From IMG/VR virus record IMGVR_UViG_3300024264_002047: a stretch of 64,000 nt of DNA. One strand, 5' to 3'. Below are positions 1 through 64,000 of the stretch, piece after piece (positions within the stretch are counted from its first letter, which is position 1; each line of letters begins with the position of its first letter). The DNA is from a virus. The translations under genes and the position numbers were made by a program. The notes under the pieces were generated by a model. That model ran no database searches, had not been told where the DNA came from, and was given only the letters and a program-made list of their open reading frames with translations.

Positions 1-1201
1 GTATCCCCACGAAGTTCAAGCTCAGTTAATTCAGACCTTGCTTTCAGGATACGAAATAAAGATTCCCGACTGGTCTGCAATATTTGAGCTCTTCTTTCTG
101 GTCTTAGTGAGTCTAGGAATCCTTGTAGCGGTCTATGTACTGCCCATAACTCCTGGGGTGTTAATGTCTCTTGTTCTCGTTGGTTCTGCATACGGAGTGA
201 GCCATTGGCATTGGACCTCCTCCTTAACCTTTGTTGATGCAACTTTAATTTCATTATGTTCCTTGGTAGTGTTCGCACAATCTTCCTTTAACAAATACTA
301 TTTAACCTTTTTGGAAAAGCGCGAAATCATGAAACAATTCGCAGGTTACTGTAGTCCTGAAGTTGTTACTATTTTACAACAAAACCCAGGACTTGTCAAG
401 GAAGGAATGAAAAAAGATGTAAGTATTGTCTTTTCTGATTTGAGAGGGTTTACACCATTAGGCGAATCCTTTGGAGATGATGTTAGAGGACTGACTGATC
501 TTATGAATGGTTATATGGACGCAATCACACAACCTGTCTTAGATGCGAATGGAATGATCATCAAGTACATTGGGGACGCAAGTATGCATATACATAATGC
601 TCCAATGGAAGATGAAGACCACGCAAAATCTGCCGTAAGAACAGGTATTAATATGTTAAGAGCAGTGGAGAAGTTTAATGATAAAATTACTAAAGAAGGA
701 CGACCACCTATTGGTATGGGTGCTGGGATTAATAGTGGTCTTGGTTATGTTGGTGAAATGGGAAGCTCGTCACGACACAGTTACGACATACTTGGAGATG
801 CAGTATCAACTGCTGCAAGAATCGAATCTAAGTGTAAAGAATACGGCTGCCTCCTTCTTGTCGGAGAAGAAACAGTAGATCGTTGTGGTCAAAACGAATT
901 CTTCTTTTTAAAGGTAGATGACCTAGCAGTAAAAGGAAAAACTGTTGGAGTTGGAATACATACAGTACTTGACTTGAATAAAGATAAATATATTAAACCG
1001 GCTCAGATGCACAATGATATGCATATGAATTATCAGAAACAAGATTTTGATAAATCAATTAAAATATGTAATGATTTAATGGAATGCTTCGAAGGTCAAA
1101 TGAAGGGATACTACAATATGTGGATTGAGCGTTGTGAATACATGAAAACGCAAGATCTACCCAAGGATTGGAATGGAGTTTTTATCGCGACTACTAAGTA
1201 G
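1..1201 (+). CDS. CHASE2-type membrane class III adenylate/guanylate cyclase (5' truncated by window edge)
   Basis: Frame is open back to base 2 (YPHEVQAQLIQTL, CHASE2 C-terminal-like), then three hydrophobic helices and cyclase motifs VFSDLRGFT, KYIGDA, GINSG, DILGDAVSTAARIE. Confidence 0.9.
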   Translation, partial: YPHEVQAQLIQTLLSGYEIKIPDWSAIFELFFLVLVSLGILVAVYVLPITPGVLMSLVLVGSAYGVSHWHWTSSLTFVDATLISLCSLVVFAQSSFNKYYLTFLEKREIMKQFAGYCSPEVVTILQQNPGLVKEGMKKDVSIVFSDLRGFTPLGESFGDDVRGLTDLMNGYMDAITQPVLDANGMIIKYIGDASMHIHNAPMEDEDHAKSAVRTGINMLRAVEKFNDKITKEGRPPIGMGAGINSGLGYVGEMGSSSRHSYDILGDAVSTAARIESKCKEYGCLLLVGEETVDRCGQNEFFFLKVDDLAVKGKTVGVGIHTVLDLNKDKYIKPAQMHNDMHMNYQKQDFDKSIKICNDLMECFEGQMKGYYNMWIERCEYMKTQDLPKDWNGVFIATTK

Positions 1202-1808
1202 TTTAATCATCGGCTTAATTGCCTTACCTGCATACGCTTATGTGCCTGACGAATTAGAGTTAGGTTATATAGGACTCAACAATACTCAGAAATTTCTAAT
1301 ACGTAATGGTATGACCGTACCATATAATAAACAAGTAGTAAAAAGAGTCGTTGTTGGTAAAGCAAGGATAATGCCAAATGGTGCAATTGTTAATTTACCG
1401 TTTGGACCTGATATGCTTCCATCGTTTGATGCTCTGCAAAATGATCCTAAATGGCAACATAAAGAAAGCATTGATCTATCACACTTAGAGTTTCATCAAT
1501 CACGAGACTTTAACTATCAATCTGAGTTTCTATTCATTCACGCTCTCGATGTCTTTTCAACATATAAAGGATTAAAGTATGATTGTATCTCAGAAGCAAA
1601 TCCAATAGTTGGTAAAGATCCATCTCTCTTAAAGCTTATACTTTTTAAAGTTACAATTATTAGTTTATTAGAAAGTATCTATGGTGCCTATCCAAGAGAG
1701 TGGAATGCGTTTCAAACTGCATCGGCATATACGACAGGAGTTGTAGTACAGAATAACTTTCAGGTTACAAAAGAAGCAAAAAGAAACCCACGCTGTTTTA
1801 AAAGATAA
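1173..1808 (+). CDS. hypothetical exported protein
   Basis: Signal-peptide-like N-terminus (LIIGLIALPAYA); overlaps the cyclase stop. Confidence 0.6.
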   Translation: MEFLSRLLSSLIIGLIALPAYAYVPDELELGYIGLNNTQKFLIRNGMTVPYNKQVVKRVVVGKARIMPNGAIVNLPFGPDMLPSFDALQNDPKWQHKESIDLSHLEFHQSRDFNYQSEFLFIHALDVFSTYKGLKYDCISEANPIVGKDPSLLKLILFKVTIISLLESIYGAYPREWNAFQTASAYTTGVVVQNNFQVTKEAKRNPRCFKR

Positions 1809-1815
1809 AAAAATA

Positions 1816-1835
1816 GGGTAGCCTTTCGACTACCC
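1816..1835. terminator. bidirectional intrinsic terminator
   Basis: GGGTAG-N8-CTACCC hairpin with A-tract, between convergent genes. Confidence 0.7.
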
Positions 1836-1858
1836 CAACCGGTTGAATTGCACTCAGG

Positions 1859-1969
1859 TTATGCAATCGTACTTATGCTATAAACTGTTAATCCCATGAA
1901 CATGGTAATCAACAAACACTCGATACAGATCTCACTATTAAGATGCAACTCTTTTATGAATTGCTTCAT
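1859..1969 (-). CDS. 36 aa Cys-containing membrane microprotein (not in ORF track)
   Basis: MKQFIKELHLNSEICIECLLITMFMGLTVYSISTIA; AGAGGAAG RBS upstream. Confidence 0.6.
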   Translation of the reverse strand: MKQFIKELHLNSEICIECLLITMFMGLTVYSISTIA

Positions 1970-2053
1970 CGCTTCTTCCTCTGTTGTTTATATTACGAGT
2001 TTTTAATACATCCCTCTGGATGCCACGGTTGAATCCAATATTTAAAAAATGTT

Positions 2054-2146
2054 TTAAACATTAGGACCCACCGCTAACAAAGACATACAAAAAATACATG
2101 CGAGTGCGCATACTTCAAGTTTATCTTTAAATTTCTCTAGGTCCAT
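2054..2146 (-). CDS. 30 aa Cys-rich membrane microprotein (not in ORF track)
   Basis: MDLEKFKDKLEVCALACIFCMSLLAVGPNV. Confidence 0.45.
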   Translation of the reverse strand: MDLEKFKDKLEVCALACIFCMSLLAVGPNV

Positions 2147-2193
2147 AAAACTATATATAAAGACTAGTTATAATACATTATAAAATAACTGCT

Positions 2194-2370
2194 TTATTTT
2201 CCATAGAACTCTAGTTCTTCTTTTGCCACACAATCATCGTAGAACTGTTTCAATGGTTTATACATATTTTTGATTTGAACTGGCATAACACCACCCGAAT
2301 CAAGTACCCATTGAATCTCTCTTGCGAGTTGTCTTGACAGTTTAATCTCTTTTAAAATTCTTTCGTCCAT
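2194..2370 (-). CDS. 58 aa hypothetical protein (not in ORF track)
   Basis: MDERILKEIKLSRQLAREIQWVLDSGG...EFYGK; GGAG RBS. Confidence 0.6.
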   Translation of the reverse strand: MDERILKEIKLSRQLAREIQWVLDSGGVMPVQIKNMYKPLKQFYDDCVAKEELEFYGK

Positions 2371-2378
2371 ATTTACTC

Positions 2379-2759
2379 CTACTGCTTATATGCAGAAATC
2401 TTTACGATCTTATTAGCATTATCAAATACAAAGTAATCTATTACCTTAAGTGTTTGATGATTCTCTCTAAAGTCGTTTGAAGGATCACTACCTTGTGTCA
2501 TAATTTCAATATCAATTATAGCGCAAGCTGAGTCTCCTTCTATCACAATCGCATCTATGATCGCGGTTATTCGTAAACAGTTTCGAAAGATTGTCTTGTT
2601 AGCCTCAATTACATCTTCTATACCTGTCCAATGACCAAAGCTATCAGTTAATTGAATATCCTTAGAGAACATTGTCTCTAAAGTATCAACATCTTTATTT
2701 GAAAATGCTTCGAAGTAATCTCTTAAGATGTCTTCTTTTATTGCGTTATCCATACTCAT
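2379..2759 (-). CDS. NTF2/SnoaL-like protein
   Basis: YFEAFSNKDVDTLETMFSKDIQLTD...G...VIEAN pattern; size typical. Confidence 0.75.
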   Translation of the reverse strand: MSMDNAIKEDILRDYFEAFSNKDVDTLETMFSKDIQLTDSFGHWTGIEDVIEANKTIFRNCLRITAIIDAIVIEGDSACAIIDIEIMTQGSDPSNDFRENHQTLKVIDYFVFDNANKIVKISAYKQ

Positions 2760-3085
2760 GCTGCGTTCTCCATTTCTTTTACATGTTTACATTGGCCACG
2801 GAACTGAAATCCTTTACAAGAACACTTGCCGTTCGTGACATAATAAGTATCGCCGTTACTACCTTTCACGGCAACACCACCTAGACTACCTTTCTCTTGA
2901 TAGTCTCCAACTTTTACAAACTTACGTCTTGATTTTGAGAATTGTTTCATTGGTGAATTGAAAACTTTGAGTTCTCCACCTGGAGCTTGATAAGCCACAA
3001 GTTGTGTTTGACCATTAACGTGATAGAAACCATTAGTGATCGTATGATCGCCCCAATCGGTAACTTCTTTTAATATCTCAATCAT
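2756..3085 (-). CDS. SWIM zinc-finger protein
   Basis: C-terminal CSCKGFQFRGQCKH (CxC...CxH). Confidence 0.7.
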   Translation of the reverse strand: MIEILKEVTDWGDHTITNGFYHVNGQTQLVAYQAPGGELKVFNSPMKQFSKSRRKFVKVGDYQEKGSLGGVAVKGSNGDTYYVTNGKCSCKGFQFRGQCKHVKEMENAA

Positions 3086-3293
3086 TTAAAAACCTCTCCA
3101 TAATTTCACCACCAAATACATTGAACCAACTACATCCTTTGTATACATTTTCTATTACAAAGAACGTTGGTGTCCAAACGACTGCTATAGGAACACAAAT
3201 TATTAACTTACCTACTCTTACCCAATCAACTGACTTGACATTCTTTTCAACAATGTCAGCTGCAGAATTATAGTATTCAATTAATGGTCTCAT
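3078..3293 (-). CDS. hypothetical protein
   Basis: ORF in tightly packed operon. Confidence 0.5.
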   Translation of the reverse strand: MRPLIEYYNSAADIVEKNVKSVDWVRVGKLIICVPIAVVWTPTFFVIENVYKGCSWFNVFGGEIMERFLND

Positions 3294-3530
3294 TTATGTA
3301 TTGTCTCCGTCAAAATATTTTACTTTAGATTTATCGAAGGTTTCTCCATCTTTACGATGTTTCCAATTGTAGTACCAACCACCTTCTTCCCAATATAAAG
3401 GCAATCCTTTACCTGCACGTTTCTCTTCTTCCATGTGGACTTGCATGTAAACGACATGACCCATAATCCATAGGAGGAAAAAGCCTCCAGTATATCCTAG
3501 TATTAATTCTAACATAGTTATTTCACCCAA
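3294..3530 (-). CDS. hypothetical membrane protein
   Basis: N-terminal hydrophobic helix; in operon. Confidence 0.55.
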   Translation of the reverse strand: MGEITMLELILGYTGGFFLLWIMGHVVYMQVHMEEEKRAGKGLPLYWEEGGWYYNWKHRKDGETFDKSKVKYFDGDNT

Positions 3531-3721
3531 ACTTTAGTATACCTCTCAGGCATATTCTCACAAGAGAATTGTTGGTCGGTATAGTTAATTACTTGAACAC
3601 ATTCATTAGTTGAATGGCTCACCTGAACATCTGGTAGTGATACTGCGTTATTCAGTGCGAATATAAATCCTACTGAAATGACTGAAATTGTTACTGCTGA
3701 AATTGCTATATCTTTTAACAT
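3518..3721 (-). CDS. hypothetical membrane-anchored protein
   Basis: N-terminal TM helix, two Cys. Confidence 0.55.
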   Translation of the reverse strand: MLKDIAISAVTISVISVGFIFALNNAVSLPDVQVSHSTNECVQVINYTDQQFSCENMPERYTKVWVK

Positions 3722-4218
3722 TACGCTGCCTCCTTGGCAAAATAAGAACTGAGTTGCGAATAGCTCAGTTCGGAACCATCATCCATAGTGAATGTTGATT
3801 TGTAGAACGCTCTACTATCTGCGTCGGTAATGATCCATGACTCAAGCTTGGTTAGGATCTCCTTTCTCATATAACCCATATCGGTGTTATCTGTTTTCTT
3901 GGTAGCACAGAAGTGTTCTCCATCGAACCAAAGAAGGGTTGGAGTTTCCCAAGATTCAATATGATCAGCCATACTGAACTCAGCGTCGTCAATGAAATTG
4001 TAATCAAGTACATATTCCTCAGAAGCTTCGTTGGAATACGACACTGCGTCAAAAGCAGCTTGCTTGAACTCAGGATCCTGAGCATCGGCGATAGAACAAG
4101 AAACGACGAATGTATCGCCACCCTTGAACTTCCAATAAGCATCGGAAACTCCATGGACATAATCCTCATCATGAGCCGCGTAGTTTTCTCTGTACTGTGT
4201 CTGAATTACTAATTTCAT
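3721..4218 (-). CDS. hypothetical early protein
   Basis: First gene after an early promoter; GGAGA RBS. Confidence 0.7.
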   Translation of the reverse strand: MKLVIQTQYRENYAAHDEDYVHGVSDAYWKFKGGDTFVVSCSIADAQDPEFKQAAFDAVSYSNEASEEYVLDYNFIDDAEFSMADHIESWETPTLLWFDGEHFCATKKTDNTDMGYMRKEILTKLESWIITDADSRAFYKSTFTMDDGSELSYSQLSSYFAKEAA

Positions 4219-4248
4219 ATCTTCTCCATTAATTTAATTTATACAACC

Positions 4249-4277
4249 ATTATAAACGGTTTCATAACTAATGTCAA
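4249..4277 (-). promoter_or_regulatory. sigma70-type early promoter (repeat family)
   Basis: TTGACA-17-TATAAT; -35 flanked by TTCATAA/TTATGAA inverted repeat. Confidence 0.9.
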
Positions 4278-4323
4278 TAGTTTTTATGAAAATAAACTAA
4301 CTTTTTTAGAACTTTTGGTTATA

Positions 4324-4647
4324 TTAAGTCTTCTTTTTATAAGGAGTAAATTGACCGTCTTTTGGCCTACCGGTTCTTGCCATTTCTGATTGATAACCAT
4401 TAATGATTCTATCAAACCTGTATGGCTGAACACCAGGTGTACTACGGATGGCTTTCTTAACTGCTATCAGCTCAAGATTCCTTTCGTCAGTACAAGGCCG
4501 TTTCATTTCGGTATGTACGATTTCAAATAGGTTATAAAGCTGTCTTTCAGTTAGTCCAACAAGTAAGGCTCTTGCCTCTTTGTCGAAGTTCCTGTCTCCA
4601 CCTTTATTTCTTTTTCTGCCGTCCGATTCTTCATATCTAGTATTCAT
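4324..4647 (-). CDS. hypothetical basic protein
   Basis: ORF coupled to the epimerase stop. Confidence 0.6.
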   Translation of the reverse strand: MNTRYEESDGRKRNKGGDRNFDKEARALLVGLTERQLYNLFEIVHTEMKRPCTDERNLELIAVKKAIRSTPGVQPYRFDRIINGYQSEMARTGRPKDGQFTPYKKKT

Positions 4648-5660
4648 TATATTTTTACCTTTGATGTGTCTAAAGCCTTCATAAAGTCATTAGGGTTAAC
4701 ATTGCCGTCCTCGATTTCCTTCTTCAGGTAATCTATCGTATCAAATATGGCATCTTGTATCGTCTTCTCAGGAAGCCATCCGAGACCTTTTGCCTTATCA
4801 ATATTCGCAAATATCGTATGAGCTTCTCCATTGATCTCTGGTTGATTATCATATTCAAGATAATCTGCAGGTACTTCGTCCTTAAGATACTCCCAAATGA
4901 TTTCAGAGATTTCATATAATGAATGCGATTGATTCATACCTAAATTGAATGTTTCTCCAACAGTTCTTTCGTCAGTCAGACATTGTATATGGAATTTATT
5001 TACGTCATCAACATGAATAAAATCTCGTCTACGTGTTCCGTCTCCGAATATGATTGGATTATTACCACCAAGTAAACGAATAGCAACTCCTGCGAATAGA
5101 GGAGGTACAGTTCTCTTATAGTCTTGAATTGGTCCTGCGATATTGAAGTAACGTAAAGCCGTATACTTTAGTCCTCTTGTTCTTGCATAACTGTCTGCTA
5201 TCAAAGCAACTGATGCTTTTGAAACTGCATAGAATGTTGTAGGATCTGAAGCACCTTCTTTATAGCCATCTGCAGGTAGCTCAACGTTTTCGTATACTGC
5301 AGATGTTTCACTAAAGATAACTCTGTCACATCCATTATTTAGAGCTGCATTAAATACATTAATAGAACCAATGATATTCTGTTCAGCGGCAAAGACAGGT
5401 TCATTATGGCAGTCATAGATTGAAACTAAACCACCGAAGTGAAATACCACATCAGGTTTCTCTGTTGCGAATATTTTGTCTAATAATACAGAGTCAGTAA
5501 TATCAGCAAGATAGAACTTAGCTGAATCATGGAACTCCGGTACATAGACTGATTGTGAAAGGTTATCCACGAGTACTACCTCATGACCTTCCGCATTTAA
5601 TAGAGGAAGAAGATTCGTACCTACGAAGCCTGTTCCACCGGTAATTAGGATTTTACTCAT
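4647..5660 (-). CDS. NAD-dependent nucleotide-sugar epimerase/dehydratase
   Basis: ITGGTGFVG Rossmann motif, YAVSK catalytic YxxxK, LRYFNIAGP, RDFIHVDD. Confidence 0.93.
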   Translation of the reverse strand: MSKILITGGTGFVGTNLLPLLNAEGHEVVLVDNLSQSVYVPEFHDSAKFYLADITDSVLLDKIFATEKPDVVFHFGGLVSIYDCHNEPVFAAEQNIIGSINVFNAALNNGCDRVIFSETSAVYENVELPADGYKEGASDPTTFYAVSKASVALIADSYARTRGLKYTALRYFNIAGPIQDYKRTVPPLFAGVAIRLLGGNNPIIFGDGTRRRDFIHVDDVNKFHIQCLTDERTVGETFNLGMNQSHSLYEISEIIWEYLKDEVPADYLEYDNQPEINGEAHTIFANIDKAKGLGWLPEKTIQDAIFDTIDYLKKEIEDGNVNPNDFMKALDTSKVKI

Positions 5661-5766
5661 ACGCTTCTTCCGCCTTTTGTTTCATTCTTTCAACAAGTTC
5701 TAACAACTCTTCAATCTCTCGAGAGTCTTCAACTGTGTCGAGTTCTATTTCTACTTTAATTTTCAT
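5653..5766 (-). CDS. 37 aa hypothetical protein (not in ORF track)
   Basis: MKIKVEIELDTVEDSREIEELLELVERMKQKAEEAYE; AGGAAG RBS. Confidence 0.6.
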   Translation of the reverse strand: MKIKVEIELDTVEDSREIEELLELVERMKQKAEEAYE

Positions 5767-5803
5767 AATTTACTTCCTGTGTAATGTACACAATTATTTA
5801 TGC

Positions 5804-6130
5804 CTACCAACAATGCCTTCTTTGAATGTAGACATCAACGGCGGCAGCATTAGCCATTCCACCGATAACATCTCCATGACCAGTATGACCAATCATGTTT
5901 CCTGTTCTTTTATTAACGACTTTGTTAATTGGCTTCCTTGCCTTAACGGTAACTCTGAATCTCAGATCACTACCTCTCTTATCAGTTGCTCCGTAATACT
6001 TAAGTTCCTTATTCATAGAGGTAACATAAGATTTTACAGATTCAACGGTCAGCATATCTTCGGCACAAAAAGTATCGAAGGTTCCAACGTAAGCATCAGT
6101 TCTTTGTTTTCCATTAGCATCAAATTTCAT
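5804..6130 (-). CDS. hypothetical early protein
   Basis: Follows early promoter, AAGGA RBS. Confidence 0.65.
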   Translation of the reverse strand: MKFDANGKQRTDAYVGTFDTFCAEDMLTVESVKSYVTSMNKELKYYGATDKRGSDLRFRVTVKARKPINKVVNKRTGNMIGHTGHGDVIGGMANAAAVDVYIQRRHCW

Positions 6131-6161
6131 AATATATCCTTTTTATTTAATTTATACAGTT

Positions 6162-6190
6162 ATTATACTATAGTTCTTTATGAATGTCAA
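6162..6190 (-). promoter_or_regulatory. sigma70-type early promoter
   Basis: TTGACA-17-TATAAT. Confidence 0.9.
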
Positions 6191-6230
6191 TAGTTTTATG
6201 AAAGTATTTCAAATAAAAATAGAAGGTAGC

Positions 6231-7184
6231 TTACGCTACCTCCGCCATTTCAACTGCAAGATTGAGAGCATCAAGCTTTCTTTTTGCATTGTGTCCGAAC
6301 CAAGCTGCAGCAGCTCGAGTATCAGCAGACCTTCCCATTTCGTGGTCAGTCATATATGTTACTGAGTTGTAAGCATTCCACCATGTTCCTGGAGACATAT
6401 CAGCTCCTGGTTGAGTATCGACGATTTCTAATGCACGTTCAGCAGTCCTTGAGAGGATCTTGCCTTCTTGATTAGAAGTACCGAATACTTGCGATAGGAA
6501 TAACTTGTAAGCTTTATCAGAGTAACGCTTCGATGAAAGGAACTCAGCAGCTTCTTGGAATTGCTCTACACGGTTGTGCGAGATACCAAGTAACTCTTTA
6601 ACCATTTCAGGATTGAAGTGATTACGATGAGATAACCTTACTGCAGGTTGACCACGTTCAGTCAAAGCCATAGACAGTGTATTATTACAAACAACACGAG
6701 TCATTACGAACTTGACATCAATGGACTTACCATATACATGCGGATTTGAGAATAGAAGATAACCTTTTACTTGATCATCGTTCTTCAACGTAAATCCATC
6801 TTTGACATCAGCAGCAGCGAATACCATTTGACCATCTTTCAATGACCCTGCAGTATCCATGACCATATCACCAGCAGATACGAATTCATTAAAGAATTCA
6901 AAAGCATCTTCGTTTTGACATGGTTTCCAATTACCTGAAACATTCGTTAGAATCTTTCCGTCAGTTTCACGTACCAAGGCCTCTTGACCAGTAGGTACTT
7001 TTTGTCCGTTAATTTCAACAAATGATGGTTGCTTTGATACTTTCCAATCAAGGTTAGCAGCTTTCATCATTTCCATTGGAGTCATATCATCCGATACCGG
7101 AACTCCTAGACCATGCCAAGGAATACCCTTTGATTCGCGGTATGCCATCTGCGCTTGTCCATTTACCATTTCTAATTCATGCAT
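6231..7184 (-). CDS. DUF932 family protein (phage/plasmid-like)
   Basis: PWHGLG...AANLDWKV N-terminus; GTWWNAYNSVTYMTDH C-terminus. Confidence 0.85.
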   Translation of the reverse strand: MHELEMVNGQAQMAYRESKGIPWHGLGVPVSDDMTPMEMMKAANLDWKVSKQPSFVEINGQKVPTGQEALVRETDGKILTNVSGNWKPCQNEDAFEFFNEFVSAGDMVMDTAGSLKDGQMVFAAADVKDGFTLKNDDQVKGYLLFSNPHVYGKSIDVKFVMTRVVCNNTLSMALTERGQPAVRLSHRNHFNPEMVKELLGISHNRVEQFQEAAEFLSSKRYSDKAYKLFLSQVFGTSNQEGKILSRTAERALEIVDTQPGADMSPGTWWNAYNSVTYMTDHEMGRSADTRAAAAWFGHNAKRKLDALNLAVEMAEVA

Positions 7185-7220
7185 AATTTATTTCCTCATT
7201 AATATTTAATTTGAACAACC

Positions 7221-7249
7221 ATTATAATCTATATCATAACGAATGTCAA
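7221..7249 (-). promoter_or_regulatory. sigma70-type early promoter
   Basis: TTGACA-17-TATAAT. Confidence 0.9.
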
Positions 7250-7258
7250 CAACTTTTT

Positions 7259-7417
7259 TCACTCATTTGAAAATTGTTCGGTCCAGGCAGTAAATACCTC
7301 AAACGCTTCAGCTTTAGTTAAACCGAAAGCTTCTTGTAAAACCTTCGGCGCTCCAAACATATTGATAGATCCACCAGCTCGTAGATCATCTAAAAAAGTA
7401 AACATTTCTTTAAGCAT
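7259..7417 (-). CDS. 52 aa conserved-type phage hypothetical (not in ORF track)
   Basis: MLKEMFTFLDDLRAGGSINMFGAPKVLQEAFGLTKAEAFEVFTAWTEQFSNE; GGAGG RBS. Confidence 0.7.
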   Translation of the reverse strand: MLKEMFTFLDDLRAGGSINMFGAPKVLQEAFGLTKAEAFEVFTAWTEQFSNE

Positions 7418-7776
7418 TACGCGACCTCCTTAAAGCCAAATGAATCAACCATGTACATTTTGTCATCAGTCTTATCAACAATGATATCTCCGACTGAAGT
7501 ACTATGACCAGTTCTGAACCTATGAACTGCATCAGGGTCTTCCCAAAGATTGGTGATCCTAAATACATCATCAAGACTCTTTGCTTGAACATCGTAAGTA
7601 TCTTCGTACAATGCAAGATCAGCAGAATCAAACTCGTTCTTTCTCAGACCATGCATGTAAGCAAGCTTTGCTTTCCAAGCTGGTGACCTTTCCTCAGCTC
7701 CACTCCAACCGTATGTGTTTGGGTAATCTTCTTCGGACTTAGGAACGACGATTTGTTTGACGATGTAATTTTTCAT
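7417..7776 (-). CDS. YodL-like domain protein
   Basis: SLDDVFRITN...GHSTSVGDIIV...YMVDSFGFKEV matches the YodL-type signature as recalled. Confidence 0.55.
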   Translation of the reverse strand: MKNYIVKQIVVPKSEEDYPNTYGWSGAEERSPAWKAKLAYMHGLRKNEFDSADLALYEDTYDVQAKSLDDVFRITNLWEDPDAVHRFRTGHSTSVGDIIVDKTDDKMYMVDSFGFKEVA

Positions 7777-7806
7777 ATTGTTTCCATTAATTTAATTTAT
7801 ACAGCT

Positions 7807-7835
7807 ATTATAAATGGTTTCATAAAGAATGTCAA
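7807..7835 (-). promoter_or_regulatory. sigma70-type early promoter
   Basis: TTGACA-17-TATAAT; TCATAAA/TTTATGA inverted repeat around -35. Confidence 0.9.
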
Positions 7836-7854
7836 TAGTTTTATGAGATTAATT

Positions 7855-8148
7855 TCATTTATTTTCATAAAGTTCTGAAATAAACGATTTGACCTCTTCG
7901 AGATCCTTTGTAAGGAGAAGATTGTTATAATCTTCGTAGTATGACGATCTTGTTACTCCAAAGATCCAGTCTACAAATTTAATTCCTAAATGTTCCTGAG
8001 ATTCTTTTCTTTCAGCAAGATCTGGTGAGTTGACCCAGATACGATATCCATTGAACTCAAATGAAGGTAACTCGTCGTTACCCCATGATGTATCTTCCCA
8101 CTCTGCAGGAATGTCATAACCTTTTGTGTATTGATCCCAAGTAATCAT
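7855..8148 (-). CDS. hypothetical early protein
   Basis: ORF in early cassette. Confidence 0.65.
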   Translation of the reverse strand: MITWDQYTKGYDIPAEWEDTSWGNDELPSFEFNGYRIWVNSPDLAERKESQEHLGIKFVDWIFGVTRSSYYEDYNNLLLTKDLEEVKSFISELYENK

Positions 8149-8465
8149 TAGGCAGCCTTCCTTGCGAAGTATCTGCCTCTTCCTTTATAACCAACAGCTT
8201 GAACAGCCTGTAATGGAGATGTTTCTTTTGAAACAGCAAGGTAGTCTTCAACAGTGTAGTTATCTACAATACAGTTGACCCAAGATTTCCAAGGCTTTGA
8301 TCCATACTTGAACCTAGCAATAAAATTAGGCTTGACTTTACCGATCCATGAAGGATGGCAGTTAGGATGAACTTCGTTCATCAACGGAGCTCCTGGAAAT
8401 TCTCCACGATACATTAGGTACATTCCGTCCCAAGTGAATTCTTCTTTGATAAATTTAGTTCCCAT
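8148..8465 (-). CDS. hypothetical early protein
   Basis: Follows promoter, GGAGA RBS. Confidence 0.65.
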   Translation of the reverse strand: MGTKFIKEEFTWDGMYLMYRGEFPGAPLMNEVHPNCHPSWIGKVKPNFIARFKYGSKPWKSWVNCIVDNYTVEDYLAVSKETSPLQAVQAVGYKGRGRYFARKAA

Positions 8466-8497
8466 ATTGATTCTCCATTAATTTAATTTATACAACT

Positions 8498-8526
8498 ATT
8501 ATAATATAGTTCTTTATGAATGTAAA
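8498..8526 (-). promoter_or_regulatory. sigma70-type early promoter
   Basis: TTTACA-17-TATAAT with the same downstream leader as other copies. Confidence 0.8.
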
Positions 8527-8612
8527 TAGTTTTAGAGAAAAAAGTGTGACTTTTTTAGATTAAAAAGGAATATGGATAGAACTGGAGGTTATATAGAGAT
8601 GAAATCCGCCGA

Positions 8613-9140
8613 TTAAGACGGATCCCACGTTTTGTCAAGCATCGATTGAGCATGACTCTTGAGTATTGGGTTTGCTTTGATTAAAACATCCAATAGGTAC
8701 TGCTTTTCGTACTTGTAAGCTTTATGGAAGAACTTTGGATCGTGTGGAATAATAGATTCGCTGTTATGTATTAAATCAGCAACCTTTATCGTCTGACTTT
8801 CCGCAGGTCCCATAGCAAAATGATCTGCATCCATCTTCTTACGGAATTTACGATTACCATCTGACTGCTCAGAAACGTTAGAACAAAAATGAACATACTC
8901 AGCAACTAACGAACCAAACTGATCTGTCACATCTGAAAGCGTAACATATGTATCTTCAACAACATCGTGTAATAACGCAGCCGCAACCATCTCTGGTGTA
9001 TGGTCAGGGATTGTCTCAATTATTTTTGAAACTCCGATAGGATGCGTGGAGTAAGGTTCTCCAGTATATTTGCGTCTTTGACCATCGTGTGCTTTGATAG
9101 CCAACATTAGCGCTTCTTGTATTAGTTTGGTATCTTTCAT
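8613..9140 (-). CDS. RelA/SpoT-type HD hydrolase (small alarmone hydrolase-like)
   Basis: AHDGQRRKYTGEPYSTHP, ALLHDVVEDT, IKVADLIHN. Confidence 0.85.
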   Translation of the reverse strand: MKDTKLIQEALMLAIKAHDGQRRKYTGEPYSTHPIGVSKIIETIPDHTPEMVAAALLHDVVEDTYVTLSDVTDQFGSLVAEYVHFCSNVSEQSDGNRKFRKKMDADHFAMGPAESQTIKVADLIHNSESIIPHDPKFFHKAYKYEKQYLLDVLIKANPILKSHAQSMLDKTWDPS

Positions 9141-9146
9141 GGATTA

Positions 9147-9175
9147 ATTATATACTAGTTAAGTGTAAATGTCAA
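9147..9175 (-). promoter_or_regulatory. sigma70 promoter, predicted leaderless start
   Basis: TTGACA-17-TATAAT, 6 nt, then ATG. Confidence 0.8.
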
Positions 9176-9184
9176 CTAAAAGAT

Positions 9185-9901
9185 TTACCTATTTGTAAAG
9201 TAAACCATAAACTCAGCAGGAAGGTAATCGAAAGATTCTTGTTTGATTGCTTCGTCATCCCATATTGCTTCTGCCAAGAACGCATGTTGATATTGGACCT
9301 TTCCTTTATCTTGATAGAATTTAAGGAAATCATCTCTGAATCGTTTGAAGTCAGCAGGACCTGAAGTTGAATGTCGTCTATGTACTTCGAGAGCAATATG
9401 ACCTACATTGTTATAGATCCAATCTAGGTTTTCTTTTGTAAAGATATCGTATTCTCCACCTTCACAATCCACCTTTAAATAGTCAATCTTTTCTATTTCG
9501 TAAAAGTCAATAAACTCTCTAAAGGTTAAAGGAACGAATTCACCAGCAGCTGCAGAATTATAAACATGCTTAACATTATGTTCGTTATTCATAATTGCGG
9601 CATGACATGGAACAACCATTCTTTCTTTTGCATTAATCGTATACTTGTCTGTATTACGCATTGCTGTTTCTAACAATTCACGATTAGGTTCAATCATGTA
9701 TACTTTACTTGCACCAGAGTCGAGAGCAAGACAACTGAACATACCTACGCAAGTACCAACATCAACTACAACGTCTCCTGGTTTAGGTTGGTCCCACCAT
9801 TCGTAATCTTTGTTAAAAAAGAATTCTCTTCGCATGTTAGAGATATGGTCAATGTCTAATGTTCCCATATCCATGTTTATATTGAGTGTGTTATGATTCA
9901 T
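9185..9901 (-). CDS. FkbM-family SAM-dependent methyltransferase
   Basis: VVVDVGTCVGMFS, YMIEPN, IDYLKVDCEGGEY. Confidence 0.85.
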   Translation of the reverse strand: MNHNTLNINMDMGTLDIDHISNMRREFFFNKDYEWWDQPKPGDVVVDVGTCVGMFSCLALDSGASKVYMIEPNRELLETAMRNTDKYTINAKERMVVPCHAAIMNNEHNVKHVYNSAAAGEFVPLTFREFIDFYEIEKIDYLKVDCEGGEYDIFTKENLDWIYNNVGHIALEVHRRHSTSGPADFKRFRDDFLKFYQDKGKVQYQHAFLAEAIWDDEAIKQESFDYLPAEFMVYFTNR

Positions 9902-9916
9902 AATGTAATCCTGTTA

Positions 9917-10267
9917 TTAATGTATTAGTTGACTTCCTTCCGCAACTAACCCATCTATCATGTCAAATGTTTGGTCTTCAAAACCTGACTTAATCAGATC
10001 AACGACCGTTGGAAATTCTGTATCGGTTTCTACTTCACCGATGTTAAGGTTCTTTTGTTTTCTTGGTGGAAACATATCGTTTATATAATGGGAAGCAGCA
10101 CGCTCAGTTTTAAACGATGAACAGTTAGTTAAGCCAAAAGGATTGTTGGCTGCAAAGCACGCATAGATTCTTCCATCGTCTTCCATTCCAAGATCATATC
10201 CATTATAGGTTCCTAAGAACACACCCATGTTATCGTCAAATACTATGTACCGTCTTTTCTTTTTCAT
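9917..10267 (-). CDS. hypothetical protein (start revised to MKKKRRY)
   Basis: AAGAG RBS before ATG at 10267. Confidence 0.6.
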   Translation of the reverse strand: MKKKRRYIVFDDNMGVFLGTYNGYDLGMEDDGRIYACFAANNPFGLTNCSSFKTERAASHYINDMFPPRKQKNLNIGEVETDTEFPTVVDLIKSGFEDQTFDMIDGLVAEGSQLIH

Positions 10268-10931
10268 AGAGCTCTTTATATGTATTTCGTACAGCTGCAA
10301 AGTGATCAATATATTGTGTCGTATCAAACTCAAAGACTTGAGGTTCGTTTCCATCAACACCAATAAAGACCACACCCTTTTTCACTTTATGACCAGTCAT
10401 TTCTTCAAATGCTTTTGCGTAGAAAGAAACCTGCATATAATAATTCAGAATCCATTCTTCTTTCTTTGGTCTCTTTGATGTTTTAAAATCAACGACCGCA
10501 AGTTCTCCATCCCATTCAGCAATACAGTCAACTTGACCTGCAGTTTCTAATTCATTGGAATATAAGAAACACTCCTGGTACCAAATATTATTTATTCGTT
10601 CATCAAGAATGGGTTTCATTGTATTAAACATATGAAGATTAGCAGGCATATGCTTCTTGCCGTAATCTGGATCGTTATCCAAATAGTCTTCACAAAGTTT
10701 ATGAACTGCGGTACCACGTCGAGCGGCTTGAGTAGAGATTTTGTTTGCTTCTGCATGGCCAACGCGATCACGCCATTTCTGTATATCTTCTTTTCCAAGA
10801 ATACCTAATACAGTAGTGACTGACGGATAACCTTTGCCTGATGGAGTTTGGTAAATACGTTTACCATCCACTGAAGCTCTTGTTAGTTTTTCGAGGACAG
10901 GTGCCTCTGAGTTGTGTTCAAATAGTTTCAT
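10236..10931 (-). CDS. PD-(D/E)XK exonuclease (Cas4-like fold, T4-like phage type)
   Basis: YPSVTTVL, RGTAVH, AGQVDCI, VVDFKTS, QVSFYA. Confidence 0.85.
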   Translation of the reverse strand: MKLFEHNSEAPVLEKLTRASVDGKRIYQTPSGKGYPSVTTVLGILGKEDIQKWRDRVGHAEANKISTQAARRGTAVHKLCEDYLDNDPDYGKKHMPANLHMFNTMKPILDERINNIWYQECFLYSNELETAGQVDCIAEWDGELAVVDFKTSKRPKKEEWILNYYMQVSFYAKAFEEMTGHKVKKGVVFIGVDGNEPQVFEFDTTQYIDHFAAVRNTYKELYEKEKTVHSI

Positions 10932-10950
10932 AATATATTTCCTAGAAATG

Positions 10951-10971
10951 AAAGGGGACCCGAAGATCCCC
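10951..10971 (-). terminator. intrinsic terminator
   Basis: GGGGATC-TTCG-GGTCCCC-TTT (cUUCGg loop); near-identical copy at 53633. Confidence 0.85.
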
Positions 10972-10979
10972 CTTCGAGT

Positions 10980-11735
10980 TTAAGCCACCAGTGACGGCCT
11001 TATTTCTGCTCTCTCCTTTGCTATAATGTATTCTTTTACTAAACCACTTCTAACAATGTCTTCAATTCCAAATTGAATTACTTTGAAAGAATGATCCATG
11101 CGTTGGATTACTTTAAGAAAATCGCGTAGTCCTGATGTATCGTGTTTGTGTCTAGTTCCGGCAAGATCATCTTGTGCTGTATCACCGCAGAATATAATTT
11201 TTGACGAATCTCCGACTCGTGTAATAATACTATCGAGTTCGTGATAAGTCATACTTTGACATTCATCTACAATTATGATAGAGTTATCAAATGTTAATCC
11301 TCTAACAAACGATGATGTCATAAACTTAACTGAGCATTTTTGTTTGAGTATTTCCCAAGCATCTCCTCTGCCAAATAAGTTATTAGTAATATCCGCGTAG
11401 GGTACCGCGTAGACGGCTTCTTTTTGAGCCTGAGTGCCTGGCATAAAACCTTGCTCTCTTGTCTGTACTGCTGAACGAACGATTATTACTTGGTCATAAT
11501 TATCATCATCTAAAATATCACAAAGACCAAGATATAATCCGCACATTGTTTTGCCTGTGCCTGCTGTTCCAATTGCAGCAATATTATACCCAGCGTTATA
11601 ACTGTCGAAAAATTCCTCTTGAGTCGGAGTCAGTGGCGAAATATGATTCATGGAAAATTTACTATCCATGCGTTTTCCATCTTTCTGCTTAATCTTCCTT
11701 TTCTCCTTCGGTGATAAACGACGTTGTCTTGACAT
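10980..11735 (-). CDS. phoH: PhoH-family ATPase
   Basis: GTAGTGKT, GFMPG, FVRGLTF, IVDECQ, GDTAQDD, IVRSGLV. Confidence 0.95.
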   Translation of the reverse strand: MSRQRRLSPKEKRKIKQKDGKRMDSKFSMNHISPLTPTQEEFFDSYNAGYNIAAIGTAGTGKTMCGLYLGLCDILDDDNYDQVIIVRSAVQTREQGFMPGTQAQKEAVYAVPYADITNNLFGRGDAWEILKQKCSVKFMTSSFVRGLTFDNSIIIVDECQSMTYHELDSIITRVGDSSKIIFCGDTAQDDLAGTRHKHDTSGLRDFLKVIQRMDHSFKVIQFGIEDIVRSGLVKEYIIAKERAEIRPSLVA

Positions 11736-11774
11736 AAAACCTCCTTTGCATTAACAAGGAAGCGATCTGAAAGA

Positions 11775-12020
11775 TTACTTCCAATCGTTAATTTTGTTTC
11801 CAGTGTATGATTTGTTTTGTTTCATTGATGTAAGTATATCACGAAAGCCTTGATCCGGTTTCATCCGTCCAAGACGCGCAGCCTCAATCACAGGTTGGCC
11901 ACTAGTAATTATAGATTTTAAATGTGGGTTGTCTTTTTTGAACTGGTCGATAGCAGACATCGACATGAACTTGTCGAATTGCTCACCAGTGTTTGTATCT
12001 TCAAAGGTATATGTAGGCAT
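11775..12020 (-). CDS. FmdB-like small protein of T4-like phages
   Basis: MPTYTFED...GEQFDKFMSM; late promoter at 12049-12056. Confidence 0.6.
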   Translation of the reverse strand: MPTYTFEDTNTGEQFDKFMSMSAIDQFKKDNPHLKSIITSGQPVIEAARLGRMKPDQGFRDILTSMKQNKSYTGNKINDWK

Positions 12021-12048
12021 CAGCTTCCAATCTTATATTCCATGGTTT

Positions 12049-12056
12049 TATTTATA
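12049..12056 (-). promoter_or_regulatory. T4-type late promoter
   Basis: TATAAATA. Confidence 0.75.
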
Positions 12057-12633
12057 CGATTGACTCGTAGATTTCTTTCCAATTTTTAACTTTTACCAAA
12101 TTATTATTTTGATAATCTTTATTAAAGTCATGTTCAATCAGAATAGATCTAAGTCCCATATCGAGTCCGCATTCAGCATTAGAAGGTTTATCTTCAACCC
12201 AAATACATCCGCTATCTTTATAAGGTAATAGACCGTCGTCCTTATCGGCTCCACAATCCAAACATACCACTCTCTCAAATACATCTTTACCGAATAATCT
12301 TTCGAGATTCTGTTCTCTTAGTTTACCGGCATAGTAATCAGTACTGAGACTAGTAATACAATGAAAAACATAACCTTCACTATGGAGTTTCTTGACATAT
12401 TTAATCGCGTCTCTTAGACCAGGAAGGAATCCAATCCTAGCTGATTCGTTGAATTGTCTTACAAGTTGTCTTGATTGTTCCTTTGTAATACCAAAGGTTT
12501 GTGCTACGTCGTACTGACCTTCTTCAATAACGGTATATCCGTTTTCATTCATATACTTATAGAATGCATACTTCCAATCAAGTAGTACACCGTCACAATC
12601 TACAAGGATCAATTTATCTGCTCTGTGATCCAT
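12052..12633 (-). CDS. HAD-family 5'(3')-nucleotidase-like phosphatase
   Basis: LVDCDGVLLDW, CITS, WVEDKPSN. Confidence 0.85.
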   Translation of the reverse strand: MDHRADKLILVDCDGVLLDWKYAFYKYMNENGYTVIEEGQYDVAQTFGITKEQSRQLVRQFNESARIGFLPGLRDAIKYVKKLHSEGYVFHCITSLSTDYYAGKLREQNLERLFGKDVFERVVCLDCGADKDDGLLPYKDSGCIWVEDKPSNAECGLDMGLRSILIEHDFNKDYQNNNLVKVKNWKEIYESIV

Positions 12634-12662
12634 ATTTGCTCCATTAATTAATTTATACAGAT

Positions 12663-12691
12663 ATTATAACAAAGAATGTACTAATTGTCAA
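12663..12691 (-). promoter_or_regulatory. sigma70-type early promoter
   Basis: TTGACA-17-TATAAT plus conserved leader. Confidence 0.9.
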
Positions 12692-12696
12692 TGGTT

Positions 12697-12843
12697 TTAT
12701 GATAAAAAGTTCTTCTTTTCTGATAATTTACGCTTTCGAACTTCTGCTCGATGTGCTTTCTTCTGCTTTTCACGTTTACGATCTTCGATCTTAATGTTTG
12801 TCCAATCGTCGGAAGAGGCGGTCTGTTTAGTCCGCTTAGCCAT
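12697..12843 (-). CDS. 48 aa basic hypothetical protein (not in ORF track)
   Basis: MAKRTKQTASSDDWTNIKIEDRKREKQKKAHRAEVRKRKLSEKKNFLS; AGGA RBS. Confidence 0.55.
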   Translation of the reverse strand: MAKRTKQTASSDDWTNIKIEDRKREKQKKAHRAEVRKRKLSEKKNFLS

Positions 12844-12854
12844 GTGGTCCTACC

Positions 12855-13292
12855 TTATTTGAAGTTGAGTGGGTCGGTAAATAGAGTTGGAAACGCTGCT
12901 TCGAGAGTTTTCTTAGTTAATCCTTTGATAGGAGTATGGCTAATCATATTCTCTGCGAGGATCTTAGCATCGTTAGGATGTAAGTCTTCAAGCAACTGTA
13001 TGAACAATGCTTCCCTTCTATTTTTATTGAGGTTGTCATACCCACCACCTAAAAAGAATATTCGCAAACGTCTTGCTTCTCTATATAACATAGTATCAAG
13101 GTCAACGAGTTCGTTATCTTTAAATGGAGGTGGAGTATCTGGTAATAAGAATTCAACATTCTCATCATATATTAAACGCAGTACTTGTCTTAATGGTACG
13201 GCATCATGTTTCTGTAAGTTCTCGACTTTTGCTTTAACACTTTTACATGCAGCAGTATCTGATATCACTTTTGATATTGAGGTTCTAATCAT
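12855..13292 (-). CDS. conserved-type T4-like hypothetical protein
   Basis: FLLPDTPPPF...REALFIQLLEDLHPNDAKIL, next to RNase H. Confidence 0.7.
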   Translation of the reverse strand: MIRTSISKVISDTAACKSVKAKVENLQKHDAVPLRQVLRLIYDENVEFLLPDTPPPFKDNELVDLDTMLYREARRLRIFFLGGGYDNLNKNRREALFIQLLEDLHPNDAKILAENMISHTPIKGLTKKTLEAAFPTLFTDPLNFK

Positions 13293-13294
13293 AA

Positions 13295-14152
13295 TTAAAA
13301 ATCCTGTAAATCACCAATGAGGTTCTTTAGCTTTTGTTTTACGAAGTAATTAAACAGATGAGATCTGCCAACTTCTTCTTGGTTATTATAGTTCTCAAGT
13401 ATACTGTCTTGGTATTCCTGAGGTATCATTGTTAGGTCAATCATTTGTTTGTTACGATTATACCTTAGTTTTGTTTCTTCATCCATTTCTTCAGGATGCG
13501 CAGAGAATAGTTCAATACGCTTCTTAGTCATTGGCTTTTGTCTTTCACCAACGGCAAGACAGTTATCTGCTGATAGAATGTTTGGAACTCCATCACCAGT
13601 ATCACCACGAAGAATATGTTCGGTAATATACTGAGTAGGATTAGCATGTCTTACCCATTTCTTTAGAACGGGATTATACTGATCTACGTTTGCATATTGT
13701 TGTAACTGAATGAAGTCCTTATCACCAGATAGAACAAGAATCTTTTCAGATCCATTATTCAGTTCAGTGCCATGTTCCATACATAGAGTTGCGATAATGT
13801 CATCGGCTTCAACGCGATCAACATATACTACCTTATATGGAAAGAACTCTTCGAGCTCTCTACGAATTTGATGAATAGCATCAAAGCACGCATTCCAATC
13901 CATGTCTGATTGATCACGATTCTTTTTACGATTTGCTTTGTAGTATGGATAGTAATCTTTTCTCCATACATTTGTGCTATCAGCGCAGATTACGATTTCA
14001 CCGTACTCTCCTGAGAACTTCTTTCGATTAAAACGAATTGAATTGAGAAACATGTGACGAAGGAGATTCTCATCAACTTCCATGTTTGTGTGATTACCAA
14101 TACCTGCGAACAAAGACGCGAGCATTACTTGGTTATAGTCAACTAATATCAT
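13295..14152 (-). CDS. rnh: T4-type RNase H (5'-3' exonuclease)
   Basis: ILVDYNQ, WRKDYYPYYKANRK, EADDIIA, SGDKDFIQL, GDTGDGVPNI. Confidence 0.95.
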   Translation of the reverse strand: MILVDYNQVMLASLFAGIGNHTNMEVDENLLRHMFLNSIRFNRKKFSGEYGEIVICADSTNVWRKDYYPYYKANRKKNRDQSDMDWNACFDAIHQIRRELEEFFPYKVVYVDRVEADDIIATLCMEHGTELNNGSEKILVLSGDKDFIQLQQYANVDQYNPVLKKWVRHANPTQYITEHILRGDTGDGVPNILSADNCLAVGERQKPMTKKRIELFSAHPEEMDEETKLRYNRNKQMIDLTMIPQEYQDSILENYNNQEEVGRSHLFNYFVKQKLKNLIGDLQDF

Positions 14153-14183
14153 AATTTATCCATTATTTAAATTTACAAGTACA

Positions 14184-14212
14184 ATTATATCACAGATCTT
14201 CGTCAATGTCAA
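14184..14212 (-). promoter_or_regulatory. sigma70-type promoter
   Basis: TTGACA-17-TATAAT. Confidence 0.85.
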
Positions 14213-14576
14213 TAGTTTCTTCTAAATTCTTTTTCAATCCACCGGATAGCTGATCTGCGTTAGAATCCATAACAACAACATTCTGCGTAGCAAATGGTTG
14301 GAGTTGATGTTCTTCTCCCATTGTTTGTAGATGTAACGAACGAATGGCTTCAAAGATCAGTATCATACTTGGGAAGTATCTTTCAAAGTCTTCATCAAAT
14401 TCACAACCTGCTCTTGCCATTTCTCCCAGTACGTTTTCCCATATAATTTCTGCAAGTTCAGTTGAATACGATTCTTTATATTCGCGAATTCTTTCTGATA
14501 CGCTTTCCTCGTTAATTGGCGGATTAGAGTGTATCTTTGGAAAATGTATAAGGTTATCTTTATTCTTGGTAGGCAT
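14190..14576 (-). CDS. hypothetical protein
   Basis: ORF in operon. Confidence 0.6.
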   Translation of the reverse strand: MPTKNKDNLIHFPKIHSNPPINEESVSERIREYKESYSTELAEIIWENVLGEMARAGCEFDEDFERYFPSMILIFEAIRSLHLQTMGEEHQLQPFATQNVVVMDSNADQLSGGLKKNLEETIDIDEDL

Positions 14577-15522
14577 CTCCGATGTTCCTTAGTAGAGTGT
14601 TCCACATTGTGGCAAATGAGGCAATAGAATTTCTTGCCAAGTTGAATCTATCAGAGAAGGTAAATCCATGAAAGTAGTTAGGATCGTTCTTCATCTGAGT
14701 TAAAATTTGTTTTGTAACTGAGAAGGCATAATTAGCGTGATTATTCATATCTTCACTCCAATCATACATAATCGTTGCGTTTGCACCGGTCTCTGGTAAA
14801 GCACCATAGTTTGGGTGAATACAAATCATTTGAGATTTGATTGCTTCAAGTAACGCAATACAAGATGTTTCTTTCCATATATTTGGATATAGGAATATAT
14901 GAGACTTATCTAACGCTTCAAGAACTTCGTCGTTTGATTTAACTCCATGATAAGTCATATTAGGATGTTCTTCGATTTGCGCAAAGAGTGGCTTATATGC
15001 TTCGTTACGTTCTCCCCATCCGTATATTTCAAATCCTGAATAAACATCAAGATGAATATTATCAAACTCTTTTGCTAAGGAAGCAAAAATTGGTACAAGT
15101 AGTTCTAAACCACGATGTGGTGTTGTATGATATACGAAACGAATTGTTTCCATATCCTTTTCTTTTGGATCATACTTAACTTCAACTGCGTTATGAATTA
15201 CTGAACACATACTATATGGAATACCGTATCTCATAATGTATTGATCTCTTTGCCATGCTGTCACAAAAACAATATGAGTAAACTTTTGCCAACCGCTATC
15301 TTTGAGAATTTGATTCTCAGGATCTTCTGATAGGTCATGACACCAAAGGATATTTGGAACATCTTCATATAGTTCTCTGACACGACCAACATGTACTGCC
15401 ACCTTACTTAATACACCTGCGCCGACACCGTCTATTAAACGTTGCCTCATCATTTCAGTTCCGCCGCTTGAATTCTTAGACAGATCTGTCTCGATTACTT
15501 CACCCTTATAAATTACACTCAT
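14560..15522 (-). CDS. GT-B glycosyltransferase (GT4-like)
   Basis: GGTEMM, YHTTPHRGL, FLYPNIWKETSCIALLEA (E-x7-E). Confidence 0.85.
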   Translation of the reverse strand: MSVIYKGEVIETDLSKNSSGGTEMMRQRLIDGVGAGVLSKVAVHVGRVRELYEDVPNILWCHDLSEDPENQILKDSGWQKFTHIVFVTAWQRDQYIMRYGIPYSMCSVIHNAVEVKYDPKEKDMETIRFVYHTTPHRGLELLVPIFASLAKEFDNIHLDVYSGFEIYGWGERNEAYKPLFAQIEEHPNMTYHGVKSNDEVLEALDKSHIFLYPNIWKETSCIALLEAIKSQMICIHPNYGALPETGANATIMYDWSEDMNNHANYAFSVTKQILTQMKNDPNYFHGFTFSDRFNLARNSIASFATMWNTLLRNIGDAYQE

Positions 15523-16331
15523 TCTAATACTCCATAAATTTTGTCTGCTTCACGTTCATTCTCAAATACTTCATCAAGGGAAAGGTGAATTCCTTTGCTC
15601 TCCCACCATAGGTCGATGAACTCGTACGAATAAACAGCTGCCTTTGCTTGTTCGTTATAAAAATATATATTCTTAGATCTAAAGTCCGTTATGTTGTGGT
15701 TAAACAACGGAAAGGAAATAACCAACCCAAACCCATGTAATATATTGTTCTCTGTTGTTACAGGAGATCCTAAAGGCATACGATAATGTATCTTATCCTC
15801 AAAATCTCCAAAGTAATATTCTACTAATTTTTCTGCATACCATCTTTTAATTGCATATGCTTGTAAACCATGATCCCACATTTCTCTTTTCTTAGGAACA
15901 AATGGTATATACTCATTCTTGTAATCGTATGGATACTCAAAGACATTACACATCTGTAACGCTCCCCATTCCCACTGATTACACTTATCAATATATTCTC
16001 TTAATGTAAAGTTCCAATATTGAAGTGGTTCATAATCAAGGTCGTCTTCAAAGAACAAACCATACTCTTCGTCGGTATTCTCTAACCACCATTTAATAGT
16101 TAATAAGTGAGATGATGTAACACCTTTTGTCGTGGCGTTTACAACCTCAGGATCACCTACGAAAGGAATACTTTTGCCTTCCTCATAACGATCGTATTGA
16201 TGGACTTTTATATCGTCAAGACCATGACGTGAAAATTCTGACTCTGTCCAAGACCTACGATCCTTACACTCAGTAAGGTTTATTATATTAGGCTTCGGAA
16301 GATTCTTTAATTTGTCCGTTAGTGCTATCAT
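15519..16331 (-). CDS. GT25-like glycosyltransferase
   Basis: IINLTECKDRR, SSHLLTIK, LFFEDD, GLQAYAI; start revised. Confidence 0.7.
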   Translation of the reverse strand: MIALTDKLKNLPKPNIINLTECKDRRSWTESEFSRHGLDDIKVHQYDRYEEGKSIPFVGDPEVVNATTKGVTSSHLLTIKWWLENTDEEYGLFFEDDLDYEPLQYWNFTLREYIDKCNQWEWGALQMCNVFEYPYDYKNEYIPFVPKKREMWDHGLQAYAIKRWYAEKLVEYYFGDFEDKIHYRMPLGSPVTTENNILHGFGLVISFPLFNHNITDFRSKNIYFYNEQAKAAVYSYEFIDLWWESKGIHLSLDEVFENEREADKIYGVLE

Positions 16332-16944
16332 CAAAAATCTCATTATGAATAGTATATAGTGCATCACGTAAATTATGTAATGAACCATTGTTATGTAAGC
16401 GGTATGTTTTTATATCCATTTCTTCTTTTAGGACATACATTCTATCTATTGATGTTTTATGATTAATCGTTGTCTCTGAAATAACATGACCATTAAAGTA
16501 TTTACGCGAATCAGTTGAGTAGTCACAACCTTCTCTTGTTAATTGAACGATAACAATATTCTCTGCACCGACCTTTTCAATAATAGGTTCAAGTTCTTCA
16601 ACAAATCCACCATCCGCTAACGCATAGTTCTTGCCTTCTTCTATTTCTTCGGCAACTGATTTACCAAAATAATCTAAACCTTTCTTTGGCTTGATGATAT
16701 CTTCAGAAACATGAATCATTGCTTCGCGTCTTGACATACCTTGTAAAGCAAACTCTGCCTTTTCTTTTTGAGCTCTATCGTTATAGCCTTCCATGAACCA
16801 TCTTTCATCAACATCAAAGTGTTTAATTGTTTCTTTAAATAATTGATACTTAAAAGACAGATTGCCAAATCCATAGTTCTCTTTGAATAAGCTTGCTGCT
16901 TCATCTTTGCCTGAGGCTGGGGGTCCGTTAAATATTACTATCAT
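16288..16944 (-). CDS. deoxynucleoside monophosphate kinase (T4 gp1-like)
   Basis: FNGPPASGKD P-loop, SFKYQL, SRREAMIHVSE. Confidence 0.75.
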   Translation of the reverse strand: MIVIFNGPPASGKDEAASLFKENYGFGNLSFKYQLFKETIKHFDVDERWFMEGYNDRAQKEKAEFALQGMSRREAMIHVSEDIIKPKKGLDYFGKSVAEEIEEGKNYALADGGFVEELEPIIEKVGAENIVIVQLTREGCDYSTDSRKYFNGHVISETTINHKTSIDRMYVLKEEMDIKTYRLHNNGSLHNLRDALYTIHNEIFDDSTNGQIKESSEA

Positions 16945-17509
16945 CTTTCTTCTCTGTAAGTTGAGTGAAACCGTATTTACAAATATAGTAGGCATCTACA
17001 ATATCAGTAATAGGATTCCACGATTTGTTTATTATACCACATTTTTCGCGAATGTCAATAGAAGTTTCTTTCTCAAAGGCTTCGATCATTAAATCTTTAC
17101 CAGCATTACCTTTTCCGCAACCAAACTTTTTAATCATTGTTGGTGGATATACATCGTATGGTATATCTCTTTCCCATAGCTTATGTTTAAATAAACCACA
17201 GTTCTCTGCTATTTGAAATACTCTACCGACCGCTCCAAATGCGTATCCTTCAATTCCAACAAAGTCACATTCAAAACATTTTTCCTGAGACCAAGATCCA
17301 ATGATATCATATCGTTCTTGATCGTTAAACCAATTGTCAGGATACATCGTTGCTTGATATTGTCCTTTCTCTCCAATCAGTAACTTCTTTTGTTTTACAT
17401 AATAGTAAAAAGTACAATTGTCGTAACTCCATTCTTCACCTTCATGTACACAAATAGCCGGACTACTTAAACTGTAGTCAACACCTGCCACCTTCATAAC
17501 TAACTCCAT
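16928..17509 (-). CDS. RuvC-like resolvase/endonuclease
   Basis: AGVDYSLSSPA, IEGYAFG, IKKFGCGKGNAGK, DIVDAYY. Confidence 0.8.
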   Translation of the reverse strand: MELVMKVAGVDYSLSSPAICVHEGEEWSYDNCTFYYYVKQKKLLIGEKGQYQATMYPDNWFNDQERYDIIGSWSQEKCFECDFVGIEGYAFGAVGRVFQIAENCGLFKHKLWERDIPYDVYPPTMIKKFGCGKGNAGKDLMIEAFEKETSIDIREKCGIINKSWNPITDIVDAYYICKYGFTQLTEKKDDSNI

Positions 17510-17535
17510 AACTAATATATTATGGTATTATTTAT

Positions 17536-18060
17536 TCAGTCTTGACGGTAGAAGATATGAGATCCTATAGTTCCTACTTGTTGTAAGGATGGAGCCCAAT
17601 ATGGATTTACGAACGTTGTATGATAATGAGTAGCACCTTCAGTGAGTCCACGAAACTTGCCAACGTGTAACATTCTATAAGAAACATATACTGCTTCTTC
17701 CCATGCATCTACTTCAGTTGCTTCATCGGTCCTTCCGTCACAATACCAACTGAACTGACAACGATTTCGTTTAGGTACAAGTACTTTAGGATCTTTCCAA
17801 GAAGGTTTATGCTCAGCCTGATATACAACTGAACAGACAGTACTTGGGTATCTATCGTCACGTACACGATTCAGAACAACATCTGCAACTGCATATTTAC
17901 CTGCTAGGTTCTCTGACCTTGCTTCATGATAGATATTCATTGCTAAACAATGTAGGTCTTCTGATTGGTATTCTATTGATAAATCTACTTGATCATCAAA
18001 CGTACTTGCCGAAGAAGGTAGAGTCAACGCTGCTACCACTAACGCTAAAGCAACTCTCAT
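17536..18060 (-). CDS. cell wall hydrolase, SleB/CwlJ (Hydrolase_2) family
   Basis: Signal peptide; CLAMNIYHEARSE, VLNRV, CQFSW, ATHYH, IGSHIFY. Confidence 0.9.
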   Translation of the reverse strand: MRVALALVVAALTLPSSASTFDDQVDLSIEYQSEDLHCLAMNIYHEARSENLAGKYAVADVVLNRVRDDRYPSTVCSVVYQAEHKPSWKDPKVLVPKRNRCQFSWYCDGRTDEATEVDAWEEAVYVSYRMLHVGKFRGLTEGATHYHTTFVNPYWAPSLQQVGTIGSHIFYRQD

Positions 18061-18335
18061 GCTTGTCTCGTGACACAATATGCATTAAGCAATTCTTCGT
18101 CGGACATTTTCTTTCCGAACGTATGAATAAGTTTACCATTCTGAAAACGTTCGATATAACCAGCATTGTATTCAATGTCAGTTACACTCTTAGTCATATT
18201 AGCAGTATCGTCAGGACGATCATCGTAGTGCATAGAATCCATAGAATGTGAATGGATGCAAGCAGCACCACGAGACCATTCAAGCGCCTGTTCCATTATG
18301 GCAAAATCTTCAACCATCTTAGTATATTGTGTCAT
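18057..18335 (-). CDS. hypothetical protein
   Basis: ORF in operon. Confidence 0.55.
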   Translation of the reverse strand: MTQYTKMVEDFAIMEQALEWSRGAACIHSHSMDSMHYDDRPDDTANMTKSVTDIEYNAGYIERFQNGKLIHTFGKKMSDEELLNAYCVTRQA

Positions 18336-19615
18336 AGTTTTTCTCCTGGTTCAAAACCTCTAAAACATTTAAATCGCGGGAATCTCAAACTGTAAACTTC
18401 TTCCGAGTCTTGACTTATTGTTACAACATCAGCTCGTACTTCAACTAACTGACCAAGTACAGCGTCACGGTTATTCCAAATATCATCCCTGTTAGCATCG
18501 CTAAGACCTGTGCCAACATTAACCTTGATAAGTTTACCTTCGTCGGTACCTTCGCAAACAAGTGCTCCTGTGCTTCCTTCATTTTTACCAGTTCCTTCTT
18601 CAATATCTATTACTGTTAATGTTACTTCAATGTAAGGTTTCATTTTCAACCAACCGTAAGAACGTTTACATTCGTAGTAACCGTTCACAGGTTTAACCAT
18701 GATACCTTCGTATCCTTCTTCTATTGCTGTATTATTAATTGCTTTGAACTTATCAGCATCATCTTCAATATTAAGGACTGTATAGTCAGTTAAGACAATG
18801 CAATCTTTGAAGTATTCTGATCTTTCAAAGCCTTTCAATAATTCTTTTCTTTTAATAAGTGGTAATGAACTCTTTGCTGTTTTGAATTCGTCAAGAGGTA
18901 TAAAATCAAACAATGCAAAATAAGCATCAGTTGTTTCAGCACCTTCTTTACGATGTACTTGTTTCATTAGTGTTTGGAAATCAGCGGACATAACCTCACC
19001 ATCAAAGACAAGATCATCAAACATTTTATTGCTGAATGCTTCTTCGATATGTGGGAAGTTTTTGAGTTGTTTACCGTTTCGAGAATAAATCGTTGCGTTA
19101 GAATTTTCTACAATAATAATGGCTCTTACTCCATCATACTTATATTCTACAACGCAGTCTCCTGTAATCTTTTTAGGATTGTTGTCACCACTATGAGCAA
19201 GCATACAAGTGAATACAGGGATGGTTCCTTTCTTAACGTTATTGACTGTCTTGAGAGATACACCGCATCTAAGGTCTTTAATTAAGATTCTACGGTACCA
19301 ATCATTCCATTGGTCAATTGTTGACTGTAGAGATAAAGATAAGATCGCGTCTCGAGCAGCATTACCTGTCAATTCACGATTCTTTAATTGATCTGCAAGA
19401 TGATAGAACTCATCAGCAGTAATTCCTTCGCCTTGAGTATCAGAGTATGGAATATCAGCCACACCAAAGGTAATCATATTATCGAGACAATATAATAAAC
19501 CTTTGACTAGACCTTCATCATCAATATATTGAGATAACATATCTTCTTTATAGAGTCGACTGTTATCTCGCTCAAGTAACTGAATTAATTTCCAAGGATC
19601 TGTTTTCATGAACAA
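18332..19615 (-). CDS. lig: ATP-dependent DNA ligase
   Basis: EYKYDGVR, FDGEV, EGIMVK, WLKMK, SLRFPRF. Confidence 0.95.
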   Translation of the reverse strand: MFMKTDPWKLIQLLERDNSRLYKEDMLSQYIDDEGLVKGLLYCLDNMITFGVADIPYSDTQGEGITADEFYHLADQLKNRELTGNAARDAILSLSLQSTIDQWNDWYRRILIKDLRCGVSLKTVNNVKKGTIPVFTCMLAHSGDNNPKKITGDCVVEYKYDGVRAIIIVENSNATIYSRNGKQLKNFPHIEEAFSNKMFDDLVFDGEVMSADFQTLMKQVHRKEGAETTDAYFALFDFIPLDEFKTAKSSLPLIKRKELLKGFERSEYFKDCIVLTDYTVLNIEDDADKFKAINNTAIEEGYEGIMVKPVNGYYECKRSYGWLKMKPYIEVTLTVIDIEEGTGKNEGSTGALVCEGTDEGKLIKVNVGTGLSDANRDDIWNNRDAVLGQLVEVRADVVTISQDSEEVYSLRFPRFKCFRGFEPGEKL

Positions 19616-19863
19616 AGTGCCTCGCAGATTGCTTCGCCATCAGCTTCTTCCATGATTTCAGCAAGAGATTGAGTAACTTCGTTGCCTTCTGCAAATAGCA
19701 TTAGCTCAGCAGCAACCACCGCAGCTTGTTCGCGGGTCAATTGAATATGACCTTGATCTCTCCATGGTGGGGTTAATTGAATACAAGTTCCACGTTCCTT
19801 TCCACCGAAGAACCTTGTTTGCATGATATCTGTTGTTGGAACAGTTCTCAATTCAGTACTCAT
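19606..19863 (-). CDS. hypothetical early protein
   Basis: First gene after promoter at 19894. Confidence 0.65.
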   Translation of the reverse strand: MSTELRTVPTTDIMQTRFFGGKERGTCIQLTPPWRDQGHIQLTREQAAVVAAELMLFAEGNEVTQSLAEIMEEADGEAICEALCS

Positions 19864-19893
19864 AATGTATTCCTTTATTCAATTTATACAACC

Positions 19894-19922
19894 ATTATAT
19901 ACAGTATCATAAAGAATGTCAA
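19894..19922 (-). promoter_or_regulatory. sigma70-type early promoter
   Basis: TTGACA-17-TATAAT plus GGTTGTATAAATT leader. Confidence 0.9.
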
Positions 19923-19940
19923 TAGTTATTTTAACTTTTT

Positions 19941-20246
19941 TCAGTCATTATTCAGATCTTCACCATTTCGACCACGATCTTCGTTTCCATCAGCATTCAA
20001 TTCAGTCATGTCCTGCTGCTTGTACTTGAAGTTCTTATCCTTCAAATGAGGATACCTTGTTTCCGCAGGATGTACGGTATTGAACTCTTCCTCATGCCGT
20101 TCTTTTGCTGTTTGTCGTGTATCTCCTTCAAGACCCAAATCAGCGTTATCCTTTTTACCAAAGATTCTATCCCAGCCATCATCATACGATTTAGTAGATG
20201 CTTTGCTTCTGAGAGAATCACCAGTTATGTCGTTCTTTGTTGCCAT
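19941..20246 (-). CDS. hypothetical protein
   Basis: MATKNDITGD...WDRIFGKK. Confidence 0.65.
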   Translation of the reverse strand: MATKNDITGDSLRSKASTKSYDDGWDRIFGKKDNADLGLEGDTRQTAKERHEEEFNTVHPAETRYPHLKDKNFKYKQQDMTELNADGNEDRGRNGEDLNND

Positions 20247-20247
20247 T

Positions 20248-20451
20248 TTAATATAGTTCCAAGTCTAGTTGTACAGGCGCGTCTTTCTTAAAGAACATAC
20301 GACCTAATTCGTCAAGTTCTAAAGTAAATTTGTCGCCAGGTTCGAACGAAGTAGTACTAATTCGTACCATGTGAGTTTCGTCAGGATCTGGTTTATCAAT
20401 AAAATGTAAACCTTCTGCCGAAATTCTAAATTTAAAGTCACAATACATCAT
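20248..20451 (-). CDS. hypothetical protein
   Basis: ORF in operon. Confidence 0.55.
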   Translation of the reverse strand: MMYCDFKFRISAEGLHFIDKPDPDETHMVRISTTSFEPGDKFTLELDELGRMFFKKDAPVQLDLELY

Positions 20452-20861
20452 CTTGCCATCTCACTTATTTCTGTTGCTTCTTTTTGATTCATAATTGGAA
20501 CTGCATTTGATTTATGCATCGTAGCAATACCTTTTACGAGTGTACCCGTGTATTTGGGCGATTCCTTTTTAGTTCCATGACCACCGCCACCTGTAGAATG
20601 ACAAGAAGGATATTCTGGTACTTCTCTACGAAATGTATCGGTTGGTACAAATGGTTTAAACTCTTTGCTAGGTTTTACTTTACCTAAACAATAATTTATA
20701 TATTCATCAACAGTGTCGTACCTTAGATCATACATACCACTACGTTTCATTGCTTTGTTGTGCAGTCGCCAATTAAGCTCGTATTGAGCCATTTTAGCTT
20801 TAGTGATTTTAACTTTACGTTTCCGAGTGGAAATCGTTGATAGACCTCTTGCTAATGCCAT
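20448..20861 (-). CDS. conserved-type phage hypothetical protein
   Basis: C-terminal YTGTLVKGIATMHKSNAVPI. Confidence 0.65.
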   Translation of the reverse strand: MALARGLSTISTRKRKVKITKAKMAQYELNWRLHNKAMKRSGMYDLRYDTVDEYINYCLGKVKPSKEFKPFVPTDTFRREVPEYPSCHSTGGGGHGTKKESPKYTGTLVKGIATMHKSNAVPIMNQKEATEISEMAR

Positions 20862-20876
20862 AATATAAACTCCGTC

Positions 20877-21044
20877 AAAAAAGGGTGAAACAGTGGTCGC
20901 TTCTTTGGCGTTCCGTTCCTACTCAGTATGTCGGTAGTTCAGGTGTTGCTCCCGAAGGCAGTTCTCCGTCATGGGTCCTAAATGGTAGAGCTATTAACTC
21001 CGTGATTCCATCTCGCCGTCGTGGTTTATCCCACCGTTTCAAAT
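20877..21044 (-). ncRNA. candidate structured small RNA or cis-regulatory leader
   Basis: GC-richer intergenic segment, own promoter, 5' GAAACGGTGG pairs with 3' CCACTGTTTC, internal hairpins incl. cUUCGg, ends in U6. Confidence 0.55.
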
Positions 21045-21047
21045 ATA

Positions 21048-21076
21048 ATTATAACAAACTATTTTCCAAATGTCAA
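21048..21076 (-). promoter_or_regulatory. sigma70 promoter of the RNA candidate
   Basis: TTGACA-17-TATAAT; also TATAAATA at 21091-21098. Confidence 0.85.
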
Positions 21077-21089
21077 TAGTTTTTTAAGT

Positions 21090-21386
21090 TTATTTATAGT
21101 GCCTTTGACCTCTACCGTTAAAAGCGTTTAATTCAGATGAAATCTTCTTCTGATGTCTCTTAATGGCTTCAGCCTTTTTTCTTTTTCTTTTCGCAGTAGG
21201 TTTCTCGTAATACTCCCTTGCTCTAAGTTCTTTTAAGATTCCTGCTTTTTCAACGTTCTTCTTAAACTTTCTCAATCCTATATCAAACGGCATTGGTGTA
21301 CTCGGCCTTTTATCTTTAGGATGTCTTGGTCTTGGTGTCAAATCGACTGATAAGCCACCATTTCTATTATTGTTATTATTTCTCAT
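21090..21386 (-). CDS. rpsU: ribosomal protein bS21
   Basis: [40 protein letters not shown], with N-terminal extension. Confidence 0.9.
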
Positions 21387-21392
21387 GTATCT

Positions 21393-21421
21393 ATTATATC
21401 AAGTTTTATTATGAATGTCAA
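21393..21421 (-). promoter_or_regulatory. sigma70 promoter, predicted leaderless start
   Basis: TTGACA-17-TATAAT, 6 nt, then ATG of bS21. Confidence 0.8.
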
Positions 21422-21427
21422 TAGTTT

Positions 21428-21940
21428 TTATGATTTATTTTTAGCAGCCAATTTTGCAGCAGCTTTTTCTTGTTTCGCAATTTCTTTATCATATGCCTTT
21501 TGATCTACATAACCGTTCTCTAAAAGCTTTATTCTATTCAACATGTGTTGTGCTTGAGTATCTTCTTTGGATCCACCGTAGTAAGGAACACAATGACCTT
21601 CTTCAGACATCACTGATGTAACTGGTCTCCATCCATCTGTTGTTGGACAGTAGACATCAAAGTCTCCAAGGATACGACCGAACTTGCCTTTCATATCTTC
21701 GCCGTTTCGAGCAACTTGAGTTTTTAATACTGGACGCTTACCTAGTAATTCTTTTAATCTTTTACTTGCAGCTTTACCAAATAACTTTTCTACTTTATCG
21801 CTTGTTCTTGATTCTGGTGTATCAATTCCCATGATACGAACTCTTTCGTTTCGTAACCAGATTCCAAAGCCAAGATCAATATCGACATCAACGGTATCGC
21901 CGTCAACTACTTTAATTAAATTTGTTCTATACTCGTACAT
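21428..21940 (-). CDS. thermonuclease (SNase-like)
   Basis: VVDGDTVDVDIDLGF, RVRIMGIDTPESRT, GKFGRILG. Confidence 0.88.
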   Translation of the reverse strand: MYEYRTNLIKVVDGDTVDVDIDLGFGIWLRNERVRIMGIDTPESRTSDKVEKLFGKAASKRLKELLGKRPVLKTQVARNGEDMKGKFGRILGDFDVYCPTTDGWRPVTSVMSEEGHCVPYYGGSKEDTQAQHMLNRIKLLENGYVDQKAYDKEIAKQEKAAAKLAAKNKS

Positions 21941-22317
21941 TGTTGTTTCTTCCTATAATCGTTTACCGCAGTTTTAATTGCATCTTCCGCTAATACCGAA
22001 CAGTGGATCTTAACAGGTGGGAGTGCAAGTTCTTCTGCGAGTTCAGTGTTTCTAATTGTTTCTGCTTTGTCGATGTGGATACCTTTGACCCACTCTGTAA
22101 GGAGACTGCTTGAAGCAATTGCTGAACCGCATCCATACGTTTTAAAACAGGCATCTTCTATAACGCCGGAGTCATTAACTTTGATCTGTAATCGCATTAC
22201 GTCACCACATGCAGGTGCGCCTACCATCCCAGTTCCTACAGTAACATCTGTCTCATCCATCTTCCCTACATTTCTAGGGTTTTCATAATGATCTATTACT
22301 TTTTCACTATAGGCCAT
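21916..22317 (-). CDS. iscU: Fe-S cluster scaffold IscU
   Basis: MAYSEKVIDHYENPRNVG, APACGDVMRLQI, YGCGSAIASSS, PVKIHCS. Confidence 0.97.
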   Translation of the reverse strand: MAYSEKVIDHYENPRNVGKMDETDVTVGTGMVGAPACGDVMRLQIKVNDSGVIEDACFKTYGCGSAIASSSLLTEWVKGIHIDKAETIRNTELAEELALPPVKIHCSVLAEDAIKTAVNDYRKKQQCTSIEQI

Positions 22318-22360
22318 TAGAATCAACTTTTGTTGATGCCGTGTTAATTGTCTCGCTCAT
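22307..22360 (-). CDS. 17 aa upstream ORF overlapping the iscU start
   Basis: AAGGAG RBS, MSETINTASTKVDSNGL, late promoter just upstream. Confidence 0.4.
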   Translation of the reverse strand: MSETINTASTKVDSNGL

Positions 22361-22382
22361 GCTCGACTCCTTTGTATAAGTA

Positions 22383-22390
22383 TATTTATA
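22383..22390 (-). promoter_or_regulatory. T4-type late promoter upstream of iscU
   Basis: TATAAATA. Confidence 0.75.
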
Positions 22391-22396
22391 CTCAGA

Positions 22397-23557
22397 CTAC
22401 CACTGAGAAGGATCCTCTAAGATAGAAACGATTTGATGACCAAGCTCAATCCATTCTTCCTTTGTTTTGCCACGAGTTGTTTCTGCGGCTGTACCAATAC
22501 GAATTCCACTTGTCTCTTTAAAGTTTCGAGGATCGTTAGGAATACCATTTTTATTTACAGTGATACGATGTTTCTCTAAGATATCAGCTGCTTGTCTTCC
22601 ACTCAATTCAGAGTTAACTAAACTTACTAATATAATATGAGAATCAGTACCACCTGATAATACAGATAGAGTATCGCTGTTATGTAATACTGCTGCTAAT
22701 GCCTGAGCGTTCTCAACTACCTTTGCTGAATAATCTTTAAACTCTTCAGTATCAGCTTCAACGAATGCTTGTGCTTTGGCAGCAATGATATTCATTAATG
22801 GTCCGCCTTGAGTACCTGGGAAGATTGCTCCATTGAGCTTTCTTGTATAGTCAGGATTGTTCCATAATATAATTCCACCACGAGGACCACGTAATGTTTT
22901 ATGAGTTGTAGAAGTAACAACATCGGCATAAGGAACAGGATTGTCATATACACCACCGGCAATTAAACCAGAATAGTGAGCCATGTCAACCATAAGTAAT
23001 GCACCTACTGAATCAGCAATTGCTCTGAACCTTACCCAATCAATTTGTCTTGGATATGCACTTGCACCAGCAACGACAATATCAGGTTTGTGTTCTTGTG
23101 CCAATCGAGCAACTTCGTCGTAATCAATTAAACCGTTTTCATCAACACCGTAAGTATGAGCATTAAACCATTTACCTGAAATCGTAACTGGAGCTCCATG
23201 AGTTAGATGACCGCCACTTGCTAAATCCATTCCAAGAATTGTATCACCTGGATTTAAGAATGCTTTATATACAGCAAGGTTTGCGTTTGCTCCACTATGT
23301 GGTTGAACATTAGCAAATTCACAACCGTATAGATCTTTGAGTTTATCAATAGCCAAGGTTTCGACTTCATCCATAAATTCGCAACCGTTATAATAACGAG
23401 CACCTGGATATCCTTCTGCGTATTTGTTTGTAAACTCTGAACCACAAAGTTTCATAACTGCTTTCGAAGCAAAGTTCTCTGAAGCAATTAGTTCTGTGGT
23501 TAATTTTTGGCGTGATAGTTCTTTTTGGTAAATCTTGTTAATTCTTTCATCTAGCAT
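22397..23557 (-). CDS. glyA: serine hydroxymethyltransferase
   Basis: [43 protein letters not shown]. Confidence 0.97.
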
Positions 23558-23558
23558 A

Positions 23559-23795
23559 TTATTGCTGTTCCATCCTATATTGTGTTTCTCTTATTAAATG
23601 ATAATAGGTACCTATCAACCTTTCGTCTTCAAAGATTTGAGGTTGAACGGACGTACCTATGCCTTTTTCTTTTAATTGATTATAATACATTGTCAGCCCA
23701 ATGTCAAGGAATTTATAACCCCCATAATGTTTGGCTGCATGTTCTTTAGCTTTATCGCAGAAAGCGCAAGCTCGAGTACCATAGATGTAGATCAT
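23559..23795 (-). CDS. glutaredoxin-like protein
   Basis: [20 protein letters not shown]. Confidence 0.75.
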
Positions 23796-24121
23796 GCCTT
23801 TGGTGTTTTATCTTTCCAATCGTTAATGTAATCAAGTTGCTTTGCTTGACTCCACTCTTGAGATAACTCTTCGTTATCTTCTGCAAAATATTTGAGTGCT
23901 TTAACTGTATCTACAATATCAATGTTAGTAACGGTTTCACCAAGCCAACGCTGACTGAACTCCTTTACTTCTTCAGCTTCAACAGATTCCTGAGACCATA
24001 ACTTGGCAAGCTTATCAGTACAATGAACTTCTTCATTCCACCTTTGTACTTCTTCTCTTGGAATAATATATCTCTGTTTAAACATTGAAACAGTATCAAC
24101 TACTACATAATCACTTTTCAT
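23792..24121 (-). CDS. hypothetical protein
   Basis: ORF in operon. Confidence 0.6.
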   Translation of the reverse strand: MKSDYVVVDTVSMFKQRYIIPREEVQRWNEEVHCTDKLAKLWSQESVEAEEVKEFSQRWLGETVTNIDIVDTVKALKYFAEDNEELSQEWSQAKQLDYINDWKDKTPKA

Positions 24122-24197
24122 TTTCTTTTCCTATAAAAATAACAATGCTATTAGGAATCCTATATTGAGTCCTAATGAACATGCTAATAATAAATCT

Positions 24198-24377
24198 TTA
24201 CCGAACGAGTCCCTTTCGACTATTACTTCTATCGGCCTCTCTCCGTGCCAATTGTTCATACAACGGCTCCTCTGCTACCGCAGGAGATTTAATGCATACC
24301 CTTGTATTAAAAGGTTGTCCACACTCTCTTGCGTATACTGTCTTACCCTTATCGGGACTTTCAAATATCTGTGCCAT
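24198..24377 (-). CDS. 59 aa hypothetical protein (not in ORF track)
   Basis: MAQIFESPDKGKTVYARE...; GGAG RBS. Confidence 0.6.
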   Translation of the reverse strand: MAQIFESPDKGKTVYARECGQPFNTRVCIKSPAVAEEPLYEQLARREADRSNSRKGLVR

Positions 24378-24386
24378 AATATACTC

Positions 24387-24566
24387 CTATACTACTTTAT
24401 TAATTATAAAGAAAGATAACATCATTGAACCGAATACTAGACATTGTAATATAGTGGCCCAAAAGATTTGTCTCATTGGGTGTATCTCTACAATCTTTTC
24501 TACCCAGCTTTCACTTGGTGATAGATTCACTACTTGTAATATCTTTTCTTCAGTACTTCCTGTCAT
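24387..24566 (-). CDS. 59 aa membrane protein (not in ORF track)
   Basis: MTGSTEEKILQVVNLSPSESWVEKIVEIHPMRQIFWATILQCLVFGSMMLSFFIINKVV. Confidence 0.65.
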   Translation of the reverse strand: MTGSTEEKILQVVNLSPSESWVEKIVEIHPMRQIFWATILQCLVFGSMMLSFFIINKVV

Positions 24567-24828
24567 TGTCTAACCTTCTTGTAATTTTGTTAATTATATT
24601 TTCTGCTTCAGGATAATCATCCATCATTTCGACGACTTTATCAATCATATCTAAATCAAGTAACATATCGTTTCGACGATTCAACCAACTCTCTTGTTGT
24701 TTCATCTGTTCGATTTTCATCTGTTCCATGTAATGCATATCATGTAACTTTTTGATGAATTGATTTACTTGTAACCATCTGTGATAATCTATATTGCCGT
24801 CCTTATCAAATGGTTTTTCTTTGCTCAT
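24550..24828 (-). CDS. hypothetical protein
   Basis: ORF in operon. Confidence 0.55.
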   Translation of the reverse strand: MSKEKPFDKDGNIDYHRWLQVNQFIKKLHDMHYMEQMKIEQMKQQESWLNRRNDMLLDLDMIDKVVEMMDDYPEAENIINKITRRLDNDRKY

Positions 24829-25241
24829 TTAAATAGCCCTATCCTTTCTCCCGCTGCTTTACGACGATCATACTCTTCGGGAGTAGAAGGGTAACGCCAT
24901 CCCCATGCTGCACCAAGAGCCATAAAGGTTCCTGAGTACGCAACCGCTTTCCAATTACCTGTAAATACAATCATACACAATAAAGCAAATGCCATAAATC
25001 CTAACATCATATACTTTGCCTTTTGCGGAAATACTTTTTTGGTTTCCCAGTTTGTTAAAAATGGTCCAAAGAGTTTATGGTTATATAACCAGTTGTGCAT
25101 TCTGTCTGAACTCTTTGCGAAACAATACGCAGCAAACACTGCAGGTATACTAAAAGGAATGCCTGGTAAGATAACACCTACATAAGCAACTCCTAAGCTA
25201 AGGAATCCTAATCCACCCCATGCTAACTTTTTCATATTCAC
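24825..25241 (-). CDS. YbaN/DUF454 inner-membrane protein
   Basis: GVILPGIPFSIP...FAKSSDRMHNWLYNHKLFGPFL..W...KAK. Confidence 0.85.
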   Translation of the reverse strand: MNMKKLAWGGLGFLSLGVAYVGVILPGIPFSIPAVFAAYCFAKSSDRMHNWLYNHKLFGPFLTNWETKKVFPQKAKYMMLGFMAFALLCMIVFTGNWKAVAYSGTFMALGAAWGWRYPSTPEEYDRRKAAGERIGLFK

Positions 25242-25501
25242 GATAGTACAGCCTTAATATGTTCTGCCGCAATAATCACAGCGTCTTGTCCGCCAATTCT
25301 TACAGGCATTGATTTATCCCAAGATAGATATACCGTATCACCTTTGTTTAAATGGGTTGCTTCAGGACCTACTGATAATATGATACCAGGCTCTGATGCA
25401 GTTTGTTTTACGTCAGCTGATAATATAATACCACCTGCTGTTGTTTCTTCTTTTGGAGCAGCTGCTACTAGTACTTGCTCTCCAATCATTTGAATACTCA
25501 T
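25238..25501 (-). CDS. groES: co-chaperonin GroES-like
   Basis: EETTAGGIIL mobile loop, GIILSVGP, GDTV. Confidence 0.8.
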   Translation of the reverse strand: MSIQMIGEQVLVAAAPKEETTAGGIILSADVKQTASEPGIILSVGPEATHLNKGDTVYLSWDKSMPVRIGGQDAVIIAAEHIKAVLS

Positions 25502-26325
25502 TATATTTTCCTTCGGTTTATTGTGGAAGTTAGTCCACTTCTTTTTTCTTCAATCTCCATGTTCATTACTTGACTGTTATCAATTAATGGTTTAGCAGGA
25601 GTCTCACGCTCACGTTTAAATGCGGCGGTACTTACAATTAATAACATTATTGCCAAAGGATCAAATACGAATATAATTATAAGTATAATCCATCTGACAG
25701 CATTGTCATAATATTCTTCTGCCTCAGTTCCGTATATCATATCAGCGATATATTTAACAGGACCGAGTTCCGATTCTTGTTCTAACTGAAGTCTCTGTAT
25801 AGGTAACTTCTGTTCGTTATATTGTACAATACTATCCACTGCTTTGTCAATAGTTATTGCTAAATTATTTCTTTCTTCTGTTTGACGTCCATTAACATAA
25901 TTACGATCTTTAGGTTGTGAAGTCTGTAATACGTAATCTAATCCTTCGATTCTATCTTGTGCAGCTTTAAGTTTGGATTGCTCTGCAGCTATTCTTGTAT
26001 CAATGATACTTGCTTCGAGAGAATAGGTATCTCCAGTTAAAGCAGAATCAATATGAGCTTTAGAAAGGAATCCAAATATACCCATACTTGTAATTAACAT
26101 TAGGACTATAACAGCGGCTGTAAAATAACCACGAACTAAATTATTGATTCTATCCCATTCGTAATGTAACCATGCTGCTGAAACAAGTTTACCAAACTCA
26201 AGCACAGTTGCCATAACGGCAATACTGAGAGCAGCGCCACTAAAGATTGTCATTAATCCTATGATACTAAAATATGCAGCGGTTGCTGCTAAAGTGAGGG
26301 ATGTTGTTAAAGTTAACCATTTCAT
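25501..26325 (-). CDS. conserved-type phage membrane protein
   Basis: Four TM segments flanking a coiled coil; ITSMGIFGFLSKAH, FVFDPLAI. Confidence 0.7.
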   Translation of the reverse strand: MKWLTLTTSLTLAATAAYFSIIGLMTIFSGAALSIAVMATVLEFGKLVSAAWLHYEWDRINNLVRGYFTAAVIVLMLITSMGIFGFLSKAHIDSALTGDTYSLEASIIDTRIAAEQSKLKAAQDRIEGLDYVLQTSQPKDRNYVNGRQTEERNNLAITIDKAVDSIVQYNEQKLPIQRLQLEQESELGPVKYIADMIYGTEAEEYYDNAVRWIILIIIFVFDPLAIMLLIVSTAAFKRERETPAKPLIDNSQVMNMEIEEKRSGLTSTINRRKI

Positions 26326-26333
26326 AATATTAT

Positions 26334-27536
26334 TTATTTGTAATAAGCAAATGTCTCTTTGAGTCCGACAATCAAATCTTCCATCATACCATTAGTATGT
26401 AAGGGAGTAGGTGTAATTCTAAGTCGTTCTTTACCAACATCGACTGTTGGATAATTAATTGGTTGCACATATAATCCATGTTCGTTTAATAACCTATCTG
26501 ACATTAGTTTACATTTCTTTGCATCTCTAACCATCACTGGTAATATATGAGTGCAACTCTCTTCGTGTAATTCTATACCTTCATCAATTAACATATTCTT
26601 TAAAGTCAATGCTCGTTCTTGATGAGTTTCTCTTAAATCATTATGGTCTGCCAAGTAACGAACAGAGGCAATTGCGCCTGCAGCCATAACAGGTGACATA
26701 CTTGTTGTAAAAATAAATCCACTTGCGACTGATCGTATAGCATCAAGAACAACACTATCACCAGCAATATAACCTCCATGACAACCAAACGCTTTTCCCA
26801 AGGTTCCATTTACAATATCCACTCTATCCTGTGATAAAATCTTTTCGCAGTATCCTGCGCCTGTTTCTCCGTATAAACCTACGGCATGTACTTCATCTAT
26901 ATATGTCATTGCTCCATACTGATCTGCCAAATCGCAAATCTCTTCAATAGGAGCAACATCTCCATCCATACTATATACTGATTCAAATACAATACATGGT
27001 ACATAACCAGCTTCAACTGTAACTTGTAAACATTCTTCTAACGATTCCATATCATTATGTTCAAATACATGTTTATGAGCGCGACTATGTTTCATACCCA
27101 TAATCATTGAGGCATGATTCTTATTGTCCGAAACGAAACATATATCAGGAATGATACGAGATAGAGCAATTAACGCCCATTCGTTTGCTACATAAGCAGA
27201 AGTAAATAATAAACCGCTTTCTTTTTTATGCAGGTCTGCTAAAACCTTTTCGAGAGTAACATGATAATGAGAGGTACCGCCAATATTGCGAGTACCTCCA
27301 CTACCACTGCCTGTCTTTAACAATGCGGTTTGCATTGCGTCAATTACATACTTGTTTTGTCCCATTCCCAAATAATCATTTGAGCACCAGTTAACAATTG
27401 TCTTAGGGGAATAAGGTGAGTACCAAGTCGCTTTAGGAAAGTTTCCTTTATCACGAACGATATCGTTAAATACTCTGTACTTACCTTCTTCCTTTAATTT
27501 GTCAACTACGTTTTGGAACGGTTGTTTGTTTATCAT
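26334..27536 (-). CDS. hemA: 5-aminolevulinate synthase (C4/Shemin pathway)
   Basis: [63 protein letters not shown]. Confidence 0.95.
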
Positions 27537-27545
27537 TTCTACGCC

Positions 27546-28754
27546 TTATGCTGCGTAGGCATCATCCCAGGTTCCTTCTAAACCAGCAACCTCATATTCG
27601 GTTACTCGATTCTCGAAGAAGTTTGTATGGTCTGCACCATTCAATACCCATTCTAACCAAGGTAGTGGATTTTCCTTTACCTTGAAATTTGGTTTCATGC
27701 CTAACTGTAATAATCTTCTGTCGGTTATATATTTTATATATTCTTTTACTTCGGATTTTTCCAGTCCTTCAATAGAACCCATTGCGTATGCAAGATCAAT
27801 GAACTTATCTTCGAGATCTACAATATCTTTTGACATTTCGTAAATTTCTTTTTTGAACTCATCGTCAACAACACGACTATGTTCTTTTACGAATGCTTTG
27901 AATAATTTAGAGTTACCTTCAACGTGAATTGATTCGTCTCTAATACTCCATTCTACTACTTTACCCATACCTTTCATTTTACCGAAACGTTGAAAGTTAA
28001 GTAACATAACGAAAGAAGCAAATAAAGCAACACCTTCGTTGAATACTGATTTGGCTAATGATAAACCAAGACCGCGTAGAGTATTGGTATCTGCCTTTCT
28101 CATATAATCAATCTTATCAGCCATCTCAGAGTAATCCAAGAACGCATGATATTCACTATCAGGTAAACCTAATGTTTCATTCAATAGCGCATAAGCACGT
28201 TGATGAATACCTTCTCTTGCTGCAAATGATCCTAACATATTACGGATTTCGTTATTCTTAAACTTAGGAATAAACTGATCGTAATAGTTCTGACCAACGG
28301 CAACATCTGATTGAGTAAATAGACGTAAGATATTTGTAATATAGTCTTTCTCAACTTGACCGATCTTACCGCCTTTCCAATCAGCAACATCTTCAGACAA
28401 ATCCAATTCGTCTTCGATCCAATGAGCTTTCTCATGTCTTGTTGTAATTTCAACAGCCCAAGGATAGTGAAACGGCTTGTATGTTTCAGAGAATTCTAAA
28501 AGACCACCTTGTTTCTTGACTAACTTGTCTGCTATTGCCATAAGGTCGTTATACGTACCTACATGTTCGTCGTTAATGTATATCTGTGGTACGGATCTTA
28601 CTTCCTTACCGTTAGACACTCTTTGATAAAAAGCAAGTCTTTGCTCCTCATCATCTAATACTACCTGTGTATAACCAATTCCATGTTGATTAAACCAGGC
28701 CTTTGCCTTTTCGCAAAAAGGGCAATTGGATTTCGTATAAATTAAAACTTCCAT
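27546..28754 (-). CDS. nrdB: glutaredoxin-fused ribonucleotide reductase beta subunit
   Basis: N-terminal YTKSNCPFC...SVPQIYI, then FTQSDVAV, EGIHQRAY, RDESIH, NFFENRVTEY. Confidence 0.93.
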   Translation of the reverse strand: MEVLIYTKSNCPFCEKAKAWFNQHGIGYTQVVLDDEEQRLAFYQRVSNGKEVRSVPQIYINDEHVGTYNDLMAIADKLVKKQGGLLEFSETYKPFHYPWAVEITTRHEKAHWIEDELDLSEDVADWKGGKIGQVEKDYITNILRLFTQSDVAVGQNYYDQFIPKFKNNEIRNMLGSFAAREGIHQRAYALLNETLGLPDSEYHAFLDYSEMADKIDYMRKADTNTLRGLGLSLAKSVFNEGVALFASFVMLLNFQRFGKMKGMGKVVEWSIRDESIHVEGNSKLFKAFVKEHSRVVDDEFKKEIYEMSKDIVDLEDKFIDLAYAMGSIEGLEKSEVKEYIKYITDRRLLQLGMKPNFKVKENPLPWLEWVLNGADHTNFFENRVTEYEVAGLEGTWDDAYAA

Positions 28755-28759
28755 TTCGT

Positions 28760-30547
28760 TTATCCTTGGCATGCTACGCATTCATCTTGTTCCTCTTCTG
28801 ACTTACCAAATTGTACTGCGTTAGGGTTAATAATATCATCTAACTTTTCGCGTTTCACTTTTTCGGAAACGTTTTCTGCTCTGTTAGAAGATTCTGTTCT
28901 TAAATAATATAATCCTTTACAACCTTCTGCCCATGCTTGATAATGTACTGTATGTAAGTACTTCTTATCAGCTCCTGCTGGGAAAAAGATGTTAAGGGAT
29001 TGGCCTTGGCATAAATACTTTTGCCTGTCTCCTGCTAGCTTAATTAACGCGTGTTGGTTTAATTCTATTGCCGTCTTGAAAACATTCTTTATATGATCAT
29101 CTAGAAACTCTAAATGTTGAACTGACCCACCATTAGTAATAATAGTTGACCATACTTCATCTGTATTTTTACCACGTTCTTCCAATACCTTTTCAAGATA
29201 TGGATTTTTATTTAGGTGACTACCCACCCTTGTTCTAGAAGTAAATGCATTTGCCTTCCAAGGTTCAATACTTGGCGAGGTATCTACAATCATAGAACTA
29301 TTTGCGTTTGGAGCAATTGCTAACATATGAGCATTACGTCGGCCTGTGCCTTTCATATCTGGTGCTTCACCTCGACGTTTACCCATTTCTTCAGTTGCTT
29401 CAACCGACTTTCTTTTCATATATTCAAAGATCTCTTCGTTCCTGTCAATTGCTTCTTGACTATCAAACGCAATTAAGTTTCTTTGGAAGTAGGAATGTAA
29501 TCCCATCGCTCCTAAACCTAATGATCTTTCTTGTTGTGCACTATAACGTGCTTTACTAATCTCATCACCTGCATTATCAATAAAGAACTGTAATACATTG
29601 TCCAAGAATACGATAAGGTCTTTAACCATATTAGTATCTTTCCATTCGTCGTACTTTTCTAAATTGACTGAAGATAAACAACATACTGCTGTTCTTTCTT
29701 CGTCGGTCACAAGGTGTATCTCATTACATAAGTTAGATCCTTTAATTGATAAACCCAAATCCTTTTGAGATTGTGGTAATGCCGCGTTGGCAGTATCAAT
29801 AAAGTTAACATAAGGTTCGCCTGTTCGGTATCTTGTCTCTAATACTAATTCCCATAGTTTACGAGCATCTACCATTTCACGAACTGACTTGTCGTTAGGA
29901 TCTAATAAACCCCATTGCTTGCCATCTCTAACCGCTTCCATAAAGGCATCAGTTAAATTAACAGCATGATGAAGGTTTAAATTCTTTCTGTTTACGTCTC
30001 CTGTTGGAATACGCATATTAATAAATTCTACAATATCCGGATGGTCAATATCCATATAAGCTGCATAAGAACCTTTTCTTGTACGGCCTTGACGATATGC
30101 AACCATGTCAGCATCAACTGTATGTAAAAACGGCATCGGTCCTGGAGCCTTTTTAGATACTGCTCGAATATCAGACCAATGACCACCTACTCCACCACCT
30201 TTAACAGATAACCATCGCAACTCTGCTGTATGGTCAATCAATCCGTCTAAAGTATCAGGTACATATGTTAAGAAACAACTAATAGGTAATGCTTTTGCTT
30301 TCTCTCCCTTTAAGACTGCATTAGACAGTACAGGAGAAGAATACATAAAGTATCCTTGAGATACATAATCATATATTCTTTGTGCAAGTTTTAAATTACC
30401 ACCGCAGAATGCAACCGCTGCTCGAGCATAAGCCATTTGTGGAGATTTCTCATCATCTCGACAATAATAGTCTTTCAATAATTTAAATGATTGTTCTCCA
30501 AGATCCTTATCTCGTTTTGTTTGAATTTCAATACCTAGATGCTGCAT
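28760..30547 (-). CDS. nrdA: class Ia ribonucleotide reductase alpha subunit
   Basis: LPISCF, GSNLCNEI, AVCCLSS, IAPNANSS, LYYLR, C-terminal CVACQG. Confidence 0.96.
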   Translation of the reverse strand: MQHLGIEIQTKRDKDLGEQSFKLLKDYYCRDDEKSPQMAYARAAVAFCGGNLKLAQRIYDYVSQGYFMYSSPVLSNAVLKGEKAKALPISCFLTYVPDTLDGLIDHTAELRWLSVKGGGVGGHWSDIRAVSKKAPGPMPFLHTVDADMVAYRQGRTRKGSYAAYMDIDHPDIVEFINMRIPTGDVNRKNLNLHHAVNLTDAFMEAVRDGKQWGLLDPNDKSVREMVDARKLWELVLETRYRTGEPYVNFIDTANAALPQSQKDLGLSIKGSNLCNEIHLVTDEERTAVCCLSSVNLEKYDEWKDTNMVKDLIVFLDNVLQFFIDNAGDEISKARYSAQQERSLGLGAMGLHSYFQRNLIAFDSQEAIDRNEEIFEYMKRKSVEATEEMGKRRGEAPDMKGTGRRNAHMLAIAPNANSSMIVDTSPSIEPWKANAFTSRTRVGSHLNKNPYLEKVLEERGKNTDEVWSTIITNGGSVQHLEFLDDHIKNVFKTAIELNQHALIKLAGDRQKYLCQGQSLNIFFPAGADKKYLHTVHYQAWAEGCKGLYYLRTESSNRAENVSEKVKREKLDDIINPNAVQFGKSEEEQDECVACQG

Positions 30548-30561
30548 TCTTTACTCCGTTA

Positions 30562-31260
30562 TTATTCTTGTACATATTCTTTGGTTAAGGGAAAGATATT
30601 GGTAATTACTCTTGCACATTCTACAGCAAGATCCATATGTTCTAACTGAGTACCGTTACCTGATCGCAATTCAATATAATGAATCCATGATCTTAGTGTA
30701 CCATTGACATATAATCTTGAGACTGTATTGCCTTCTGGTAAAACCGCTCTTGCTTGTTCTTTTGCGATTCCTTTATCAATTGCCCATTTATATAATTTTT
30801 CTGTTTCTCGAATGAAGTCCATTTGTTTCATTCTCCAATCTTCTGCTATTCTTCTTTGACCTTCGTCGTCCATATCAACTGCGATACTATTTTGACGATT
30901 CTTTGTATCTTGGAATCTTGCTTCGCGTGGTATCATTTCTAAATCTTCAAGTGGGTTTGCGTATCTTTGGCTAAACTCTTGAAAGGAGAAACTACGATGT
31001 CTTAGTAGTTGACGAGCAATATCTCTTGTCGTTTCAACTTCTAAACAAACACTGACCATTTCCAAAGGTGACCAATGTTTATGCTTGATTAAATAATTAA
31101 CAAGCTTACTATTTGTTGCTGTGTTGTTTTGATTACTAGGATTACTTACGCGAGCACAATATGCTACTAAACCTAATAAAGAATTATCTCCTTTAAGAAC
31201 TTCCTTAGGAGACCCTACAATTGTAGGTACTTGACTATGACTAATCAATTTTACTTTCAT
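30562..31260 (-). CDS. thyX: flavin-dependent thymidylate synthase
   Basis: RQLLRHRSFSFQEFSQRY motif. Confidence 0.95.
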   Translation of the reverse strand: MKVKLISHSQVPTIVGSPKEVLKGDNSLLGLVAYCARVSNPSNQNNTATNSKLVNYLIKHKHWSPLEMVSVCLEVETTRDIARQLLRHRSFSFQEFSQRYANPLEDLEMIPREARFQDTKNRQNSIAVDMDDEGQRRIAEDWRMKQMDFIRETEKLYKWAIDKGIAKEQARAVLPEGNTVSRLYVNGTLRSWIHYIELRSGNGTQLEHMDLAVECARVITNIFPLTKEYVQE

Positions 31261-31266
31261 TATATA

Positions 31267-32292
31267 CTATGTCCTTTTCCATTGTTGAAATTTCAATTTA
31301 GCTTCCAAACCTCTATATGTTATTGTTCTCATTAAACTCTCAACGCAAGATATACTTCCATCAAGAACCATTTCATTAATATCTTTGCCAGGTACATTGT
31401 GTGGCCATATCACAACACTGTGTCCTGCATCGATTATACGTCCCATCCTTTTATGAATCTCTAAATTACGAGGTTCAGCATCAAAGACGAAGACTGCATT
31501 ATCCACCTTTTCAAGCGAATTGGTATTTCCATCTGCTCCATTCATTGCGATTGCATTTGATAAGAACATACTATCAAGTGCACCTTCAACAACATAATAC
31601 TTTTCGTTAAAGTTAACTTTGTCAAGTCCGTACAGTTTAGGTACTTCATCGAACATAATAGTTATATAACGAAGGAACGCGTCAGGGTCCATTGACCTTG
31701 CCGATACTCCGAAACAATTGCCGTCTTTATCCAAGAACGGTATTACAAGTCGAGCTTCGTCTTTCTTAACGTTCTCGAACTTATTTGGTACTATCCCATT
31801 GATCCATTCTTTAAACTTAGGTGCAAAGTAAAGACGGTAATGGTGCTTAGAAGGAATAGACCTTTTATCTATATATTTCTTTACTGGGTGGTTATAATCA
31901 AGTTGGCTGATTTTTTTTAACTTTTTTAATGGATCCGAACGAGAGAATTGTGGTTCGGTAAATTTGGTTGACTCTAGAGTTGATGTTACCGTTTCAACTG
32001 TGTTATTTGCTTTGCCGATGAATTTCTCAGCGACATAATCATTGTATGCTAACGGATCAACTGCCTTTAGAAAATTACCAAAGATATGACTTGCACCACA
32101 ATTATGACAGAAGTAAAATAACTTATTGTCTTTTTCGAGGAGCCAACCACGTGCTTTTGATTTATTCTTTTTAGAATCCCCACACAAGGGACAACGAAAG
32201 TTGATCTTGTATGGGTTTGTGTTTTTGATGCGATATCGGTCGAGTCGCCCTGCCAAATGTTGGGCGTACTGAATATCAACAAAGTCAAGCAT
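31267..32292 (-). CDS. DNA primase (T4 gp61-like)
   Basis: RCPLCGDS...CHNCG zinc finger; VVEGALDSMF, FDAEPRN, KDINEM. Confidence 0.95.
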   Translation of the reverse strand: MLDFVDIQYAQHLAGRLDRYRIKNTNPYKINFRCPLCGDSKKNKSKARGWLLEKDNKLFYFCHNCGASHIFGNFLKAVDPLAYNDYVAEKFIGKANNTVETVTSTLESTKFTEPQFSRSDPLKKLKKISQLDYNHPVKKYIDKRSIPSKHHYRLYFAPKFKEWINGIVPNKFENVKKDEARLVIPFLDKDGNCFGVSARSMDPDAFLRYITIMFDEVPKLYGLDKVNFNEKYYVVEGALDSMFLSNAIAMNGADGNTNSLEKVDNAVFVFDAEPRNLEIHKRMGRIIDAGHSVVIWPHNVPGKDINEMVLDGSISCVESLMRTITYRGLEAKLKFQQWKRT

Positions 32293-32328
32293 AATATAAA
32301 AATCCGAAAATATCTGTTATTGAATACT

Positions 32329-32357
32329 ATTATAACAAATAATAAGAAGGATGTCAA
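32329..32357 (-). promoter_or_regulatory. sigma70-type promoter
   Basis: TTGACA-17-TATAAT upstream of primase-thyX-nrd operon. Confidence 0.85.
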
Positions 32358-32857
32358 CCAATAATTTTAGTAAAATCCAATTTTGTTGCGATAAGGACTA
32401 ATACTGCTCCTATACCGCCAACATACCATTTCCACTGATTCAAAGTAGATACTCTACCTTCGATCTCAGAAATGCGTTTATCAAGATTGCCATTGAGTTT
32501 GCCCAAGGCTTCCATAATTTCTGCATTTCGTTCTGTGCGATGTCTTGCGTTATTATCAGATAGGCGTTGATGATCGTCTCGTGATGAAGATCTGTATTGC
32601 TCTAAACGGTCATGAACAATTGCTAGATCTTTAGCAGTTTCAAACTTGCTCGCTTCGATTTTTGAGTCAAGTGCTTCTATCTTGTCGGCCACGTTGTTTA
32701 AGATCTCGTGTTGTACCGCAACTCGCTTATCTCTTTCGGTTGACTTTTCAAGGATATATTCGTACTTAGAGAAAAACTTCTCTATTTGTTTGATGTCCTT
32801 TTTGATTAAGGCAACATCGGTTTTTACACCAGAAAGATTCTGATCTATATCACTCAT
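32354..32857 (-). CDS. coiled-coil protein with C-terminal TM helix (possible lysis-related)
   Basis: Coiled coil then QWKWYVGGIGAVLVLI; late promoter at 32915-32922. Confidence 0.5.
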   Translation of the reverse strand: MSDIDQNLSGVKTDVALIKKDIKQIEKFFSKYEYILEKSTERDKRVAVQHEILNNVADKIEALDSKIEASKFETAKDLAIVHDRLEQYRSSSRDDHQRLSDNNARHRTERNAEIMEALGKLNGNLDKRISEIEGRVSTLNQWKWYVGGIGAVLVLIATKLDFTKIIG

Positions 32858-32881
32858 AACTCTTTTTCCGTTTAGTGTTAA

Positions 32882-32922
32882 ATTATATCACAGAATACAT
32901 TGTATGTCAACAAGTATTTATA
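32882..32922 (-). promoter_or_regulatory. tandem sigma70 and late promoter
   Basis: TTGACA-17-TATAAT (32882-32910) and TATAAATA (32915-32922). Confidence 0.75.
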
Positions 32923-32966
32923 ACTATGGTTTGCCTTAAAGGCACTATTTAAAGATAATATCTTTT

Positions 32967-33494
32967 TTATTTTTTTTCTACTGCAAGACCAGCAGCAGGT
33001 TCGTCATCAATTGTTACATTCCTGTAATAAACTATGACTTCGCCGAGTTCACGAATATATCTTCTCAGCTCTTGGGTATTCTTAGCCATCATTTGATAAT
33101 CACCAACGGTCATTGCCACAAAGACTATGTCTCCGTTGTTTTTCTTTTTCATTTCGTCTAAGAACTTATCGAGGTAGGTGTATCCCACGGGCCATTCTGG
33201 ATGTTCTCTTTCTTCTAAATTACAATCCTTAGGCCTTTTGGTTTTAGGTTTTCCATCGTCATCTATCTCACCTGTAGGTAGCTTTTTACAAGGATTAGTA
33301 ACGATTGCTTCTGAGACTACATACCACTTTGGATCTTCTAAATTAATAGGACGTGGTAGTGTAGGTTGAATAATCTCAATCTTAACTGGTTTTGTTATGA
33401 TCTCAACTTCTTTAGATCCGAATACGTTTTGAAGTGTACTACATCCGCTAAGGAACGTCAGGAGCATCAAGCTCGCTAATAGCTTTGCTGTCAT
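32967..33494 (-). CDS. lipoprotein, o-spanin candidate
   Basis: Lipobox LSGC, Pro-rich, overlaps the upstream TM/coiled-coil gene. Confidence 0.65.
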   Translation of the reverse strand: MTAKLLASLMLLTFLSGCSTLQNVFGSKEVEIITKPVKIEIIQPTLPRPINLEDPKWYVVSEAIVTNPCKKLPTGEIDDDGKPKTKRPKDCNLEEREHPEWPVGYTYLDKFLDEMKKKNNGDIVFVAMTVGDYQMMAKNTQELRRYIRELGEVIVYYRNVTIDDEPAAGLAVEKK

Positions 33495-33831
33495 TCTCTA
33501 TATCTCCAAATACTTCTGCAGTACCATTATTGAATCTTAATTCCATAAGACCTGGTTTAGCAAGGGCAAGTTTATCAAAGTTATGTTTAGCAAATATAGC
33601 AAGGTACTGATCTTTCTCTTGCTCTATTGCATTATAATTACGTTGAAGGTTACCCAAAGATTTTGTTTGTTTCTCAAAGGACTCCGTGATAGCAGCAATG
33701 GCAGCTTTTTGTTCTGCCACAGCTCCTTCTAACTTAACGTTGTTTTCTTTGAGAGTTTGGTTTTCGTTATATAACCAATATCCACCAAGACTGAGTACCA
33801 ATATGATTCCTATGAACAATTGGTTAAACAT
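33448..33831 (-). CDS. i-spanin candidate
   Basis: N-terminal TM helix then long coiled coil. Confidence 0.65.
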   Translation of the reverse strand: MFNQLFIGIILVLSLGGYWLYNENQTLKENNVKLEGAVAEQKAAIAAITESFEKQTKSLGNLQRNYNAIEQEKDQYLAIFAKHNFDKLALAKPGLMELRFNNGTAEVFGDIENDSKAISELDAPDVP

Positions 33832-33832
33832 A

Positions 33833-34114
33833 TTACTCTTCTTCTGGTGTTTCTACTGACTCTACGGTTTGACCTGTGCGTACGTCGACTTCATCAGCAA
33901 CAATTCCATCTAAACCGGCTTCAGGCTCTGCTGCTAGGTTCATTGTTTCGACTTCTGCGACTTCAGGATGTTCCGCTGTCATGTCTTGATATTTTGTATT
34001 TAAAGCTGCTCTTACTCGAGATGTCATCTCATCATCAAAAGCTTGCTTTACCTTTAACGGATTGTTGTCTAAGGCTTGTGAAATTATGTCATTTACTGGC
34101 ATGTTGTTCTCCAT
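33833..34114 (-). CDS. small acidic protein, possible prohead core component
   Basis: Late promoter 34134-34141; acidic C-terminus. Confidence 0.45.
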   Translation of the reverse strand: MENNMPVNDIISQALDNNPLKVKQAFDDEMTSRVRAALNTKYQDMTAEHPEVAEVETMNLAAEPEAGLDGIVADEVDVRTGQTVESVETPEEE

Positions 34115-34136
34115 ATTATATTGTTAGTAAATTTAT

Positions 34137-34604
34137 TTATACATTTTCCAAACGAACCATTAATCTCTCGGCTCGGTTAGTAACTTGTTTGTGCCATTGA
34201 GAATCTCTACCCTCAACAGCGGCTTCTTTCCAATCTCCTTCGAGAATGGCTGCGTGCATTTTCTTGAATTTGCTTAATCTCGTACGACCCATATTAAACA
34301 TCATATTAACCAAGATTTGTTGGACTTCATCCTCAAGGGCTTCAAAGATCCCGTCTTCGTATAGATGCTCGCATTCTGAGATTGCCAAGTCCAAATCATG
34401 CTCGAAACATTCTTTGACTCTTTCCTCAGTAATTGGGGATCCAACTTGAAGACCGAACTCGGGGTCACTGTCGAGAACCAGGTGTCCAACACCAAACGTA
34501 GGGTATCCGAGATGATCTTTGTATACTTCATATACTACACCCTCGTCTACTTTTAATTGTTCAAATACCGCCTCGCGGTCTAATTTTGTATCTTTAAAAA
34601 ACAT
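34137..34604 (-). CDS. T4-type lysozyme (GH24)
   Basis: QLKVDEG...YKDHLGYPTFGVGHL (E-x8-D-x5-T), LVNMMFNMG, RAERL. Confidence 0.92.
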   Translation of the reverse strand: MFFKDTKLDREAVFEQLKVDEGVVYEVYKDHLGYPTFGVGHLVLDSDPEFGLQVGSPITEERVKECFEHDLDLAISECEHLYEDGIFEALEDEVQQILVNMMFNMGRTRLSKFKKMHAAILEGDWKEAAVEGRDSQWHKQVTNRAERLMVRLENV

Positions 34605-34616
34605 TTCTTTTCCTCT

Positions 34617-34967
34617 TTATGATAATGTAGAAAGATCTACTGTAGTTGTTCCTTGAAATTGTAATAAGGACTCTACCTGACTTTCTGCAAAATCTTGAAT
34701 ATTGTTTGAGTAATAATCATCACCACCGGCATATTCATATCCCCATACTGTAATATCAAACGCGGTGTTAGCGGTTGTAACTTTTGTTACTTCACTGTTG
34801 GCATAATCTTCAGCACTTAATACAGCAATCATAGGCTGTTTAGAAAATACAGAGGCACCAGCAGAAACATCAAAAGTTTTAACGTTGATAGTAATCTTCT
34901 TAACGGTATTATCCGTATCGAGTTTTAACACTTCAACCAATTCTAAAACTTTATCGTATGTAGGCAT
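34617..34967 (-). CDS. hypothetical (likely virion) protein
   Basis: ORF in late cluster. Confidence 0.55.
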   Translation of the reverse strand: MPTYDKVLELVEVLKLDTDNTVKKITINVKTFDVSAGASVFSKQPMIAVLSAEDYANSEVTKVTTANTAFDITVWGYEYAGGDDYYSNNIQDFAESQVESLLQFQGTTTVDLSTLS

Positions 34968-34970
34968 TGA

Positions 34971-35729
34971 TTAACCTGCTGAAGATCCCATTGCTGCTTT
35001 TGCAGCTGCACGTTCTTTATCACGTTCTTGTTTGCGCTTTTCGCGTTCTTTCTCAGTCTCATCACGACCTTTCTGACGTTCTGCATCAGCTGCGTGTTTT
35101 AACTTGAGTCTTTCTTTTTCTTTATCTTGTTGATCTTTTAAACGATCAGTTTCAGATGCCTGTCTTGCTTTCATTTGAGCTTGAGCAACTGCATCTTCCA
35201 TTTTAACTGTACCCATAATATCTCGAATACGTTTCTTATGTTTCTTGGCAGTCTTTTTAGAAATGCCAGGTTCACCATCAGGACCTACTCCTAATCCGGC
35301 AATGTTTCCACCCCCAACATTATTTGTAGGTTCTTCTTCGATGTCGCGCTTTGCCGCTTCAGCAATCACTGCACCGTTTTCATCTATGAATCGTTGTAAC
35401 GCTAAATCAAAGTCCTCTTCTAAAGATTCCTCTGTTAAATAGTTAGTTGCATCAATTCTTTGTTGTTCGCGTATCAACCATAAGGCTGATGCATACGAAG
35501 CAAGTTTTGTCTGTCCGCCAGGAAGCTTGCCTAATAGTTTCTTCAGATTCAAAATCATTTGGTCAAAATTACCAAACGCTTTCTTCTGCGCATTCTTCGA
35601 GAATTCCTTACGTTTGATTAGGATATTACCCTTCTCATCAATAATTCCTTCCTTATATGCCTCCCACTTTTCAAAGGGCGTAACTAGCCTTTTGATAAAT
35701 GAGTACACTAAGAATAAATCTACTACCAT
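34971..35729 (-). CDS. T4-like conserved late/head-associated protein
   Basis: IKRLVTPFEKWEAYKEGIIDEKGNIL; charged tail. Confidence 0.6.
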   Translation of the reverse strand: MVVDLFLVYSFIKRLVTPFEKWEAYKEGIIDEKGNILIKRKEFSKNAQKKAFGNFDQMILNLKKLLGKLPGGQTKLASYASALWLIREQQRIDATNYLTEESLEEDFDLALQRFIDENGAVIAEAAKRDIEEEPTNNVGGGNIAGLGVGPDGEPGISKKTAKKHKKRIRDIMGTVKMEDAVAQAQMKARQASETDRLKDQQDKEKERLKLKHAADAERQKGRDETEKEREKRKQERDKERAAAKAAMGSSAG

Positions 35730-36104
35730 TTAAATTTCCCTCAACCTTGTTTCGATAAACACATCACCATTTATAGATGCTGCGTTCATCATCAAATCAT
35801 CGTATACTAACAACTCAGGCATATAGTTCAAATACTCCACGAACGGTTTTAAGAATTCGTGATACTCATGTAGGCGCATGAATAGCATATTTGTTGCCTG
35901 CGGTCCAAACACATTGAATATTACAATGAGATGGTTCAGAATTAACCTTTCTTTCAATTCGTCGTCTTGCCTATAACGAGAGAAGAGTTTACGGAGATAT
36001 TGAAATCTCTTTATATCCTCTTCGAACTCTGACATCTCAGTACACTGAGGGTTGTCATAGTGTTTCATCGCGTATAGCAGAAAGGTTGATTCTGTCAAAT
36101 TCAT
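35730..36104 (-). CDS. T4-like conserved hypothetical protein
   Basis: FLLYAMKHYDNPQC...ERLILNHLIV. Confidence 0.65.
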   Translation of the reverse strand: MNLTESTFLLYAMKHYDNPQCTEMSEFEEDIKRFQYLRKLFSRYRQDDELKERLILNHLIVIFNVFGPQATNMLFMRLHEYHEFLKPFVEYLNYMPELLVYDDLMMNAASINGDVFIETRLREI

Positions 36105-36130
36105 AACAATAAAGGCTAACTCAGTTAAAG

Positions 36131-36427
36131 TTAAGCGTCAGCAACGACTGTATCATCTCCAGTACCATCTACACCTAAGTCACCAGCAGCAACTGCTGTA
36201 ACTTTCATCGGAACTAAGCATTCCGCGTAGTGACGGCCATTGGACGTATGATATAACCACCAACCTGGTCCTTTAAGACCTTTAGCTCTGTTAGCTGCAA
36301 CGCCTGCTTCTGTTAAGTCAACAAAGACTGCGTTGTCTTCGTCGTTTGACTTATTAGTATTGCCTGCGGCAGTTTCGAGCCACTTTGGTACGCTAGCTGC
36401 AGCGTCTGTCTTTCCCCATAGTGCCAT
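36131..36427 (-). CDS. probable virion structural protein
   Basis: MALWGKTD N-terminus, GPGWW. Confidence 0.55.
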   Translation of the reverse strand: MALWGKTDAAASVPKWLETAAGNTNKSNDEDNAVFVDLTEAGVAANRAKGLKGPGWWLYHTSNGRHYAECLVPMKVTAVAAGDLGVDGTGDDTVVADA

Positions 36428-36445
36428 TGTTATTCTCCTAATTTA

Positions 36446-36688
36446 TTATTTTAAAACTGTATAAAGTTCATCAACTAATTCAGCTTTCTTTTTTCGTTTA
36501 TCAAGTTCAATACCTGCCTTACGACCTTCAGCCTCAAGATCAGCTTTTGTTAGTTTACCTAACGCAGCTTTAGTAATCTTAGGACCTTTTGCAGTTGCAG
36601 CCTTTTTAGGCTCCTTAACTGGGTCAACTTTAGCAGGAGTCTTCTTGTCTAAACCAAATAGCTTTTTAATCCAATCAATCAAAAACAT
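36446..36688 (-). CDS. basic hypothetical protein
   Basis: Lys-rich; C-terminal LTKADLEAEGRKAGIELDKR helix pair. Confidence 0.55.
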   Translation of the reverse strand: MFLIDWIKKLFGLDKKTPAKVDPVKEPKKAATAKGPKITKAALGKLTKADLEAEGRKAGIELDKRKKKAELVDELYTVLK

Positions 36689-36714
36689 AATTTACTCCTA
36701 TTATATAATAGAAA

Positions 36715-37005
36715 TTAACTACCGCAATTGCTAGCGGCTAATTTCTTTTTCTTTTCTGGCTCTTCCTCTATGGATTTCTCTGTAGTTTCTTCAGCCTTTT
36801 CGTTGTCTCCTTTCCAGTTCTTGTCAACGTAATCAAAGAATTCTTTTTTCTTTTCATCGCTTTCAAGTTCAGCTGGACTTTCGACTCCAAACTTTTTTAA
36901 ACATTTTTGAAAGAATTCTTGATATTCAGAATCCTCTTCATTTTGTAAACGAGACATGACCAATTGCTCAATCTTGCCTTCTATAATTTCTTTCCAGTTG
37001 GACAT
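36715..37005 (-). CDS. probable internal head protein
   Basis: MSNWKEIIE N-terminus; late promoter 37041-37048. Confidence 0.5.
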   Translation of the reverse strand: MSNWKEIIEGKIEQLVMSRLQNEEDSEYQEFFQKCLKKFGVESPAELESDEKKKEFFDYVDKNWKGDNEKAEETTEKSIEEEPEKKKKLAASNCGS

Positions 37006-37043
37006 TTTAATTTCCTTCTTAATATTAGTGATATACTGTTTAT

Positions 37044-37313
37044 TTATAACAGTTTCGTTATCCGAATCTGTAAATTATCAATACCTTTAATTAAACGATG
37101 GTATTCACCCTCTTCAATCTTAAATCTTACTCCTGGCTCTAATAATAAAGGTAAACAGTTTTCTGGTTGAAATTGCCAACCATTTCCTGATATTACTTCA
37201 ACTAAACGGTCTTCTTTATCTCTGTGCCAAACAAACTCCGACTGATCTTCATTAATATCAAATGTACGAATATCATCAAGATCCGTATATGGTTTACCAG
37301 AAATAACTACCAC
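37044..37313 (-). CDS. cupin-like hypothetical protein (start uncertain)
   Basis: VWHRDKEDR...GEYHRLIKG. Confidence 0.55.
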   Translation of the reverse strand: MVVISGKPYTDLDDIRTFDINEDQSEFVWHRDKEDRLVEVISGNGWQFQPENCLPLLLEPGVRFKIEEGEYHRLIKGIDNLQIRITKLL

Positions 37314-37665
37314 CTCCCTTGAGGCCAAGATCTTTTGCGTATTTAGGTAATCTACAGGCCCAGTATCCTGCAGACATTTTATCTGTTTTAGTATCGCAAT
37401 TGTGTCTGCTTGCGAAGTTACGAGCCGCGTCTCTATCGTTGATTTTAGCAGTAAGCCCGCCTTTCTCATCGCCGAACTCAATCTTTTTGATATTACCTGT
37501 GTCAGGGTTTCTAACATAAACAACATACTTTTTATTTCCGCTTGAACGTTTAGGGGTATTTAATTCTTGTTCTTCATCAAATTCAATCATCGGAGATTCT
37601 AAAGGAACAGTAACTCCTTCATATAATCCAAAACCTTCATGTTTCCACTCTGTAAATTTTTTCAT
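37294..37665 (-). CDS. probable internal head protein
   Basis: MKKFTEWKHE N-terminus; AGYWAC. Confidence 0.55.
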   Translation of the reverse strand: MKKFTEWKHEGFGLYEGVTVPLESPMIEFDEEQELNTPKRSSGNKKYVVYVRNPDTGNIKKIEFGDEKGGLTAKINDRDAARNFASRHNCDTKTDKMSAGYWACRLPKYAKDLGLKGGGSYFW

Positions 37666-39113
37666 TAGTGATCCGATTTGTCGTTTCTATCTGTTTTGTT
37701 TGATAATATAAATCGTCTGTTAGGATTCACCGCAATTTTAAACTTAGTCATTAACTTTCTATTCACTAACATTTCTGATGCAGTATCTTTTAATGACAAC
37801 GCGATTTCAGCAATATGTTTCTTGTTATTGAAAAAGATCTCATGTTCAATTACAGGTCTTGTATCAAATGCCTTCTGACCACGAGTTGGGTTTGAGACAT
37901 ATATTACTTCACTCTCAAACTTATAACCATTCTTTTCCCAAAATACCATTTTACCTTTTGTTTCCATTTTATCAACATGGAGCATACTTGCTTTTGCACT
38001 GTTACCAGAATCAAACTTTGCACGTACAGGATTCTTTTCCATACCTTTAAATATAATCGTTTCAATATAACCTGCTTCTTGTCTAAAGATTGGTCTTCTA
38101 TTAACATCCTTAGAAAAGAATTGTATAATTGTCTCTACAACTTTCTTATCAGATACTTTACCTAGTTTCTCTTCTGTCCAAGGATCATAACCTTCAAAGT
38201 GAGAACGAATACCTGGAGAACCATTTACTTCGATAATATAAGGATTGCCTTTCTTATCAACAAAATGATCTACTCCACAATATACAGCTCCTGTTGCTCT
38301 TGCGGCTGCTTTAATTACTGTGATCTCTTTCTTCGATAAATCGTATGGTTCAGTAGTTGCACCTTGGTGAACATTGTTTCTAAAGTCTTTGTTATCTGGT
38401 GCTTGTATTCTTTCTGCCGCAGCAATGATCTTACCACCTACAAGTAGAGTACGTATATCTGATTTCATTTCAAAGAATTCTTGTATTAACAAATCAGCAT
38501 CGTATTTCCATAACGATTGACATACACCTGTTAAAGATGACATACTATCAATCTTCATTACACCAACACCTTGAGTTCCTTTAAGTGTTTTAATAATAAC
38601 AGGGAACTTTCCACCAACTCGTTTATGAGCGTCTTCGATAGATTGTTCGTTGGGTATAGATGATGTTCTTGGAATCGGTATATTGTTACGACCTAACAAT
38701 AATGCGTTGGACATTTTGTTATCACAGACTAACATAGATTCTAAATCGTTAACAAGCAAAAAGCCAATATCTTGTAAGGAGGATATAAACGCTTGGGAGG
38801 AAAGCGTACCGATTGCTCCTGCTCTTACAAATACAATTGAGTTATGTGTTTCAATTTCAATATCTTTATCTTTGCCATCAACGTTACGAAGCTTTACAGT
38901 TCCGATGTCAATATCAGAGTCAGCAATCCACGATTTTGTTATATCAACGAAATCGTATTTTATATCTCTCTTAACAGAAACTTCTTCAACAATATCAGCA
39001 AAGGTTCCGTCGCCATCTCCTGTACCTAAGACGACAACGTGCAGCTTGTTATAAGGAACAATTTCTGCTTCCTCTTCAAGAGGGTCTCTTCTGTACTCAG
39101 ATATGGTTTTCAT
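37665..39113 (-). CDS. RimK-like ATP-grasp ligase fused to C-terminal retropepsin-like (RimB-like) protease
   Basis: CDNKMSN, PVIIKTLKGTQGVGV, QEFF, DIR, FRNNVHQG, GVD, IEVNGSPG; then RAKFDSGN...RPVI...LVNRK. Confidence 0.85.
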   Translation of the reverse strand: MKTISEYRRDPLEEEAEIVPYNKLHVVVLGTGDGDGTFADIVEEVSVKRDIKYDFVDITKSWIADSDIDIGTVKLRNVDGKDKDIEIETHNSIVFVRAGAIGTLSSQAFISSLQDIGFLLVNDLESMLVCDNKMSNALLLGRNNIPIPRTSSIPNEQSIEDAHKRVGGKFPVIIKTLKGTQGVGVMKIDSMSSLTGVCQSLWKYDADLLIQEFFEMKSDIRTLLVGGKIIAAAERIQAPDNKDFRNNVHQGATTEPYDLSKKEITVIKAAARATGAVYCGVDHFVDKKGNPYIIEVNGSPGIRSHFEGYDPWTEEKLGKVSDKKVVETIIQFFSKDVNRRPIFRQEAGYIETIIFKGMEKNPVRAKFDSGNSAKASMLHVDKMETKGKMVFWEKNGYKFESEVIYVSNPTRGQKAFDTRPVIEHEIFFNNKKHIAEIALSLKDTASEMLVNRKLMTKFKIAVNPNRRFILSNKTDRNDKSDH

Positions 39114-39118
39114 AATTT

Positions 39119-39147
39119 ATTATACAACATTAATGCTGCGATGTCAA
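39119..39147 (-). promoter_or_regulatory. sigma70 promoter, predicted leaderless start
   Basis: TTGACA-17-TATAAT, 5 nt, then ATG. Confidence 0.7.
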
Positions 39148-40377
39148 CTACTTCTTGCGCTTATTGGCAGGAAGAGATTTGTCTAATGCAGCTTCGACTT
39201 CTTTATATTGTCTGATGTATTGCATTGAAGGATACTTAGCCTTTTTCAGCTTTGCATATGCACTCTTTACAGCAGGATCTTTTGATTGTTCCATATCAGA
39301 GATTTCATATCTTGCGTTCATCTCTTCTAAGTCAGACTCGAACATTTTTTTATAACTAGAAACCCCTTCTTTAACTTCCTTGATTGGTCCAATGACTTTG
39401 CATTTGTACTTGGCGCAAATTTTCTTAACATCTCTGTCGTTTGCGAACTTAGTTAATGATGCAGTCTTACCAATAAATTCGATTGAAGCAGGACCTGTAT
39501 CTCCACCATCAAAACTAGAGATATGCATATTTCTAACTTTAGATACAACTTTATCCATTATACCCATTTCTTTTTGGTCGAAACCAAAATCGTCATCAAA
39601 CTTGTTAGAAGTATTACCTTTAGTTACTTCGATAGTTAAACGTGCTTCGCCACGACGGTTACGATCTTTGTAGTTCTTAAGATCTTTAATACCTTCATTT
39701 ACTTCTACGCTTTCTACTAAATCAGAATACATATCTTTAATATCAGAATCGTCATAATAGTAATGCTTAGTTAAAAAGTTTACAATATCTTTTGCTTGTC
39801 CAGTAACATCAGCAGTAGTATTACCAGTTTGCTTGATTTTAATTTTGAATAGCTTTTCAATTTTAGCAGTTAACTTTTTGTCGCCTACGTAATCAATATC
39901 AGCAATACCTTTTCCTGATTTAGCTTTAACAGCTTCATTGATAGTTTCGTCCATTGAAATAGTAACTTCTTCTCTATATAAATTGGGGTGCTTTTTCTTG
40001 GCATCCCTATCCATTTGTTGCATAATCTTCTTTTGTTCAGGAGTTGGCTTTCCTGCTAAATTCCAACCACCACCTTTCTTAAGCGCTTTAGTTCTTTTTC
40101 TAAACGCTGCTGCCTTTTTAGGATCAGTCTTATCTAATTTGCTAAGGTAATCTATATCATCCTGCCAAGGATCGGCAGCCTCAACCATACTTTCGTTATG
40201 CGGATAACCTTTTAATGGCTCCTTTGAAGGCACTAAAGCTTGCTTAATTTTTTCATAAGTTAGCTTATTGATTTTTTCTTTAAATTCTTTTGTTCTTGCA
40301 TCAAGACTTTTTTTGATCTCTACATCTAATCTTTCTTGCCTTGTTAATTCCTTTGACATTTTATCCTCCGAATTCAT
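39148..40377 (-). CDS. modular charged protein, probable internal head protein
   Basis: Modules separated by INE/VNE/LVE/LEE motifs. Confidence 0.55.
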   Translation of the reverse strand: MNSEDKMSKELTRQERLDVEIKKSLDARTKEFKEKINKLTYEKIKQALVPSKEPLKGYPHNESMVEAADPWQDDIDYLSKLDKTDPKKAAAFRKRTKALKKGGGWNLAGKPTPEQKKIMQQMDRDAKKKHPNLYREEVTISMDETINEAVKAKSGKGIADIDYVGDKKLTAKIEKLFKIKIKQTGNTTADVTGQAKDIVNFLTKHYYYDDSDIKDMYSDLVESVEVNEGIKDLKNYKDRNRRGEARLTIEVTKGNTSNKFDDDFGFDQKEMGIMDKVVSKVRNMHISSFDGGDTGPASIEFIGKTASLTKFANDRDVKKICAKYKCKVIGPIKEVKEGVSSYKKMFESDLEEMNARYEISDMEQSKDPAVKSAYAKLKKAKYPSMQYIRQYKEVEAALDKSLPANKRKK

Positions 40378-40894
40378 GTCCAGCGACCCGCTTCATTTGC
40401 TTTTCAAATTCTGCTTGATCGGGTTTAGTTTTATATAATTTGATTGATAGGTCATCTTTATCTTTGCCTTTGATGCGCCAATTATAACCTTGTTCTTTAT
40501 GTTCTGGTTTTGTTGTTTTAACAACTCGACGTTTATATCCGTCATCCCATGATTCTGAACCTTCTGATAACTGTTCATCAACCATTAAGGCAAGGACGTG
40601 GGAATCTAAACCAAATTGCTGTGCAATTTTGCCTGCATAGTAATCTTTACCATGACGACCTTTAGTTCCGTGTTTATACATGATTTCTTTTACTTTGGCA
40701 ACCGCTTGGCCGTATTTCTTTTTGAATATCGTATCAGCTGCTAACTTCTTAATTAACTGTGAAGTAGTCAATTCTTCCAACTCCTTGGATTCGGGTACAC
40801 AATTTGGAACGTCTTTGCCGTTCTTCTTTTTCATTCCAACTTGTTTGTATCCGTCCCAACACTTTTCAGTGACGAATTGGTTATAAGATAACAT
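40361..40894 (-). CDS. probable internal head protein
   Basis: MLSYNQFVTE, KCWDGYKQVG module, LEE/LSE junctions. Confidence 0.6.
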   Translation of the reverse strand: MLSYNQFVTEKCWDGYKQVGMKKKNGKDVPNCVPESKELEELTTSQLIKKLAADTIFKKKYGQAVAKVKEIMYKHGTKGRHGKDYYAGKIAQQFGLDSHVLALMVDEQLSEGSESWDDGYKRRVVKTTKPEHKEQGYNWRIKGKDKDDLSIKLYKTKPDQAEFEKQMKRVAGHEFGG

Positions 40895-40896
40895 AA

Positions 40897-41376
40897 TTAA
40901 CCTTTGTATGTTCCGTTGACGATATCACTTAATAATTTTTTAACTGCTGTTCTCGCGACTGCAGGACCAACTTTATATTTCTGTTCTAAACTTTTAGAGA
41001 CACCCATCAAACCAGTAATACCATCAGAACGACCATCTTTCATAAAGGCCATGATATCTTTTTCTAATTGTTTTTGATTTGGTAAACCTTCAGCAATCTG
41101 TTTATTGTTGGTACCTTCGTTAATAATACTATCAATGAAATCTTCTAATTCTTCGACGTCGTCAGTTTTGATTTCGCCGTTGTCCAATGCCCATTGCATT
41201 AGTTCGTCTTCGACTTTCTTTGGTAAATCTTTACCTCTTCGAAGAGCATCAATATCTCTACGGTTTTTAGTTATCAGTTTCTTCCAATCGCTATCTCTTG
41301 GATACATATTAATAACTTTCTGAATGTTTTCAGTAGTTAACCTGATCTCTGCCATTGCTTCAAATATGTATGACAT
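40897..41376 (-). CDS. probable internal head protein
   Basis: MSYIFEAMAE, INE/IAE junctions. Confidence 0.55.
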   Translation of the reverse strand: MSYIFEAMAEIRLTTENIQKVINMYPRDSDWKKLITKNRRDIDALRRGKDLPKKVEDELMQWALDNGEIKTDDVEELEDFIDSIINEGTNNKQIAEGLPNQKQLEKDIMAFMKDGRSDGITGLMGVSKSLEQKYKVGPAVARTAVKKLLSDIVNGTYKG

Positions 41377-42059
41377 TATCCGAACCTCTTCGCAAATGTT
41401 TTGAGATCAATTGTTTCAAAAGAACCAAACTCATCGGTTACTCTGTATCCAACTTTACCTTTAAATTCTACAGGTTTTGCTGAATAATATTTGTTGCCTT
41501 GTCTAAGACCACCGATCTCAGATCCGTAGAAACCAAGCTTTTTCATTTTAGGAGCAGCTTCTTCAAGTTCTTCGTCAAACATACCTGAATCTTTCATCAT
41601 CTTCAGAGCATCTTTCTTAGCTCTTTCCATATTACCTTTGTTCATCTTTTCAACAGCTTGCTTGATTAGCTTGAGTCGTTTTGCTTTATCCTTTTCAGAC
41701 ATTGCTTCTTCGATAGTTTCTTCTTCAACACCTTCAACACTTTCAACCTTTCTTGCGAATGAAGCAACAAATTGACCAGGACGGGCTTTAGGATACATTG
41801 CTTTAAATACAGATTCGTGTCCCATTACAAACGTAACGAGGTCTTCAAGAACAACAGTATCTAGTTTAGCCATATACTTTGCTGCATCTTTAAGTTTGTT
41901 TTGAGTTAGCAGTTTAGAGATGGCAAGAAAGTCTTTCTTATCTCCACCTGATTCTCGTTTTGCAGCATCAGAGATTTCTTTTGCTAACGCCTTTGTTTCT
42001 TTTGCGAGGTTCTCATTGATTGTATCAACGCCCTCTAATACTTGTCTAAAATTTTTCAT
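41376..42059 (-). CDS. probable internal head protein
   Basis: MKNFRQVLE, INE/IEE/LEE junctions. Confidence 0.55.
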   Translation of the reverse strand: MKNFRQVLEGVDTINENLAKETKALAKEISDAAKRESGGDKKDFLAISKLLTQNKLKDAAKYMAKLDTVVLEDLVTFVMGHESVFKAMYPKARPGQFVASFARKVESVEGVEEETIEEAMSEKDKAKRLKLIKQAVEKMNKGNMERAKKDALKMMKDSGMFDEELEEAAPKMKKLGFYGSEIGGLRQGNKYYSAKPVEFKGKVGYRVTDEFGSFETIDLKTFAKRFG

Positions 42060-42214
42060 TTGGGTTCCTGGTCCTTAAACTGTTTGAAAGTCTTTAATTT
42101 GTTTTCCCGCTTGACTTTTTGGTTCGGGGTATCTTTTTGAAGTTTGGCTCTTGCTTTATCAGTACCCCAATCACCAGCGCCGCCTTCTTCCTTAATATTA
42201 TTTATACGATCCAT
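42056..42214 (-). CDS. 52 aa hypothetical protein (not in ORF track)
   Basis: MDRINNIKEEGGAGDWGTDKARAKLQKDTPNQK...; overlaps both neighbours. Confidence 0.5.
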   Translation of the reverse strand: MDRINNIKEEGGAGDWGTDKARAKLQKDTPNQKVKRENKLKTFKQFKDQEPK

Positions 42215-43992
42215 TATTTAACTTTGTCGGCAAGATCCTTATCTGCCTTACCCCATGTTCCAGGTGATTTAGTAGCAAAACTATTAACTCTTGCTAGTCC
42301 CCATTGTACCGGAGTTGTTCCAGGTCTATGACCTGTTCTCCAAGCAGCAACACCACGATCAAACACTTTCTTTAAAATACCATAAGGCATTCCTGATTTC
42401 TCAGCTTTATCCTTTAATGATTTTTCAGGGTTTGATTTCTCGGATACGAACTCTACTTGTTCAATCAACTGTTCTATCTCGTCGATTCTTTGATCTGTTA
42501 TTTGAGATTCAATCACTGATCGTTGTTTCTCTAATGCTTCGGCTTCTCTTGCTTTGCCGTACATCTTAAATCTGTAATCGAAGTTTACTGTATTGTCTTG
42601 TCTTAATAATTGATGTGGTCTTTTTAAACCTGCACGTTCCATATTACGGTTAACTGCTTCACCAAACATTTTCTTAAATTTGTTTGAATGCTTAGATGGT
42701 TTTGTTTTTGCTTCTGCATCACCAGGTGCCTTATCGTAAGCATCAGGATTGTCATCGTCCATCTTTGACTTTTTATTAAAATGAGCTTGTCTTTTATCTT
42801 TAGTAGAACCACCTAGATCTTTATAATAACCAGGCTGTTGCTTTTGTTGTTTGGATTCTTTATCAGCTTCTTTTTGTAATCGTTCTTGAATAGATGCTGC
42901 TTTATATAAAGTTGAGTTTGTTTCTTCGTTAGCAGTTCTTAAAGCCTTTTGAACTTCAGGATGTTTTGATAGATTACGTTTGAGTTTATCAATTTCTTTA
43001 ACTGCGTAATTCATGTTACCTGCTAAATCCAAAGCAAGTTCAATACCTAACTTAACATTCTTATCTCTTGCAGCTGCTGATTTAGATTTTGGATTATTTT
43101 TATAATAAGTAGCAACTTCAGCGCCTGTTAGTTTTTGTTTGCCCATTGCAGACAACGGATCAACTTTACCAGCCTTAACTCTTTCAGCAAGGAATTGGTC
43201 AACTGCAAAGTTTAATGATTCGGATATACCTAGACCACTTCTAACATCTCGATATAAGTCCAATCTCATTCTATCGTTTCTTGTTGGAATTCCTTTTGTA
43301 AATAAATCAAGATCGCCATCAGCGGCTGCAGCTCTAATCTTACTTGCTGACATACCTGAAACATCATCACTATCAGGATCTCTTTCGCCTGCAGAAACAA
43401 CCTTAATAGAATTGAATGTATAATCCTTTCCATTATATTTGTTTAATAATGTTTCAAATTCTTTAACTCTATCTGAACCTACAACAAGAACAAGATCCTT
43501 ATATTTTGCTTTTTGTAATTCCTGTGCAACTTGTATAATTGTTTTTGCATTTGATTTAACGATTAATCTTTTACCAAAGAATGTTTGAGCATATTTGATT
43601 TTCTGATCGTATGTTAATGGATTCTTTTTAGCATCTTGAGTTTTTGATAGGTATACTAATGGAGTACCTTTTTCTGCGATTGCTGTTGATACTATCTTAT
43701 TAACTAGTTTCTCGTGGCCTACTGTTGGAGGATTCATTCTTCCAAACGTAATGACAGCTTTATCTTGAACAGCTTCGTCTAATCTCGGTTCAGTATCTAT
43801 AAACTTGTTTGCGTCAAAAGTCTTCGCGGAATCCTTCTTTATAATTCCTTTACCAGTATCTTGGTCTTTCTTTTTATCTTTGCGCTTTTTGATATCTTTA
43901 TTAGAAGAATCTTTTGACTGGTTGTCATCAGTGTAATCGTCGATAGATGCTCCCGCTTGTGACGTTGTATCTTTTTCGTTTAAGCGATCCAT
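42214..43992 (-). CDS. HIGH-superfamily (cytidylyltransferase-like) protein with modular C-terminal tail
   Basis: FGRMNPPTVGHEKL, NPLTYDQK, VVGSDR, GMSASKIR; tail with RGVAAWRTGHRPG. Confidence 0.8.
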   Translation of the reverse strand: MDRLNEKDTTSQAGASIDDYTDDNQSKDSSNKDIKKRKDKKKDQDTGKGIIKKDSAKTFDANKFIDTEPRLDEAVQDKAVITFGRMNPPTVGHEKLVNKIVSTAIAEKGTPLVYLSKTQDAKKNPLTYDQKIKYAQTFFGKRLIVKSNAKTIIQVAQELQKAKYKDLVLVVGSDRVKEFETLLNKYNGKDYTFNSIKVVSAGERDPDSDDVSGMSASKIRAAAADGDLDLFTKGIPTRNDRMRLDLYRDVRSGLGISESLNFAVDQFLAERVKAGKVDPLSAMGKQKLTGAEVATYYKNNPKSKSAAARDKNVKLGIELALDLAGNMNYAVKEIDKLKRNLSKHPEVQKALRTANEETNSTLYKAASIQERLQKEADKESKQQKQQPGYYKDLGGSTKDKRQAHFNKKSKMDDDNPDAYDKAPGDAEAKTKPSKHSNKFKKMFGEAVNRNMERAGLKRPHQLLRQDNTVNFDYRFKMYGKAREAEALEKQRSVIESQITDQRIDEIEQLIEQVEFVSEKSNPEKSLKDKAEKSGMPYGILKKVFDRGVAAWRTGHRPGTTPVQWGLARVNSFATKSPGTWGKADKDLADKVK

Positions 43993-44024
43993 TTAAATAT
44001 TCCTAATTTAGTTTGCTAATGTTT

Positions 44025-44708
44025 TTATTTATAATAATTAGCAAAGGACTCGATAAATTCATAATTTACGTGAGCTGATTCGCTCCAAATCGTAGATTCT
44101 CTCAAATATCCAATAGCAGGTGTTGGCGACATGATTGCTAAAGGTATTTGAGTTGATCGTTGCCCTCGTATAAAGTATGCGTTATCCACTGCTCCTAATA
44201 TTCCTTTTTCTTCTATTTCGTGAATAAGGTTTTGTGCAGTTCGTTTGGTCATCATATATGCGTGTGCACCTTCATGACCATCTATGTTTATTATTTTTCG
44301 TTCTTGTTTATTACCTTCGATATAATTATATCCTAACTCTGATAGTTTATATCCTAATGTAATTAAATAGTTATCTGGTATTTTAATATCTGGTTTGTAA
44401 TACATTATAGCATCGTGTTCTAATACGATACCAACCGAATCTTCACCTTCGGCAATCTTTTTCCAAATAGCAGCATGACCTGCAGAACATGTATTTGCTT
44501 TATGATGCATATTTGGTTCAGCAACATGTTCCCACGGTTCGTCGAACTTCATTTTAATACCAGTTTTACACCAAGCCATACGACCAGTACAATGAGACCA
44601 ACCTTCAAAGTATTCCCAGTCCAAATCTATAAGATCACAAGAGTCAGAACAATTCTTTGCGTATTGTCTTGATATTGGATGGTCATGTGTTAATATGTAG
44701 GCCTTCAC
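44025..44708 (-). CDS. GT25-like glycosyltransferase
   Basis: CSAGHAAIWKKI, IVLEHDA, GAHAYMMT. Confidence 0.65.
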   Translation of the reverse strand: MKAYILTHDHPISRQYAKNCSDSCDLIDLDWEYFEGWSHCTGRMAWCKTGIKMKFDEPWEHVAEPNMHHKANTCSAGHAAIWKKIAEGEDSVGIVLEHDAIMYYKPDIKIPDNYLITLGYKLSELGYNYIEGNKQERKIINIDGHEGAHAYMMTKRTAQNLIHEIEEKGILGAVDNAYFIRGQRSTQIPLAIMSPTPAIGYLRESTIWSESAHVNYEFIESFANYYK

Positions 44709-45424
44709 TTAAACTTAATTTCCTTATAACCATGTTCTAAGCAAAACTCGTTAATTGAATCTACATATACATCTCTTGGCGGACCGAAGTCATATAACAT
44801 TTCTGCAAACGAAGAATGCTTACGAGTATTTTCGGCTGTCTTGTGTTCTACGTATTCTATGTCATCATAATGTTTTTCTAAGTATTCATATAATAACTTA
44901 TCTTGATCTTCGATTCTATATGTAACGTCAGGTTTTATGTTTCGTATGATTGTGTTAAATCCACATATACTACGAATAGCATTTTCAATTGGATTCTTAT
45001 TTTGCATTCCACCAAGATGGGCCTGCCTGTATCTATGAGATATAAAGTCTATCCTTTCTACGGGCTCTGTTTCAACGACAAAAGATGATCCATCTCTTTC
45101 AAAGGTAGATTGTATAATATGTGGTGTTTCTGTATATACAATAGATGCTAATGATTCTCTTGGGTTTCTTACATTATATATTAGATGATTATATTCAGGT
45201 CTGCGTTTAAATTCTTTCTGCCATAAGTAACTGCCTGTTGGGAAACTTAGAAACCAAGATACGATTCCGTCTTTGCCGAGAGTTTCATGGCCAACATCTA
45301 AACCCCACTTACTTAATATCTTAGATGTAAATCCGGTTCCAGTTCTTGGATGTCCTACTCCTAGTATAGGAACAAACTTGCATTCATCACCCATCTTATA
45401 ATTAATTCTTGTGCGCTTGCGCAA
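44705..45424 (-). CDS. sulfotransferase-like protein
   Basis: GHPRTGTGF (PAPS 5'-binding loop-like), VRNPRESLAS, YRIED. Confidence 0.6.
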   Translation of the reverse strand: MRKRTRINYKMGDECKFVPILGVGHPRTGTGFTSKILSKWGLDVGHETLGKDGIVSWFLSFPTGSYLWQKEFKRRPEYNHLIYNVRNPRESLASIVYTETPHIIQSTFERDGSSFVVETEPVERIDFISHRYRQAHLGGMQNKNPIENAIRSICGFNTIIRNIKPDVTYRIEDQDKLLYEYLEKHYDDIEYVEHKTAENTRKHSSFAEMLYDFGPPRDVYVDSINEFCLEHGYKEIKFK

Positions 45425-45425
45425 T

Positions 45426-46088
45426 TTAAACTCCTTGCGAATAATCTTTTAACCAAGGCATACCGCCATCAAGGGCTGTTGAACCCCAATGTTGTTCGCA
45501 ATATATTTTCCCAGGTCCATCGTACCGTGGATAGCCTGGTCTGAACCATTGTGGTATAAACATATATGATGGGAATATATGTAATAGATGACGATGATTA
45601 TCTAATAACCTTGCCAAGTAAAAGTTGCCTGTTGATTCGTGTGGCTTTGGATCCAATTGATTTGGTTTGAGTTGATGAAGGTTTCTTAATATCTTATCGA
45701 GGAATTCGTTACCTGGGTTTGCTGCCATCACTGGTGATATAGATCTCGGTATAACTGATTCGCATTCAAATACAGTATATGCTAAGTTTGGATCTTCGAC
45801 AAATAATTCCGAAACGTCGTGATAACATTCTGAATCTGCTTCAGGCCAGAATCCGCCTCTTTCGTATATTAACTCATAACGAATTAAATCAGCAACACCT
45901 GCCCATGTACCTCGTCTGTAGTACTCTTCAATCAAATGTTGATTATACCATTTACGTTTATGTAGCATATCATCTGTGAACACGCTGTATTCCCAGTCAG
46001 GCATTTTTTCTTGCCAAGTGTTCATCCACTTTAATGGAGCAGGATTAGGTCCTATCCAAATGTGGGTCATTTTCTTTTCGATATTCAT
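45426..46088 (-). CDS. DXD glycosyltransferase (GT32/OCH1-like)
   Basis: HIWIG, ADLIRYELIYERGGFWPEAD. Confidence 0.75.
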   Translation of the reverse strand: MNIEKKMTHIWIGPNPAPLKWMNTWQEKMPDWEYSVFTDDMLHKRKWYNQHLIEEYYRRGTWAGVADLIRYELIYERGGFWPEADSECYHDVSELFVEDPNLAYTVFECESVIPRSISPVMAANPGNEFLDKILRNLHQLKPNQLDPKPHESTGNFYLARLLDNHRHLLHIFPSYMFIPQWFRPGYPRYDGPGKIYCEQHWGSTALDGGMPWLKDYSQGV

Positions 46089-46618
46089 AGTCTTTTAATA
46101 TATCTCATTGCGGCCGATGCGTTGTCGCTGGAGTCTAAATTTATATATCCAACGTTCAGTCGGTCAAATTGTTCCATGATTGCTTCGTCAATTAAAATAC
46201 ACTCAGCTTCGTCTTGTGCTCTACCTTGTTGTTCAAAACCTTCAGGTCTTGTTAACATAAAGTTAATATTATGATTATATAAACAATAACATTCAAAAGC
46301 CATTTTGTCAATTAGATCTGAATAGATTGCTTCACCGTATCTCTCACGATATATTGGACTTAAGAGTACAGGACTATCGGTAATGATATAATCTACCTTA
46401 TCGGATAATCGTAATATTTTTCTGTGTTGATGTCCGAGTACCCAAAGTTGATCTGCCAACATTGGTATGTTACCTTCCCATACGCACTCTTTAGCAAACT
46501 CATCTGTCAGTTCGACATTATAGCCTGCGATTTTCATTTGATAGAATAAACCCGCGGCAGCGGTGGACTTACCTGATCCTGGCCCGCCGTAGAAGTTTAT
46601 GACTGTGACGTCTTTCAT
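46085..46618 (-). CDS. P-loop kinase/ATPase (NadR/AAA_28-like)
   Basis: FYGGPGSGKST, ITDSP, QGRAQ. Confidence 0.75.
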   Translation of the reverse strand: MKDVTVINFYGGPGSGKSTAAAGLFYQMKIAGYNVELTDEFAKECVWEGNIPMLADQLWVLGHQHRKILRLSDKVDYIITDSPVLLSPIYRERYGEAIYSDLIDKMAFECYCLYNHNINFMLTRPEGFEQQGRAQDEAECILIDEAIMEQFDRLNVGYINLDSSDNASAAMRYIKRL

Positions 46619-46651
46619 TGAGGATCACCTTATTCATATTATAGAAATTAT

Positions 46652-46680
46652 ATTATAACAAACTTAGGTCTTAATGTCAA
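46652..46680 (-). promoter_or_regulatory. sigma70-type promoter
   Basis: TTGACA-17-TATAAT heading the glycan cluster. Confidence 0.85.
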
Positions 46681-46916
46681 CTGATTCCTTGAGAGAAACG
46701 ATAATCATAAAAGTCTTTATTGATTTCTCCTGCGATTGCTGTCTTACCTGTTTGTCGACATTTAATATATGTCTTTTGAGTTCCGCCGCCTGGTTTAGTA
46801 AATGTTCTAACGCCTGCGGCTATTACACCTGGAGTATCAGCATATGTATCTGCAGCGGTTGCCGCGTTATCATATTCCCAAGCTCCATTGCTTCCTTGTA
46901 CTGTTACGAATGCCAT
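46677..46916 (-). CDS. hypothetical protein
   Basis: ORF in late operon. Confidence 0.55.
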   Translation of the reverse strand: MAFVTVQGSNGAWEYDNAATAADTYADTPGVIAAGVRTFTKPGGGTQKTYIKCRQTGKTAIAGEINKDFYDYRFSQGIS

Positions 46917-47290
46917 TACTCGTACCCTGCTTCTTTAGTGAGTTTCATAATAACGTGGAATGGTCCATCGCCAACAACTCGTATATCTCTATTAGAATAC
47001 ACGTTATCTACAAAACCTTTATATTCGTGTGAACCAGAATTTACAAAATAATAATGACCGTGAGCTGTAGATCCGTCCCATCTAGAAATGTCTATATGTT
47101 TATTGGTTTTGCAGCCCCAATATATTTCTTTAATCGTTACTACTGCACCGTTAACCGATTGATAAGGATGTACAAGGTTTGCTAATAAAATATCAACAGT
47201 ATCACCTGCGGAGTCAGTTACATAAATCTTTACGACTGCTTCTGTTTTTGTTCTTTTTAAGTAATGAATTTCGGACATTATTTTTGCCAC
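46916..47290 (-). CDS. hypothetical (likely virion) protein
   Basis: ORF in late operon. Confidence 0.55.
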   Translation of the reverse strand: MAKIMSEIHYLKRTKTEAVVKIYVTDSAGDTVDILLANLVHPYQSVNGAVVTIKEIYWGCKTNKHIDISRWDGSTAHGHYYFVNSGSHEYKGFVDNVYSNRDIRVVGDGPFHVIMKLTKEAGYE

Positions 47291-48513
47291 CCTTTAATAT
47301 ATTGATCTGAGAAGTTAGCAAGACTGAATCCCATACGATCCACGATCTTTAATGCGTTCTTACCATAATGGTCAATCGCAACAAATCCTTCTTGTCCTGT
47401 TACTTCAAATCCTTTTGTTGTTTTAAGAAGTGTTTTAATACCATCAACTTTATTTAACTTATCTATGATAACATATTTCATATCAACTAATAAATCGTAT
47501 AGAGTAAAGATGGCTTCTAACTTTGTCTTGTTCTTTGGATCGGCAAATATTTGTAATGTCGCAGTTGCCTTATCCATTTGTGTTTTCTTACCAGCAGGAG
47601 TCTTACGCTTATCTGCTTCTTTCTGATAATATTGTTGTATGTATCTTTGGAGATCAGCAACGAATGGTTTAACTGAACCGATACGCTGTCCTTCACGAAC
47701 CTTTGTATTAATAAATGTATTGATCTTTTGATTTAAATCTGCGTTTGTTCCGAGTTCGCCTAATATCTTTGCATCAATTGTTCTGAATAGTGAACCTGCT
47801 TTTGATAACATGGCTGTAAGAGAATCGGTCTCTGCCTTTGTCATTGTTGCTGTACCTGACTTATCTTCAAACGTTGCATCTACATGCCATACTGATTTAG
47901 TATTATTAAGTTTTGTTGAGATCGCCTGACCAAAACTTGCAGACATTGTCTCAAGAGTTGATCCTGAGTATGTTGTGTGCCAGACCACACCGATTTTGGA
48001 TCCTGATATTTTTTTACCAAGTCCTGATGTTTTAGGTACCGCGTAAACAATGGTATTAGGATGGAAAGTAACACACGGTTCTCCATCAATAGTTTCCGTT
48101 TTAAGATCATCATTCGTATATAAGAAATCACCTTGTACTACTCCTTCAATTCCAAGCTTGGCAAATTCTTTCAAAGCAACTTTAAATTTGCTATTGAGTT
48201 CACCGCTTAGATCATTATCTATTTCTGCATCAGTTTTATATAATTTTGGAGTTTTATTAAATACTCCTTTCTTTGCCACAAAGAACTTTCCATCGGCAGG
48301 ATCAGTCCCAGCAAAGATCGCAGGCGCGCCATCCCATTTAGTTGTAATACTAACAGGAGCTTTTGTATTACCCGATAACATATCTCGGATATTACGAATA
48401 TAATTAATTACGTTTCTTGTTCCTTTTACACCACCATCAATAACAGCATCTTCTAAATGCGTCATATGTAAATTGGCATCTGCCTCAGCAAGATATTGGT
48501 TATACGACTTCAT
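47278..48513 (-). CDS. DUF6267-like protein with ligase-type nucleotidyltransferase motifs and capsid-targeting-like N-terminus
   Basis: MKSYNQYLAE; TKWDG (I), VQGDF (III), EGFV (IV), LKIVDR (V). Confidence 0.65.
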   Translation of the reverse strand: MKSYNQYLAEADANLHMTHLEDAVIDGGVKGTRNVINYIRNIRDMLSGNTKAPVSITTKWDGAPAIFAGTDPADGKFFVAKKGVFNKTPKLYKTDAEIDNDLSGELNSKFKVALKEFAKLGIEGVVQGDFLYTNDDLKTETIDGEPCVTFHPNTIVYAVPKTSGLGKKISGSKIGVVWHTTYSGSTLETMSASFGQAISTKLNNTKSVWHVDATFEDKSGTATMTKAETDSLTAMLSKAGSLFRTIDAKILGELGTNADLNQKINTFINTKVREGQRIGSVKPFVADLQRYIQQYYQKEADKRKTPAGKKTQMDKATATLQIFADPKNKTKLEAIFTLYDLLVDMKYVIIDKLNKVDGIKTLLKTTKGFEVTGQEGFVAIDHYGKNALKIVDRMGFSLANFSDQYIKGWQK

Positions 48514-49373
48514 TTATTTTTCAACCTCAGGTAGCCTTTGTGTTTAAAATCCAATTCTACTTTCTTTTTAACAATTGCCGCTATATCGTTAATTGTCTTA
48601 ACATCTTTGCGTTGTACATCTTTCATTAACTTGTCTTTTACATCTTTAAGAATAATATCAATAATACCACTACGATCCATAGCAAGATCGGCTTCATTAA
48701 TATTTAAATGTTCTTCTGCGTAAGACTTAATCCATTTCTTTGCTTTAGGATTGGTGATATTAGATTTGGCAAATTTAGCTGCCCACTTATATCCTGCCAT
48801 AATTCCTTTATTACTATCAGCATCTTGAGAATTATCAATTACTTGGAAACTAGAACCAAACATACTTTGGAACGAGCCGATGTTCTTTTGTACTTCTTTC
48901 CATAAAGTAACAACCTGAGTACTTGGCAATGATCTTGGTCTTGCGTCATTACGAGCAATCGCAGTATCTAAATCTGTATTAACATAAATCATTCCAACGT
49001 CATAACCAAGCGATCTTAATTCTTTTATTTGACCTTGTATCTTTGTTACATTCTTACCTGTACCATCAATAACTAAACCGAGACGACCAGTAATATAACC
49101 TTGCATTTTAATAGCAGTGAGTTTCTTTGCCTTGTCTCTTATTTCCTGTCCTTGTGTTGAAAAGATAGTATCAGGATCCATTATTAGTTTAGCTTTGTTC
49201 ATTGCCAACTCAAACGCATCATCTGAATTCACTACTTTAAATCCTAGGGCAGGTAATCCTGTTCTACCAACAATAAACGATTTGCCTGAGCCAGGACCGC
49301 CTGCTAAAAAGATTGCTTTGAATATCGCAGGATCGTTTGGTCCTTCGTCAACAAATGTTTTATAACTCTTCAT
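48510..49373 (-). CDS. PNK/zeta-type P-loop kinase with capsid-targeting-like N-terminus
   Basis: MKSYKTFVDE; AGGPGSGKS, NSDD, VIDGT, ARNDARPR. Confidence 0.75.
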   Translation of the reverse strand: MKSYKTFVDEGPNDPAIFKAIFLAGGPGSGKSFIVGRTGLPALGFKVVNSDDAFELAMNKAKLIMDPDTIFSTQGQEIRDKAKKLTAIKMQGYITGRLGLVIDGTGKNVTKIQGQIKELRSLGYDVGMIYVNTDLDTAIARNDARPRSLPSTQVVTLWKEVQKNIGSFQSMFGSSFQVIDNSQDADSNKGIMAGYKWAAKFAKSNITNPKAKKWIKSYAEEHLNINEADLAMDRSGIIDIILKDVKDKLMKDVQRKDVKTINDIAAIVKKKVELDFKHKGYLRLKNK

Positions 49374-50797
49374 AAAGAAATACTTCCTGGTATACCTGTT
49401 GCTGATTTAACATCGACTCCTAAGAATTTCATTAGAGAGGCAAACATTTTCTTTCCCATCTTTGCGATCTTTTTAAATACAGCAGTTATTTTAGCAAGAA
49501 CTTTTGTAACAGCGCCTTTAACTTTATTTACAAACGCCTGACCTTTGTTCTTTGCCCAATCACCTGCTTTCTTTAACATATCAAGTGGTCCTTCTGAAAT
49601 AAAGTCTTCGGTTAACATTAAACCGTCGAGTTGTTCCATTTCAGATAATACAATACCTCTTAGTGTTTCTGATTCTTTAATACCTAAACGTAATGCTGAA
49701 TAGGCAGGAGCACCACCCCCACCAGATTTAAATGAAACGACAGGTTTAACTGTTTGCGCATATTTAACAATGATTGGATCTTTGATGCTGTTTATTGGTT
49801 GTACTTCAATATCACCGGTTAATGTAAACTTACCTAATAGATTAGCTGCGGCAGGAGAACCTGCACTACCAAACTTATGATTACCAGTTGCTGCCTCAAG
49901 TACAACATGTTTACTAAATAAAGCATTGACTGCTGTATCTTGATTGATAAGACCTTCGAGCATTTTAGTTAATTCTCTATTGCCTTTATCCTTTGCTTGG
50001 AAATCAATCACTGCGTCAGTCTTTACACCAGCCTTTGATTGTTTACGTAAATCACCAGCAGCAACTCTTGATACTAAGGAAGACATATTCGTTTCCATTG
50101 TTTCAACAAGTTTAGTTGCCATTGCTCTATCTTCTCCCATCTCAGACATTGCTGCCTTGACGATTGCGATAGCTTCTGATTTAGTTGGTGATGCAAGTTG
50201 AGATCCACCTGCTTTCTTTAATGAAATCTTTTCTCTAAAATCAGATGAAGCAATATCAGTCTTTGGTGTTTTATTCTTAGCACCTGATTCTTTCCATATA
50301 GGTCCTAAACTAATAGATCCCATACCTCGTCCAGTTTGTACTAATTGTTTTGCTTTTAATTGACCGTTGAAGTTACCTGCGATTTTATCAGCAACATCCA
50401 TATAGTTACCAAACTTTTCTGCTACGGCAATTGTTTCTGGATCTGTTGATTTACCATTGAGTTTATTATAAGCGTATACAATTACATCTTCCCATTCCGC
50501 ACCAGTAGGTGGAGAACCTGAAGCCTTCACATGAGTAAAGGAACTTGATTTGAAAGAAACGGATCCTTTGATATGAATCACTTTACCATTTGGAGCCTTT
50601 AGGTATTTTTCTGCAGGGCCGTCACCATAGGTATAGTCGGCTTTGGTTGCTGCTATAATCTCGAAGTGATCTCCTGGATTATAACCTAAAGCAGAAAGTT
50701 CTTTGAAGCCTTTTCCATTATAAGCAACTTTATGTCCTATAACGTAGTCAGGCTTTAGAAAACTAGCTTCTGCTAAAAAAGAATTGAAGCTCTTCAT
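49370..50797 (-). CDS. protein with capsid-targeting-like N-terminus and possible PD-(D/E)XK nuclease core
   Basis: MKSFNSFLAE; EWE...PKTDI...ISLKK. Confidence 0.5.
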   Translation of the reverse strand: MKSFNSFLAEASFLKPDYVIGHKVAYNGKGFKELSALGYNPGDHFEIIAATKADYTYGDGPAEKYLKAPNGKVIHIKGSVSFKSSSFTHVKASGSPPTGAEWEDVIVYAYNKLNGKSTDPETIAVAEKFGNYMDVADKIAGNFNGQLKAKQLVQTGRGMGSISLGPIWKESGAKNKTPKTDIASSDFREKISLKKAGGSQLASPTKSEAIAIVKAAMSEMGEDRAMATKLVETMETNMSSLVSRVAAGDLRKQSKAGVKTDAVIDFQAKDKGNRELTKMLEGLINQDTAVNALFSKHVVLEAATGNHKFGSAGSPAAANLLGKFTLTGDIEVQPINSIKDPIIVKYAQTVKPVVSFKSGGGGAPAYSALRLGIKESETLRGIVLSEMEQLDGLMLTEDFISEGPLDMLKKAGDWAKNKGQAFVNKVKGAVTKVLAKITAVFKKIAKMGKKMFASLMKFLGVDVKSATGIPGSISL

Positions 50798-50832
50798 GTT
50801 TACCCTATTAAAATTAGTATATATCTAGAGTT

Positions 50833-50840
50833 TATTTATA
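50833..50840 (-). promoter_or_regulatory. T4-type late promoter
   Basis: TATAAATA heading the 50797-46677 operon. Confidence 0.8.
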
Positions 50841-50847
50841 CAGATTC

Positions 50848-52302
50848 TTAAGTTAACGCGACATCTCCAAATACGTTTTTACCACCAGGCTTGCGTTTGT
50901 TCAATCTCATACCAATGTCAGTCTTATCAAAGACAGGACCGTTATCGTCATATGAGTTCTTTTTTCCTGGTTGGCCACCACCTCCGGATGGACCTTCAAG
51001 ATTGATGTTATCCTGAGCAGATTCTTCGAGTTCATAGATCTTCATCTTTGCTCGTTCAATACCTACAAGGAATCGACGATAGTAACTGATGTCTCCCCAA
51101 CGATTCTTCAACTGTTTAATCATCAACTGATTCATTTCATCAAGATATTCAGAACTAACCAAACCTAATATACAGTCAGCCGTATGAGTAATACCCATTG
51201 ACTCAGATGTATTTGTTAGATCAACGTCAGAGTTACCATACGCATCTCTGTTATATTGAGAAGAGGTAACGACAGCACAATTATATTCCATTGCCAATCC
51301 ACGTACTTCTTCTGCAATTGATTTGACCAAAGTATAACTGTTAGCAGCTGCAGCACCTTTTACTCGAGCAGATGAACAGATGTTCAAGTAATCGAGAAAG
51401 ATAACGTCAGGAGTAAAGTTCTTTTTGAGTTTGAGTTCGTTTAACAAATGACGGAAGTGACCGCTATGAGCAGATCCTGTTGGGAACTCCTTAATAACCA
51501 GTTTACCTGTTGTCTTTGTTTTATATCGAGCCATACGTTTCTCAAAAACATCACGAGGTACTTCGGCAACTTCGTCGAGAGTAATATCCATAATGTTTGC
51601 GTCAATACGACGACCGATTTCTTCAGCAGCCATTTCCATTGTAATATACAGAACATTCTTTCCATACATCAAATGATTTGCTGCCATATGACATTTAAGT
51701 AAAGATTTACCACCACCTGTCGTTGCCAACAGTACGGTCATAGATTTACGAGGTATGCCACCCTTTGTAATTTTGTTTAAGATTTCAATGTCAAACGGTG
51801 TACGTTCTTCAACTCTGTGATAATGTTCATAACGATCATCAACATCTTCAAGGAAGTCATGGCCAACAGATTGGTCAAAGTTGATACCTAATGAATCCGA
51901 GAGCAATCCTGGGATTGCCCCCTTATCCAATTGTTCGTTGTCTTGACCATCAAGAATCAGAATTGCTTTACGTATACTATTATATAGATCTTTGTCTTGA
52001 CAGAACTTTTCAGTTTCATCAATCAAAAATTCCATATTGGTATCAACGTCAATTGACATACTATCAACTAACTGGTGAACACCTTGATACGTATCTTCGT
52101 TCAGATCCTTGCGTTTATCAACAGCAATCTTTAAAGCTTCAAGTGAAGGCGGCTCCTTGTACTTTTCCATGTACTCGGAAGCCGTTTCAAATACTTTACG
52201 AAGTACGGTGTCATCGAAGTAATCTTCTTTTAAATATGGAAATACCTTACGGCAATAGTCCTCATTCAGTATCAGATTCGATAAGATCGTCTTCTCGAGC
52301 AT
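50848..52302 (-). CDS. replicative helicase (T4 gp41-like)
   Basis: ATTGGGKSL, YITMEM, FLDYLNI, SSQYNR, SESMG, KQLKNR. Confidence 0.96.
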   Translation of the reverse strand: MLEKTILSNLILNEDYCRKVFPYLKEDYFDDTVLRKVFETASEYMEKYKEPPSLEALKIAVDKRKDLNEDTYQGVHQLVDSMSIDVDTNMEFLIDETEKFCQDKDLYNSIRKAILILDGQDNEQLDKGAIPGLLSDSLGINFDQSVGHDFLEDVDDRYEHYHRVEERTPFDIEILNKITKGGIPRKSMTVLLATTGGGKSLLKCHMAANHLMYGKNVLYITMEMAAEEIGRRIDANIMDITLDEVAEVPRDVFEKRMARYKTKTTGKLVIKEFPTGSAHSGHFRHLLNELKLKKNFTPDVIFLDYLNICSSARVKGAAAANSYTLVKSIAEEVRGLAMEYNCAVVTSSQYNRDAYGNSDVDLTNTSESMGITHTADCILGLVSSEYLDEMNQLMIKQLKNRWGDISYYRRFLVGIERAKMKIYELEESAQDNINLEGPSGGGGQPGKKNSYDDNGPVFDKTDIGMRLNKRKPGGKNVFGDVALT

Positions 52303-53326
52303 TGTTTCCCTCCACATTTTGCAGCTTGTATTTACGTTCTACATATTTACCAAACGATTCGTTTTGACATAATTCTTTGAAGAAATCATCATCATCTTCA
52401 ATATCCTTACCTCTACGTTTCGGTTCAATAATTTCTCCAGTACTCAGATCAGTTAGATTATACCAACCTTGAGTAGCTTTTTGGATATGACCAGATTCAA
52501 TCGCAAGATCCATTAAGGAACTCCACTTTTGAATACCTGAATCATATAATACCTTAAATGGTAGCTTTGCTTTTTCTTTTACATATCTTGACTTTTCGAT
52601 ATTGATAGTAAACTTCCAACCTGCGAGGTCGGTACCATCTTTCTCTTGAGCCTTTGAAATAATAAAGATCTGATTCGCAGAATAGTAAATACCAGTACCA
52701 CCAGAAATAATATTCTTTGGAAACAATCCAATTTCTTTATATGTATGGTTGACTGCGATACAAGGAATATCCTTGGTCGTCAATCTTGGTGTTATAATTC
52801 TGAACAATGATTTAAGAGCTTTTGCTCTCGACATATCAGCAACTGACTTTTCGTTTAATGCATCCTCAACTTCTTTCTTCGAAGCAAGGTTACCGATTGA
52901 GTCAATCATTACCATTACATTGTCACCTTTAGCAACTTCATCTAAACGACCAACGATGTCAAACTTTAATTGTTCAACATCTTCAATCGGAATATGAAGT
53001 ACTCTACTGGTATCAATATCAAAAGATTCCAAATATTCTGGTGTAATACCATATTCAGAATCGTATAACAAAGCAATACCTTTTGGGTACTTTTTCAAAT
53101 AAGCCTTCATACAGTATAAGCCGAGTAAAGTTTTGAAACTTTTAGATTCTCCTGCTACAACTGTTAGACCTGGGATAAGACCACCTTTCAACGAACCACT
53201 GAATGCAATATTTACAATTGGTAGTTCTGTTTGAATAGGATCCTTATCTTTAAAGAAAGCGGAATCATTCAGAGCAGCTGCCTGCTTTACTGATCCTGCC
53301 TTCAACATTTTATCGAGTAAACTCAT
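52262..53326 (-). CDS. uvsX: RecA-like recombinase UvsX
   Basis: AGESKSFKT, YDSEYG, IDSIGNLAS, VNHTY, ISGG, KSRYVKEK. Confidence 0.95.
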   Translation of the reverse strand: MSLLDKMLKAGSVKQAAALNDSAFFKDKDPIQTELPIVNIAFSGSLKGGLIPGLTVVAGESKSFKTLLGLYCMKAYLKKYPKGIALLYDSEYGITPEYLESFDIDTSRVLHIPIEDVEQLKFDIVGRLDEVAKGDNVMVMIDSIGNLASKKEVEDALNEKSVADMSRAKALKSLFRIITPRLTTKDIPCIAVNHTYKEIGLFPKNIISGGTGIYYSANQIFIISKAQEKDGTDLAGWKFTINIEKSRYVKEKAKLPFKVLYDSGIQKWSSLMDLAIESGHIQKATQGWYNLTDLSTGEIIEPKRRGKDIEDDDDFFKELCQNESFGKYVERKYKLQNVEGNNAREDDLIESDTE

Positions 53327-53329
53327 ATT

Positions 53330-53614
53330 TTATTCTCCACTTAGAATTTGATGTAACTTATCGGCAAACGCATCAAGTTTCTCATATCGGTTTGGCCAAT
53401 ATATGTAATCCTTTTCTGGGTTTGCTTTTAAGTTATTCAATAGCGGTACAACCGCATCATATAATAATTGTGCCTTAGCTGCGCTCGATTCAGCAGAAGC
53501 TGCAGTTGTAGTAACTGCTTCCTTTGCTTGTTGAACGACTTCAAGCTCATCGGCGTCAACAGCTGTAAAACCAAAATCAAAATCGAGAATGGTTGTTTCT
53601 TTTTCAATAGACAT
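53330..53614 (-). CDS. conserved-type T4-like hypothetical protein
   Basis: DFDFGFTAVD...NPEKDYIYWPNR. Confidence 0.65.
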   Translation of the reverse strand: MSIEKETTILDFDFGFTAVDADELEVVQQAKEAVTTTAASAESSAAKAQLLYDAVVPLLNNLKANPEKDYIYWPNRYEKLDAFADKLHQILSGE

Positions 53615-53625
53615 AATGCCCTCCT

Positions 53626-53650
53626 AAAAAGTGGGGACCCGAAGATCCCC
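53626..53650 (-). terminator. intrinsic terminator
   Basis: GGGGATC-TTCG-GGTCCCC-AC-TTTTT after gp32. Confidence 0.85.
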
Positions 53651-53659
53651 GACAGTTGT

Positions 53660-54586
53660 TTAACTACGTGCCAATTCCTTAAAAATACTAAGGTCATCAT
53701 CATCATCACTAGCGGACGATCCTACTGATGGTTCGGCAGTTGCCATAACCGGTTCAGAAGTATCATTTGACATTCCGGATAAATCCAGTTCGTCAGCTGT
53801 TTCAACAACCGGTGCCGAAGCAGTCGGTTCATCATTTTGTAGATCAAGTACACGATACATTTTAGTTTTTAGTTCTGCGTAAGATTTGAAATTACTTTCA
53901 GATACTAATTCCTGTAGAGAATGTTGTTCTCCCCAAATTCTTTCCAATGCTTCATCATCTTCAGACAATGGAGACGCAGGATCGAATTCAGATTTATCGT
54001 AGTTCGGATAACCTTCGAACTGTCTGATCTTTAGACGAAAGTTTGCACCTTCCCATAGATCAAACGGATTGGTTGGTTCTTCATCTTCAAAAGTTGGATT
54101 CATTAAATCGTTCAACTTATCAAAGATCTTTTTACCGAACTGATACATGAATACTTTACCTTCATTCTCAGGATTAGCGCCATCTTTTACAACATAGATG
54201 TTAGCAGTATACTTCAGCCTACGCTTCTGTTTACGTGCTTGTTCTTTGTCGGATTCGACACCACTGTTCCAAAGCTTAGAGTTAAACTCAGAGATTGGAT
54301 CATCCTGGTTCAGAGTGGTTAGAGAGTTTTCGATATACCATAGACCTGTTGGTCCTTGGAATCCATGATCCCAAATTCTTACAAAGGGCATCTCTTCACC
54401 TTTCGAGGCTGGTAGGAATCGAATGACTGCGAAGCCATTTCCTGCCTTATCTCGTGTAGGTTTCCAGAATTTCCCTGCGTTGGGGTCTTGGTATGATTTT
54501 GAAGAAATCTTTTCGAGTTGTGAATTCAACTTGTCGAGAGTCTTCGTACGGTTCTTCTTGAGTGAAGAAAAGTCTGTTAGTGCCAT
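53660..54586 (-). CDS. single-stranded DNA-binding protein (T4 gp32-like)
   Basis: GNGFAVIRFLP, HGFQGP, WYIENS, GKKIFDK, GANFRLK, acidic tail. Confidence 0.96.
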   Translation of the reverse strand: MALTDFSSLKKNRTKTLDKLNSQLEKISSKSYQDPNAGKFWKPTRDKAGNGFAVIRFLPASKGEEMPFVRIWDHGFQGPTGLWYIENSLTTLNQDDPISEFNSKLWNSGVESDKEQARKQKRRLKYTANIYVVKDGANPENEGKVFMYQFGKKIFDKLNDLMNPTFEDEEPTNPFDLWEGANFRLKIRQFEGYPNYDKSEFDPASPLSEDDEALERIWGEQHSLQELVSESNFKSYAELKTKMYRVLDLQNDEPTASAPVVETADELDLSGMSNDTSEPVMATAEPSVGSSASDDDDDLSIFKELARS

Positions 54587-54626
54587 AATTAGTTCTCCTG
54601 TTATATAGCGTTATATTGCGTAGTAT

Positions 54627-55232
54627 TTAAATACCGAAATGATTCTTGATTAACTCTTGAAATCGTTTCGGTTCAAAATCGAGAAAGGGTTTATACTTTC
54701 GCGATTTGTTTATTATATCAAAAGATACGTGTTTGTCAACTACTTTTTCACTCCAGTACGAAAATATATTCGCTTGATGAGAAAGAATAGTAAATGTTTC
54801 CAAACTAATCTTCTTTTGTAACAACAATGTCATTACCAAAGGATGTTGTCCATCTATTGATATAAAGTTTCGCTTGTATTCATCATTAAGATGAGCAAGC
54901 TCGGATTTGAAGATATAACCTAATGATTCTATCCTCTTCCTCCAATTCGTGTATCTGGCTTCTCCTTCACTGTCAAGTAGATCTCGAACCCAGATGTTTT
55001 TATTTATTAAAAGATTACTCAAAATTAGACCTTGTGGGTCATCTTTTTTCGCCAATTTTGCGAACGAATAAGCGTCGTTCCTTGACATAAAGGTATCAAT
55101 ATTTGCTCGTACCTTTCCATTGTATTTGAAGTAATCGTAATTATCCGTCGTAAAATGTTTCTTTAGTGCCAAAAATTTAACATACGTGTTAAACGAATCA
55201 TCACTTACTAAAGTCTGTGATATCTTGTTCAT
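54627..55232 (-). CDS. helicase loader (T4 gp59-like)
   Basis: YVKFLALKKHFTTDNYDYFKYNGK; ISLETF. Confidence 0.9.
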   Translation of the reverse strand: MNKISQTLVSDDSFNTYVKFLALKKHFTTDNYDYFKYNGKVRANIDTFMSRNDAYSFAKLAKKDDPQGLILSNLLINKNIWVRDLLDSEGEARYTNWRKRIESLGYIFKSELAHLNDEYKRNFISIDGQHPLVMTLLLQKKISLETFTILSHQANIFSYWSEKVVDKHVSFDIINKSRKYKPFLDFEPKRFQELIKNHFGI

Positions 55233-55476
55233 CTTCTCTTTTCACCATTCTCAAGTCAACTGCTTCAGTCCGTATCTTTTCCTTCAATACAGAACTCTTC
55301 TTTACAATTTGTGCAATCGTTTCAATTTCAATTCCATTCTTATCAGCAAAATGGCATAGAGCATCGATGTACGGTACTCCTTTTGAAATATGTCTAGATA
55401 TTTCGTGGTGGATTCTATCGGGCGTTAAAGCTACAACGGACATATCAGTGTTTTCCTTGATTTCTTTTTTTGTCAT
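55201..55476 (-). CDS. late transcription coactivator (T4 gp33-like)
   Basis: YIDALCHFADKNGIEIETIAQIV...LKEKI..EA; canonical position before gp59-gp32. Confidence 0.8.
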   Translation of the reverse strand: MTKKEIKENTDMSVVALTPDRIHHEISRHISKGVPYIDALCHFADKNGIEIETIAQIVKKSSVLKEKIRTEAVDLRMVKREDEQDITDFSK

Positions 55477-55487
55477 GTATACCTTGT

Positions 55488-55516
55488 ATTATATACTAGT
55501 TAACTGCGTATGTCAA
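55488..55516 (-). promoter_or_regulatory. sigma70-type promoter (proximal)
   Basis: TTGACA-17-TATAAT. Confidence 0.85.
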
Positions 55517-55586
55517 TAGTTATTTTTGTTTTGTGTAAATAAATCCGCTCAACTCAAAGGTTTCCCTTTTATTGTTGAACAGATCT

Positions 55587-55615
55587 ATTATAACAAGTTT
55601 TTAGTCAGATGTCAA
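55587..55615 (-). promoter_or_regulatory. sigma70-type promoter (distal)
   Basis: TTGACA-17-TATAAT. Confidence 0.85.
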
Positions 55616-55623
55616 TCTATTTA

Positions 55624-55773
55624 TTAAGAATATGATGACATTACAATGATGAAGAACGGTAGGGCGATGGGGAATGTAATCAGCGACAGGGCTTTTGTGA
55701 TCTCACAAAATTTGCATACTTTTTCATTATCTTTTAATCTTTCGTAACCAGCAATCAATGCATAAGTGGTCAT
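55624..55773 (-). CDS. 49 aa CxxC membrane microprotein (not in ORF track)
   Basis: MTTYALIAGYERLKDNEKVCKFCEITKALSLITFPIALPFFIIVMSSYS; GAAGGAGAG RBS. Confidence 0.7.
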   Translation of the reverse strand: MTTYALIAGYERLKDNEKVCKFCEITKALSLITFPIALPFFIIVMSSYS

Positions 55774-55914
55774 TTCTCTCCTTCTTGGAATTATACGTAT
55801 AGTTTTAAATTATGTTACCACCGGTAACAGCAATTATATATACAAAGTTGAAGAGAAATTCACTATAAATTTATATTATATTTAGTAATAGATTATATTA
55901 CATTTCGTTATAGG

Positions 55915-56619
55915 TTACACTTCCCTAAAGAGCACGTTTTCTACGTATTGATTCTTGGTTTCCTCAGGTATTCCCATTGCCAAAATTGAACTATGCAGCA
56001 TTCGATTAAGCTTCTGCTTTGCACAATACTTATTTTGTCTTTCGAGAGTATTAATCCATTTCTTAGTGTATTGAGGATTGCCCATTTCCATTGTATAGAA
56101 CCTCGATAGTTCCAAAGCCATGTTAACGAGTTGCTCTGTTTCTTCGCCTGTACGAATTGCTCCTGCACCTATAATGTTTTCCGAAAAGATCTCTAACGCC
56201 CAATCTGGCATTTGTCTTTCTTTTGTCCATGTAAACTTTTCAGTTGTAGTTTTGAACTTAATCATATATGGATGCAGAAGAGTTTGGCCAACATCTATTG
56301 GAGAGTAATCGCAAAAGCAGCCGCTAATCTTTTTTGGATTCGCTACAATATCTAAACCAAAGATAGGTAGATCAACATGTTCTTGTGGGAATATATTGAT
56401 ATGCATTAACCATAATTTGTTTTTACCAACAGGCTCAATTGTTTTAAGATGAGCTTTACGAATTGTTGAAGACTCCCAAAAGTAATCTGACCACCCAGGC
56501 AAATCACCAGCATGAATATGTTTAGGATTCTCGACTCTTGTCATAGAGCCGTCAAATTCGTTAATTAATGTAGAAGCAAGTTTTCTTAATTGGTCGAACA
56601 GTTCTGAATCAACTATCAT
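55915..56619 (-). CDS. ferredoxin-dependent bilin reductase (PcyA/PcyX-like)
   Basis: RKAHL, MHINIFP, LPIFGLDIV, FCDYSP, MPDWA.EIFS, QNKYC..QK.N; start revised; coupled to heme oxygenase. Confidence 0.9.
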   Translation of the reverse strand: MIVDSELFDQLRKLASTLINEFDGSMTRVENPKHIHAGDLPGWSDYFWESSTIRKAHLKTIEPVGKNKLWLMHINIFPQEHVDLPIFGLDIVANPKKISGCFCDYSPIDVGQTLLHPYMIKFKTTTEKFTWTKERQMPDWALEIFSENIIGAGAIRTGEETEQLVNMALELSRFYTMEMGNPQYTKKWINTLERQNKYCAKQKLNRMLHSSILAMGIPEETKNQYVENVLFREV

Positions 56620-57232
56620 CTTCTTCCCAGCTTCCCATTGTTCTTGCTCTTGCATAATCTTCAGGTTCGTAATTCTCAGCGTTATTACGATAGTTTTCCA
56701 TAAGTTCATGGAATAGTCTTTCTGCGTATTCAAAACAGATCATTGCTTCGTCTGCCATATCATCGTGTAATAATGTTCTTACACTTTTAATAAGTTCGGC
56801 TCTATTCTCGAATTCATACATAAGACCCGACCCAGGTACGTTTCTTTTGATGATTTGTCCACCATGAGCATCTCCAAAATGACGCACATATAGATGAGCA
56901 AGAAGACCTTCATTATTTCCTTCCTCCAGCAAAGTTAAGATATGTTTGTTATATTCGTTTGTAGATTCGAAGTTATCTTCTATTTCATCGAGATCAAATG
57001 AGTTCTCAATTTCCTGAAGATCTTCTTCGATTTGTGTAGACCTAAATATTGGTTCAAGCTCCATAGGGACTTCAACGGCAGATTCCAAAACCATGTAGTT
57101 TTGTAGTTGTGCGTGTAAATATTCTTGATATAGTTTAGGACTGATATTTCCGGATAGTAACATCTCTGCGAATTCTGTTCGTTCCGCGTTATCGTGATGT
57201 TGCCTAGTTAGTTCTTTTAGATTGTTTGACAT
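56609..57232 (-). CDS. heme oxygenase
   Basis: LKELTRQHHDNAE (proximal His), LAHLYVRHFGDAHGGQII, EAMICF. Confidence 0.92.
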   Translation of the reverse strand: MSNNLKELTRQHHDNAERTEFAEMLLSGNISPKLYQEYLHAQLQNYMVLESAVEVPMELEPIFRSTQIEEDLQEIENSFDLDEIEDNFESTNEYNKHILTLLEEGNNEGLLAHLYVRHFGDAHGGQIIKRNVPGSGLMYEFENRAELIKSVRTLLHDDMADEAMICFEYAERLFHELMENYRNNAENYEPEDYARARTMGSWEEDDS

Positions 57233-57271
57233 TGTATACCTCTCAAGTTAAATTCATATTGTATCTGCAAC

Positions 57272-57283
57272 TATTTATAAATA
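57272..57283. promoter_or_regulatory. palindromic bidirectional late promoter
   Basis: TATTTATAAATA contains TATAAATA on both strands between divergent operons. Confidence 0.75.
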
Positions 57284-57324
57284 ATTACTGAACACAATTG
57301 TATATATCTCATTAGGAGCAACTC

Positions 57325-58074
57325 ATGAAGCAACCAGTACAATTTTGTGATGTAAAAAGTGAAGCAATTAAAAAAGCAGAAATGGCAAAGATTGCCTACG
57401 AAGATGGACCTATAGCAAAAAAGGAATTTAAAGCCCTTGGTTATACTGGTCACGCCTTCATTGACAAAGACGGTGCACAAGCTCATTGTGTATGGAACAA
57501 AGAGGAATTTGTTTTATGCTGCCGTGGAACAGAACCTACCGAAATCAACGACCTCAAAGCAGACCTTAATATTTGGCCAGATAAAGCACAGGTTGGTGGA
57601 TGGGTACATAATGGATTCCAAACAGAAATCGATGATATCTGGGAAGACGTATTAAAAGTAATCGGTAAACAACTCAAAACCAAAAGATTAAGTATATGTG
57701 GACATTCATTGGGTGGAGCAATGGCAACAATTGCTGGGTCTCGATTAATGGATCACAAACCAGTTCTATATACTTTTGGATCACCAAGAGTCGGTAACGG
57801 AAAATTTGTAAAAGAATGTGCTGACCTTGAACATTATCGTTTTGTAAATAACAATGACCTCGTAACTGTTATACCACCTTGGTTTATGGGTTACCGTCAT
57901 CATGGCCAAGTTATGTATTTCAACTATAACGGTATAATTAAAAACCTAGCGTGGTGGAGAAAACTAAAAGACAAACTACGCGGTATATTAACATCGTGGA
58001 TCAAATTGAAGCCTTTCGACGGACTTACAGATCACTCAATGGATAACTATACAAAATATACTAAGGATAACTAA
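57325..58074 (+). CDS. class 3 lipase (alpha/beta hydrolase)
   Basis: RGTE, VHNGF, GHSLGGA, YTFGSPRVGN, RFVNNNDLV, DHSM. Confidence 0.92.
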   Translation: MKQPVQFCDVKSEAIKKAEMAKIAYEDGPIAKKEFKALGYTGHAFIDKDGAQAHCVWNKEEFVLCCRGTEPTEINDLKADLNIWPDKAQVGGWVHNGFQTEIDDIWEDVLKVIGKQLKTKRLSICGHSLGGAMATIAGSRLMDHKPVLYTFGSPRVGNGKFVKECADLEHYRFVNNNDLVTVIPPWFMGYRHHGQVMYFNYNGIIKNLAWWRKLKDKLRGILTSWIKLKPFDGLTDHSMDNYTKYTKDN

Positions 58075-58445
58075 TGGACATTTTAGAGAGACTATTCGAC
58101 GATACTCTATGGATCTATACAGCAATCCTTGGCTCAATTGGTGGTGCCGCTTTTCTATTTTGGTTTAAAGATACAAGAGCAGCTCAATGGGGTGTAGCAA
58201 AATTTGACCTTCTTTTGGAAACATTAGCAGTACGATGGGGTTGGACATGGTTACAAACTGATCCTGATCTATGGAGAAAGAAATACCCTAAGGTTGTTGC
58301 TAAGATTGATGAATTAGAAACAAGAATCGCGTTTATGGAAGAGATTGCTCACGCTCCTGTTGAACCAGGTGGAGCAACTGAACTTAAATCACTTATCGAT
58401 GATATCAATAAAAGACTTGATAAAATCGAAAAGAAGAAGAAGTGA
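58074..58445 (+). CDS. hypothetical membrane protein
   Basis: N-terminal TM helix, C-terminal coiled coil. Confidence 0.6.
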   Translation: MDILERLFDDTLWIYTAILGSIGGAAFLFWFKDTRAAQWGVAKFDLLLETLAVRWGWTWLQTDPDLWRKKYPKVVAKIDELETRIAFMEEIAHAPVEPGGATELKSLIDDINKRLDKIEKKKK

Positions 58446-58759
58446 TTGGCTTAACTGATGCAGCGATATCTCAAGCGTCTAAGAAAGCAACGGCAGAAGG
58501 CAAGCAATTTATTCGAGTTGGTGTTGTTCCTGGCGGTTGTACTGGGTTTGAGTATTTGTTTCAGTGGGCTGACGAAATTAGTAATGATGATTTTATAGAA
58601 GCATACGGTAATTTTAAAATAGTTGTTGATGCATATAGTAAACCCTATTTAACAGAAGCTACATTAGATTTTGTTAAAGAAGGACTTAACGAACAGTTCA
58701 AGATAATGAATCCTGCAGAGAAAGCCTCTTGCGGTTGTGGAATTTCTGTTCAATTTTAA
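58442..58759 (+). CDS. iscA: A-type Fe-S carrier IscA/HesB
   Basis: GGCTGFEY, LDF, NP...SCGCG.S. Confidence 0.92.
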   Translation: MIGLTDAAISQASKKATAEGKQFIRVGVVPGGCTGFEYLFQWADEISNDDFIEAYGNFKIVVDAYSKPYLTEATLDFVKEGLNEQFKIMNPAEKASCGCGISVQF

Positions 58760-58770
58760 AGGAGAGAGTT

Positions 58771-58926
58771 ATGAATTGGTTAAAAGATAGATTAAAAGAA
58801 AGAACTTCATTAGATGGCGCCGTTGCTATCGGTGGTGGAATTGTAATGATTCTAATACCAACAAGCTTAATTGGTTGGGGTCTTATTGCGTACGGTGCAT
58901 GGACTATATGGAAGAAGGAAGACTAA
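58771..58926 (+). CDS. small two-TM membrane protein (holin-like)
   Basis: MNWLKDRLKERTSLDG, two hydrophobic segments, charged C-terminus; GGAGAG RBS. Confidence 0.55.
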   Translation: MNWLKDRLKERTSLDGAVAIGGGIVMILIPTSLIGWGLIAYGAWTIWKKED

Positions 58927-59246
58927 TGAGCGAAGAAATTAAAAATCAACCACATCCTGCTGATACGAATGGAGACGGAAAAGTTTCCAAAGAAGAGCAT
59001 GATATGTATTTAGAATTTAAAAGAAAAGAACTTGATGACCAAGACGCCATGCGAGATGCACAGCGTAAGATGACATGGTTTGCTTTAGGTGGATTATTGT
59101 TATATCCATTTGCAGTAGTACTTGCATCTTTAGTTGGTCTTGATGAAGCTCAAAAGACTTTAGGCAGTATGGCACCAACATACTTTGTTGCTGTTGCCGG
59201 TATTGTCGCCGCGTTCTTTGGAGCTCAGGCTTACGCTAAGAAATAA
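58926..59246 (+). CDS. two-TM membrane protein with EF-hand-like loop
   Basis: DTNGDGKVSKEE, then two TM helices. Confidence 0.6.
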   Translation: MSEEIKNQPHPADTNGDGKVSKEEHDMYLEFKRKELDDQDAMRDAQRKMTWFALGGLLLYPFAVVLASLVGLDEAQKTLGSMAPTYFVAVAGIVAAFFGAQAYAKK

Positions 59247-59253
59247 AAGAGAC

Positions 59254-59285
59254 AAAAAAGGGGACCGAAAGGTCCCCGATTTGTT
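59254..59285. terminator. bidirectional intrinsic terminator
   Basis: A6-GGGGACC-GAAA-GGTCCCC-GATTTGTTT between convergent genes. Confidence 0.88.
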
Positions 59286-59294
59286 TGGTTATAA

Positions 59295-59918
59295 TTACAG
59301 ACTTGCGCTTACGCTAAAGGCATAGTAATTACTGTCAGCCACTAAATCTTGACCAACATTAAAACCTACAGAGAACTTATCATTTAGTTCCTTTGTTAAT
59401 CTAAGACTAACTGAGTCTTGGAATTTTCCGAATACTTCCGTACCTTCTCCACCAATCTCATAGCCAATTAGTTCAACGTCTACAACAGTAATAAATGGTA
59501 CTGCGTAGATTGCTTCGACTGTATATACATCTGAATCAAGCGTATCATAATAGTTTACTGTGAAACCATTACTACTAAATCCAACTAAATACTCTTCGAA
59601 ATCAAAAGCATCGCCTTGATAGTCGTATTTAATATAACCAACAGTTACATCAAGTACTCCGTCTACAAGAGCTCCACTCCACCCTGCATATAGATCCACT
59701 TCACGGTCAACTTCTCCACCGAAATCTACATCTGATGTCCATGCACCAATATAAAATCCTTTGTCGTCGTTGTAGTCGATTCCGACTTGAAGGGCATTCT
59801 CTGCGCCTTGAGTCATTCCTCTCCATACGTAATCGTTTGTGATAGTGGCTGAACCACTGAGGTCTGCGAATGCAGTTGTTGATAGCATTAATAGAAATGC
59901 TGCGAATATGTTTTTCAT
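59295..59918 (-). CDS. outer-membrane beta-barrel, TorF/TIGR02001-like
   Basis: Signal peptide; NDYVWRGMTQ, QVGIDY, GFYIGAW.S.VDF, EVDLYAG. Confidence 0.85.
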   Translation of the reverse strand: MKNIFAAFLLMLSTTAFADLSGSATITNDYVWRGMTQGAENALQVGIDYNDDKGFYIGAWTSDVDFGGEVDREVDLYAGWSGALVDGVLDVTVGYIKYDYQGDAFDFEEYLVGFSSNGFTVNYYDTLDSDVYTVEAIYAVPFITVVDVELIGYEIGGEGTEVFGKFQDSVSLRLTKELNDKFSVGFNVGQDLVADSNYYAFSVSASL

Positions 59919-60005
59919 AATATAATTCTCCTTATTATTAACATAGTAAATTAGATCGCCACCATTGGCAATCCTCATATTAGTCGTTTCCGACCAAATT
60001 CTTTA

Positions 60006-60266
60006 TTACTCTACGGAGTGTAGAGTTTCAGTTGTGACGGTATCGTTATAATCACCATCACTGAAATGCCGAACGGCTGTTTCTTTATATAAGAATCCAT
60101 TGTGTACTCGATAGGAAATAACTTCCTTACGAAATACTCCATCCATTTTATCTAGTGATGCCCTGAACGGACCTTCGTTTAAACCATTGTAAGGTTTGTT
60201 TGCTCTGTCTAACATAAACTTTTTTGAATGAGTTAGTGTCTCAACGTTACTTCCTTTGTAATCCAT
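60006..60266 (-). CDS. hypothetical protein
   Basis: AAGGA RBS; ORF in operon. Confidence 0.6.
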   Translation of the reverse strand: MDYKGSNVETLTHSKKFMLDRANKPYNGLNEGPFRASLDKMDGVFRKEVISYRVHNGFLYKETAVRHFSDGDYNDTVTTETLHSVE

Positions 60267-60276
60267 AATATAATCC

Positions 60277-61353
60277 TTAAAACTTAATGATTCGTTTGCC
60301 TGGGTAGTTAACTAAATGATCAACATCTGGAATATAGCCTTCAGGCCATACTATATCCCATTCACTTGCTGTGAAAACTTGTTCTTCTGATTCTGCCACT
60401 GTATATACATTAAGCATTGGTAACTTTTCTGAATGCATTTTACCTGCAGCTTCTAATTCATCGTACTTATTTGTTAATACGGTTAACCAAGCTAACCAAC
60501 CAACATCGTGTCCGCTTCTATCTTTTTCTAATTCAACAATACCACCAATTCTTGTATCGTATACATAGGTTGGGTATCTGTCAAATAAATGTCTCATATC
60601 TAAAGTACCTTCATTATGCAAATGTTTGTACTCAAAATATAATACAGTATCTTCTCCGACTATGAACGTAGGATCAAAACGCATTCCTGTATTTACTGCA
60701 GCTTTTGAAAAGTATACTAAACGGCAATGTACTTCCCAATTATTAATATAATCATAACAATGGTTTGCCCATCGTTGATGTACATCTGCTAATTGCACTG
60801 CGAACCCATCAGTATCCCAAGGGTATATTTTAACCTGTTCACCTGCTCGAGCAGTAACCCACCAATCATGTGGAAACTGAAACGGTCGTATCGTTGTTCC
60901 AGAAATCATTCTTGAATCTGTATTAGATCCTACGACAGGAGTTGGACCAATACCACAATTACGTGGATCGTATCCGTATGAGTTGTGTATACCTATTTGA
61001 TATTCTAATGCGACTACATCAGGAGGAGTTGCCATTGCGGCTATTTGTTTATATGTCCATACACCGTGTCCTGTAAGATAGTCATCTCCATCAACAAGAA
61101 CCATGTAATCGTGGTCGGAAGCAGCAAAATTATCAAAGACAGAATTCTTTCCTGTCGCGGCAGTACCATCACTTACAGTAACATAATGTTCAACACTTTC
61201 AGTTGTACACCAAGATACCGCATCTGTTTCAAAATCAGAATCTAATGTATTAATAATAACAATAAGATCTTCTTTTGGTATGGTTTCTATATGCCTCTTT
61301 AACGCTTCCGTGTTACGACAACATAGTGCATAAAATTTAACAGTCCCAGACAT
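60277..61353 (-). CDS. GT-A glycosyltransferase-like protein
   Basis: GKNSVF, DYMVLVDGDDYLT, GEDT. Confidence 0.6.
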   Translation of the reverse strand: MSGTVKFYALCCRNTEALKRHIETIPKEDLIVIINTLDSDFETDAVSWCTTESVEHYVTVSDGTAATGKNSVFDNFAASDHDYMVLVDGDDYLTGHGVWTYKQIAAMATPPDVVALEYQIGIHNSYGYDPRNCGIGPTPVVGSNTDSRMISGTTIRPFQFPHDWWVTARAGEQVKIYPWDTDGFAVQLADVHQRWANHCYDYINNWEVHCRLVYFSKAAVNTGMRFDPTFIVGEDTVLYFEYKHLHNEGTLDMRHLFDRYPTYVYDTRIGGIVELEKDRSGHDVGWLAWLTVLTNKYDELEAAGKMHSEKLPMLNVYTVAESEEQVFTASEWDIVWPEGYIPDVDHLVNYPGKRIIKF

Positions 61354-61354
61354 A

Positions 61355-61888
61355 TTAATCAATAGGCTCCGAAGGCCATACTACACTTAAAGGAAATCCT
61401 TCTTGATCTGTAATATCCCTTAATGCTTGACGATAAGTTTGCATTGCCGTACTTAGTACTCTATCAGATAACGCATGCATATCAGTGTGATGTAATAAGT
61501 CATCTCTCTGACCTCTTACGTTGTTACCAACTGTGTCTGCGGGTAAAGGAGCTACGACATATGTATAAGCAATATTATCGCCTGTGACTGTTTTTACAAT
61601 CTGACAATCTTCGACCATAGGATCGTATTCAGGAAATGCTTCTACTGTAATATTACCAATAACACCTGTGTCGCTTTCCAATACAACTGGCTCTGCTTCT
61701 GCTTGTGCTGTCCACCAGGCAATTGCTTGTTGAGCTTCTTCTGCAGCTTCTGCGTGTAAAGCCGCTTCATCGAAATCATCATCACCTAAAATAGTCTGAA
61801 TAAAGAAATCTGTTTCGCCGTCTCTACTATATCGTATTCTTGCCCATCGTTCTGCGATGTTCACGTCTAAAATTTTATATGTTACCAT
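61355..61888 (-). CDS. tail fibre assembly chaperone-like protein
   Basis: VRGQRDDLLHHTD...YRQALRDIT.Q.GFP..VVWP. Confidence 0.8.
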   Translation of the reverse strand: MVTYKILDVNIAERWARIRYSRDGETDFFIQTILGDDDFDEAALHAEAAEEAQQAIAWWTAQAEAEPVVLESDTGVIGNITVEAFPEYDPMVEDCQIVKTVTGDNIAYTYVVAPLPADTVGNNVRGQRDDLLHHTDMHALSDRVLSTAMQTYRQALRDITDQEGFPLSVVWPSEPID

Positions 61889-61899
61889 TTTTATATTTC

Positions 61900-62607
61900 C
61901 TATCTAAATCTTACGAAGAAATCCCTTCCATACAAATATGAAAAAGTTAATCCGTTTCCAATTACTCCAAGAGTACCATTAGATTGGTTGGACTGATATG
62001 TATATGACCAATGATAGTAACTTCTTCGAGTTGGGTTGTAACTACCTGGGCTATTCTGTCTTTTGAATCCCCTGTAGTATCCGCCGCCACTTAATCCTGA
62101 GTTGCTTGCTCTACGAATCGTTCGTGTTGTGTACGGCCCATTATTATATGTTGGCACTTTGAAATCACAAAATGTCCAACCGCTATTTGAGCTGCTCTGA
62201 TGAGAGATCGTTATATGCCTGTGACCATTACCATAAGCAAAGTAATGAATACCGCCAAGGTTGGCAGTAGTTGACATATAGTTTCTTCGAGTTGCGAATC
62301 CATGCGCAGAAGAAGACGATCCTGTCTCAGCGTGCCACTCATCCGCTCCATTTGTTACGGCCCATCCTATCCTTCGATAATTATAACCGCTGGTGTAGCT
62401 TGTTGAACTAAGACCAGAACGCATTCTTGCAGTTCTTCGACTTGTACCCCAATAATCATTCCACTCCATATTGCTTTGAGTGGTCTTAACAGTTCCTTGA
62501 TACGGATCCGTGTTGTCCGCGGTAAAGTTAACGATGCTATTCCCGATGCCAGGAAATTCGCTTCGCATACTGTTGAAGTCAATTTGTCCGCTGCTCGCTA
62601 ATGTCAT
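61900..62607 (-). CDS. probable virion/tail-tip protein
   Basis: MTLASSGQIDFNSMRSEF N-terminus; Gly/Ser/Tyr-rich; next to chaperone. Confidence 0.55.
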   Translation of the reverse strand: MTLASSGQIDFNSMRSEFPGIGNSIVNFTADNTDPYQGTVKTTQSNMEWNDYWGTSRRTARMRSGLSSTSYTSGYNYRRIGWAVTNGADEWHAETGSSSSAHGFATRRNYMSTTANLGGIHYFAYGNGHRHITISHQSSSNSGWTFCDFKVPTYNNGPYTTRTIRRASNSGLSGGGYYRGFKRQNSPGSYNPTRRSYYHWSYTYQSNQSNGTLGVIGNGLTFSYLYGRDFFVRFR

Positions 62608-62633
62608 TTAATATATCCTCTTTGATATATTTA

Positions 62634-62846
62634 TCAGTCTACTAATAATTGAATCGCGCCGGTTTCCCAGTCTTCAACTAAAGCAACTGCTGCAGCTCTA
62701 CTTTGACCAATTTCACGTGTTTCAACACACTGGCCGTCTTGTAATAGATCTACCACAAACATTGAATCTGGCCCATTACTTCCTGATTCGTTTTCACCAA
62801 TGATAGCCGCCTTACGAATGCGTGCCATTCTTCCTTTATTATTCAT
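62634..62846 (-). CDS. hypothetical protein
   Basis: ORF in operon. Confidence 0.5.
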   Translation of the reverse strand: MNNKGRMARIRKAAIIGENESGSNGPDSMFVVDLLQDGQCVETREIGQSRAAAVALVEDWETGAIQLLVD

Positions 62847-63042
62847 CTTCGACCTCCAGATCGCTTTCTCTAATTATTACACCATGGTCAGTATAACCAA
62901 TGATTTCATCTCTTGCCATATCGCCTATAACGTATATAACACCAACAGCCATACTTATTGCGAATACGAGGCCAATACCGATTAAGGCTTTCATTGACCA
63001 CCATTCGAGTTTCTCTAAGAATTGCTCTAAGTAGTTTAACAT
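62839..63042 (-). CDS. hypothetical membrane protein
   Basis: Single TM helix. Confidence 0.5.
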   Translation of the reverse strand: MLNYLEQFLEKLEWWSMKALIGIGLVFAISMAVGVIYVIGDMARDEIIGYTDHGVIIRESDLEVEDE

Positions 63043-63245
63043 TATGATTCCAACGCAGGAATTTCAACATTTCTTCGAATCAATTCGTTGCGTATCTTTT
63101 GTCTGAGTTTAGGAGCTGTACTACCCCTCGTAAATGTATCAAGTAATTCCTTTAACGCAGTTGCGTTCATATGAAACCTTTGAACATGTTTCTTACCTGT
63201 AGCCTTATCTCTGACTACTTGATTTTCTTTAAATTTAATTGGCAT
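63042..63245 (-). CDS. hypothetical protein
   Basis: MPIKFKEN...KIRNELIRR. Confidence 0.55.
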   Translation of the reverse strand: MPIKFKENQVVRDKATGKKHVQRFHMNATALKELLDTFTRGSTAPKLRQKIRNELIRRNVEIPALES

Positions 63246-63528
63246 GATCCAATTTCTCCATTGCTTGTACTATTCTATCAACTTCAGGATCGTTAACGTG
63301 TCCGTAGATACCAACGTCTCCAGAGAAAGAATATTCATTCATAAAATCTAATTCCACAGGTGGCTCACAAAAGTCATGAGTGTCCCTGTCCATAAATGCG
63401 ATTTCCCACAAGCCTTTTTTCCAACCGTAAGAACCTGTAAACTTAACCGCTGATAATATATAATCATCAAAGTCAAATTGGATTCTTTGCCCATCATGCC
63501 ATTGTTCTCTTTCAGGCCACTTAGCCAT
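63235..63528 (-). CDS. hypothetical protein
   Basis: SYGWKKGLWEIA. Confidence 0.55.
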   Translation of the reverse strand: MAKWPEREQWHDGQRIQFDFDDYILSAVKFTGSYGWKKGLWEIAFMDRDTHDFCEPPVELDFMNEYSFSGDVGIYGHVNDPEVDRIVQAMEKLDHAN

Positions 63529-63793
63529 TAGCTTGATATCCTATTTCCCAATTTGTTACTGTTTCGAGCCTAAACGATCTCCAAGCTTCCTTGTCAATTG
63601 CCCAAGCTGCGATATGGTCTGAATCAGCATCGATAGTCTTGACGGTTGCGGCAATACCGTTGTCCTTCAAAATTTCTTCGCTGATTGTACATGGCATTAC
63701 TCGTGTACCACCATCATTAATCTTTTCAAACGTAACTGTTACTACACCTTCTTTAAGTGCTTTAACAAGATTCGCTGTTTCATTCTTATCCAT
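63521..63793 (-). CDS. SH3-fold WYL_2/DUF2693-like protein
   Basis: LKEGVVTVTFEKIN.G.TR.MPCT...AWRSFR. Confidence 0.7.
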   Translation of the reverse strand: MDKNETANLVKALKEGVVTVTFEKINDGGTRVMPCTISEEILKDNGIAATVKTIDADSDHIAAWAIDKEAWRSFRLETVTNWEIGYQANG

Positions 63794-63824
63794 AATATAT
63801 ATCCATTTGTGTTTGATTTTGTCT

Positions 63825-63853
63825 ATTATAACAAACTTTTTAGAGAATGTCAA
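63825..63853 (-). promoter_or_regulatory. sigma70-type promoter
   Basis: TTGACA-17-TATAAT. Confidence 0.85.
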
Positions 63854-63862
63854 TAGTTAATG

Positions 63863-63939
63863 TGGCGCGGCTGATAGGAGTCGAACCTATGACCTTCGGT
63901 TTCGTAGACCGATATTCTATCCAGCTGAACTACAGCCGC
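63863..63939 (-). tRNA. tRNA-Arg(ACG) with encoded CCA
   Basis: GCGGCTG/CAGCCGC acceptor stem, TCGGT-CT-ACG-AA-ACCGA anticodon arm, GGTTCGACTCC T-arm. Confidence 0.95.
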
Positions 63940-64000
63940 GAGCCTTATCCAACCAACCATGCAATTAATTGAAACTTTTGCATGAGTGGTCCGAATTCTT

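Follow-up and report, generated by a model that had tools for sequence, protein, structure and literature searches.

Of the non-coding RNAs of marine T4-like phages, which are abundant viruses, next to nothing is known. T4 itself makes two small stable RNAs, species 1 and species 2 (rnaC and rnaD), of unknown function (PMC9697503). In marine T4-like phages, the structured RNAs manA (RF01745) and wcaG (RF01761) are placed 5′ of varied genes (PMC2864571), and manA forms RNA-only oligomers (bioRxiv 10.64898/2026.07.01.735769). Finally, ribosomal protein bS21 binds a non-ribosomal RNA at the P6 region of OLE RNA, with involvement of a k-turn and of an AGUAGG strand (PMC12054373, the only such paper found).

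The RNA gene described here, found behind a bS21 gene in a T4-like phage, works most like the orphan structured RNAs of these phages (rnaC/rnaD, manA, wcaG) and is a member of none of them. It resembles rnaC and rnaD (139 and 119 nt) in size and in belonging to a T4-like phage; those RNAs, however, are encoded in the tRNA cluster and classed as late, whereas the present one has an early-type promoter and lies mostly outside tRNA arrays. With manA and wcaG it shares a position 5′ of varied genes in marine T4-like phages, but its motifs are different, it is built of two separable modules and it has no Rfam match. OLE, for its part, is an RNA of ~600 nt, mostly from Bacillota, with an anti-SD CCUCCU; the family here has no CCUCC. 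We conclude that this is a new RNA family within a known kind, the orphan structured phage RNAs, that it is in no catalogue searched, and that its separable modules and well-supported pseudoknot are what sets it apart. At present it stands as a well-supported orphan family, kept by many uncultured marine T4-like phages.

The locus and its probable transcription unit

The window, that is the whole 64-kb stretch of DNA analysed, is part of a T4-like phage with nearly every gene on the minus strand. Ligase-like and RNase H-like ORFs are recognisable by sequence, and profile searches of the window confirm glyA, iscU, 5-aminolevulinate synthase, an SNase-like nuclease and bS21. The auxiliary genes iscU, glyA and 5-aminolevulinate synthase are found at 21916-27536 (minus strand), within ~6.5 kb upstream of bS21. 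IscU scores above the TIGR01999 cut-off and the nearest annotated matches of bS21 are enterobacterial or from Acinetobacter, which suggests a gamma- or betaproteobacterial host. The 5-aminolevulinate synthase presumably points to a host outside these two groups.

Coordinates are reported in Table 1. The RNA has bS21, which possesses its own promoter at 21421-21393, as upstream neighbour, and no terminator was found between the two in the window. Its downstream neighbour, in the main gene context only, is a gene for a 137-aa protein, for which a query of the ESM Atlas gave no match. The RNA segment has a GC content of 51%, against 37% for the whole window, as the initial annotation had remarked, and every sequence feature listed there is present.

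Table 1. Features of the RNA locus in the window and, in the last line, of a second element in related phages
Feature	Position	Strand	Remarks
137-aa gene, function unknown	20448..20861	-	phrog_27048; SD at 20873-20870
U-run (U6)	20877..20882	-	after P1; probable leaky 3′ end
Non-coding RNA	20877..21041	-	165 nt including U-run, in the gap after bS21
P1 3′ strand	20886..20896	-	pairs with 21041-21031
Pseudoknot 3′ strand	20900..20903	-	followed by invariant C-R-A (20899-20897), just before P1
Module P long irregular arm P4/P5	20907..20951	-	GC/GC base, AAC/AAC loop, GAA/GRA loop
CUAC/GUAG helix (P5) in long arm	20937-20934 with 20922-20919	-	4/4 pairs two-sided, 97% paired
Module P hairpin P3 (ACYG-N-NNNN-GG)	20952..20962	-	loop 20957-20954 is the pseudoknot 5′ strand
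Module K	20966..21030	-	GAUAAA junction, CC/GG pair, symmetric AYGAC/AYGAC loop, GG/CC pair, k-turn-like motif
V1, optional variable helix capping the k-turn	20981..21012	-	8-46 nt in homologues; the AUGG..CCAU helix
P1 5′ strand	21031..21041	-	three P1 pairs exceed the tree-null maximum
Sigma-70-type (T4 early-type) promoter, TTGACA-17-TATAAT	21048..21076	-	12/12 plus extended TG
Phage bS21	21090..21386	-	98 aa, N-terminal extension; PF01165 E 4e-17, phrog_21469
~520-550-nt element	L379 1746-2300; L377 1880-2408	+	also L070-L073, L102, L129, L138, L200, L212, L215, L500

The 5′ end of the RNA is placed 6 nt past a perfect sigma-70 promoter, and the predicted start (~21041) coincides with the first base of the outer stem, P1. 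The pattern TTGACA-17-TATAAT occurs 21 times in the window, always on the minus strand, where 0.22 occurrences are expected. The promoter was found in 45 of 52 homologues, and in 44 of the 52 the distance from the end of the -10 box to P1 is 4-9 nt, which holds for both main gene contexts. Together with the covarying fold described below, this constant spacing upholds the earlier proposal of a standalone structured RNA with its own early promoter. The seven copies that lack one would need to be cut out of the bS21 transcript. A late promoter, TATAAATA at 21098-21091, had been proposed as well, and does not survive the comparison: it is kept in only 4 of 37 loci. It overlaps the codons for Tyr, Lys and stop at the end of bS21, most relatives have lost it through synonymous or conservative substitutions, and its 11 occurrences in the window are no excess over the 8.3 given by chance. 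Elsewhere in the window, a tRNA-Arg(ACG) at 63863-63939 (minus strand) is directly followed by a perfect sigma-70 promoter at 63853-63825.

At the other end, P1 is followed by a run of U, as had been noted, and at least four U are present within 15 nt after P1 in 43 of the 52 copies. This U-run must be leaky, because in some loci the next gene or tRNA has no promoter; read-through is deduced from the promoter-less 137-aa gene and tRNA that stand behind the RNA in locus L175. In one lineage a promoter lies after the RNA, so that the RNA is made as the 3′ UTR of bS21 and the next gene is served by its own promoter.

Conserved fold and modular build

Homologues were collected by searches with the neighbouring proteins, by motif scans of viral, metagenome and genome collections, and from contigs encoding more distant bS21 proteins. 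About 60 distinct homologues were obtained, one per phage record searched, and all examined copies lie on contigs of T4-like phage type. A first parse gave 52 distinct full-length copies, whose cores share 81% identity on average (minimum 63%), and the last one 62 distinct sequences with the pseudoknot module. Fused homologues span 130-190 nt from P1 to P1.

The segment almost certainly encodes a real folded RNA. Taken alone, the window copy folds no better than shuffled sequences (z = -1.05), hence the case for structure is made by covariation among homologues. The core was aligned on conserved motifs, leaving pseudoknot and helix positions free, and scored by a G-test with average-product correction against a tree-simulated null of 150 replicates (custom R-scape-like code). 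Three pairs of P1 and two of the pseudoknot, five in all, score above the 99th percentile of the null maximum (48.8). In an independent MAFFT alignment, 14 pairs showed two-sided changes against 6.3 in shuffles, including 4/4 pairs of the pseudoknot and 4/4 of the CUAC/GUAG helix; P1 is misregistered in that alignment. The pairs of P5 and P2 are nearly always complementary, none being individually significant.

These data support a conserved fold, predicted from the aligned homologues, in which P1 encloses a k-turn-like arm where an insert may be present, a long arm of irregular pairing, and a pseudoknot of 4 bp. The pairing of the two ends, already pointed out in the initial annotation, corresponds to P1, which counts 11 bp in the window copy and 8-16 bp in nearly all homologues. 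The pseudoknot helix takes 16 sequence forms in 62 copies, and its four pairs are kept in 61, 62, 61 and 54 of them, the fourth being missing in one subtype. On a tree built without the pseudoknot columns, joint changes amount to 12, 11 and 3, against single-side figures of 11/12, 10/10 and 3/3, which makes about two dozen paired changes. The helix may form within one molecule or between two, which covariation does not separate, and a manA-like oligomer is also compatible with it.

As to the internal structure, the outer stem and the CUAC/GUAG helix of the initial annotation belong to the conserved fold, but the pseudoknot and the k-turn had been missed, and the optional AUGG..CCAU insert had been treated as part of the core. 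The GGCG/CGCC pairing proposed there gives way to other, covarying partners: the GG pairs with the CC of GACCC, the CGA belongs to the k-turn, and the 3′ GC pairs with the GC before AAC at the base of the long arm, both switching together to GU/AC in homologues. A cUUCGg hairpin is seen in 10 of 52 copies only, and its bases are in fact a strand of the pseudoknot. Within the long arm, the CC/GG pair is formed in only about half of the copies, and the tip accepts an optional helix of 20-35 nt, V2. Nor does the fold, a pseudoknotted multi-way junction, resemble the rod with a bubble expected of a 6S-like decoy, another of the suggestions made at first, and it has no Rfam match.

The k-turn-like motif consists of an unbulged GA (21014-21013), a 3-nt bulge (20980-20978) and a second GA (20977-20976). 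C-helix, 3-nt bulge, tandem G.A / A.G pairs and NC-helix are all present as a sequence pattern. Both GA steps are invariant in the 28 copies aligned, and the bulge varies (UAG, UAA, AAG, GAA, GAG or AAU). The CC/GG pair of the same module becomes GC/GC and CU/AG in homologues, and AC/GU in L373. No gene of the L7Ae family (PF01248) was found in five partial phage records. A 46-nt V1 insert, present in L200, L237, L254, L227 and L377, seems to contain another k-turn pattern (GA, helix, AAU bulge, GA), placed in tandem with the one already described.

The SAM-I riboswitch is similar in architecture only. In both RNAs P1 closes a multi-way junction, the second arm contains a k-turn, with the same polarity, and a pseudoknot reaches a strand of the junction. 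In SAM-I, however, the pseudoknot is made by the loop beyond the k-turn; in our RNA that loop varies freely and the pseudoknot comes from a separate hairpin. The residues of P1 that bind SAM are also absent, and there is no Rfam match.

The RNA is made of two fused modules, K and P; in relatives each can occur by itself, or the two can occur together with a closing stem apiece. P1 closes the pseudoknot module alone (~100 nt) in L380 and L385, between bS21 and a 144-aa gene, and the k-turn arm alone in L373. In L455 and L466 the modules follow one another in tandem, both starting with GG-GAAU and both closed by a stem of their own, and the window copy is the fused form. K-turn alone, pseudoknot alone, tandem and fused forms thus make up a natural deletion series, by which the function of each module can be tested directly, and the small size of the family (100-190 nt) makes synthesis and probing feasible. 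Across the family, the types of V1, those of V2 and the form of the long arm (CC or UU) are mixed in many ways, a sign that phages may have recombined with one another within this gene.

Gene contexts and possible function

The RNA lies directly after bS21 in 51 of 62 copies and elsewhere in nine, two copies being too near a contig end. The nine have no bS21 nearby, and none was found in their partial records (9-45% complete). Besides the main context, the RNA is found in front of a 70-aa membrane-like ORF, where some copies are transcribed divergently from the gene upstream, and in front of a 448-aa gene. These three contexts are unrelated, and every copy lies 5′ of some gene. A promoter separates the RNA from the next gene in L102, L135, L212, L055, L059, L377 and L379, and in L175 a tRNA-Thr stands between the RNA and the 137-aa gene. 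Conversely, phage bS21 genes with no RNA behind them are common (L021, L024-L030, L361, L383). Given these varied contexts and the many bS21 genes without it, the RNA depends on neither neighbour.

Related phages harbour other elements in the same surroundings. A second conserved non-coding element, of ~520-550 nt and with its own promoter, lies upstream of bS21 in many relatives (Table 1) and is absent from the window; in L500 it is elsewhere in the genome, and the copies of L377, L379 and L500 gave no Rfam match. In L376, a different RNA-like element (~1345-1495, plus strand) occupies the slot between the promoter and the 70-aa gene, and ends in a tRNA-like T-arm and ACCA; neither ARAGORN nor Rfam calls it. 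In L375, the tRNA array located behind the 70-aa gene includes a manA RNA at 1896-2112 (plus strand; 59 bits, above gathering).

We favour the view that the RNA works in trans, as a protein-binding or self-assembling RNA, with a probability of roughly one half. Consistent with a phage-encoded stable non-coding RNA, it has its own promoter and a covarying structure, and no conserved ORF. Counted for an action in trans were also the fixed promoter spacing, the three unrelated contexts, the single copy per record, the occurrence of the modules alone, in tandem and fused, the RNA-like element of L376, the tRNAs and manA of L375, and the presence in metatranscriptomes. Conserved positions are short loop motifs, helices tolerate inserts of 8-46 nt, and no guide-like or antisense segment was found in the RNA. 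The location of every copy 5′ of some gene counts against this reading, since a role in cis predicts it too. So do the seven copies with no promoter of their own, and the fact that neither a phage CsrA gene nor one of the L7Ae family was found in five partial genomes.

The locus would accordingly be a phage gene for a stable, trans-acting structured RNA. Judging from the conserved promoter, host sigma-70 RNA polymerase would start at the first base of P1, probably early in infection. The transcript is predicted, on the strength of covariation, to fold into two compact modules, the k-turn arm and an arm that is locked by the pseudoknot and has A-rich internal loops, with P1 clamping both RNA ends together and perhaps protecting them. 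Transcription would partly stop at the U-run and partly read into the next gene or tRNA, and the bS21 mRNA could end in the same structure. Most likely, the RNA would then act through its shape and serve one or two proteins as a decoy or a scaffold, each module offering an independent surface for binding or assembly. These proteins would probably come from the host and take part in translation, RNA turnover or anti-phage sensing. If the RNA is a decoy for a host regulator or a defence sensor, it would constitute a new RNA counter-measure.

Alternatively, the RNA could bind the phage bS21 protein, either in an OLE-like particle or as a feedback element in the 3′ UTR of the bS21 mRNA, a proposal we regard as doubtful. 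The prevailing position after bS21 was also recovered by motif-based searches that made no use of bS21, and several copies are made only as bS21 3′ UTR. There is a precedent, as bS21 sits on OLE RNA at an SD/anti-SD-like duplex and promotes the k-turn (PMC12054373), and the SD-like AGUAGG of OLE P6 is present on the 3′ strand of P5 in 32 of 62 copies. However, the anti-SD CCUCC is found in 0 of 52 copies, the covariation of P5 leads away from AGUAGG, the RNA is missing behind many phage bS21 genes, and shared descent alone accounts for the adjacency. The nine copies with no bS21 nearby also speak against it, weakly, given how incomplete their records are. Should binding to bS21 or to the ribosome prove true, it would bear on the role of phage bS21 (PMC9723584) and extend the OLE-bS21 precedent to phages. 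A ribosome-associated RNA, one of the initial suggestions, is a possible reading.

A leader acting in cis is unlikely. It would be a riboswitch-like pair of aptamers or an attenuator, with closure of P1 setting read-through into the next gene. A k-turn and a pseudoknot in a multi-way junction are riboswitch-like features (SAM-I, c-di-GMP-II), the RNA is always 5′ of a gene, and in the main context the next SD lies less than 20 nt past P1 with no other promoter. In addition, manA and wcaG of marine T4-like phages were proposed to be riboswitches (PMC2864571). Yet the downstream genes, encoding the 137-aa protein, the 70-aa membrane protein and the 448-aa protein, are unrelated, at least 7 distinct copies are separated from the gene by a new promoter and that of L175 by a tRNA, and either module can be lost. 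No conserved alternative helix overlaps the terminator or the SD, the competing GUGG..CCAC hairpin of the initial annotation being found in 5 of 52 copies only. The switchable attenuator then envisaged for the 20861 gene meets the same objections, the downstream gene differing by lineage; given the nine copies in unrelated slots and the varying downstream neighbours, the RNA is not a dedicated attenuator.

At least as unlikely is a more elaborate scheme, in which a mix-and-match two-module RNA would bind phage bS21 or the host 30S platform, forming an RNA-plus-protein device that takes over translation initiation.

More unlikely still is a ribozyme or processing signal that would cut or mature early polycistronic transcripts. 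The compact pseudoknotted core of ~100 nt, with its invariant ACYG, AAC and C-R-A, and the position at transcript boundaries, once beside a tRNA, would suit it. Against it, no Rfam ribozyme matches, the order of helices is unlike that of HDV-like, twister, pistol or glmS folds, and the 5′ end is the predicted start, which leaves nothing to cut off. Very improbable, too, is a mere protective cap shielding early mRNA ends from nucleases: P1 does begin at +1 and may equally serve to close the 3′ end of bS21, but a simple hairpin would suffice, the invariant loop motifs and the maintained pseudoknot would be left unexplained, and only one copy is present among the 21 promoters of the window. That a small peptide accounts for the conservation, an alternative named at the outset, is scarcely credible, for although most copies contain short ATG frames, the proposed start (MTENCL..) is present in 5 of 52, insertions of 19, 20 and 34 nt change the reading frame, products differ between copies, and substitutions follow base pairs.

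Catalogue searches and occurrence

That the family could not be recognised at first is in line with the searches: with the covariance models of Rfam 15, at gathering or E-value thresholds, neither the window nor more than 10 homologous loci gave a match. The best score, with S774, was 26.7-30.6 bits (gathering 48), mostly over the promoter. Blastn against GenBank phages returned only promoter-like chance matches, and T4 rnaC and rnaD showed no sequence or model match above noise. Literature searches gave no description of the family; the set of Fremin et al. 2023, whose supplement holds 8,495 IMG/VR candidates of 29-151 nt (PMC10690425), lay outside the comparison and may list a fragment.

Several further candidates were discarded. 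A Csr sponge was considered in view of the 8 GGA of the window copy; the conserved GGAs lie across helices, the k-turn and internal loops, and a copy contains 0-5 ANGGA. As to an rRNA or 16S platform mimic, suggested by the order of short motifs, comparison with the 16S, 23S and 5S RNAs of E. coli rrnH gave no profile or model match, and alignment scores mostly within those of shuffles. The longest complement to mRNAs of the window, 13 nt, equals the best shuffle, which disposes of an antisense RNA. Resemblances to pfl/ZTP, ykkC, cobalamin, glmS, c-di-GMP-II, RNase P and HDV-like RNAs concern positions that vary among homologues, again with no Rfam match.

A 1-kb stretch of the locus is present in marine metatranscriptomes of many studies, and the labelled runs are marine or estuarine. 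Twelve runs recorded as RNA hold part of it, and four of these more than half of its words, all as assembled contigs, which give presence of the stretch but not its strand, ends or level. In one run, X1, depth was 408 on a contig inside the RNA against 53 and 72 on the flanking contigs. This was not taken as evidence for a discrete transcript, since such depth sums related phages, is flat per contig, and the difference is absent in the other three runs.

A pattern scan of GTDB yielded 100 loci that were scored with the model, of which only two, L304 and L333, matched. Both are T4-like phage contigs in one Rhodobacteraceae bin, so that no bacterial copy was found in GTDB, where a diverged host version would escape the scan. 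This bin, Rhodobacteraceae bacterium Water_Bin34 (L304, L333, L361, L362), includes several contigs of T4-like phages, which together bear two copies of the RNA and two bS21 genes of phage type; these contigs are probably misbinned.

Follow-up and report, generated by a model that had tools for sequence, protein, structure and literature searches.

Does a phage that carries enzymes for both the entry into and the exit from tetrapyrrole metabolism run a single pathway from glycine to bilin? This question is raised by the 64,000-nucleotide stretch analysed here (IMG/VR record IMGVR_UViG_3300024264_002047; in the following, the window). The sequence-only reading had joined its genes for serine hydroxymethyltransferase (SHMT, glyA), 5-aminolevulinate (ALA) synthase, heme oxygenase, bilin reductase, iscU and iscA to one distributed glycine-to-ALA and heme-to-bilin set with Fe-S support. 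The window originates from an uncultured marine T4-like myovirus. The backbone comprises gp32, UvsX, gp41, gp59, gp33, primase, RNase H and NrdAB, the nearest cultured phages are distant (best UvsX identity 58%), and CheckV estimates for related contigs indicate a genome size of approximately 200 kb. All six genes are real: they lie at the positions and on the strands assigned to them, and their family matches are far beyond chance. With their catalytic or ligand residues intact, they represent auxiliary metabolic genes that cover glycine supply, the initial step of heme synthesis, the conversion of heme to bilin, and Fe-S cluster assembly. Entry and exit steps of tetrapyrrole metabolism, alaS and hemO-FDBR, do reside in one genome. 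The six genes appear, however, to fall into distinct early and late units and not to make up a single module.

The ALA synthase gene (alaS, 26334..27536, minus strand) is of the Shemin type. Its product scores 550.7 bits with TIGR01821 (cut-off 338.6), well above the KBL and BioF models, and matches the PDB structures 7x98 and 2bwn. The PLP lysine K248 is intact, equivalents of the R. capsulatus heme-feedback residues His342 and Cys400 are missing, and the identity to Alphaproteobacteria is at most 57%. Directly upstream lies a run of primase, thyX (30562-31260), nrdA and an nrdB-glutaredoxin fusion (27546..32292, minus strand). Its gene order is kept in relatives, and it is headed by a perfect sigma-70 consensus promoter (32329..32357, minus strand). 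Downstream, in the window clade, orf274 (25501..26325, minus strand), a predicted membrane protein without family match, separates alaS from the gene of a DUF454/YbaN-family membrane protein (24825..25241, minus strand; PF04304, 98 bits). Of 73 informative phage loci, 70 have the latter gene downstream of alaS; it is this membrane gene, not glyA or iscU, that is the steady partner of viral alaS.

The glyA gene (22397..23557, minus strand; PF00464, E=4.5e-147; NF000586, 566 bits) encodes an intact SHMT PLP-lysine motif, TSTTHK. About 120 nt upstream, a perfect sigma-70 consensus promoter (TTGACA-17-TATAAT; 23679..23707, minus strand) is located within the ORF of a 78-aa glutaredoxin/NrdH-like protein (23559..23795, minus strand; weak match to PF00462). 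This protein has a dithiol motif, CAFC, and is not a monothiol Fe-S glutaredoxin. Together with alaS, glyA occurs only in the window clade. It is missing from the other alaS-bearing lineages (G004, G005 and G010) and is found without alaS in G006, G008, G009 and Aeromonas T4-like phages, in G008 and G009 along with thyX. In Alphaproteobacteria, 32 of 62 loci have a glyA gene 0.2-2.2 kb behind alaS and in the same orientation, which links glycine supply and AlaS in cells. The alternative mentioned alongside the pathway, that GlyA feeds ThyX, is at least as well supported as the pathway itself: thyX is indeed present, and in the same early run as alaS.

The heme oxygenase gene (hemO, 56609..57232, minus strand; PF01126, 71.6 bits) encodes an intact proximal His13 and an intact distal GDxxGGQ motif, both of which align to HO-1 and HO-2. 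The adjoining ferredoxin-dependent bilin reductase (FDBR; 55915..56619, minus strand; PF05996, 70 bits) belongs to the PcyA/PcyX lineage. Its start is most likely the ATG at 56619 (234 aa), not the TTG at 56733, which gives an 11-nt overlap with the end of hemO. Among PDB structures, PcyX (5OWG) matches best with 97 bits, against 53 bits for PcyA. Equivalents of PcyA His88 and Asp105 are intact, and Lys58 replaces Glu76 of PcyA or Asp of PcyX. The lysine is present in 92 of 92 relatives, and the Lys/His/Asp triad is invariant over 38-100% identity. As Lys occupies the product-determining position, the bilin product cannot be inferred and the reductase may not behave like PcyX. Upstream of hemO, the slot is variable and holds lipase-orf123-iscA, iscA alone, glyA, or unknown ORFs; in one lineage (L407), glyA directly adjoins hemO. 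In the window subclade, a class-3 lipase gene (PF01764, 78 bits) and orf123 (57325..58445, plus strand) are placed between promoter and iscA, an insert that some hemO loci have and others do not.

The Fe-S scaffold IscU (21916..22326, minus strand; TIGR01999, 219.8 bits, cut-off 192.4) retains the cluster ligands Cys40, Asp42, Cys66, His108 and Cys109 and the chaperone-binding motif LPPVK. It is 76% identical to IscU in an Acinetobacter-labelled record; published viral IscU sequences group with Gammaproteobacteria (PMC5332604). For iscA (58442..58759, plus strand), the assignment holds at the level of the A-type-carrier subfamily (IscA/SufA/ErpA-like; TIGR00049, 92 bits; Cys33, Cys97 and Cys99 intact), and the score stays below the IscA equivalog cut-off. 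The gene divergently adjoins hemO in 53 of 66 informative loci, sometimes at a distance of only ~80 nt. It is lost beside hemO in a subclade with 60-69% hemO identity, where unrelated ORFs fill the slot. Some phages with iscU and iscA side by side have no hemO in the vicinity, and the iscU, iscA and FDBR alleles are mosaic among close relatives.

A T4-type late promoter motif, TATAAATA, is situated 57 nt upstream of iscU (22383..22390, minus strand), and the palindrome TATTTATAAATA (57272..57283) carries the late motif on both strands, at a distance of ~40 nt to hemO and ~42 nt to the lipase gene. Among related loci, the late motif precedes hemO (83/86 loci), the lipase gene (29/30) and iscU (26/43); for glyA and alaS the counts are 0/79 and 3/79. 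The perfect sigma-70 consensus precedes primase in 41 of the 42 related loci and glyA in 15 of 20 relatives (glyA identity at least 80%), and is seen neither before hemO (0/46 loci) nor before the lipase gene (0/30). Judged by conserved promoter motifs only, alaS, within the primase-thyX-nrdAB run, and glyA would be early genes, and hemO-FDBR, lipase-orf123-iscA and iscU late ones. The view of one co-regulated set does not agree with sigma-70-type promoters of alaS and glyA versus T4 late promoters of the other genes. Nor are the six genes co-inherited across the relatives compared, where glyA and alaS come apart, iscU-iscA pairs lack hemO, and iscA is lost in a subclade. The contigs G007 and 3300031519_002997 have the same split layout with alaS ~30 kb from hemO, and in the distant backbones G004 and G010, 31-35 kb separate alaS from hemO and FDBR, which there too adjoin each other. 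Co-occurrence of all genes is essentially confined to one clade and thus represents very few independent events; the long contigs G002 and G003 stop short of the hemO region and are uninformative on this point.

The window had been described as free of phycobiliprotein and photosystem genes, and this is in agreement with our searches, which show no bilin acceptor gene there either. Among the ~70 window ORFs scanned, none is a ferredoxin, a phytochrome/GAF or a phycobiliprotein-like ORF. A Pfam search of five related long contigs (685 kb in total) gave no ferredoxin, phycobiliprotein-like or GAF genes, and a phytochrome or other bilin acceptor is found neither there nor in the window. Ferrochelatase and a bilin-binding globin were looked for and not found. 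As phage Fe-S clients, Fer2 and radical-SAM genes were searched in G007, G002 and G003 and are absent. No phage ferredoxin or Fe-S client was thus found that would explain the use of IscU and IscA.

The best explanation, which we hold with moderate confidence, is that of two temporal programmes. The early programme would be driven by host sigma-70-type promoters, with the presumably heme-feedback-insensitive AlaS at the end of the primase-thyX-nrdA-nrdB operon, followed by the DUF454/YbaN membrane protein, and with glyA, 2.8 kb further on, under its own promoter. These genes probably sustain ALA/heme synthesis and the folate/dTMP cycle after host shut-off: SHMT would regenerate methylene-THF for ThyX, and the co-product glycine would be the AlaS substrate. 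The late programme, under TATAAATA promoters, would comprise the translationally overlapping hemO-FDBR, the divergent lipase-orf123-A-type-carrier operon, and iscU. Heme would be converted to biliverdin, CO and Fe2+, biliverdin would then be reduced with host ferredoxin, and phage IscA and IscU, expressed in the same late phase, could take up the released iron. Gene identities, intact residues, synteny and the conservation of promoter motifs are shown here; the timing, the fluxes, and whether bilin or iron is the selected product are what we infer. An early heme boost and a late heme destruction could equally be two unrelated functions.

Different promoter classes for entry and exit enzymes speak against a single selected pathway from serine via glycine, ALA, heme and biliverdin to bilin, in which the Fe-S genes would support the ferredoxin of the reductase, bilin or CO would be the wanted end product and iron would merely be cycled. 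We consider such a pathway improbable, given also seven host enzymes between ALA and heme, the separate occurrence of glyA and alaS in the lineages named above, and the ferredoxin, phytochrome, GAF-domain and bilin-binding partners not found in the window or in the 685 kb of relatives. In its favour, alaS, glyA and hemO-FDBR are all kept in two subclades despite a glyA shift of ~20 kb, alaS and hemO-FDBR occur with iscA or iscU in G004 and G010 too, glyA sits beside hemO in L407, and the invariant reductase triad argues for a selected catalytic product. The alphaproteobacterial gene order points the same way, but the orders that show it are related, and common descent may be the cause. What stands of the proposed pathway is the intact genes, the entry and exit steps in one genome and this bacterial order; joint inheritance or regulation of all six genes is not supported.

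It is established biochemistry that heme oxygenase liberates Fe2+ and that A-type carriers can hold iron or clusters. Together with the late motifs at hemO, iscA and iscU and the frequent vicinity of iscA and hemO, this favours iron salvage, where the late unit would strip host-heme iron onto the phage A-type carrier and IscU for phage processes dependent on Fe-S or iron in seawater poor in this metal, and the reductase would serve only to remove biliverdin and keep the oxygenase turning over. For hemO/pcyX, supplying iron is a role already considered in the literature (PMC11480375). We nevertheless regard salvage as rather unlikely, as iscA is gone from the hemO flank in one subclade, iscU-iscA pairs exist without hemO nearby, no Fe-S client was found in the three contigs searched, a clearing role leaves the strict catalytic residues of a four-electron-type reductase unexplained, and early AlaS would pull iron into heme. 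Somewhat less doubtful is the absence of any coupling, with six independent auxiliary genes gathered at hot spots of insertion, one behind nrdB and one between gp33 and the following module, GlyA acting only in thymidylate/one-carbon metabolism, and IscU and IscA as generic Fe-S helpers. The variable slot upstream of hemO, the mosaic alleles, the presence of every gene without the others in some lineage, and the mixed sources (AlaS versus Alphaproteobacteria, IscU versus the Acinetobacter-labelled record and Gammaproteobacteria) fit this view. It has to be set against alaS with hemO-FDBR on at least three very different backbones (window clade, G004, G010) and in the 69 contigs of PMC11480375, tight cassettes elsewhere (PMC11480375), and a promoter region common to hemO and iscA in most loci.

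Alongside the preferred two programmes, the window carries the published viral tetrapyrrole trio (valaS, vhemO and a PcyX-like reductase) in a split 'broken cassette' layout. That heme oxygenase/PcyX cassettes are known from phages is in good agreement with Wegner et al. 2024 (Nat Commun, PMC11480375), where valaS occurs with hemO and pcyX as cassette, as broken cassette, or alone, and where vAlaS was shown to be active, often without heme-feedback residues. The window shares with that set an alphaproteobacterial-type ALA synthase with PLP lysine and without these residues, adjacent hemO-FDBR in the same T4-like genome, the broken cassette and a marine metagenomic origin. It differs in that alaS forms part of the thyX-nrdAB operon and lies 29 kb away from hemO, and in a reductase with Lys, not Asp55. 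Neither the Lys motif nor the AlaS N-terminus of the window clade was found in the sequence supplements searched for PMC11480375, and the paper is silent on DUF454, Fe-S genes and glyA. A bacterial counterpart that unites these three enzyme types is the hemO-pcyA-alaS island of Bradyrhizobium sp. ORS278 with bphP (PMC11480375); it differs from the window, where no acceptor was found, in its phytochrome acceptor and in a PcyA of the Glu type.

The phage PcyX/HemO cassette (Ledermann et al. 2016, 2018; 5OWG) resembles the window pair in structure match, in the kept His88/Asp105 equivalents and in hemO directly upstream, but the defining Asp of PcyX (PcyA-Glu76 position), tied to phycoerythrobilin formation, is Lys in the window clade. 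Pelagibacter phage Mosig EXVC030M, likewise a T4-like marine myovirus, has hemO adjoining a PcyX-like gene. Its heme oxygenase is only 37% identical, its reductase has Asp, and, unlike in the window, the pair lies beside neck genes with ferrochelatase-like and 2OG-Fe oxygenase genes nearby. Marine phages were known before to carry genes like those for SHMT and the two Fe-S assembly proteins. The marine T4-like environmental viral genomes of Nishimura et al. 2017 (PMC5332604) include IscU and A-type carriers in a scattered distribution, with related phages that lack them. In contrast to those genomes, iscU and iscA of the window are 36 kb apart, no radical-SAM or other Fe-S client was found in its close relatives, and one late promoter region serves both iscA and hemO. 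Compared with the known alaS/hemO/pcyX core (PMC11480375) and the known Fe-S genes of marine T4-like phages (PMC5332604), the partner genes not found, the reductase Lys, the glyA-alaS linkage limited to the window clade, the promoter-based timing, DUF454/YbaN as alaS partner, and iscA flanking hemO with its loss in a subclade are new.

All six auxiliary genes named in the sequence-only reading (iscU, glyA, alaS, the bilin reductase gene, hemO and iscA) were confirmed by Pfam and NCBIfam models, and their catalytic or ligand residues are intact as read from alignments and sequences. They are embedded in an AT-rich (36-39% GC) T4-like backbone with nearly every gene on the minus strand, which comprises gp41, UvsX, gp32, gp59, gp33, primase, RNase H, DNA ligase and NrdAB as well as ThyX, PhoH, Cpn10 and the ribosomal protein bS21 (21090-21386, minus strand). 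NrdB (27546-28781, minus) is a fusion with an N-terminal glutaredoxin domain, and a tRNA-Arg(ACG) is encoded at 63863-63939 (minus). The nearest cultured phages are distant: UvsX identity reaches 58% at best, and blastn of positions 55000-59000 against cultured phages gave zero matches. Relatives were fetched from IMG/VR (at least 216 contigs for alaS, 135 for glyA, at least 574 for hemO and at least 591 for DUF454; iscA was used as well), and the fetched loci were then searched with the proteins of the window.

The Shemin-type 5-aminolevulinate (ALA) synthase AlaS (EC 2.3.1.37; 26334-27536, minus) scores 550.7 bits against TIGR01821 (cut-off 338.6). The paralogous KBL and BioF models reach 310 and 306 bits, each below its own cut-off, and SPT is outscored as well. 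The PLP lysine K248 (R. capsulatus numbering) lies in the motif GTLGKAFG, is invariant across 10 viral sequences and falls in a region that aligns with the structures 2bwn and 7x98. The heme-feedback residues are absent, with Lys at the position of R. capsulatus His342 and the C-terminal Cys missing. AlaS is at most 57% identical to proteins of diverse Alphaproteobacteria, whereas IscU looks gammaproteobacterial. Protein searches of the cultured-phage collection returned no true ALAS, the matches being KBL/BioF or contaminant records.

The most constant companion of alaS is a gene for a DUF454/YbaN-like membrane protein (24825-25241, minus), which was found downstream of viral alaS in 70 of 73 informative phage loci (96%; L001-L080, L410-L486). 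In distant lineages the two genes follow each other directly (2-240 nt, often 2-70 nt or overlapping). In the clade of the window orf274 is inserted between them, and a Cpn10/GroES-like co-chaperonin gene (25238-25501, minus), variably present in relatives, lies there too. The pairing is looser when counted from DUF454: an alaS stands ahead of it in 33 of 33 clade loci but in only 17 of 36 outside the clade, and about half of the non-clade DUF454 contigs carry no alaS. Near bacterial alaS, DUF454 was found in 0 of the 80 nearest alphaproteobacterial loci within the 6-kb flanks fetched. The DUF454/YbaN literature yielded nothing beyond weak hints at iron starvation. The near-obligate pairing with AlaS may offer the first functional lead for a widespread family of unknown function.

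Close relatives share the gene order primase-thyX-nrdA-nrdB-alaS-orf274-(cpn10)-DUF454, followed further downstream by grx-glyA-iscU-SNase-bS21. The serine hydroxymethyltransferase (SHMT) encoded by glyA (22397-23557, minus) scores 566 bits against NF000586 (cut-off 335) and has its PLP-lysine motif TSTTHK at residues 215-220. A 78-aa glutaredoxin-like ORF beside glyA was considered as a monothiol Fe-S glutaredoxin and rejected on its dithiol CAFC motif. In bacteria, 32 of 62 informative alphaproteobacterial loci (L274-L353), from Caulobacterales, Parvibaculales, Hyphomonadaceae, Maricaulaceae and other groups, have glyA downstream of alaS (hemA), in the same orientation and at a distance of 0.2-2.2 kb; this order may mean that ALA synthase and its glycine supply are linked in cells, or it may come from shared descent. 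In phages, glyA downstream of alaS is confined to loci whose alaS shares at least 80% identity with that of the window; in the sister subclade glyA is about 21 kb away from alaS, 6-8 kb past gp41. Three long contigs with alaS (G004, G005, G010) have no glyA; conversely, glyA occurs without alaS in three others (G006, G008, G009; two of the three with thyX) and in Aeromonas T4-like phages.

The gene hemO for a heme oxygenase (HO) of the HO-1/HmuO type (56609-57232, minus) and the gene for a ferredoxin-dependent bilin reductase (FDBR; 55915-56619, minus) form the other part of the gene set. The most likely start of the reductase gene is the ATG at 56619, which gives an 11-nt overlap of the two genes at the hemO stop codon. 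His13 of HO aligns with the proximal His of HO-2, and GDAHGGQ with GDLSGGQ; both the proximal His and the distal-helix motif G-D-x-x-G-G are invariant in the hemO alignment (A2). The order gp41-uvsX-gp32-gp59-gp33-FDBR-hemO is constant among the loci compared. With 70 bits against PF05996, and with PcyX as the nearest solved structure (97 bits, against 53 for PcyA), the predicted reductase groups with the PcyA/PcyX (AX) lineage of FDBRs. The equivalents of PcyA His88 and Asp105 are kept. Lys58 (IRKAHLK) occupies the position of PcyA Glu76 and PcyX Asp55, as it does in 92 of 92 clade members at 38-100% identity. Asp is found there in the pelagimyophage Mosig, in the long contigs G004 and G010 and in the PcyX structure 5OWG, and at the PcyA-Glu76 position of PcyX this Asp has been linked to PEB formation (PMC11480375; PMC13446030). 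The window reductase lacks the Asp of PcyX, and besides having Lys for Glu76 next to the retained His and Asp, it stays at 99.9 bits against the PcyA model NF002760 (cut-off 206). In the part of the FDBR supplement of Wegner et al. (PMC11480375) available to us, the Lys motif was not found. The Lys/His/Asp triad is outside the characterised FDBR classes, and with Lys at the product-determining position the bilin product cannot be inferred from the reductase sequence.

IscU (21916-22326, minus) scores 219.8 bits against TIGR01999 (cut-off 192.4) and retains Cys40, Asp42, Cys66, His108 and Cys109 as well as LPPVK. The A-type carrier (58442-58759, plus) reaches 92.1 bits against TIGR00049 (cut-off 58.8) with Cys33, Cys97 and Cys99 of the C-x(n)-C-G-C triad present; it stays below the IscA, SufA and ErpA equivalog cut-offs, and its assignment stops at the subfamily level. 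Upstream of hemO, 39 of 40 loci of a first set and 14 of 26 of an extended set have a divergently oriented iscA-like gene, either directly adjacent or behind a lipase-orf123 insert. This insert of a class-3 lipase gene and orf123 (57325-58445, plus) separates the shared late promoter from iscA in the subclade of the window only. Where hemO is 60-69% identical to that of the window, one subclade has lost iscA from this place and carries unrelated ORFs, once glyA (L407:1-3000, a single lineage, with glyA in the slot upstream of hemO that iscA usually occupies). Pfam gave no informative family for the ORFs in this slot of iscA-less lineages. Elsewhere iscU and iscA are direct neighbours at places where hemO is not close by; a scan with the iscA protein by itself reached 15 loci. 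Alleles are mosaic: alongside hemO of 85-97% identity, FDBR is either 64-68% or 82-100% identical (window against L003-L009, L082-L109) and iscA either 53-60% or 82-94%; iscU alleles at the same position show identities of either 96-98% or about 50-57%. The pattern points to frequent replacement of alleles at these auxiliary genes.

Promoter motifs divide the set in time. In 41 of 42 relatives a perfect sigma-70 consensus (TTGACA-17-TATAAT) precedes primase, at the head of the gene run with alaS as its last member, and another one about 120 nt before glyA is kept in 15 of 20 close relatives; before hemO (0 of 46 loci) and the lipase gene (0 of 30) no perfect consensus was found. The T4 late motif TATAAATA has the opposite distribution. 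In 83 of 86 loci it stands ahead of hemO, at a distance of about 40 nt, and on the other face of a 12-nt palindrome 29 of 30 loci have it ahead of the lipase-orf123-iscA operon. For the remaining genes, the motif was counted upstream of iscU in 26 of 43 loci, of alaS in 3 of 79 and of glyA in 0 of 79. From these motifs we infer that ALA synthesis and glycine/C1 supply would be early, alongside nucleotide metabolism, and that heme cleavage, bilin reduction and both Fe-S genes would be late. Altogether, the two regions scanned (19 kb) hold eight perfect 12-of-12 sigma-70 promoters, all on the minus strand (21048-21076, 21393-21421, 23679-23707, 32329-32357, 32882-32910, 54712-54739, 55488-55516 and 55587-55615), which is probably more than chance would give. 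Most relatives keep the ones before primase, gp33 and bS21.

The sequence-only reading had joined all six genes into one boosted pathway from glycine via ALA and heme to a bilin, with Fe-S support. A single pathway ending in bilin gains from the hemA-glyA synteny in bacteria and from G004 (237 kb) and G010 (66 kb), where alaS is accompanied by hemO and FDBR side by side and by iscA or iscU, on backbones whose core proteins are merely 25-30% identical to those of the window. The absence of hemO from the contigs G002 and G003 is uninformative, because both end before the gp41-gp32-hemO block. The one-pathway reading is partly supported; it is weakened by the split timing and by the occurrence of every accessory gene without the others. 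The latter would suit six genes without any coupling, a reading that has to accommodate the recurrence of the trio on distant backbones.

Possible partners of these enzymes were sought as well, and here the earlier remark that the window has no phycobiliprotein gene was borne out. Plant-type ferredoxin, ferrochelatase, phycobiliprotein/BBAG-like and GAF proteins were found in none of the window ORFs scanned, and Pfam detected no Fer2, ferrochelatase, phycobilisome (BBAG-like) or GAF domain above cut-off in five related long contigs (685 kb). As ferredoxin was found neither in the window ORFs scanned nor in these five contigs, the reductase must use host ferredoxin. Radical SAM domains gave no match above cut-off in three close relatives, and the window has no c-type cytochrome, every CxxCH match lying either within or across the cell-wall hydrolase gene or in an ORF or frame with no annotation. 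Iron salvage, in which heme would be opened for its metal, can draw on the iscA-like gene next to hemO, and has to live with its loss from that place in one subclade.

The best-supported explanation is a two-phase programme assembled from known types of auxiliary genes. Early, a feedback-insensitive AlaS, together with DUF454, would sustain entry into tetrapyrrole synthesis, and SHMT would chiefly serve ThyX and the folate cycle, also yielding glycine. Late, HO and the reductase would convert heme to bilin, CO and Fe2+ while the phage Fe-S proteins are expressed simultaneously; the selected product of this phase may be the bilin or the iron. A more specific proposal, which we consider rather improbable, holds that late hemO, the Lys-type reductase, the A-type carrier and IscU form a unit recycling heme iron into Fe-S or iron cofactors, that the bilin made is neither PEB (as by PcyX) nor PCB (as by PcyA), and that, separately, viral AlaS and DUF454/YbaN constitute a two-part unit.

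Much of this has precedents. Wegner et al. 2024 described viral alaS from phage contigs of marine and freshwater origin, where it stands by itself, belongs to a hemO-pcyA/X-alaS cassette or is part of a "broken cassette"; heme-feedback residues are missing from many vAlaS proteins, and one vAlaS was shown to be active (PMC11480375). Activity was demonstrated only for the freshwater homolog of phage CB_2 (PMC11480375). IscU and A-type-carrier genes were reported in marine T4-like genomes by Nishimura et al. 2017 (PMC5332604). As viral alaS, hemO, pcyX and Fe-S genes are already published, our finding at its core adds one more case to a published kind, and the claim that a phage boosts tetrapyrrole metabolism at both ends has likewise been made before; glyA, Fe-S genes and DUF454 are not mentioned in PMC11480375. 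The same work terms the purpose of the catabolic hemO/pcyA/X pair enigmatic and names bilin-making by phages of non-photosynthetic marine bacteria as an open question (PMC11480375). New testable handles are the conserved separation of ALA synthesis, predicted to be early, from heme cleavage, predicted to be late, the promoter region frequently common to heme oxygenase and an iron/Fe-S carrier, and a product-determining residue of the reductase unlike both characterised classes.

In its layout, the window corresponds to the "broken" cassette state of Wegner et al. (PMC11480375), with 29 kb between hemO-FDBR and alaS in place of the three-gene adjacency of the tetrapyrrole cassette. Mosig is the only cultured phage with a related HO, which shows 37% identity and a different layout from that of the window. 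Its hemO-pcyX pair (L213, MT647606.1 39650-44735) adjoins four annotated 2OG-Fe(II) oxygenase genes and a 'putative ferrochelatase' gene, a heme/iron neighbourhood that differs from that of the window.

Follow-up and report, generated by a model that had tools for sequence, protein, structure and literature searches.

A late operon of three predicted nucleic-acid enzymes bearing T4-type capsid-targeting leaders in a marine phage

Introduction

Phage T4 loads its internal proteins IPI-III and Alt into the head by way of a capsid-targeting sequence, which is trimmed by the gp21 prohead protease. The window analysed here (a stretch of 64,000 nucleotides, IMG/VR record IMGVR_UViG_3300024264_002047) comes from a marine T4-like myophage of the pelagimyophage type, and contains three adjacent genes whose products all begin with a leader of this kind. 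What do these genes encode, are their products carried into the host cell with the phage DNA, and what might they do on arrival? A preliminary description of the locus saw in it a pre-packaged tRNA heal-and-seal system; below, we follow up this reading and weigh it against others.

Results

Three overlapping genes follow a late promoter

Read along the minus strand, the genes encode first a 475-aa protein (49370..50797), then a 287-aa P-loop kinase (48510..49373) and last a 411-aa DUF6267 protein (47278..48513), and both junctions (475/287 aa and 287/411 aa) are 4-nt overlaps of the ATGA type. A T4-type late promoter box, TATAAATA, is found on the same strand at 50833..50840, 35 nt upstream of the first ATG; the earlier account of a single late promoter ahead of three overlapping genes is borne out, with the box reading from 50840 to 50833. 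The Melnitz homologue carries TATAAATA at the identical place. Across the window the box is not enriched (11 copies, 8.3 expected), and ten of the 11 copies lie on the coding strand.

The unit had previously been drawn from 47278 to 50840. Its three genes stand, but it probably extends further: two small, leaderless ORFs of 120 aa (46916..47278, minus strand) and 79 aa (46677..46916, minus strand) follow the DUF6267 gene and one another without a gap, no terminator is predicted within the three genes and these ORFs, and a perfect sigma-70 promoter (46680..46652) starts the next unit. The two ORFs (46677..47278), neither of which gave a family match, are probably the tail of the three-gene late transcription unit.

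The gene order recurs in Tara gene calls of relatives (longest contig in common, 212 kb), as 475-286-410 aa with consecutive overlapping coordinates and products 58–91% identical. In all relatives, the operon directly follows the replication/recombination genes UvsX and gp41; in HTVC008M, nuclease-like, DUF6267, kinase and cytidyltransferase genes cluster after gp41. The genes adjoining DUF6267 differ between lineages, and in other phages include ART-PolyVal ADP-ribosyltransferases.

The leaders agree with the T4 sequence at its functional positions

The three products begin MKSFNSFLAE (475 aa; 50797..50768), MKSYKTFVDE (287 aa; 49373..49344) and MKSYNQYLAE (411 aa; 48513..48484), with the general form M-K-S-[FY]-x-x-[FY]-[LV]-x-E. 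The T4 sequence, MKTYQEFIAE, is present in two copies at the ipII/ipIII locus, and the three leaders agree with it at positions 1, 2, 4, 7, 8 and 10. In the T4 sequence, positions 4 and 7 serve targeting, and 8 and 10 processing (PMC9026906); the resemblance noted in the preliminary description therefore holds both in the exact reading of the leaders and at every position of known importance in IPII/IPIII (4, 7, 8, 10). Within the window, the strict pattern occurs in these three adjacent genes only, and we estimate from amino-acid frequencies that chance would yield well under 0.01 occurrences. Since the three mature sequences are mutually unrelated, the shared 10-mer does not stem from whole-gene duplication.

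Among 121 diverged DUF6267 proteins, 69 carry the leader and 20 open with the conserved core itself. In the nuclease family the leader varies in length, and the residues right ahead of the conserved opening, (A/G)S(I/F)(L/M)KPDY, are always x-E. Across homologues generally, the leader is optional and of variable length, and its last residue is always Glu. A kinase-DUF6267 fusion even retains an internal MGKTFTDFITE at the junction of its two domains. On these sequence comparisons, the leader is a detachable module.

The arrangement resembles that of T4 IPI-III and Alt in several respects: (i) a 10-residue leader whose positions 4 and 7 are aromatic, position 8 aliphatic and position 10 Glu, (ii) a late TATAAATA promoter, (iii) basic mature proteins, and (iv) a single leader type on otherwise unrelated proteins. 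It differs in its cargo, which in T4 consists of small restriction inhibitors or an ADP-ribosyltransferase and here of three predicted nucleic-acid enzymes, whose loading and cleavage are likewise predicted.

Virion proteomes of related phages point indirectly to packaging

Because each of the three proteins bears the 10-residue tag that loads T4 heads, they are probably injected with the phage DNA; the basis for this proposal is the leaders together with the proteomes of related phages. Neighbouring proteins with a leader were detected in virions, namely the cytidylyltransferases of S-SM1 and Syn9 (leader MKKFSAFL[NS]E; a group flagged for proteomic data, with peptides reported in S-SM1) and of S-SZBM1 (MRFRQFIIE), and the S-CRM01 PKN8 kinase (MISFDQFLSE); the leaderless DUF6267 copies of these cyanophages were not (PMC3037559, PMC9146016, PMC10665884). 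In four published cases, leader presence thus parallels virion detection: two leader-bearing cytidylyltransferases were seen and two leaderless DUF6267 proteins were not. It also follows from the leaderless, undetected cyanophage copies that the function of the DUF6267 family does not require packaging. A gp21-type protease was found in all four relatives tested.

The window encodes a further candidate partner, a 592-aa NMNAT-like (CTP_transf_like) protein with a DUF5824 domain (42214..43992, minus strand), which has its own TATAAATA at 44033..44026 and whose homologues were detected in virions (PMC3037559, PMC9146016, PMC9602691, PMC10665884). In other phages, both fusion and synteny make the NMNAT-like protein a partner of the operon. 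It is found fused with DUF6267 and with the nuclease-like domain, the three domains being joined in various orders, and kinase-DUF6267 fusions also occur. Such fusions may reflect only a shared status as cargo (a polyprotein logic), rather than shared chemistry.

The 411-aa protein is predicted to be an RNA ligase-type nucleotidyltransferase

The 411-aa protein (mature pI 9.2) matches Pfam PF19782 (DUF6267; 1.5e-107), and sequence profiles assign it to no ligase family. The best VIA-align matches of its structure model (pLDDT 93.9) are RNA ligases, at Z 8.3–7.0, with the nucleotidyltransferase folds of Naegleria NgrRnl/Rnl5, T4 Rnl2, T4 Rnl1 and Trl1 among the nearest (Z 8.3–7.3), scores of 7–8 being middling by the tool's own grading. 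An AFDB entry named 'RNA ligase domain-containing protein' also matches (E 2.2e-5). Over the 121 homologues there is no variation at K59, D61, G376 or K389, and conservation reaches 90% or more at G62, Q127-G128-D129, E375 and D392-R393; these residues include motif I (K59-W-D-G), a motif III-like Q127-G-D129, motif IV (E375-G376) and motif V (K389). The ligase-type motifs read earlier from the sequence are accordingly present, in order and conserved, and the suggested structural comparison came out in favour of a ligase fold.

Common to DUF6267 and the RNA ligases are the KxDG lysine, the EG of motif IV, the motif V lysine (14 residues from E375 to K389; 13 from E227 to K240 in T4 Rnl1) and the absence of an OB domain, which the 411-aa protein lacks. 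DUF6267 differs in showing no detectable sequence-profile similarity to these ligases, in a helical bundle of ~130 residues (about 226–353) that splits the nucleotidyltransferase domain between motifs IIIa and IV, in a family-specific HxxHxED motif in the N-terminal helix, in GD for GE in motif III, and in D-R for the second motif V lysine. We predict DUF6267 to belong, as a divergent member, to the covalent nucleotidyltransferases of the ATP-dependent RNA-ligase type, with K59 as the putative adenylylated lysine.

The 287-aa protein is predicted to be a Pnk-like kinase and the 475-aa protein a nuclease

The 287-aa protein (mature pI 9.7) combines a Walker A motif (GGPGSGKS), an NSDD motif with the candidate catalytic Asp, a lid (RNDARPR) and a 60-aa basic C-terminal tail; G25-K31, N49-S50-D51, R141-N142, R145 and R147 are invariant among its homologues. 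Alignment with hhalign (93.5%, E 2.3e-7) places its residues 19–167 on T4 PseT 3–149, reproducing the correspondence proposed earlier (GPGSGKS; NSDD for NRDD; RNDAR for RNSKR) from one end of the kinase domain to the other. Matches in Pfam are to Zeta_toxin (2.2e-7; 31 bits, gathering score 22.3) and AAA_33 (5e-7), and in PHROG to phrog_12810 and, weakly, to phrog_505 (polynucleotide kinase); its domain also occurs in phrog_16619, annotated 'minor head protein'. Against the PDB, profile matching gives marginal hits of mixed kind, and the protein scores against zeta-toxin and adenylate-kinase models as it does against Pnk. It is predicted to be a P-loop kinase whose catalytic residues are laid out as in the 5'-kinase domain of T4 Pnk. 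Where PseT has a HAD-type 3'-phosphatase domain, the 287-aa protein has its basic helical tail. A further difference is the leader, which is absent from T4 Pnk, a cytoplasmic enzyme made early. Family profile searches found no 3'-phosphatase or cyclic phosphodiesterase in the kinase or anywhere in the operon.

The 475-aa protein (mature pI 9.5) matches no Pfam, PHROG or NCBIfam family. Its model (pLDDT 79) comprises an SH3/FeoA-like domain at about 15–95 (Foldseek match to FeoA, probability 0.98), a core at about 94–400 resembling the MspI and HinP1I endonucleases, and a basic amphipathic C-terminal tail. MspI and HinP1I are the top structural matches for residues 94–474, at VIA-align Z-scores in the middling range (8.3 and 7.1). 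T177-P-K-T-D181, S192-L-K194, E103 and E189 are invariant in the family, and as in the two restriction enzymes there is an Asp at the start of a strand, xK in the next hairpin strand (D181 ... S192-L-K194) and a conserved Glu in the preceding helix (E103). These results uphold the nuclease-like PKTD...SLK core seen at first, and a PD-(D/E)XK-type endonuclease fold is predicted from the model. The middle catalytic position is occupied by Ser, not by Asp, Glu, Asn or Gln. Unlike MspI and HinP1I, the protein has no partner methyltransferase, and it adds the SH3-like N-domain, the C-tail and the capsid-targeting leader.

Discussion

Our tentative reading, which we hold at somewhat under even odds, is that this late operon, whose genes are translationally coupled, supplies a T4-like phage with three capsid-tagged, basic enzymes that are injected with the genome, and that the kinase and the ligase-like protein heal and seal polynucleotide ends.

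The foremost alternative, though an unlikely one, is that the three are independent effectors sharing a delivery route only; they would be what 'polyvalent proteins' look like in T4 style and without fusion. In this view the nuclease would attack host or competitor DNA, the zeta-toxin-like kinase would phosphorylate a small molecule (UDP-GlcNAc or NAD+, for instance), and the ligase-like enzyme would, together with the NMNAT-like enzyme, nucleotidylate another target. The above-threshold Zeta_toxin match, the 'minor head protein' family, the neighbouring ART-PolyVal genes, the lineage-specific gene content around DUF6267 and the varied domain order of the fusions, as expected of cargo polyproteins, all suit this view. 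So does the survey by Iyer et al. (2017), in which enzymes, including nucleases and zeta-like kinases, are delivered with invading DNA in variable fusions of cargo domains; where a zeta-like kinase is joined to a MuF head protein, the survey takes it for an injected effector acting on the cell wall (PMC5512222). Polyvalent proteins, as presented there, are single giant proteins, whereas here separate genes each carry a T4-type leader; a term search of the same text found no ligase-fold domain among those delivered (PMC5512222). Against independent action, the T4 Pnk alignment spans the kinase's whole catalytic domain, the ligase fold and invariant nucleotidyltransferase residues point to polynucleotide ends, and the three-gene coupling recurs in relatives at 58–91% identity.

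More doubtful is the original proposal in its full form, in which the kit is packaged ahead of time, stands in for T4 Pnk plus Rnl1 and mends host tRNAs cleaved by anticodon nucleases such as PrrC and RloC before phage expression begins. The Pnk alignment, the RNA-ligase folds nearest to DUF6267 (T4 Rnl1, T4 Rnl2 and Trl1 included), a kinase-ligase fusion of the kind known from bacterial Pnkp and fungal Trl1, and the separate DNA ligase of the phage are in its favour. Anticodon nucleases, however, leave 2',3'-cyclic-phosphate ends, and with neither a 3'-phosphatase nor a cyclic phosphodiesterase in the operon (the kinase having a helical tail only), the three proteins alone could not seal them. 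The scheme also leaves the nuclease without a role, anticodon-nuclease defences are not known in the presumed SAR11-type host, and repair of a large tRNA pool would fall to a few tens of injected molecules. The operon, leaders and folds of that proposal are supported; repair in the manner of T4 Pnk plus Rnl1 is not.

Least probable is that the proteins are unpackaged, late cytoplasmic enzymes of DNA maturation or repair (nick processing and sealing before packaging), their shared N-termini being a duplication relic or a translation-initiation feature: the position after UvsX and gp41, and the leaderless cyanophage DUF6267 missing from virion proteomes, would fit, but the leaders match the T4 targeting sequence where it functions, virion detection tracks the leader in four cases, and the unrelated mature sequences rule out whole-gene duplication. 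In a 26-genome set, DUF6267 (T4-GC71) is present in 16/16 cyanophages and 0/10 others, and gp30 DNA ligase has the reverse distribution (PMC3037559); no canonical ligase was seen in Melnitz, HTVC008M, S-SZBM1 or S-SM1. These patterns would also suit a cytoplasmic sealing role, but DUF6267 is not a gp30 substitute here, since a canonical ATP-dependent DNA ligase, OB domain included, is encoded in the window itself (18332–19615) and S-CRM01 has both genes.

Returning to injected end-healing and sealing, the kinase/ligase pair would act on RNA with somewhat greater likelihood than on DNA, because the phage has its own DNA ligase, DUF6267 is without an OB domain and the folds closest to it are those of RNA ligases. 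Each leader would dock its protein onto the prohead scaffolding core, a gp21-type protease would cleave after Glu10, and the mature proteins (pI 9.2–9.7) would be retained alongside the packaged DNA and accompany it into the cell. The nuclease may trim ends for the other two, or separately attack host or competitor nucleic acid. Working beside a virion-borne NMNAT-like enzyme, the module would provide the phage with a 5'-end-healing and sealing pair for broken polynucleotides from the first moment of infection.

Organization of the late operon

The three operon genes lie consecutively on the minus strand: first the 475-aa nuclease-like gene (50797..49370), then the 287-aa kinase gene (49373..48510), and finally the 411-aa DUF6267 gene (48513..47278), with 4-nt overlaps at both junctions. 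A T4-type late promoter box (TATAAATA; 50840..50833, minus strand) sits 35 nt ahead of the ATG of the 475-aa gene and directly 3' of the stop codon of a gp41-type helicase gene, which is itself preceded by a UvsX-like gene. Enrichment of TATAAATA in the window was considered and rejected (11 occurrences found, 8.3 expected; not significant); 10 of the 11 occurrences are on the coding strand. Two small ORFs without a leader follow the 411-aa gene with no gap, and the next unit starts at a perfect TTGACA-17-TATAAT promoter with a TG extension (46680..46652, minus strand).

Behind this promoter lies a second P-loop kinase (46085-46618, minus strand; AAA_28, PHROG 'thymidylate kinase'), an early gene between two late blocks. 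Three ORFs also occupy the minus strand between the late blocks, at 44025-44708, 44705-45424 and 45426-46088 (together 44025-46088); the first and third have glycosyltransferase family matches (GT25-like, and of the DXD sugar-binding type).

The window derives from a T4-like marine myophage whose closest cultured relatives at the operon locus are Methylophilales phage Melnitz, Pelagibacter phage HTVC008M and the cyanomyoviruses. Conservation of the operon across relatives is borne out by Tara gene calls, in which genes of 475, 286 and 410 aa are again consecutive and overlapping, with products 58-91% identical. Among cultured phages, Melnitz, HTVC008M, S-SZBM1, S-CRM01, S-SM1 and Syn9 share the arrangement UvsX, gp41, (nuclease-like), DUF6267, ..., cytidylyltransferase, and HTVC008M has all four accessory genes: nuclease-like gp126, DUF6267 gp127, kinase gp129 and cytidyltransferase gp130.

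Leaders resembling T4 capsid-targeting sequences

The three products begin MKSFNSFLAE (475 aa), MKSYKTFVDE (287 aa) and MKSYNQYLAE (411 aa). Each has F or Y at position 4 and again at position 7, and each leader ends at residue 10 in the gp21 site pattern (L/I/V)-x-E (L-A-E, V-D-E and L-A-E, respectively); in the family alignments of the nuclease and the kinase, Glu10 never varies. The T4 ipII/ipIII locus encodes MKTYQEFIAE twice, as verified in the T4 sequence, and T4 Alt begins MELITELFDE. In the T4 leader, residues 4 and 7 mainly govern targeting, and residues 8 and 10 govern processing (PMC9026906). The operon leaders match at precisely these functional positions (aromatic 4, aromatic 7, aliphatic 8 and Glu 10), which upholds the proposal of the preliminary description that all three proteins carry T4-like capsid-targeting leaders. 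Their likeness to the capsid-targeted internal proteins of T4 consists of the ~10-residue leader and the (L/I/V)-x-E gp21 site. The mature operon proteins are basic (pI 9.2-9.7), and a gp21-type (Peptidase_S77) protease is encoded by all four relatives tested (Melnitz, HTVC008M, S-SZBM1 and S-CRM01).

Comparative sequence data show the putative leader to be a separable module. Among 121 DUF6267 proteins (33-53% identity), 69 have a leader and 20 begin directly at the HxxHxED core. The strict 10-mer M-x-x-[FYWL]-x-x-[FYWLIVM]-[LIVMFTSA]-x-E, in which Glu10 is the leader end, is found in 44/121, nearly all with F/Y at positions 4 and 7 and L/I at position 8. Leaders are also carried by the copies in HTVC008M (gp126, gp127, gp129 and gp130) and in Melnitz (the 361-aa and 415-aa proteins). 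In the nuclease family the leader varies in length from 10 to ~35 residues and in every case ends in x-E, right before a conserved (A/G)S(I/F)(L/M)KPDY. A metagenomic kinase-DUF6267 fusion (protein P0364, locus L012:956-2866) keeps MGKTFTDFITE at the junction of its two parts; this internal leader suggests that cargo may be made as polyproteins that are cut apart in the prohead.

Within the 64-kb window, the strict pattern of the operon leaders is restricted to the three operon genes. More late ORFs with leader-like N-termini lie at 36715-42059 on the minus strand: 37294-37665 (MKKFTEWKHE), 37665-39113 (MKTISEYRRDPLEE; the product has a RimK-like ATP-grasp domain), 40361-40894 (MLSYNQFVTE) and 41376-42059 (MKNFRQVLE). 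Judged by these N-termini, the packaged cargo of this phage may be large and varied.

Virion proteomes of related phages

Published virion proteomes are an independent, though indirect, line of evidence for packaging. In the S-SM1/S-PM2/Syn9 compilation of Sullivan et al. (PMC3037559), the cytidylyltransferase T4-GC190 is flagged for proteomic data, with peptides reported from the S-SM1 virion; its N-terminus is MKKFSAFLNE in S-SM1 and MKKFSAFLSE in Syn9. The adjoining DUF6267 cluster, T4-GC71, begins MCDSTL.CYNNG, without a leader, and has no proteomic flag in the same table. Similarly, the S-SZBM1 virion proteome includes a cytidylyltransferase beginning MRFRQFIIE, while the leaderless DUF6267 protein of that phage (MAKNTHLEHLED) was undetected. 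Hence, in the published proteomes examined, two leader-bearing cytidylyltransferases were detected, whereas two leaderless DUF6267 proteins were not. [quoted passage not shown] Which accessory enzymes travel in the virion appears predictable from the T4-type leader, and we consider it probable that the three predicted cargo proteins of the window are packaged.

The DUF6267 proteins of S-SM1 (locus L013:1796-2770) and Syn9 (locus L014:1272-2234) are ~90 residues shorter, with a Cys-containing MCDSTL(S/A)CYNNG in place of the leader; KWDG/KYDG, EGFV and K-(L/I)-V are kept.

The 411-aa DUF6267 protein has a predicted ligase-like fold

Over its full length, the 411-aa protein belongs to Pfam DUF6267 (E 1.5e-107) and to phrog_455. 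The family is very large: at 90% identity, the candidates scored fall into >8,000 clusters, and at 50% identity there are 2,498. It is present in 16/16 cyanomyoviruses of the classic comparison as well as in cultured SAR11 and OM43 phages. The ligase-type motifs noted in the preliminary description are conserved across the alignment (n=121). Motif I (KxDG) is present, with K59 and D61 invariant and G62 at least 90% conserved; H19, G69, N153, Y157, G175, H179, G376, K389 and N400 are also invariant, and Q127-G-D129, E375 and D392-R393 reach at least 90%. In a very confident AlphaFold model (pLDDT 93.9), motifs I, III (Q127-G-D129), IIIa (N153/Y157), IV (E375-G376) and V (K389) occupy consecutive strands in that order; motif IV is preceded by an inserted helical bundle of 130 residues (226-353), and the model has no OB domain.

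Two fold searches of this model were informative, namely exhaustive VIA-align and AFDB clusters; Foldseek against the PDB returned no significant match. The top seven non-helical VIA-align matches are all RNA ligases (Z 8.3-7.0, 169-208 residues aligned), including Naegleria NgrRnl (Z 8.3), the Trl1 ligase domain (Z 7.9), T4 Rnl2 (Z 7.8), T4 Rnl1 (Z 7.3) and archaeal Rnl3 (Z 7.0), with DNA ligases at Z 6.9 and below. The AFDB clusters add a match, at E 2.2e-5, to an 'RNA ligase domain-containing protein'. Sequence profiles give no such link: Pfam reports DUF6267 alone up to E 1 (no RNA_ligase, RNA_lig_T4_1 or DNA_ligase_A_M), no ligase came up when the PDB was searched by sequence and by profile, and an hhalign alignment of the DUF6267 profile that places EGFV...K389 on EGYV...K240 of T4 Rnl1 is not significant on its own. 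DUF6267 thus resembles the covalent nucleotidyltransferases in KxDG, in the order of motifs III-V and in fold, but differs from them in sequence-profile membership. On the basis of these fold and motif matches, the modeled 411-aa protein is classed as ligase-fold and RNA-ligase-like but outside the named ligase families, with catalysis predicted.

One candidate role can be dismissed for this phage. Among the 26 genomes of PMC3037559, gp30 DNA ligase occurs in 10/10 non-cyanophages and 0/16 cyanophages, with DUF6267 showing the reverse; together with Melnitz, HTVC008M, S-SZBM1 and S-SM1, in which no canonical ligase was seen, this complementary distribution raised the idea that DUF6267 is the missing gp30 of marine T4-like phages. 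However, the window has a canonical DNA ligase of its own, ATP-dependent and with an OB domain (18332-19615, minus strand, TTG start; PF01068 7.5e-26 plus OB_2; 26% identical to T4 gp30), and so DUF6267 must do something else here. S-CRM01 also has both proteins. The separate DNA ligase makes RNA or a specialized substrate somewhat more likely for DUF6267.

The kinase and the nuclease-like protein

The 287-aa protein is a P-loop kinase that matches Pfam Zeta_toxin and AAA_33 about equally (E about 1e-7). Its zeta toxin match (PF06414) scores 31.0 bits against a gathering cut-off of 22.3 and is not separable from a Pnk-like assignment; the PHROG for polynucleotide kinase matches weakly, and a PDB profile search gives a marginal, mixed set of adenylate kinase, zeta toxin, PSTK and T4 Pnk (all E 0.015-0.2). 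When the kinase family profile was compared with T4 Pnk by hhalign, it aligned with the entire kinase domain (probability 93.5%, E 2.3e-7, 140 columns), reproducing the correspondences on which the original comparison with T4 Pnk was built: GGPGSGKS/GCPGSGKS, NSDD/NRDD and RNDARP-R/RNSKRGTK. The P-loop, the catalytic Asp after strand 2 and the Arg lid are invariant in the family. 'Pnk-like' is a fair description as regards fold and active-site layout. The likeness to T4 Pnk spans the whole kinase domain, but the fused 3'-phosphatase of T4 Pnk is missing: Pfam, PHROGs and NCBIfam searches revealed neither a HAD domain nor any other additional domain. Judged from sequence, the last 60 residues look helical and basic.

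The 475-aa protein matches no family model in Pfam, PHROGs or NCBIfam, and PDB sequence and profile searches gave nothing useful for this protein or for the 411-aa protein. Its model (pLDDT 79) has three parts: (i) an N-terminal SH3/FeoA-like barrel (Foldseek probability 0.98), (ii) a core, and (iii) a 73-residue, basic, amphipathic C-terminal tail (pI 10.4). Foldseek against the PDB gave no significant match; in VIA-align against 48,161 chains, the top two matches to the core are two monomeric restriction endonucleases, MspI (Z 8.3 over 173 aligned residues) and HinP1I (Z 7.1); the restriction endonucleases HhaI, PDB 3ndh and NhoI take lower ranks. This MspI/HinP1I-type PD-(D/E)XK fold agrees with the nuclease-like core proposed earlier. 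Within the core, both D181 and K194 are invariant and lie in the expected hairpin, but the middle residue of the candidate D...(D/E/N/Q)-x-K triad is an invariant Ser192. E103 and E189 are also invariant in the family, and either could be a substitute acidic residue. Ahead of the tail lies a conserved LTEDF(I/L)xE-GP (residues 395-404; 49586-49615, minus strand), in which E397 and E402 are invariant and which resembles the end of the kinase leader, VDE-GP; cleavage at this motif, as a possible second protease site, may release a peptide.

Association with an NMNAT-like enzyme

A late gene at 42214-43992 (minus strand; promoter box 44033-44026) encodes a 592-aa protein with NMNAT-like (CTP_transf_like) and DUF5824 domains. 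Its homologues have capsid-targeting-like leaders and have been detected in at least five cyanophage virion proteomes. DUF6267 is found fused to the kinase and, in both orders, to an NMNAT-like domain; fusions of the nuclease-like domain to an NMNAT-like domain occur as well. As proof of a shared pathway these fusions are weakened by the internal leader that one of them keeps, which suggests cargo polyproteins later cut apart. In other lineages, DUF6267 adjoins ART-PolyVal proteins, or tail-tube and portal genes.

Interpretation

The best-supported reading of the operon is that it encodes capsid-targeted nucleic-acid enzymes, predicted to be delivered with the DNA. Most plausibly, the kinase and the ligase-like enzyme are a predicted 5'-end-healing and sealing pair. 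Of similar weight is the alternative that the three proteins are independent injected effectors with the delivery route as their only common feature, following the logic of polyvalent proteins, where fusions of zeta-like kinases to head proteins are on record (PMC5512222). The specific tRNA-repair kit envisaged in the preliminary description fares less well: no 3'-end-healing enzyme was found in the operon, and both the nuclease and the strong NMNAT-like link are left unexplained.

We also put forward, tentatively, a broader proposal that we regard as rather unlikely as a whole. DUF6267 would be a new and very abundant family of ocean-phage polynucleotide ligases that works with a virion-borne NMNAT-like enzyme; in pelagimyophage-type phages, it would enter the capsid together with a Pnk-like kinase and a nuclease of restriction-endonuclease fold, as a ready-made end-repair or anti-defence kit acting before phage gene expression. 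The coupling to the NMNAT-like enzyme could, for example, involve NAD+-dependent sealing in which NAD+ is regenerated on site from NMN and ATP.

Few unannotated genes of marine T4-like phages are as common as DUF6267 and its neighbours, and a predicted ligase fold with named candidate catalytic residues makes the family testable. The leader rule could be applied to thousands of uncultured phage genomes, to give a list of predicted injected cargo. In the literature, we found no report of a packaged ligase or of a function for DUF6267; if the kinase, ligase-like and nuclease-like set is injected, these would be the first pre-packaged nucleic-acid end-repair enzymes in a phage that we found there. 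If true, this would be relevant to phage survival in the opening minutes of an infection of streamlined ocean bacteria.
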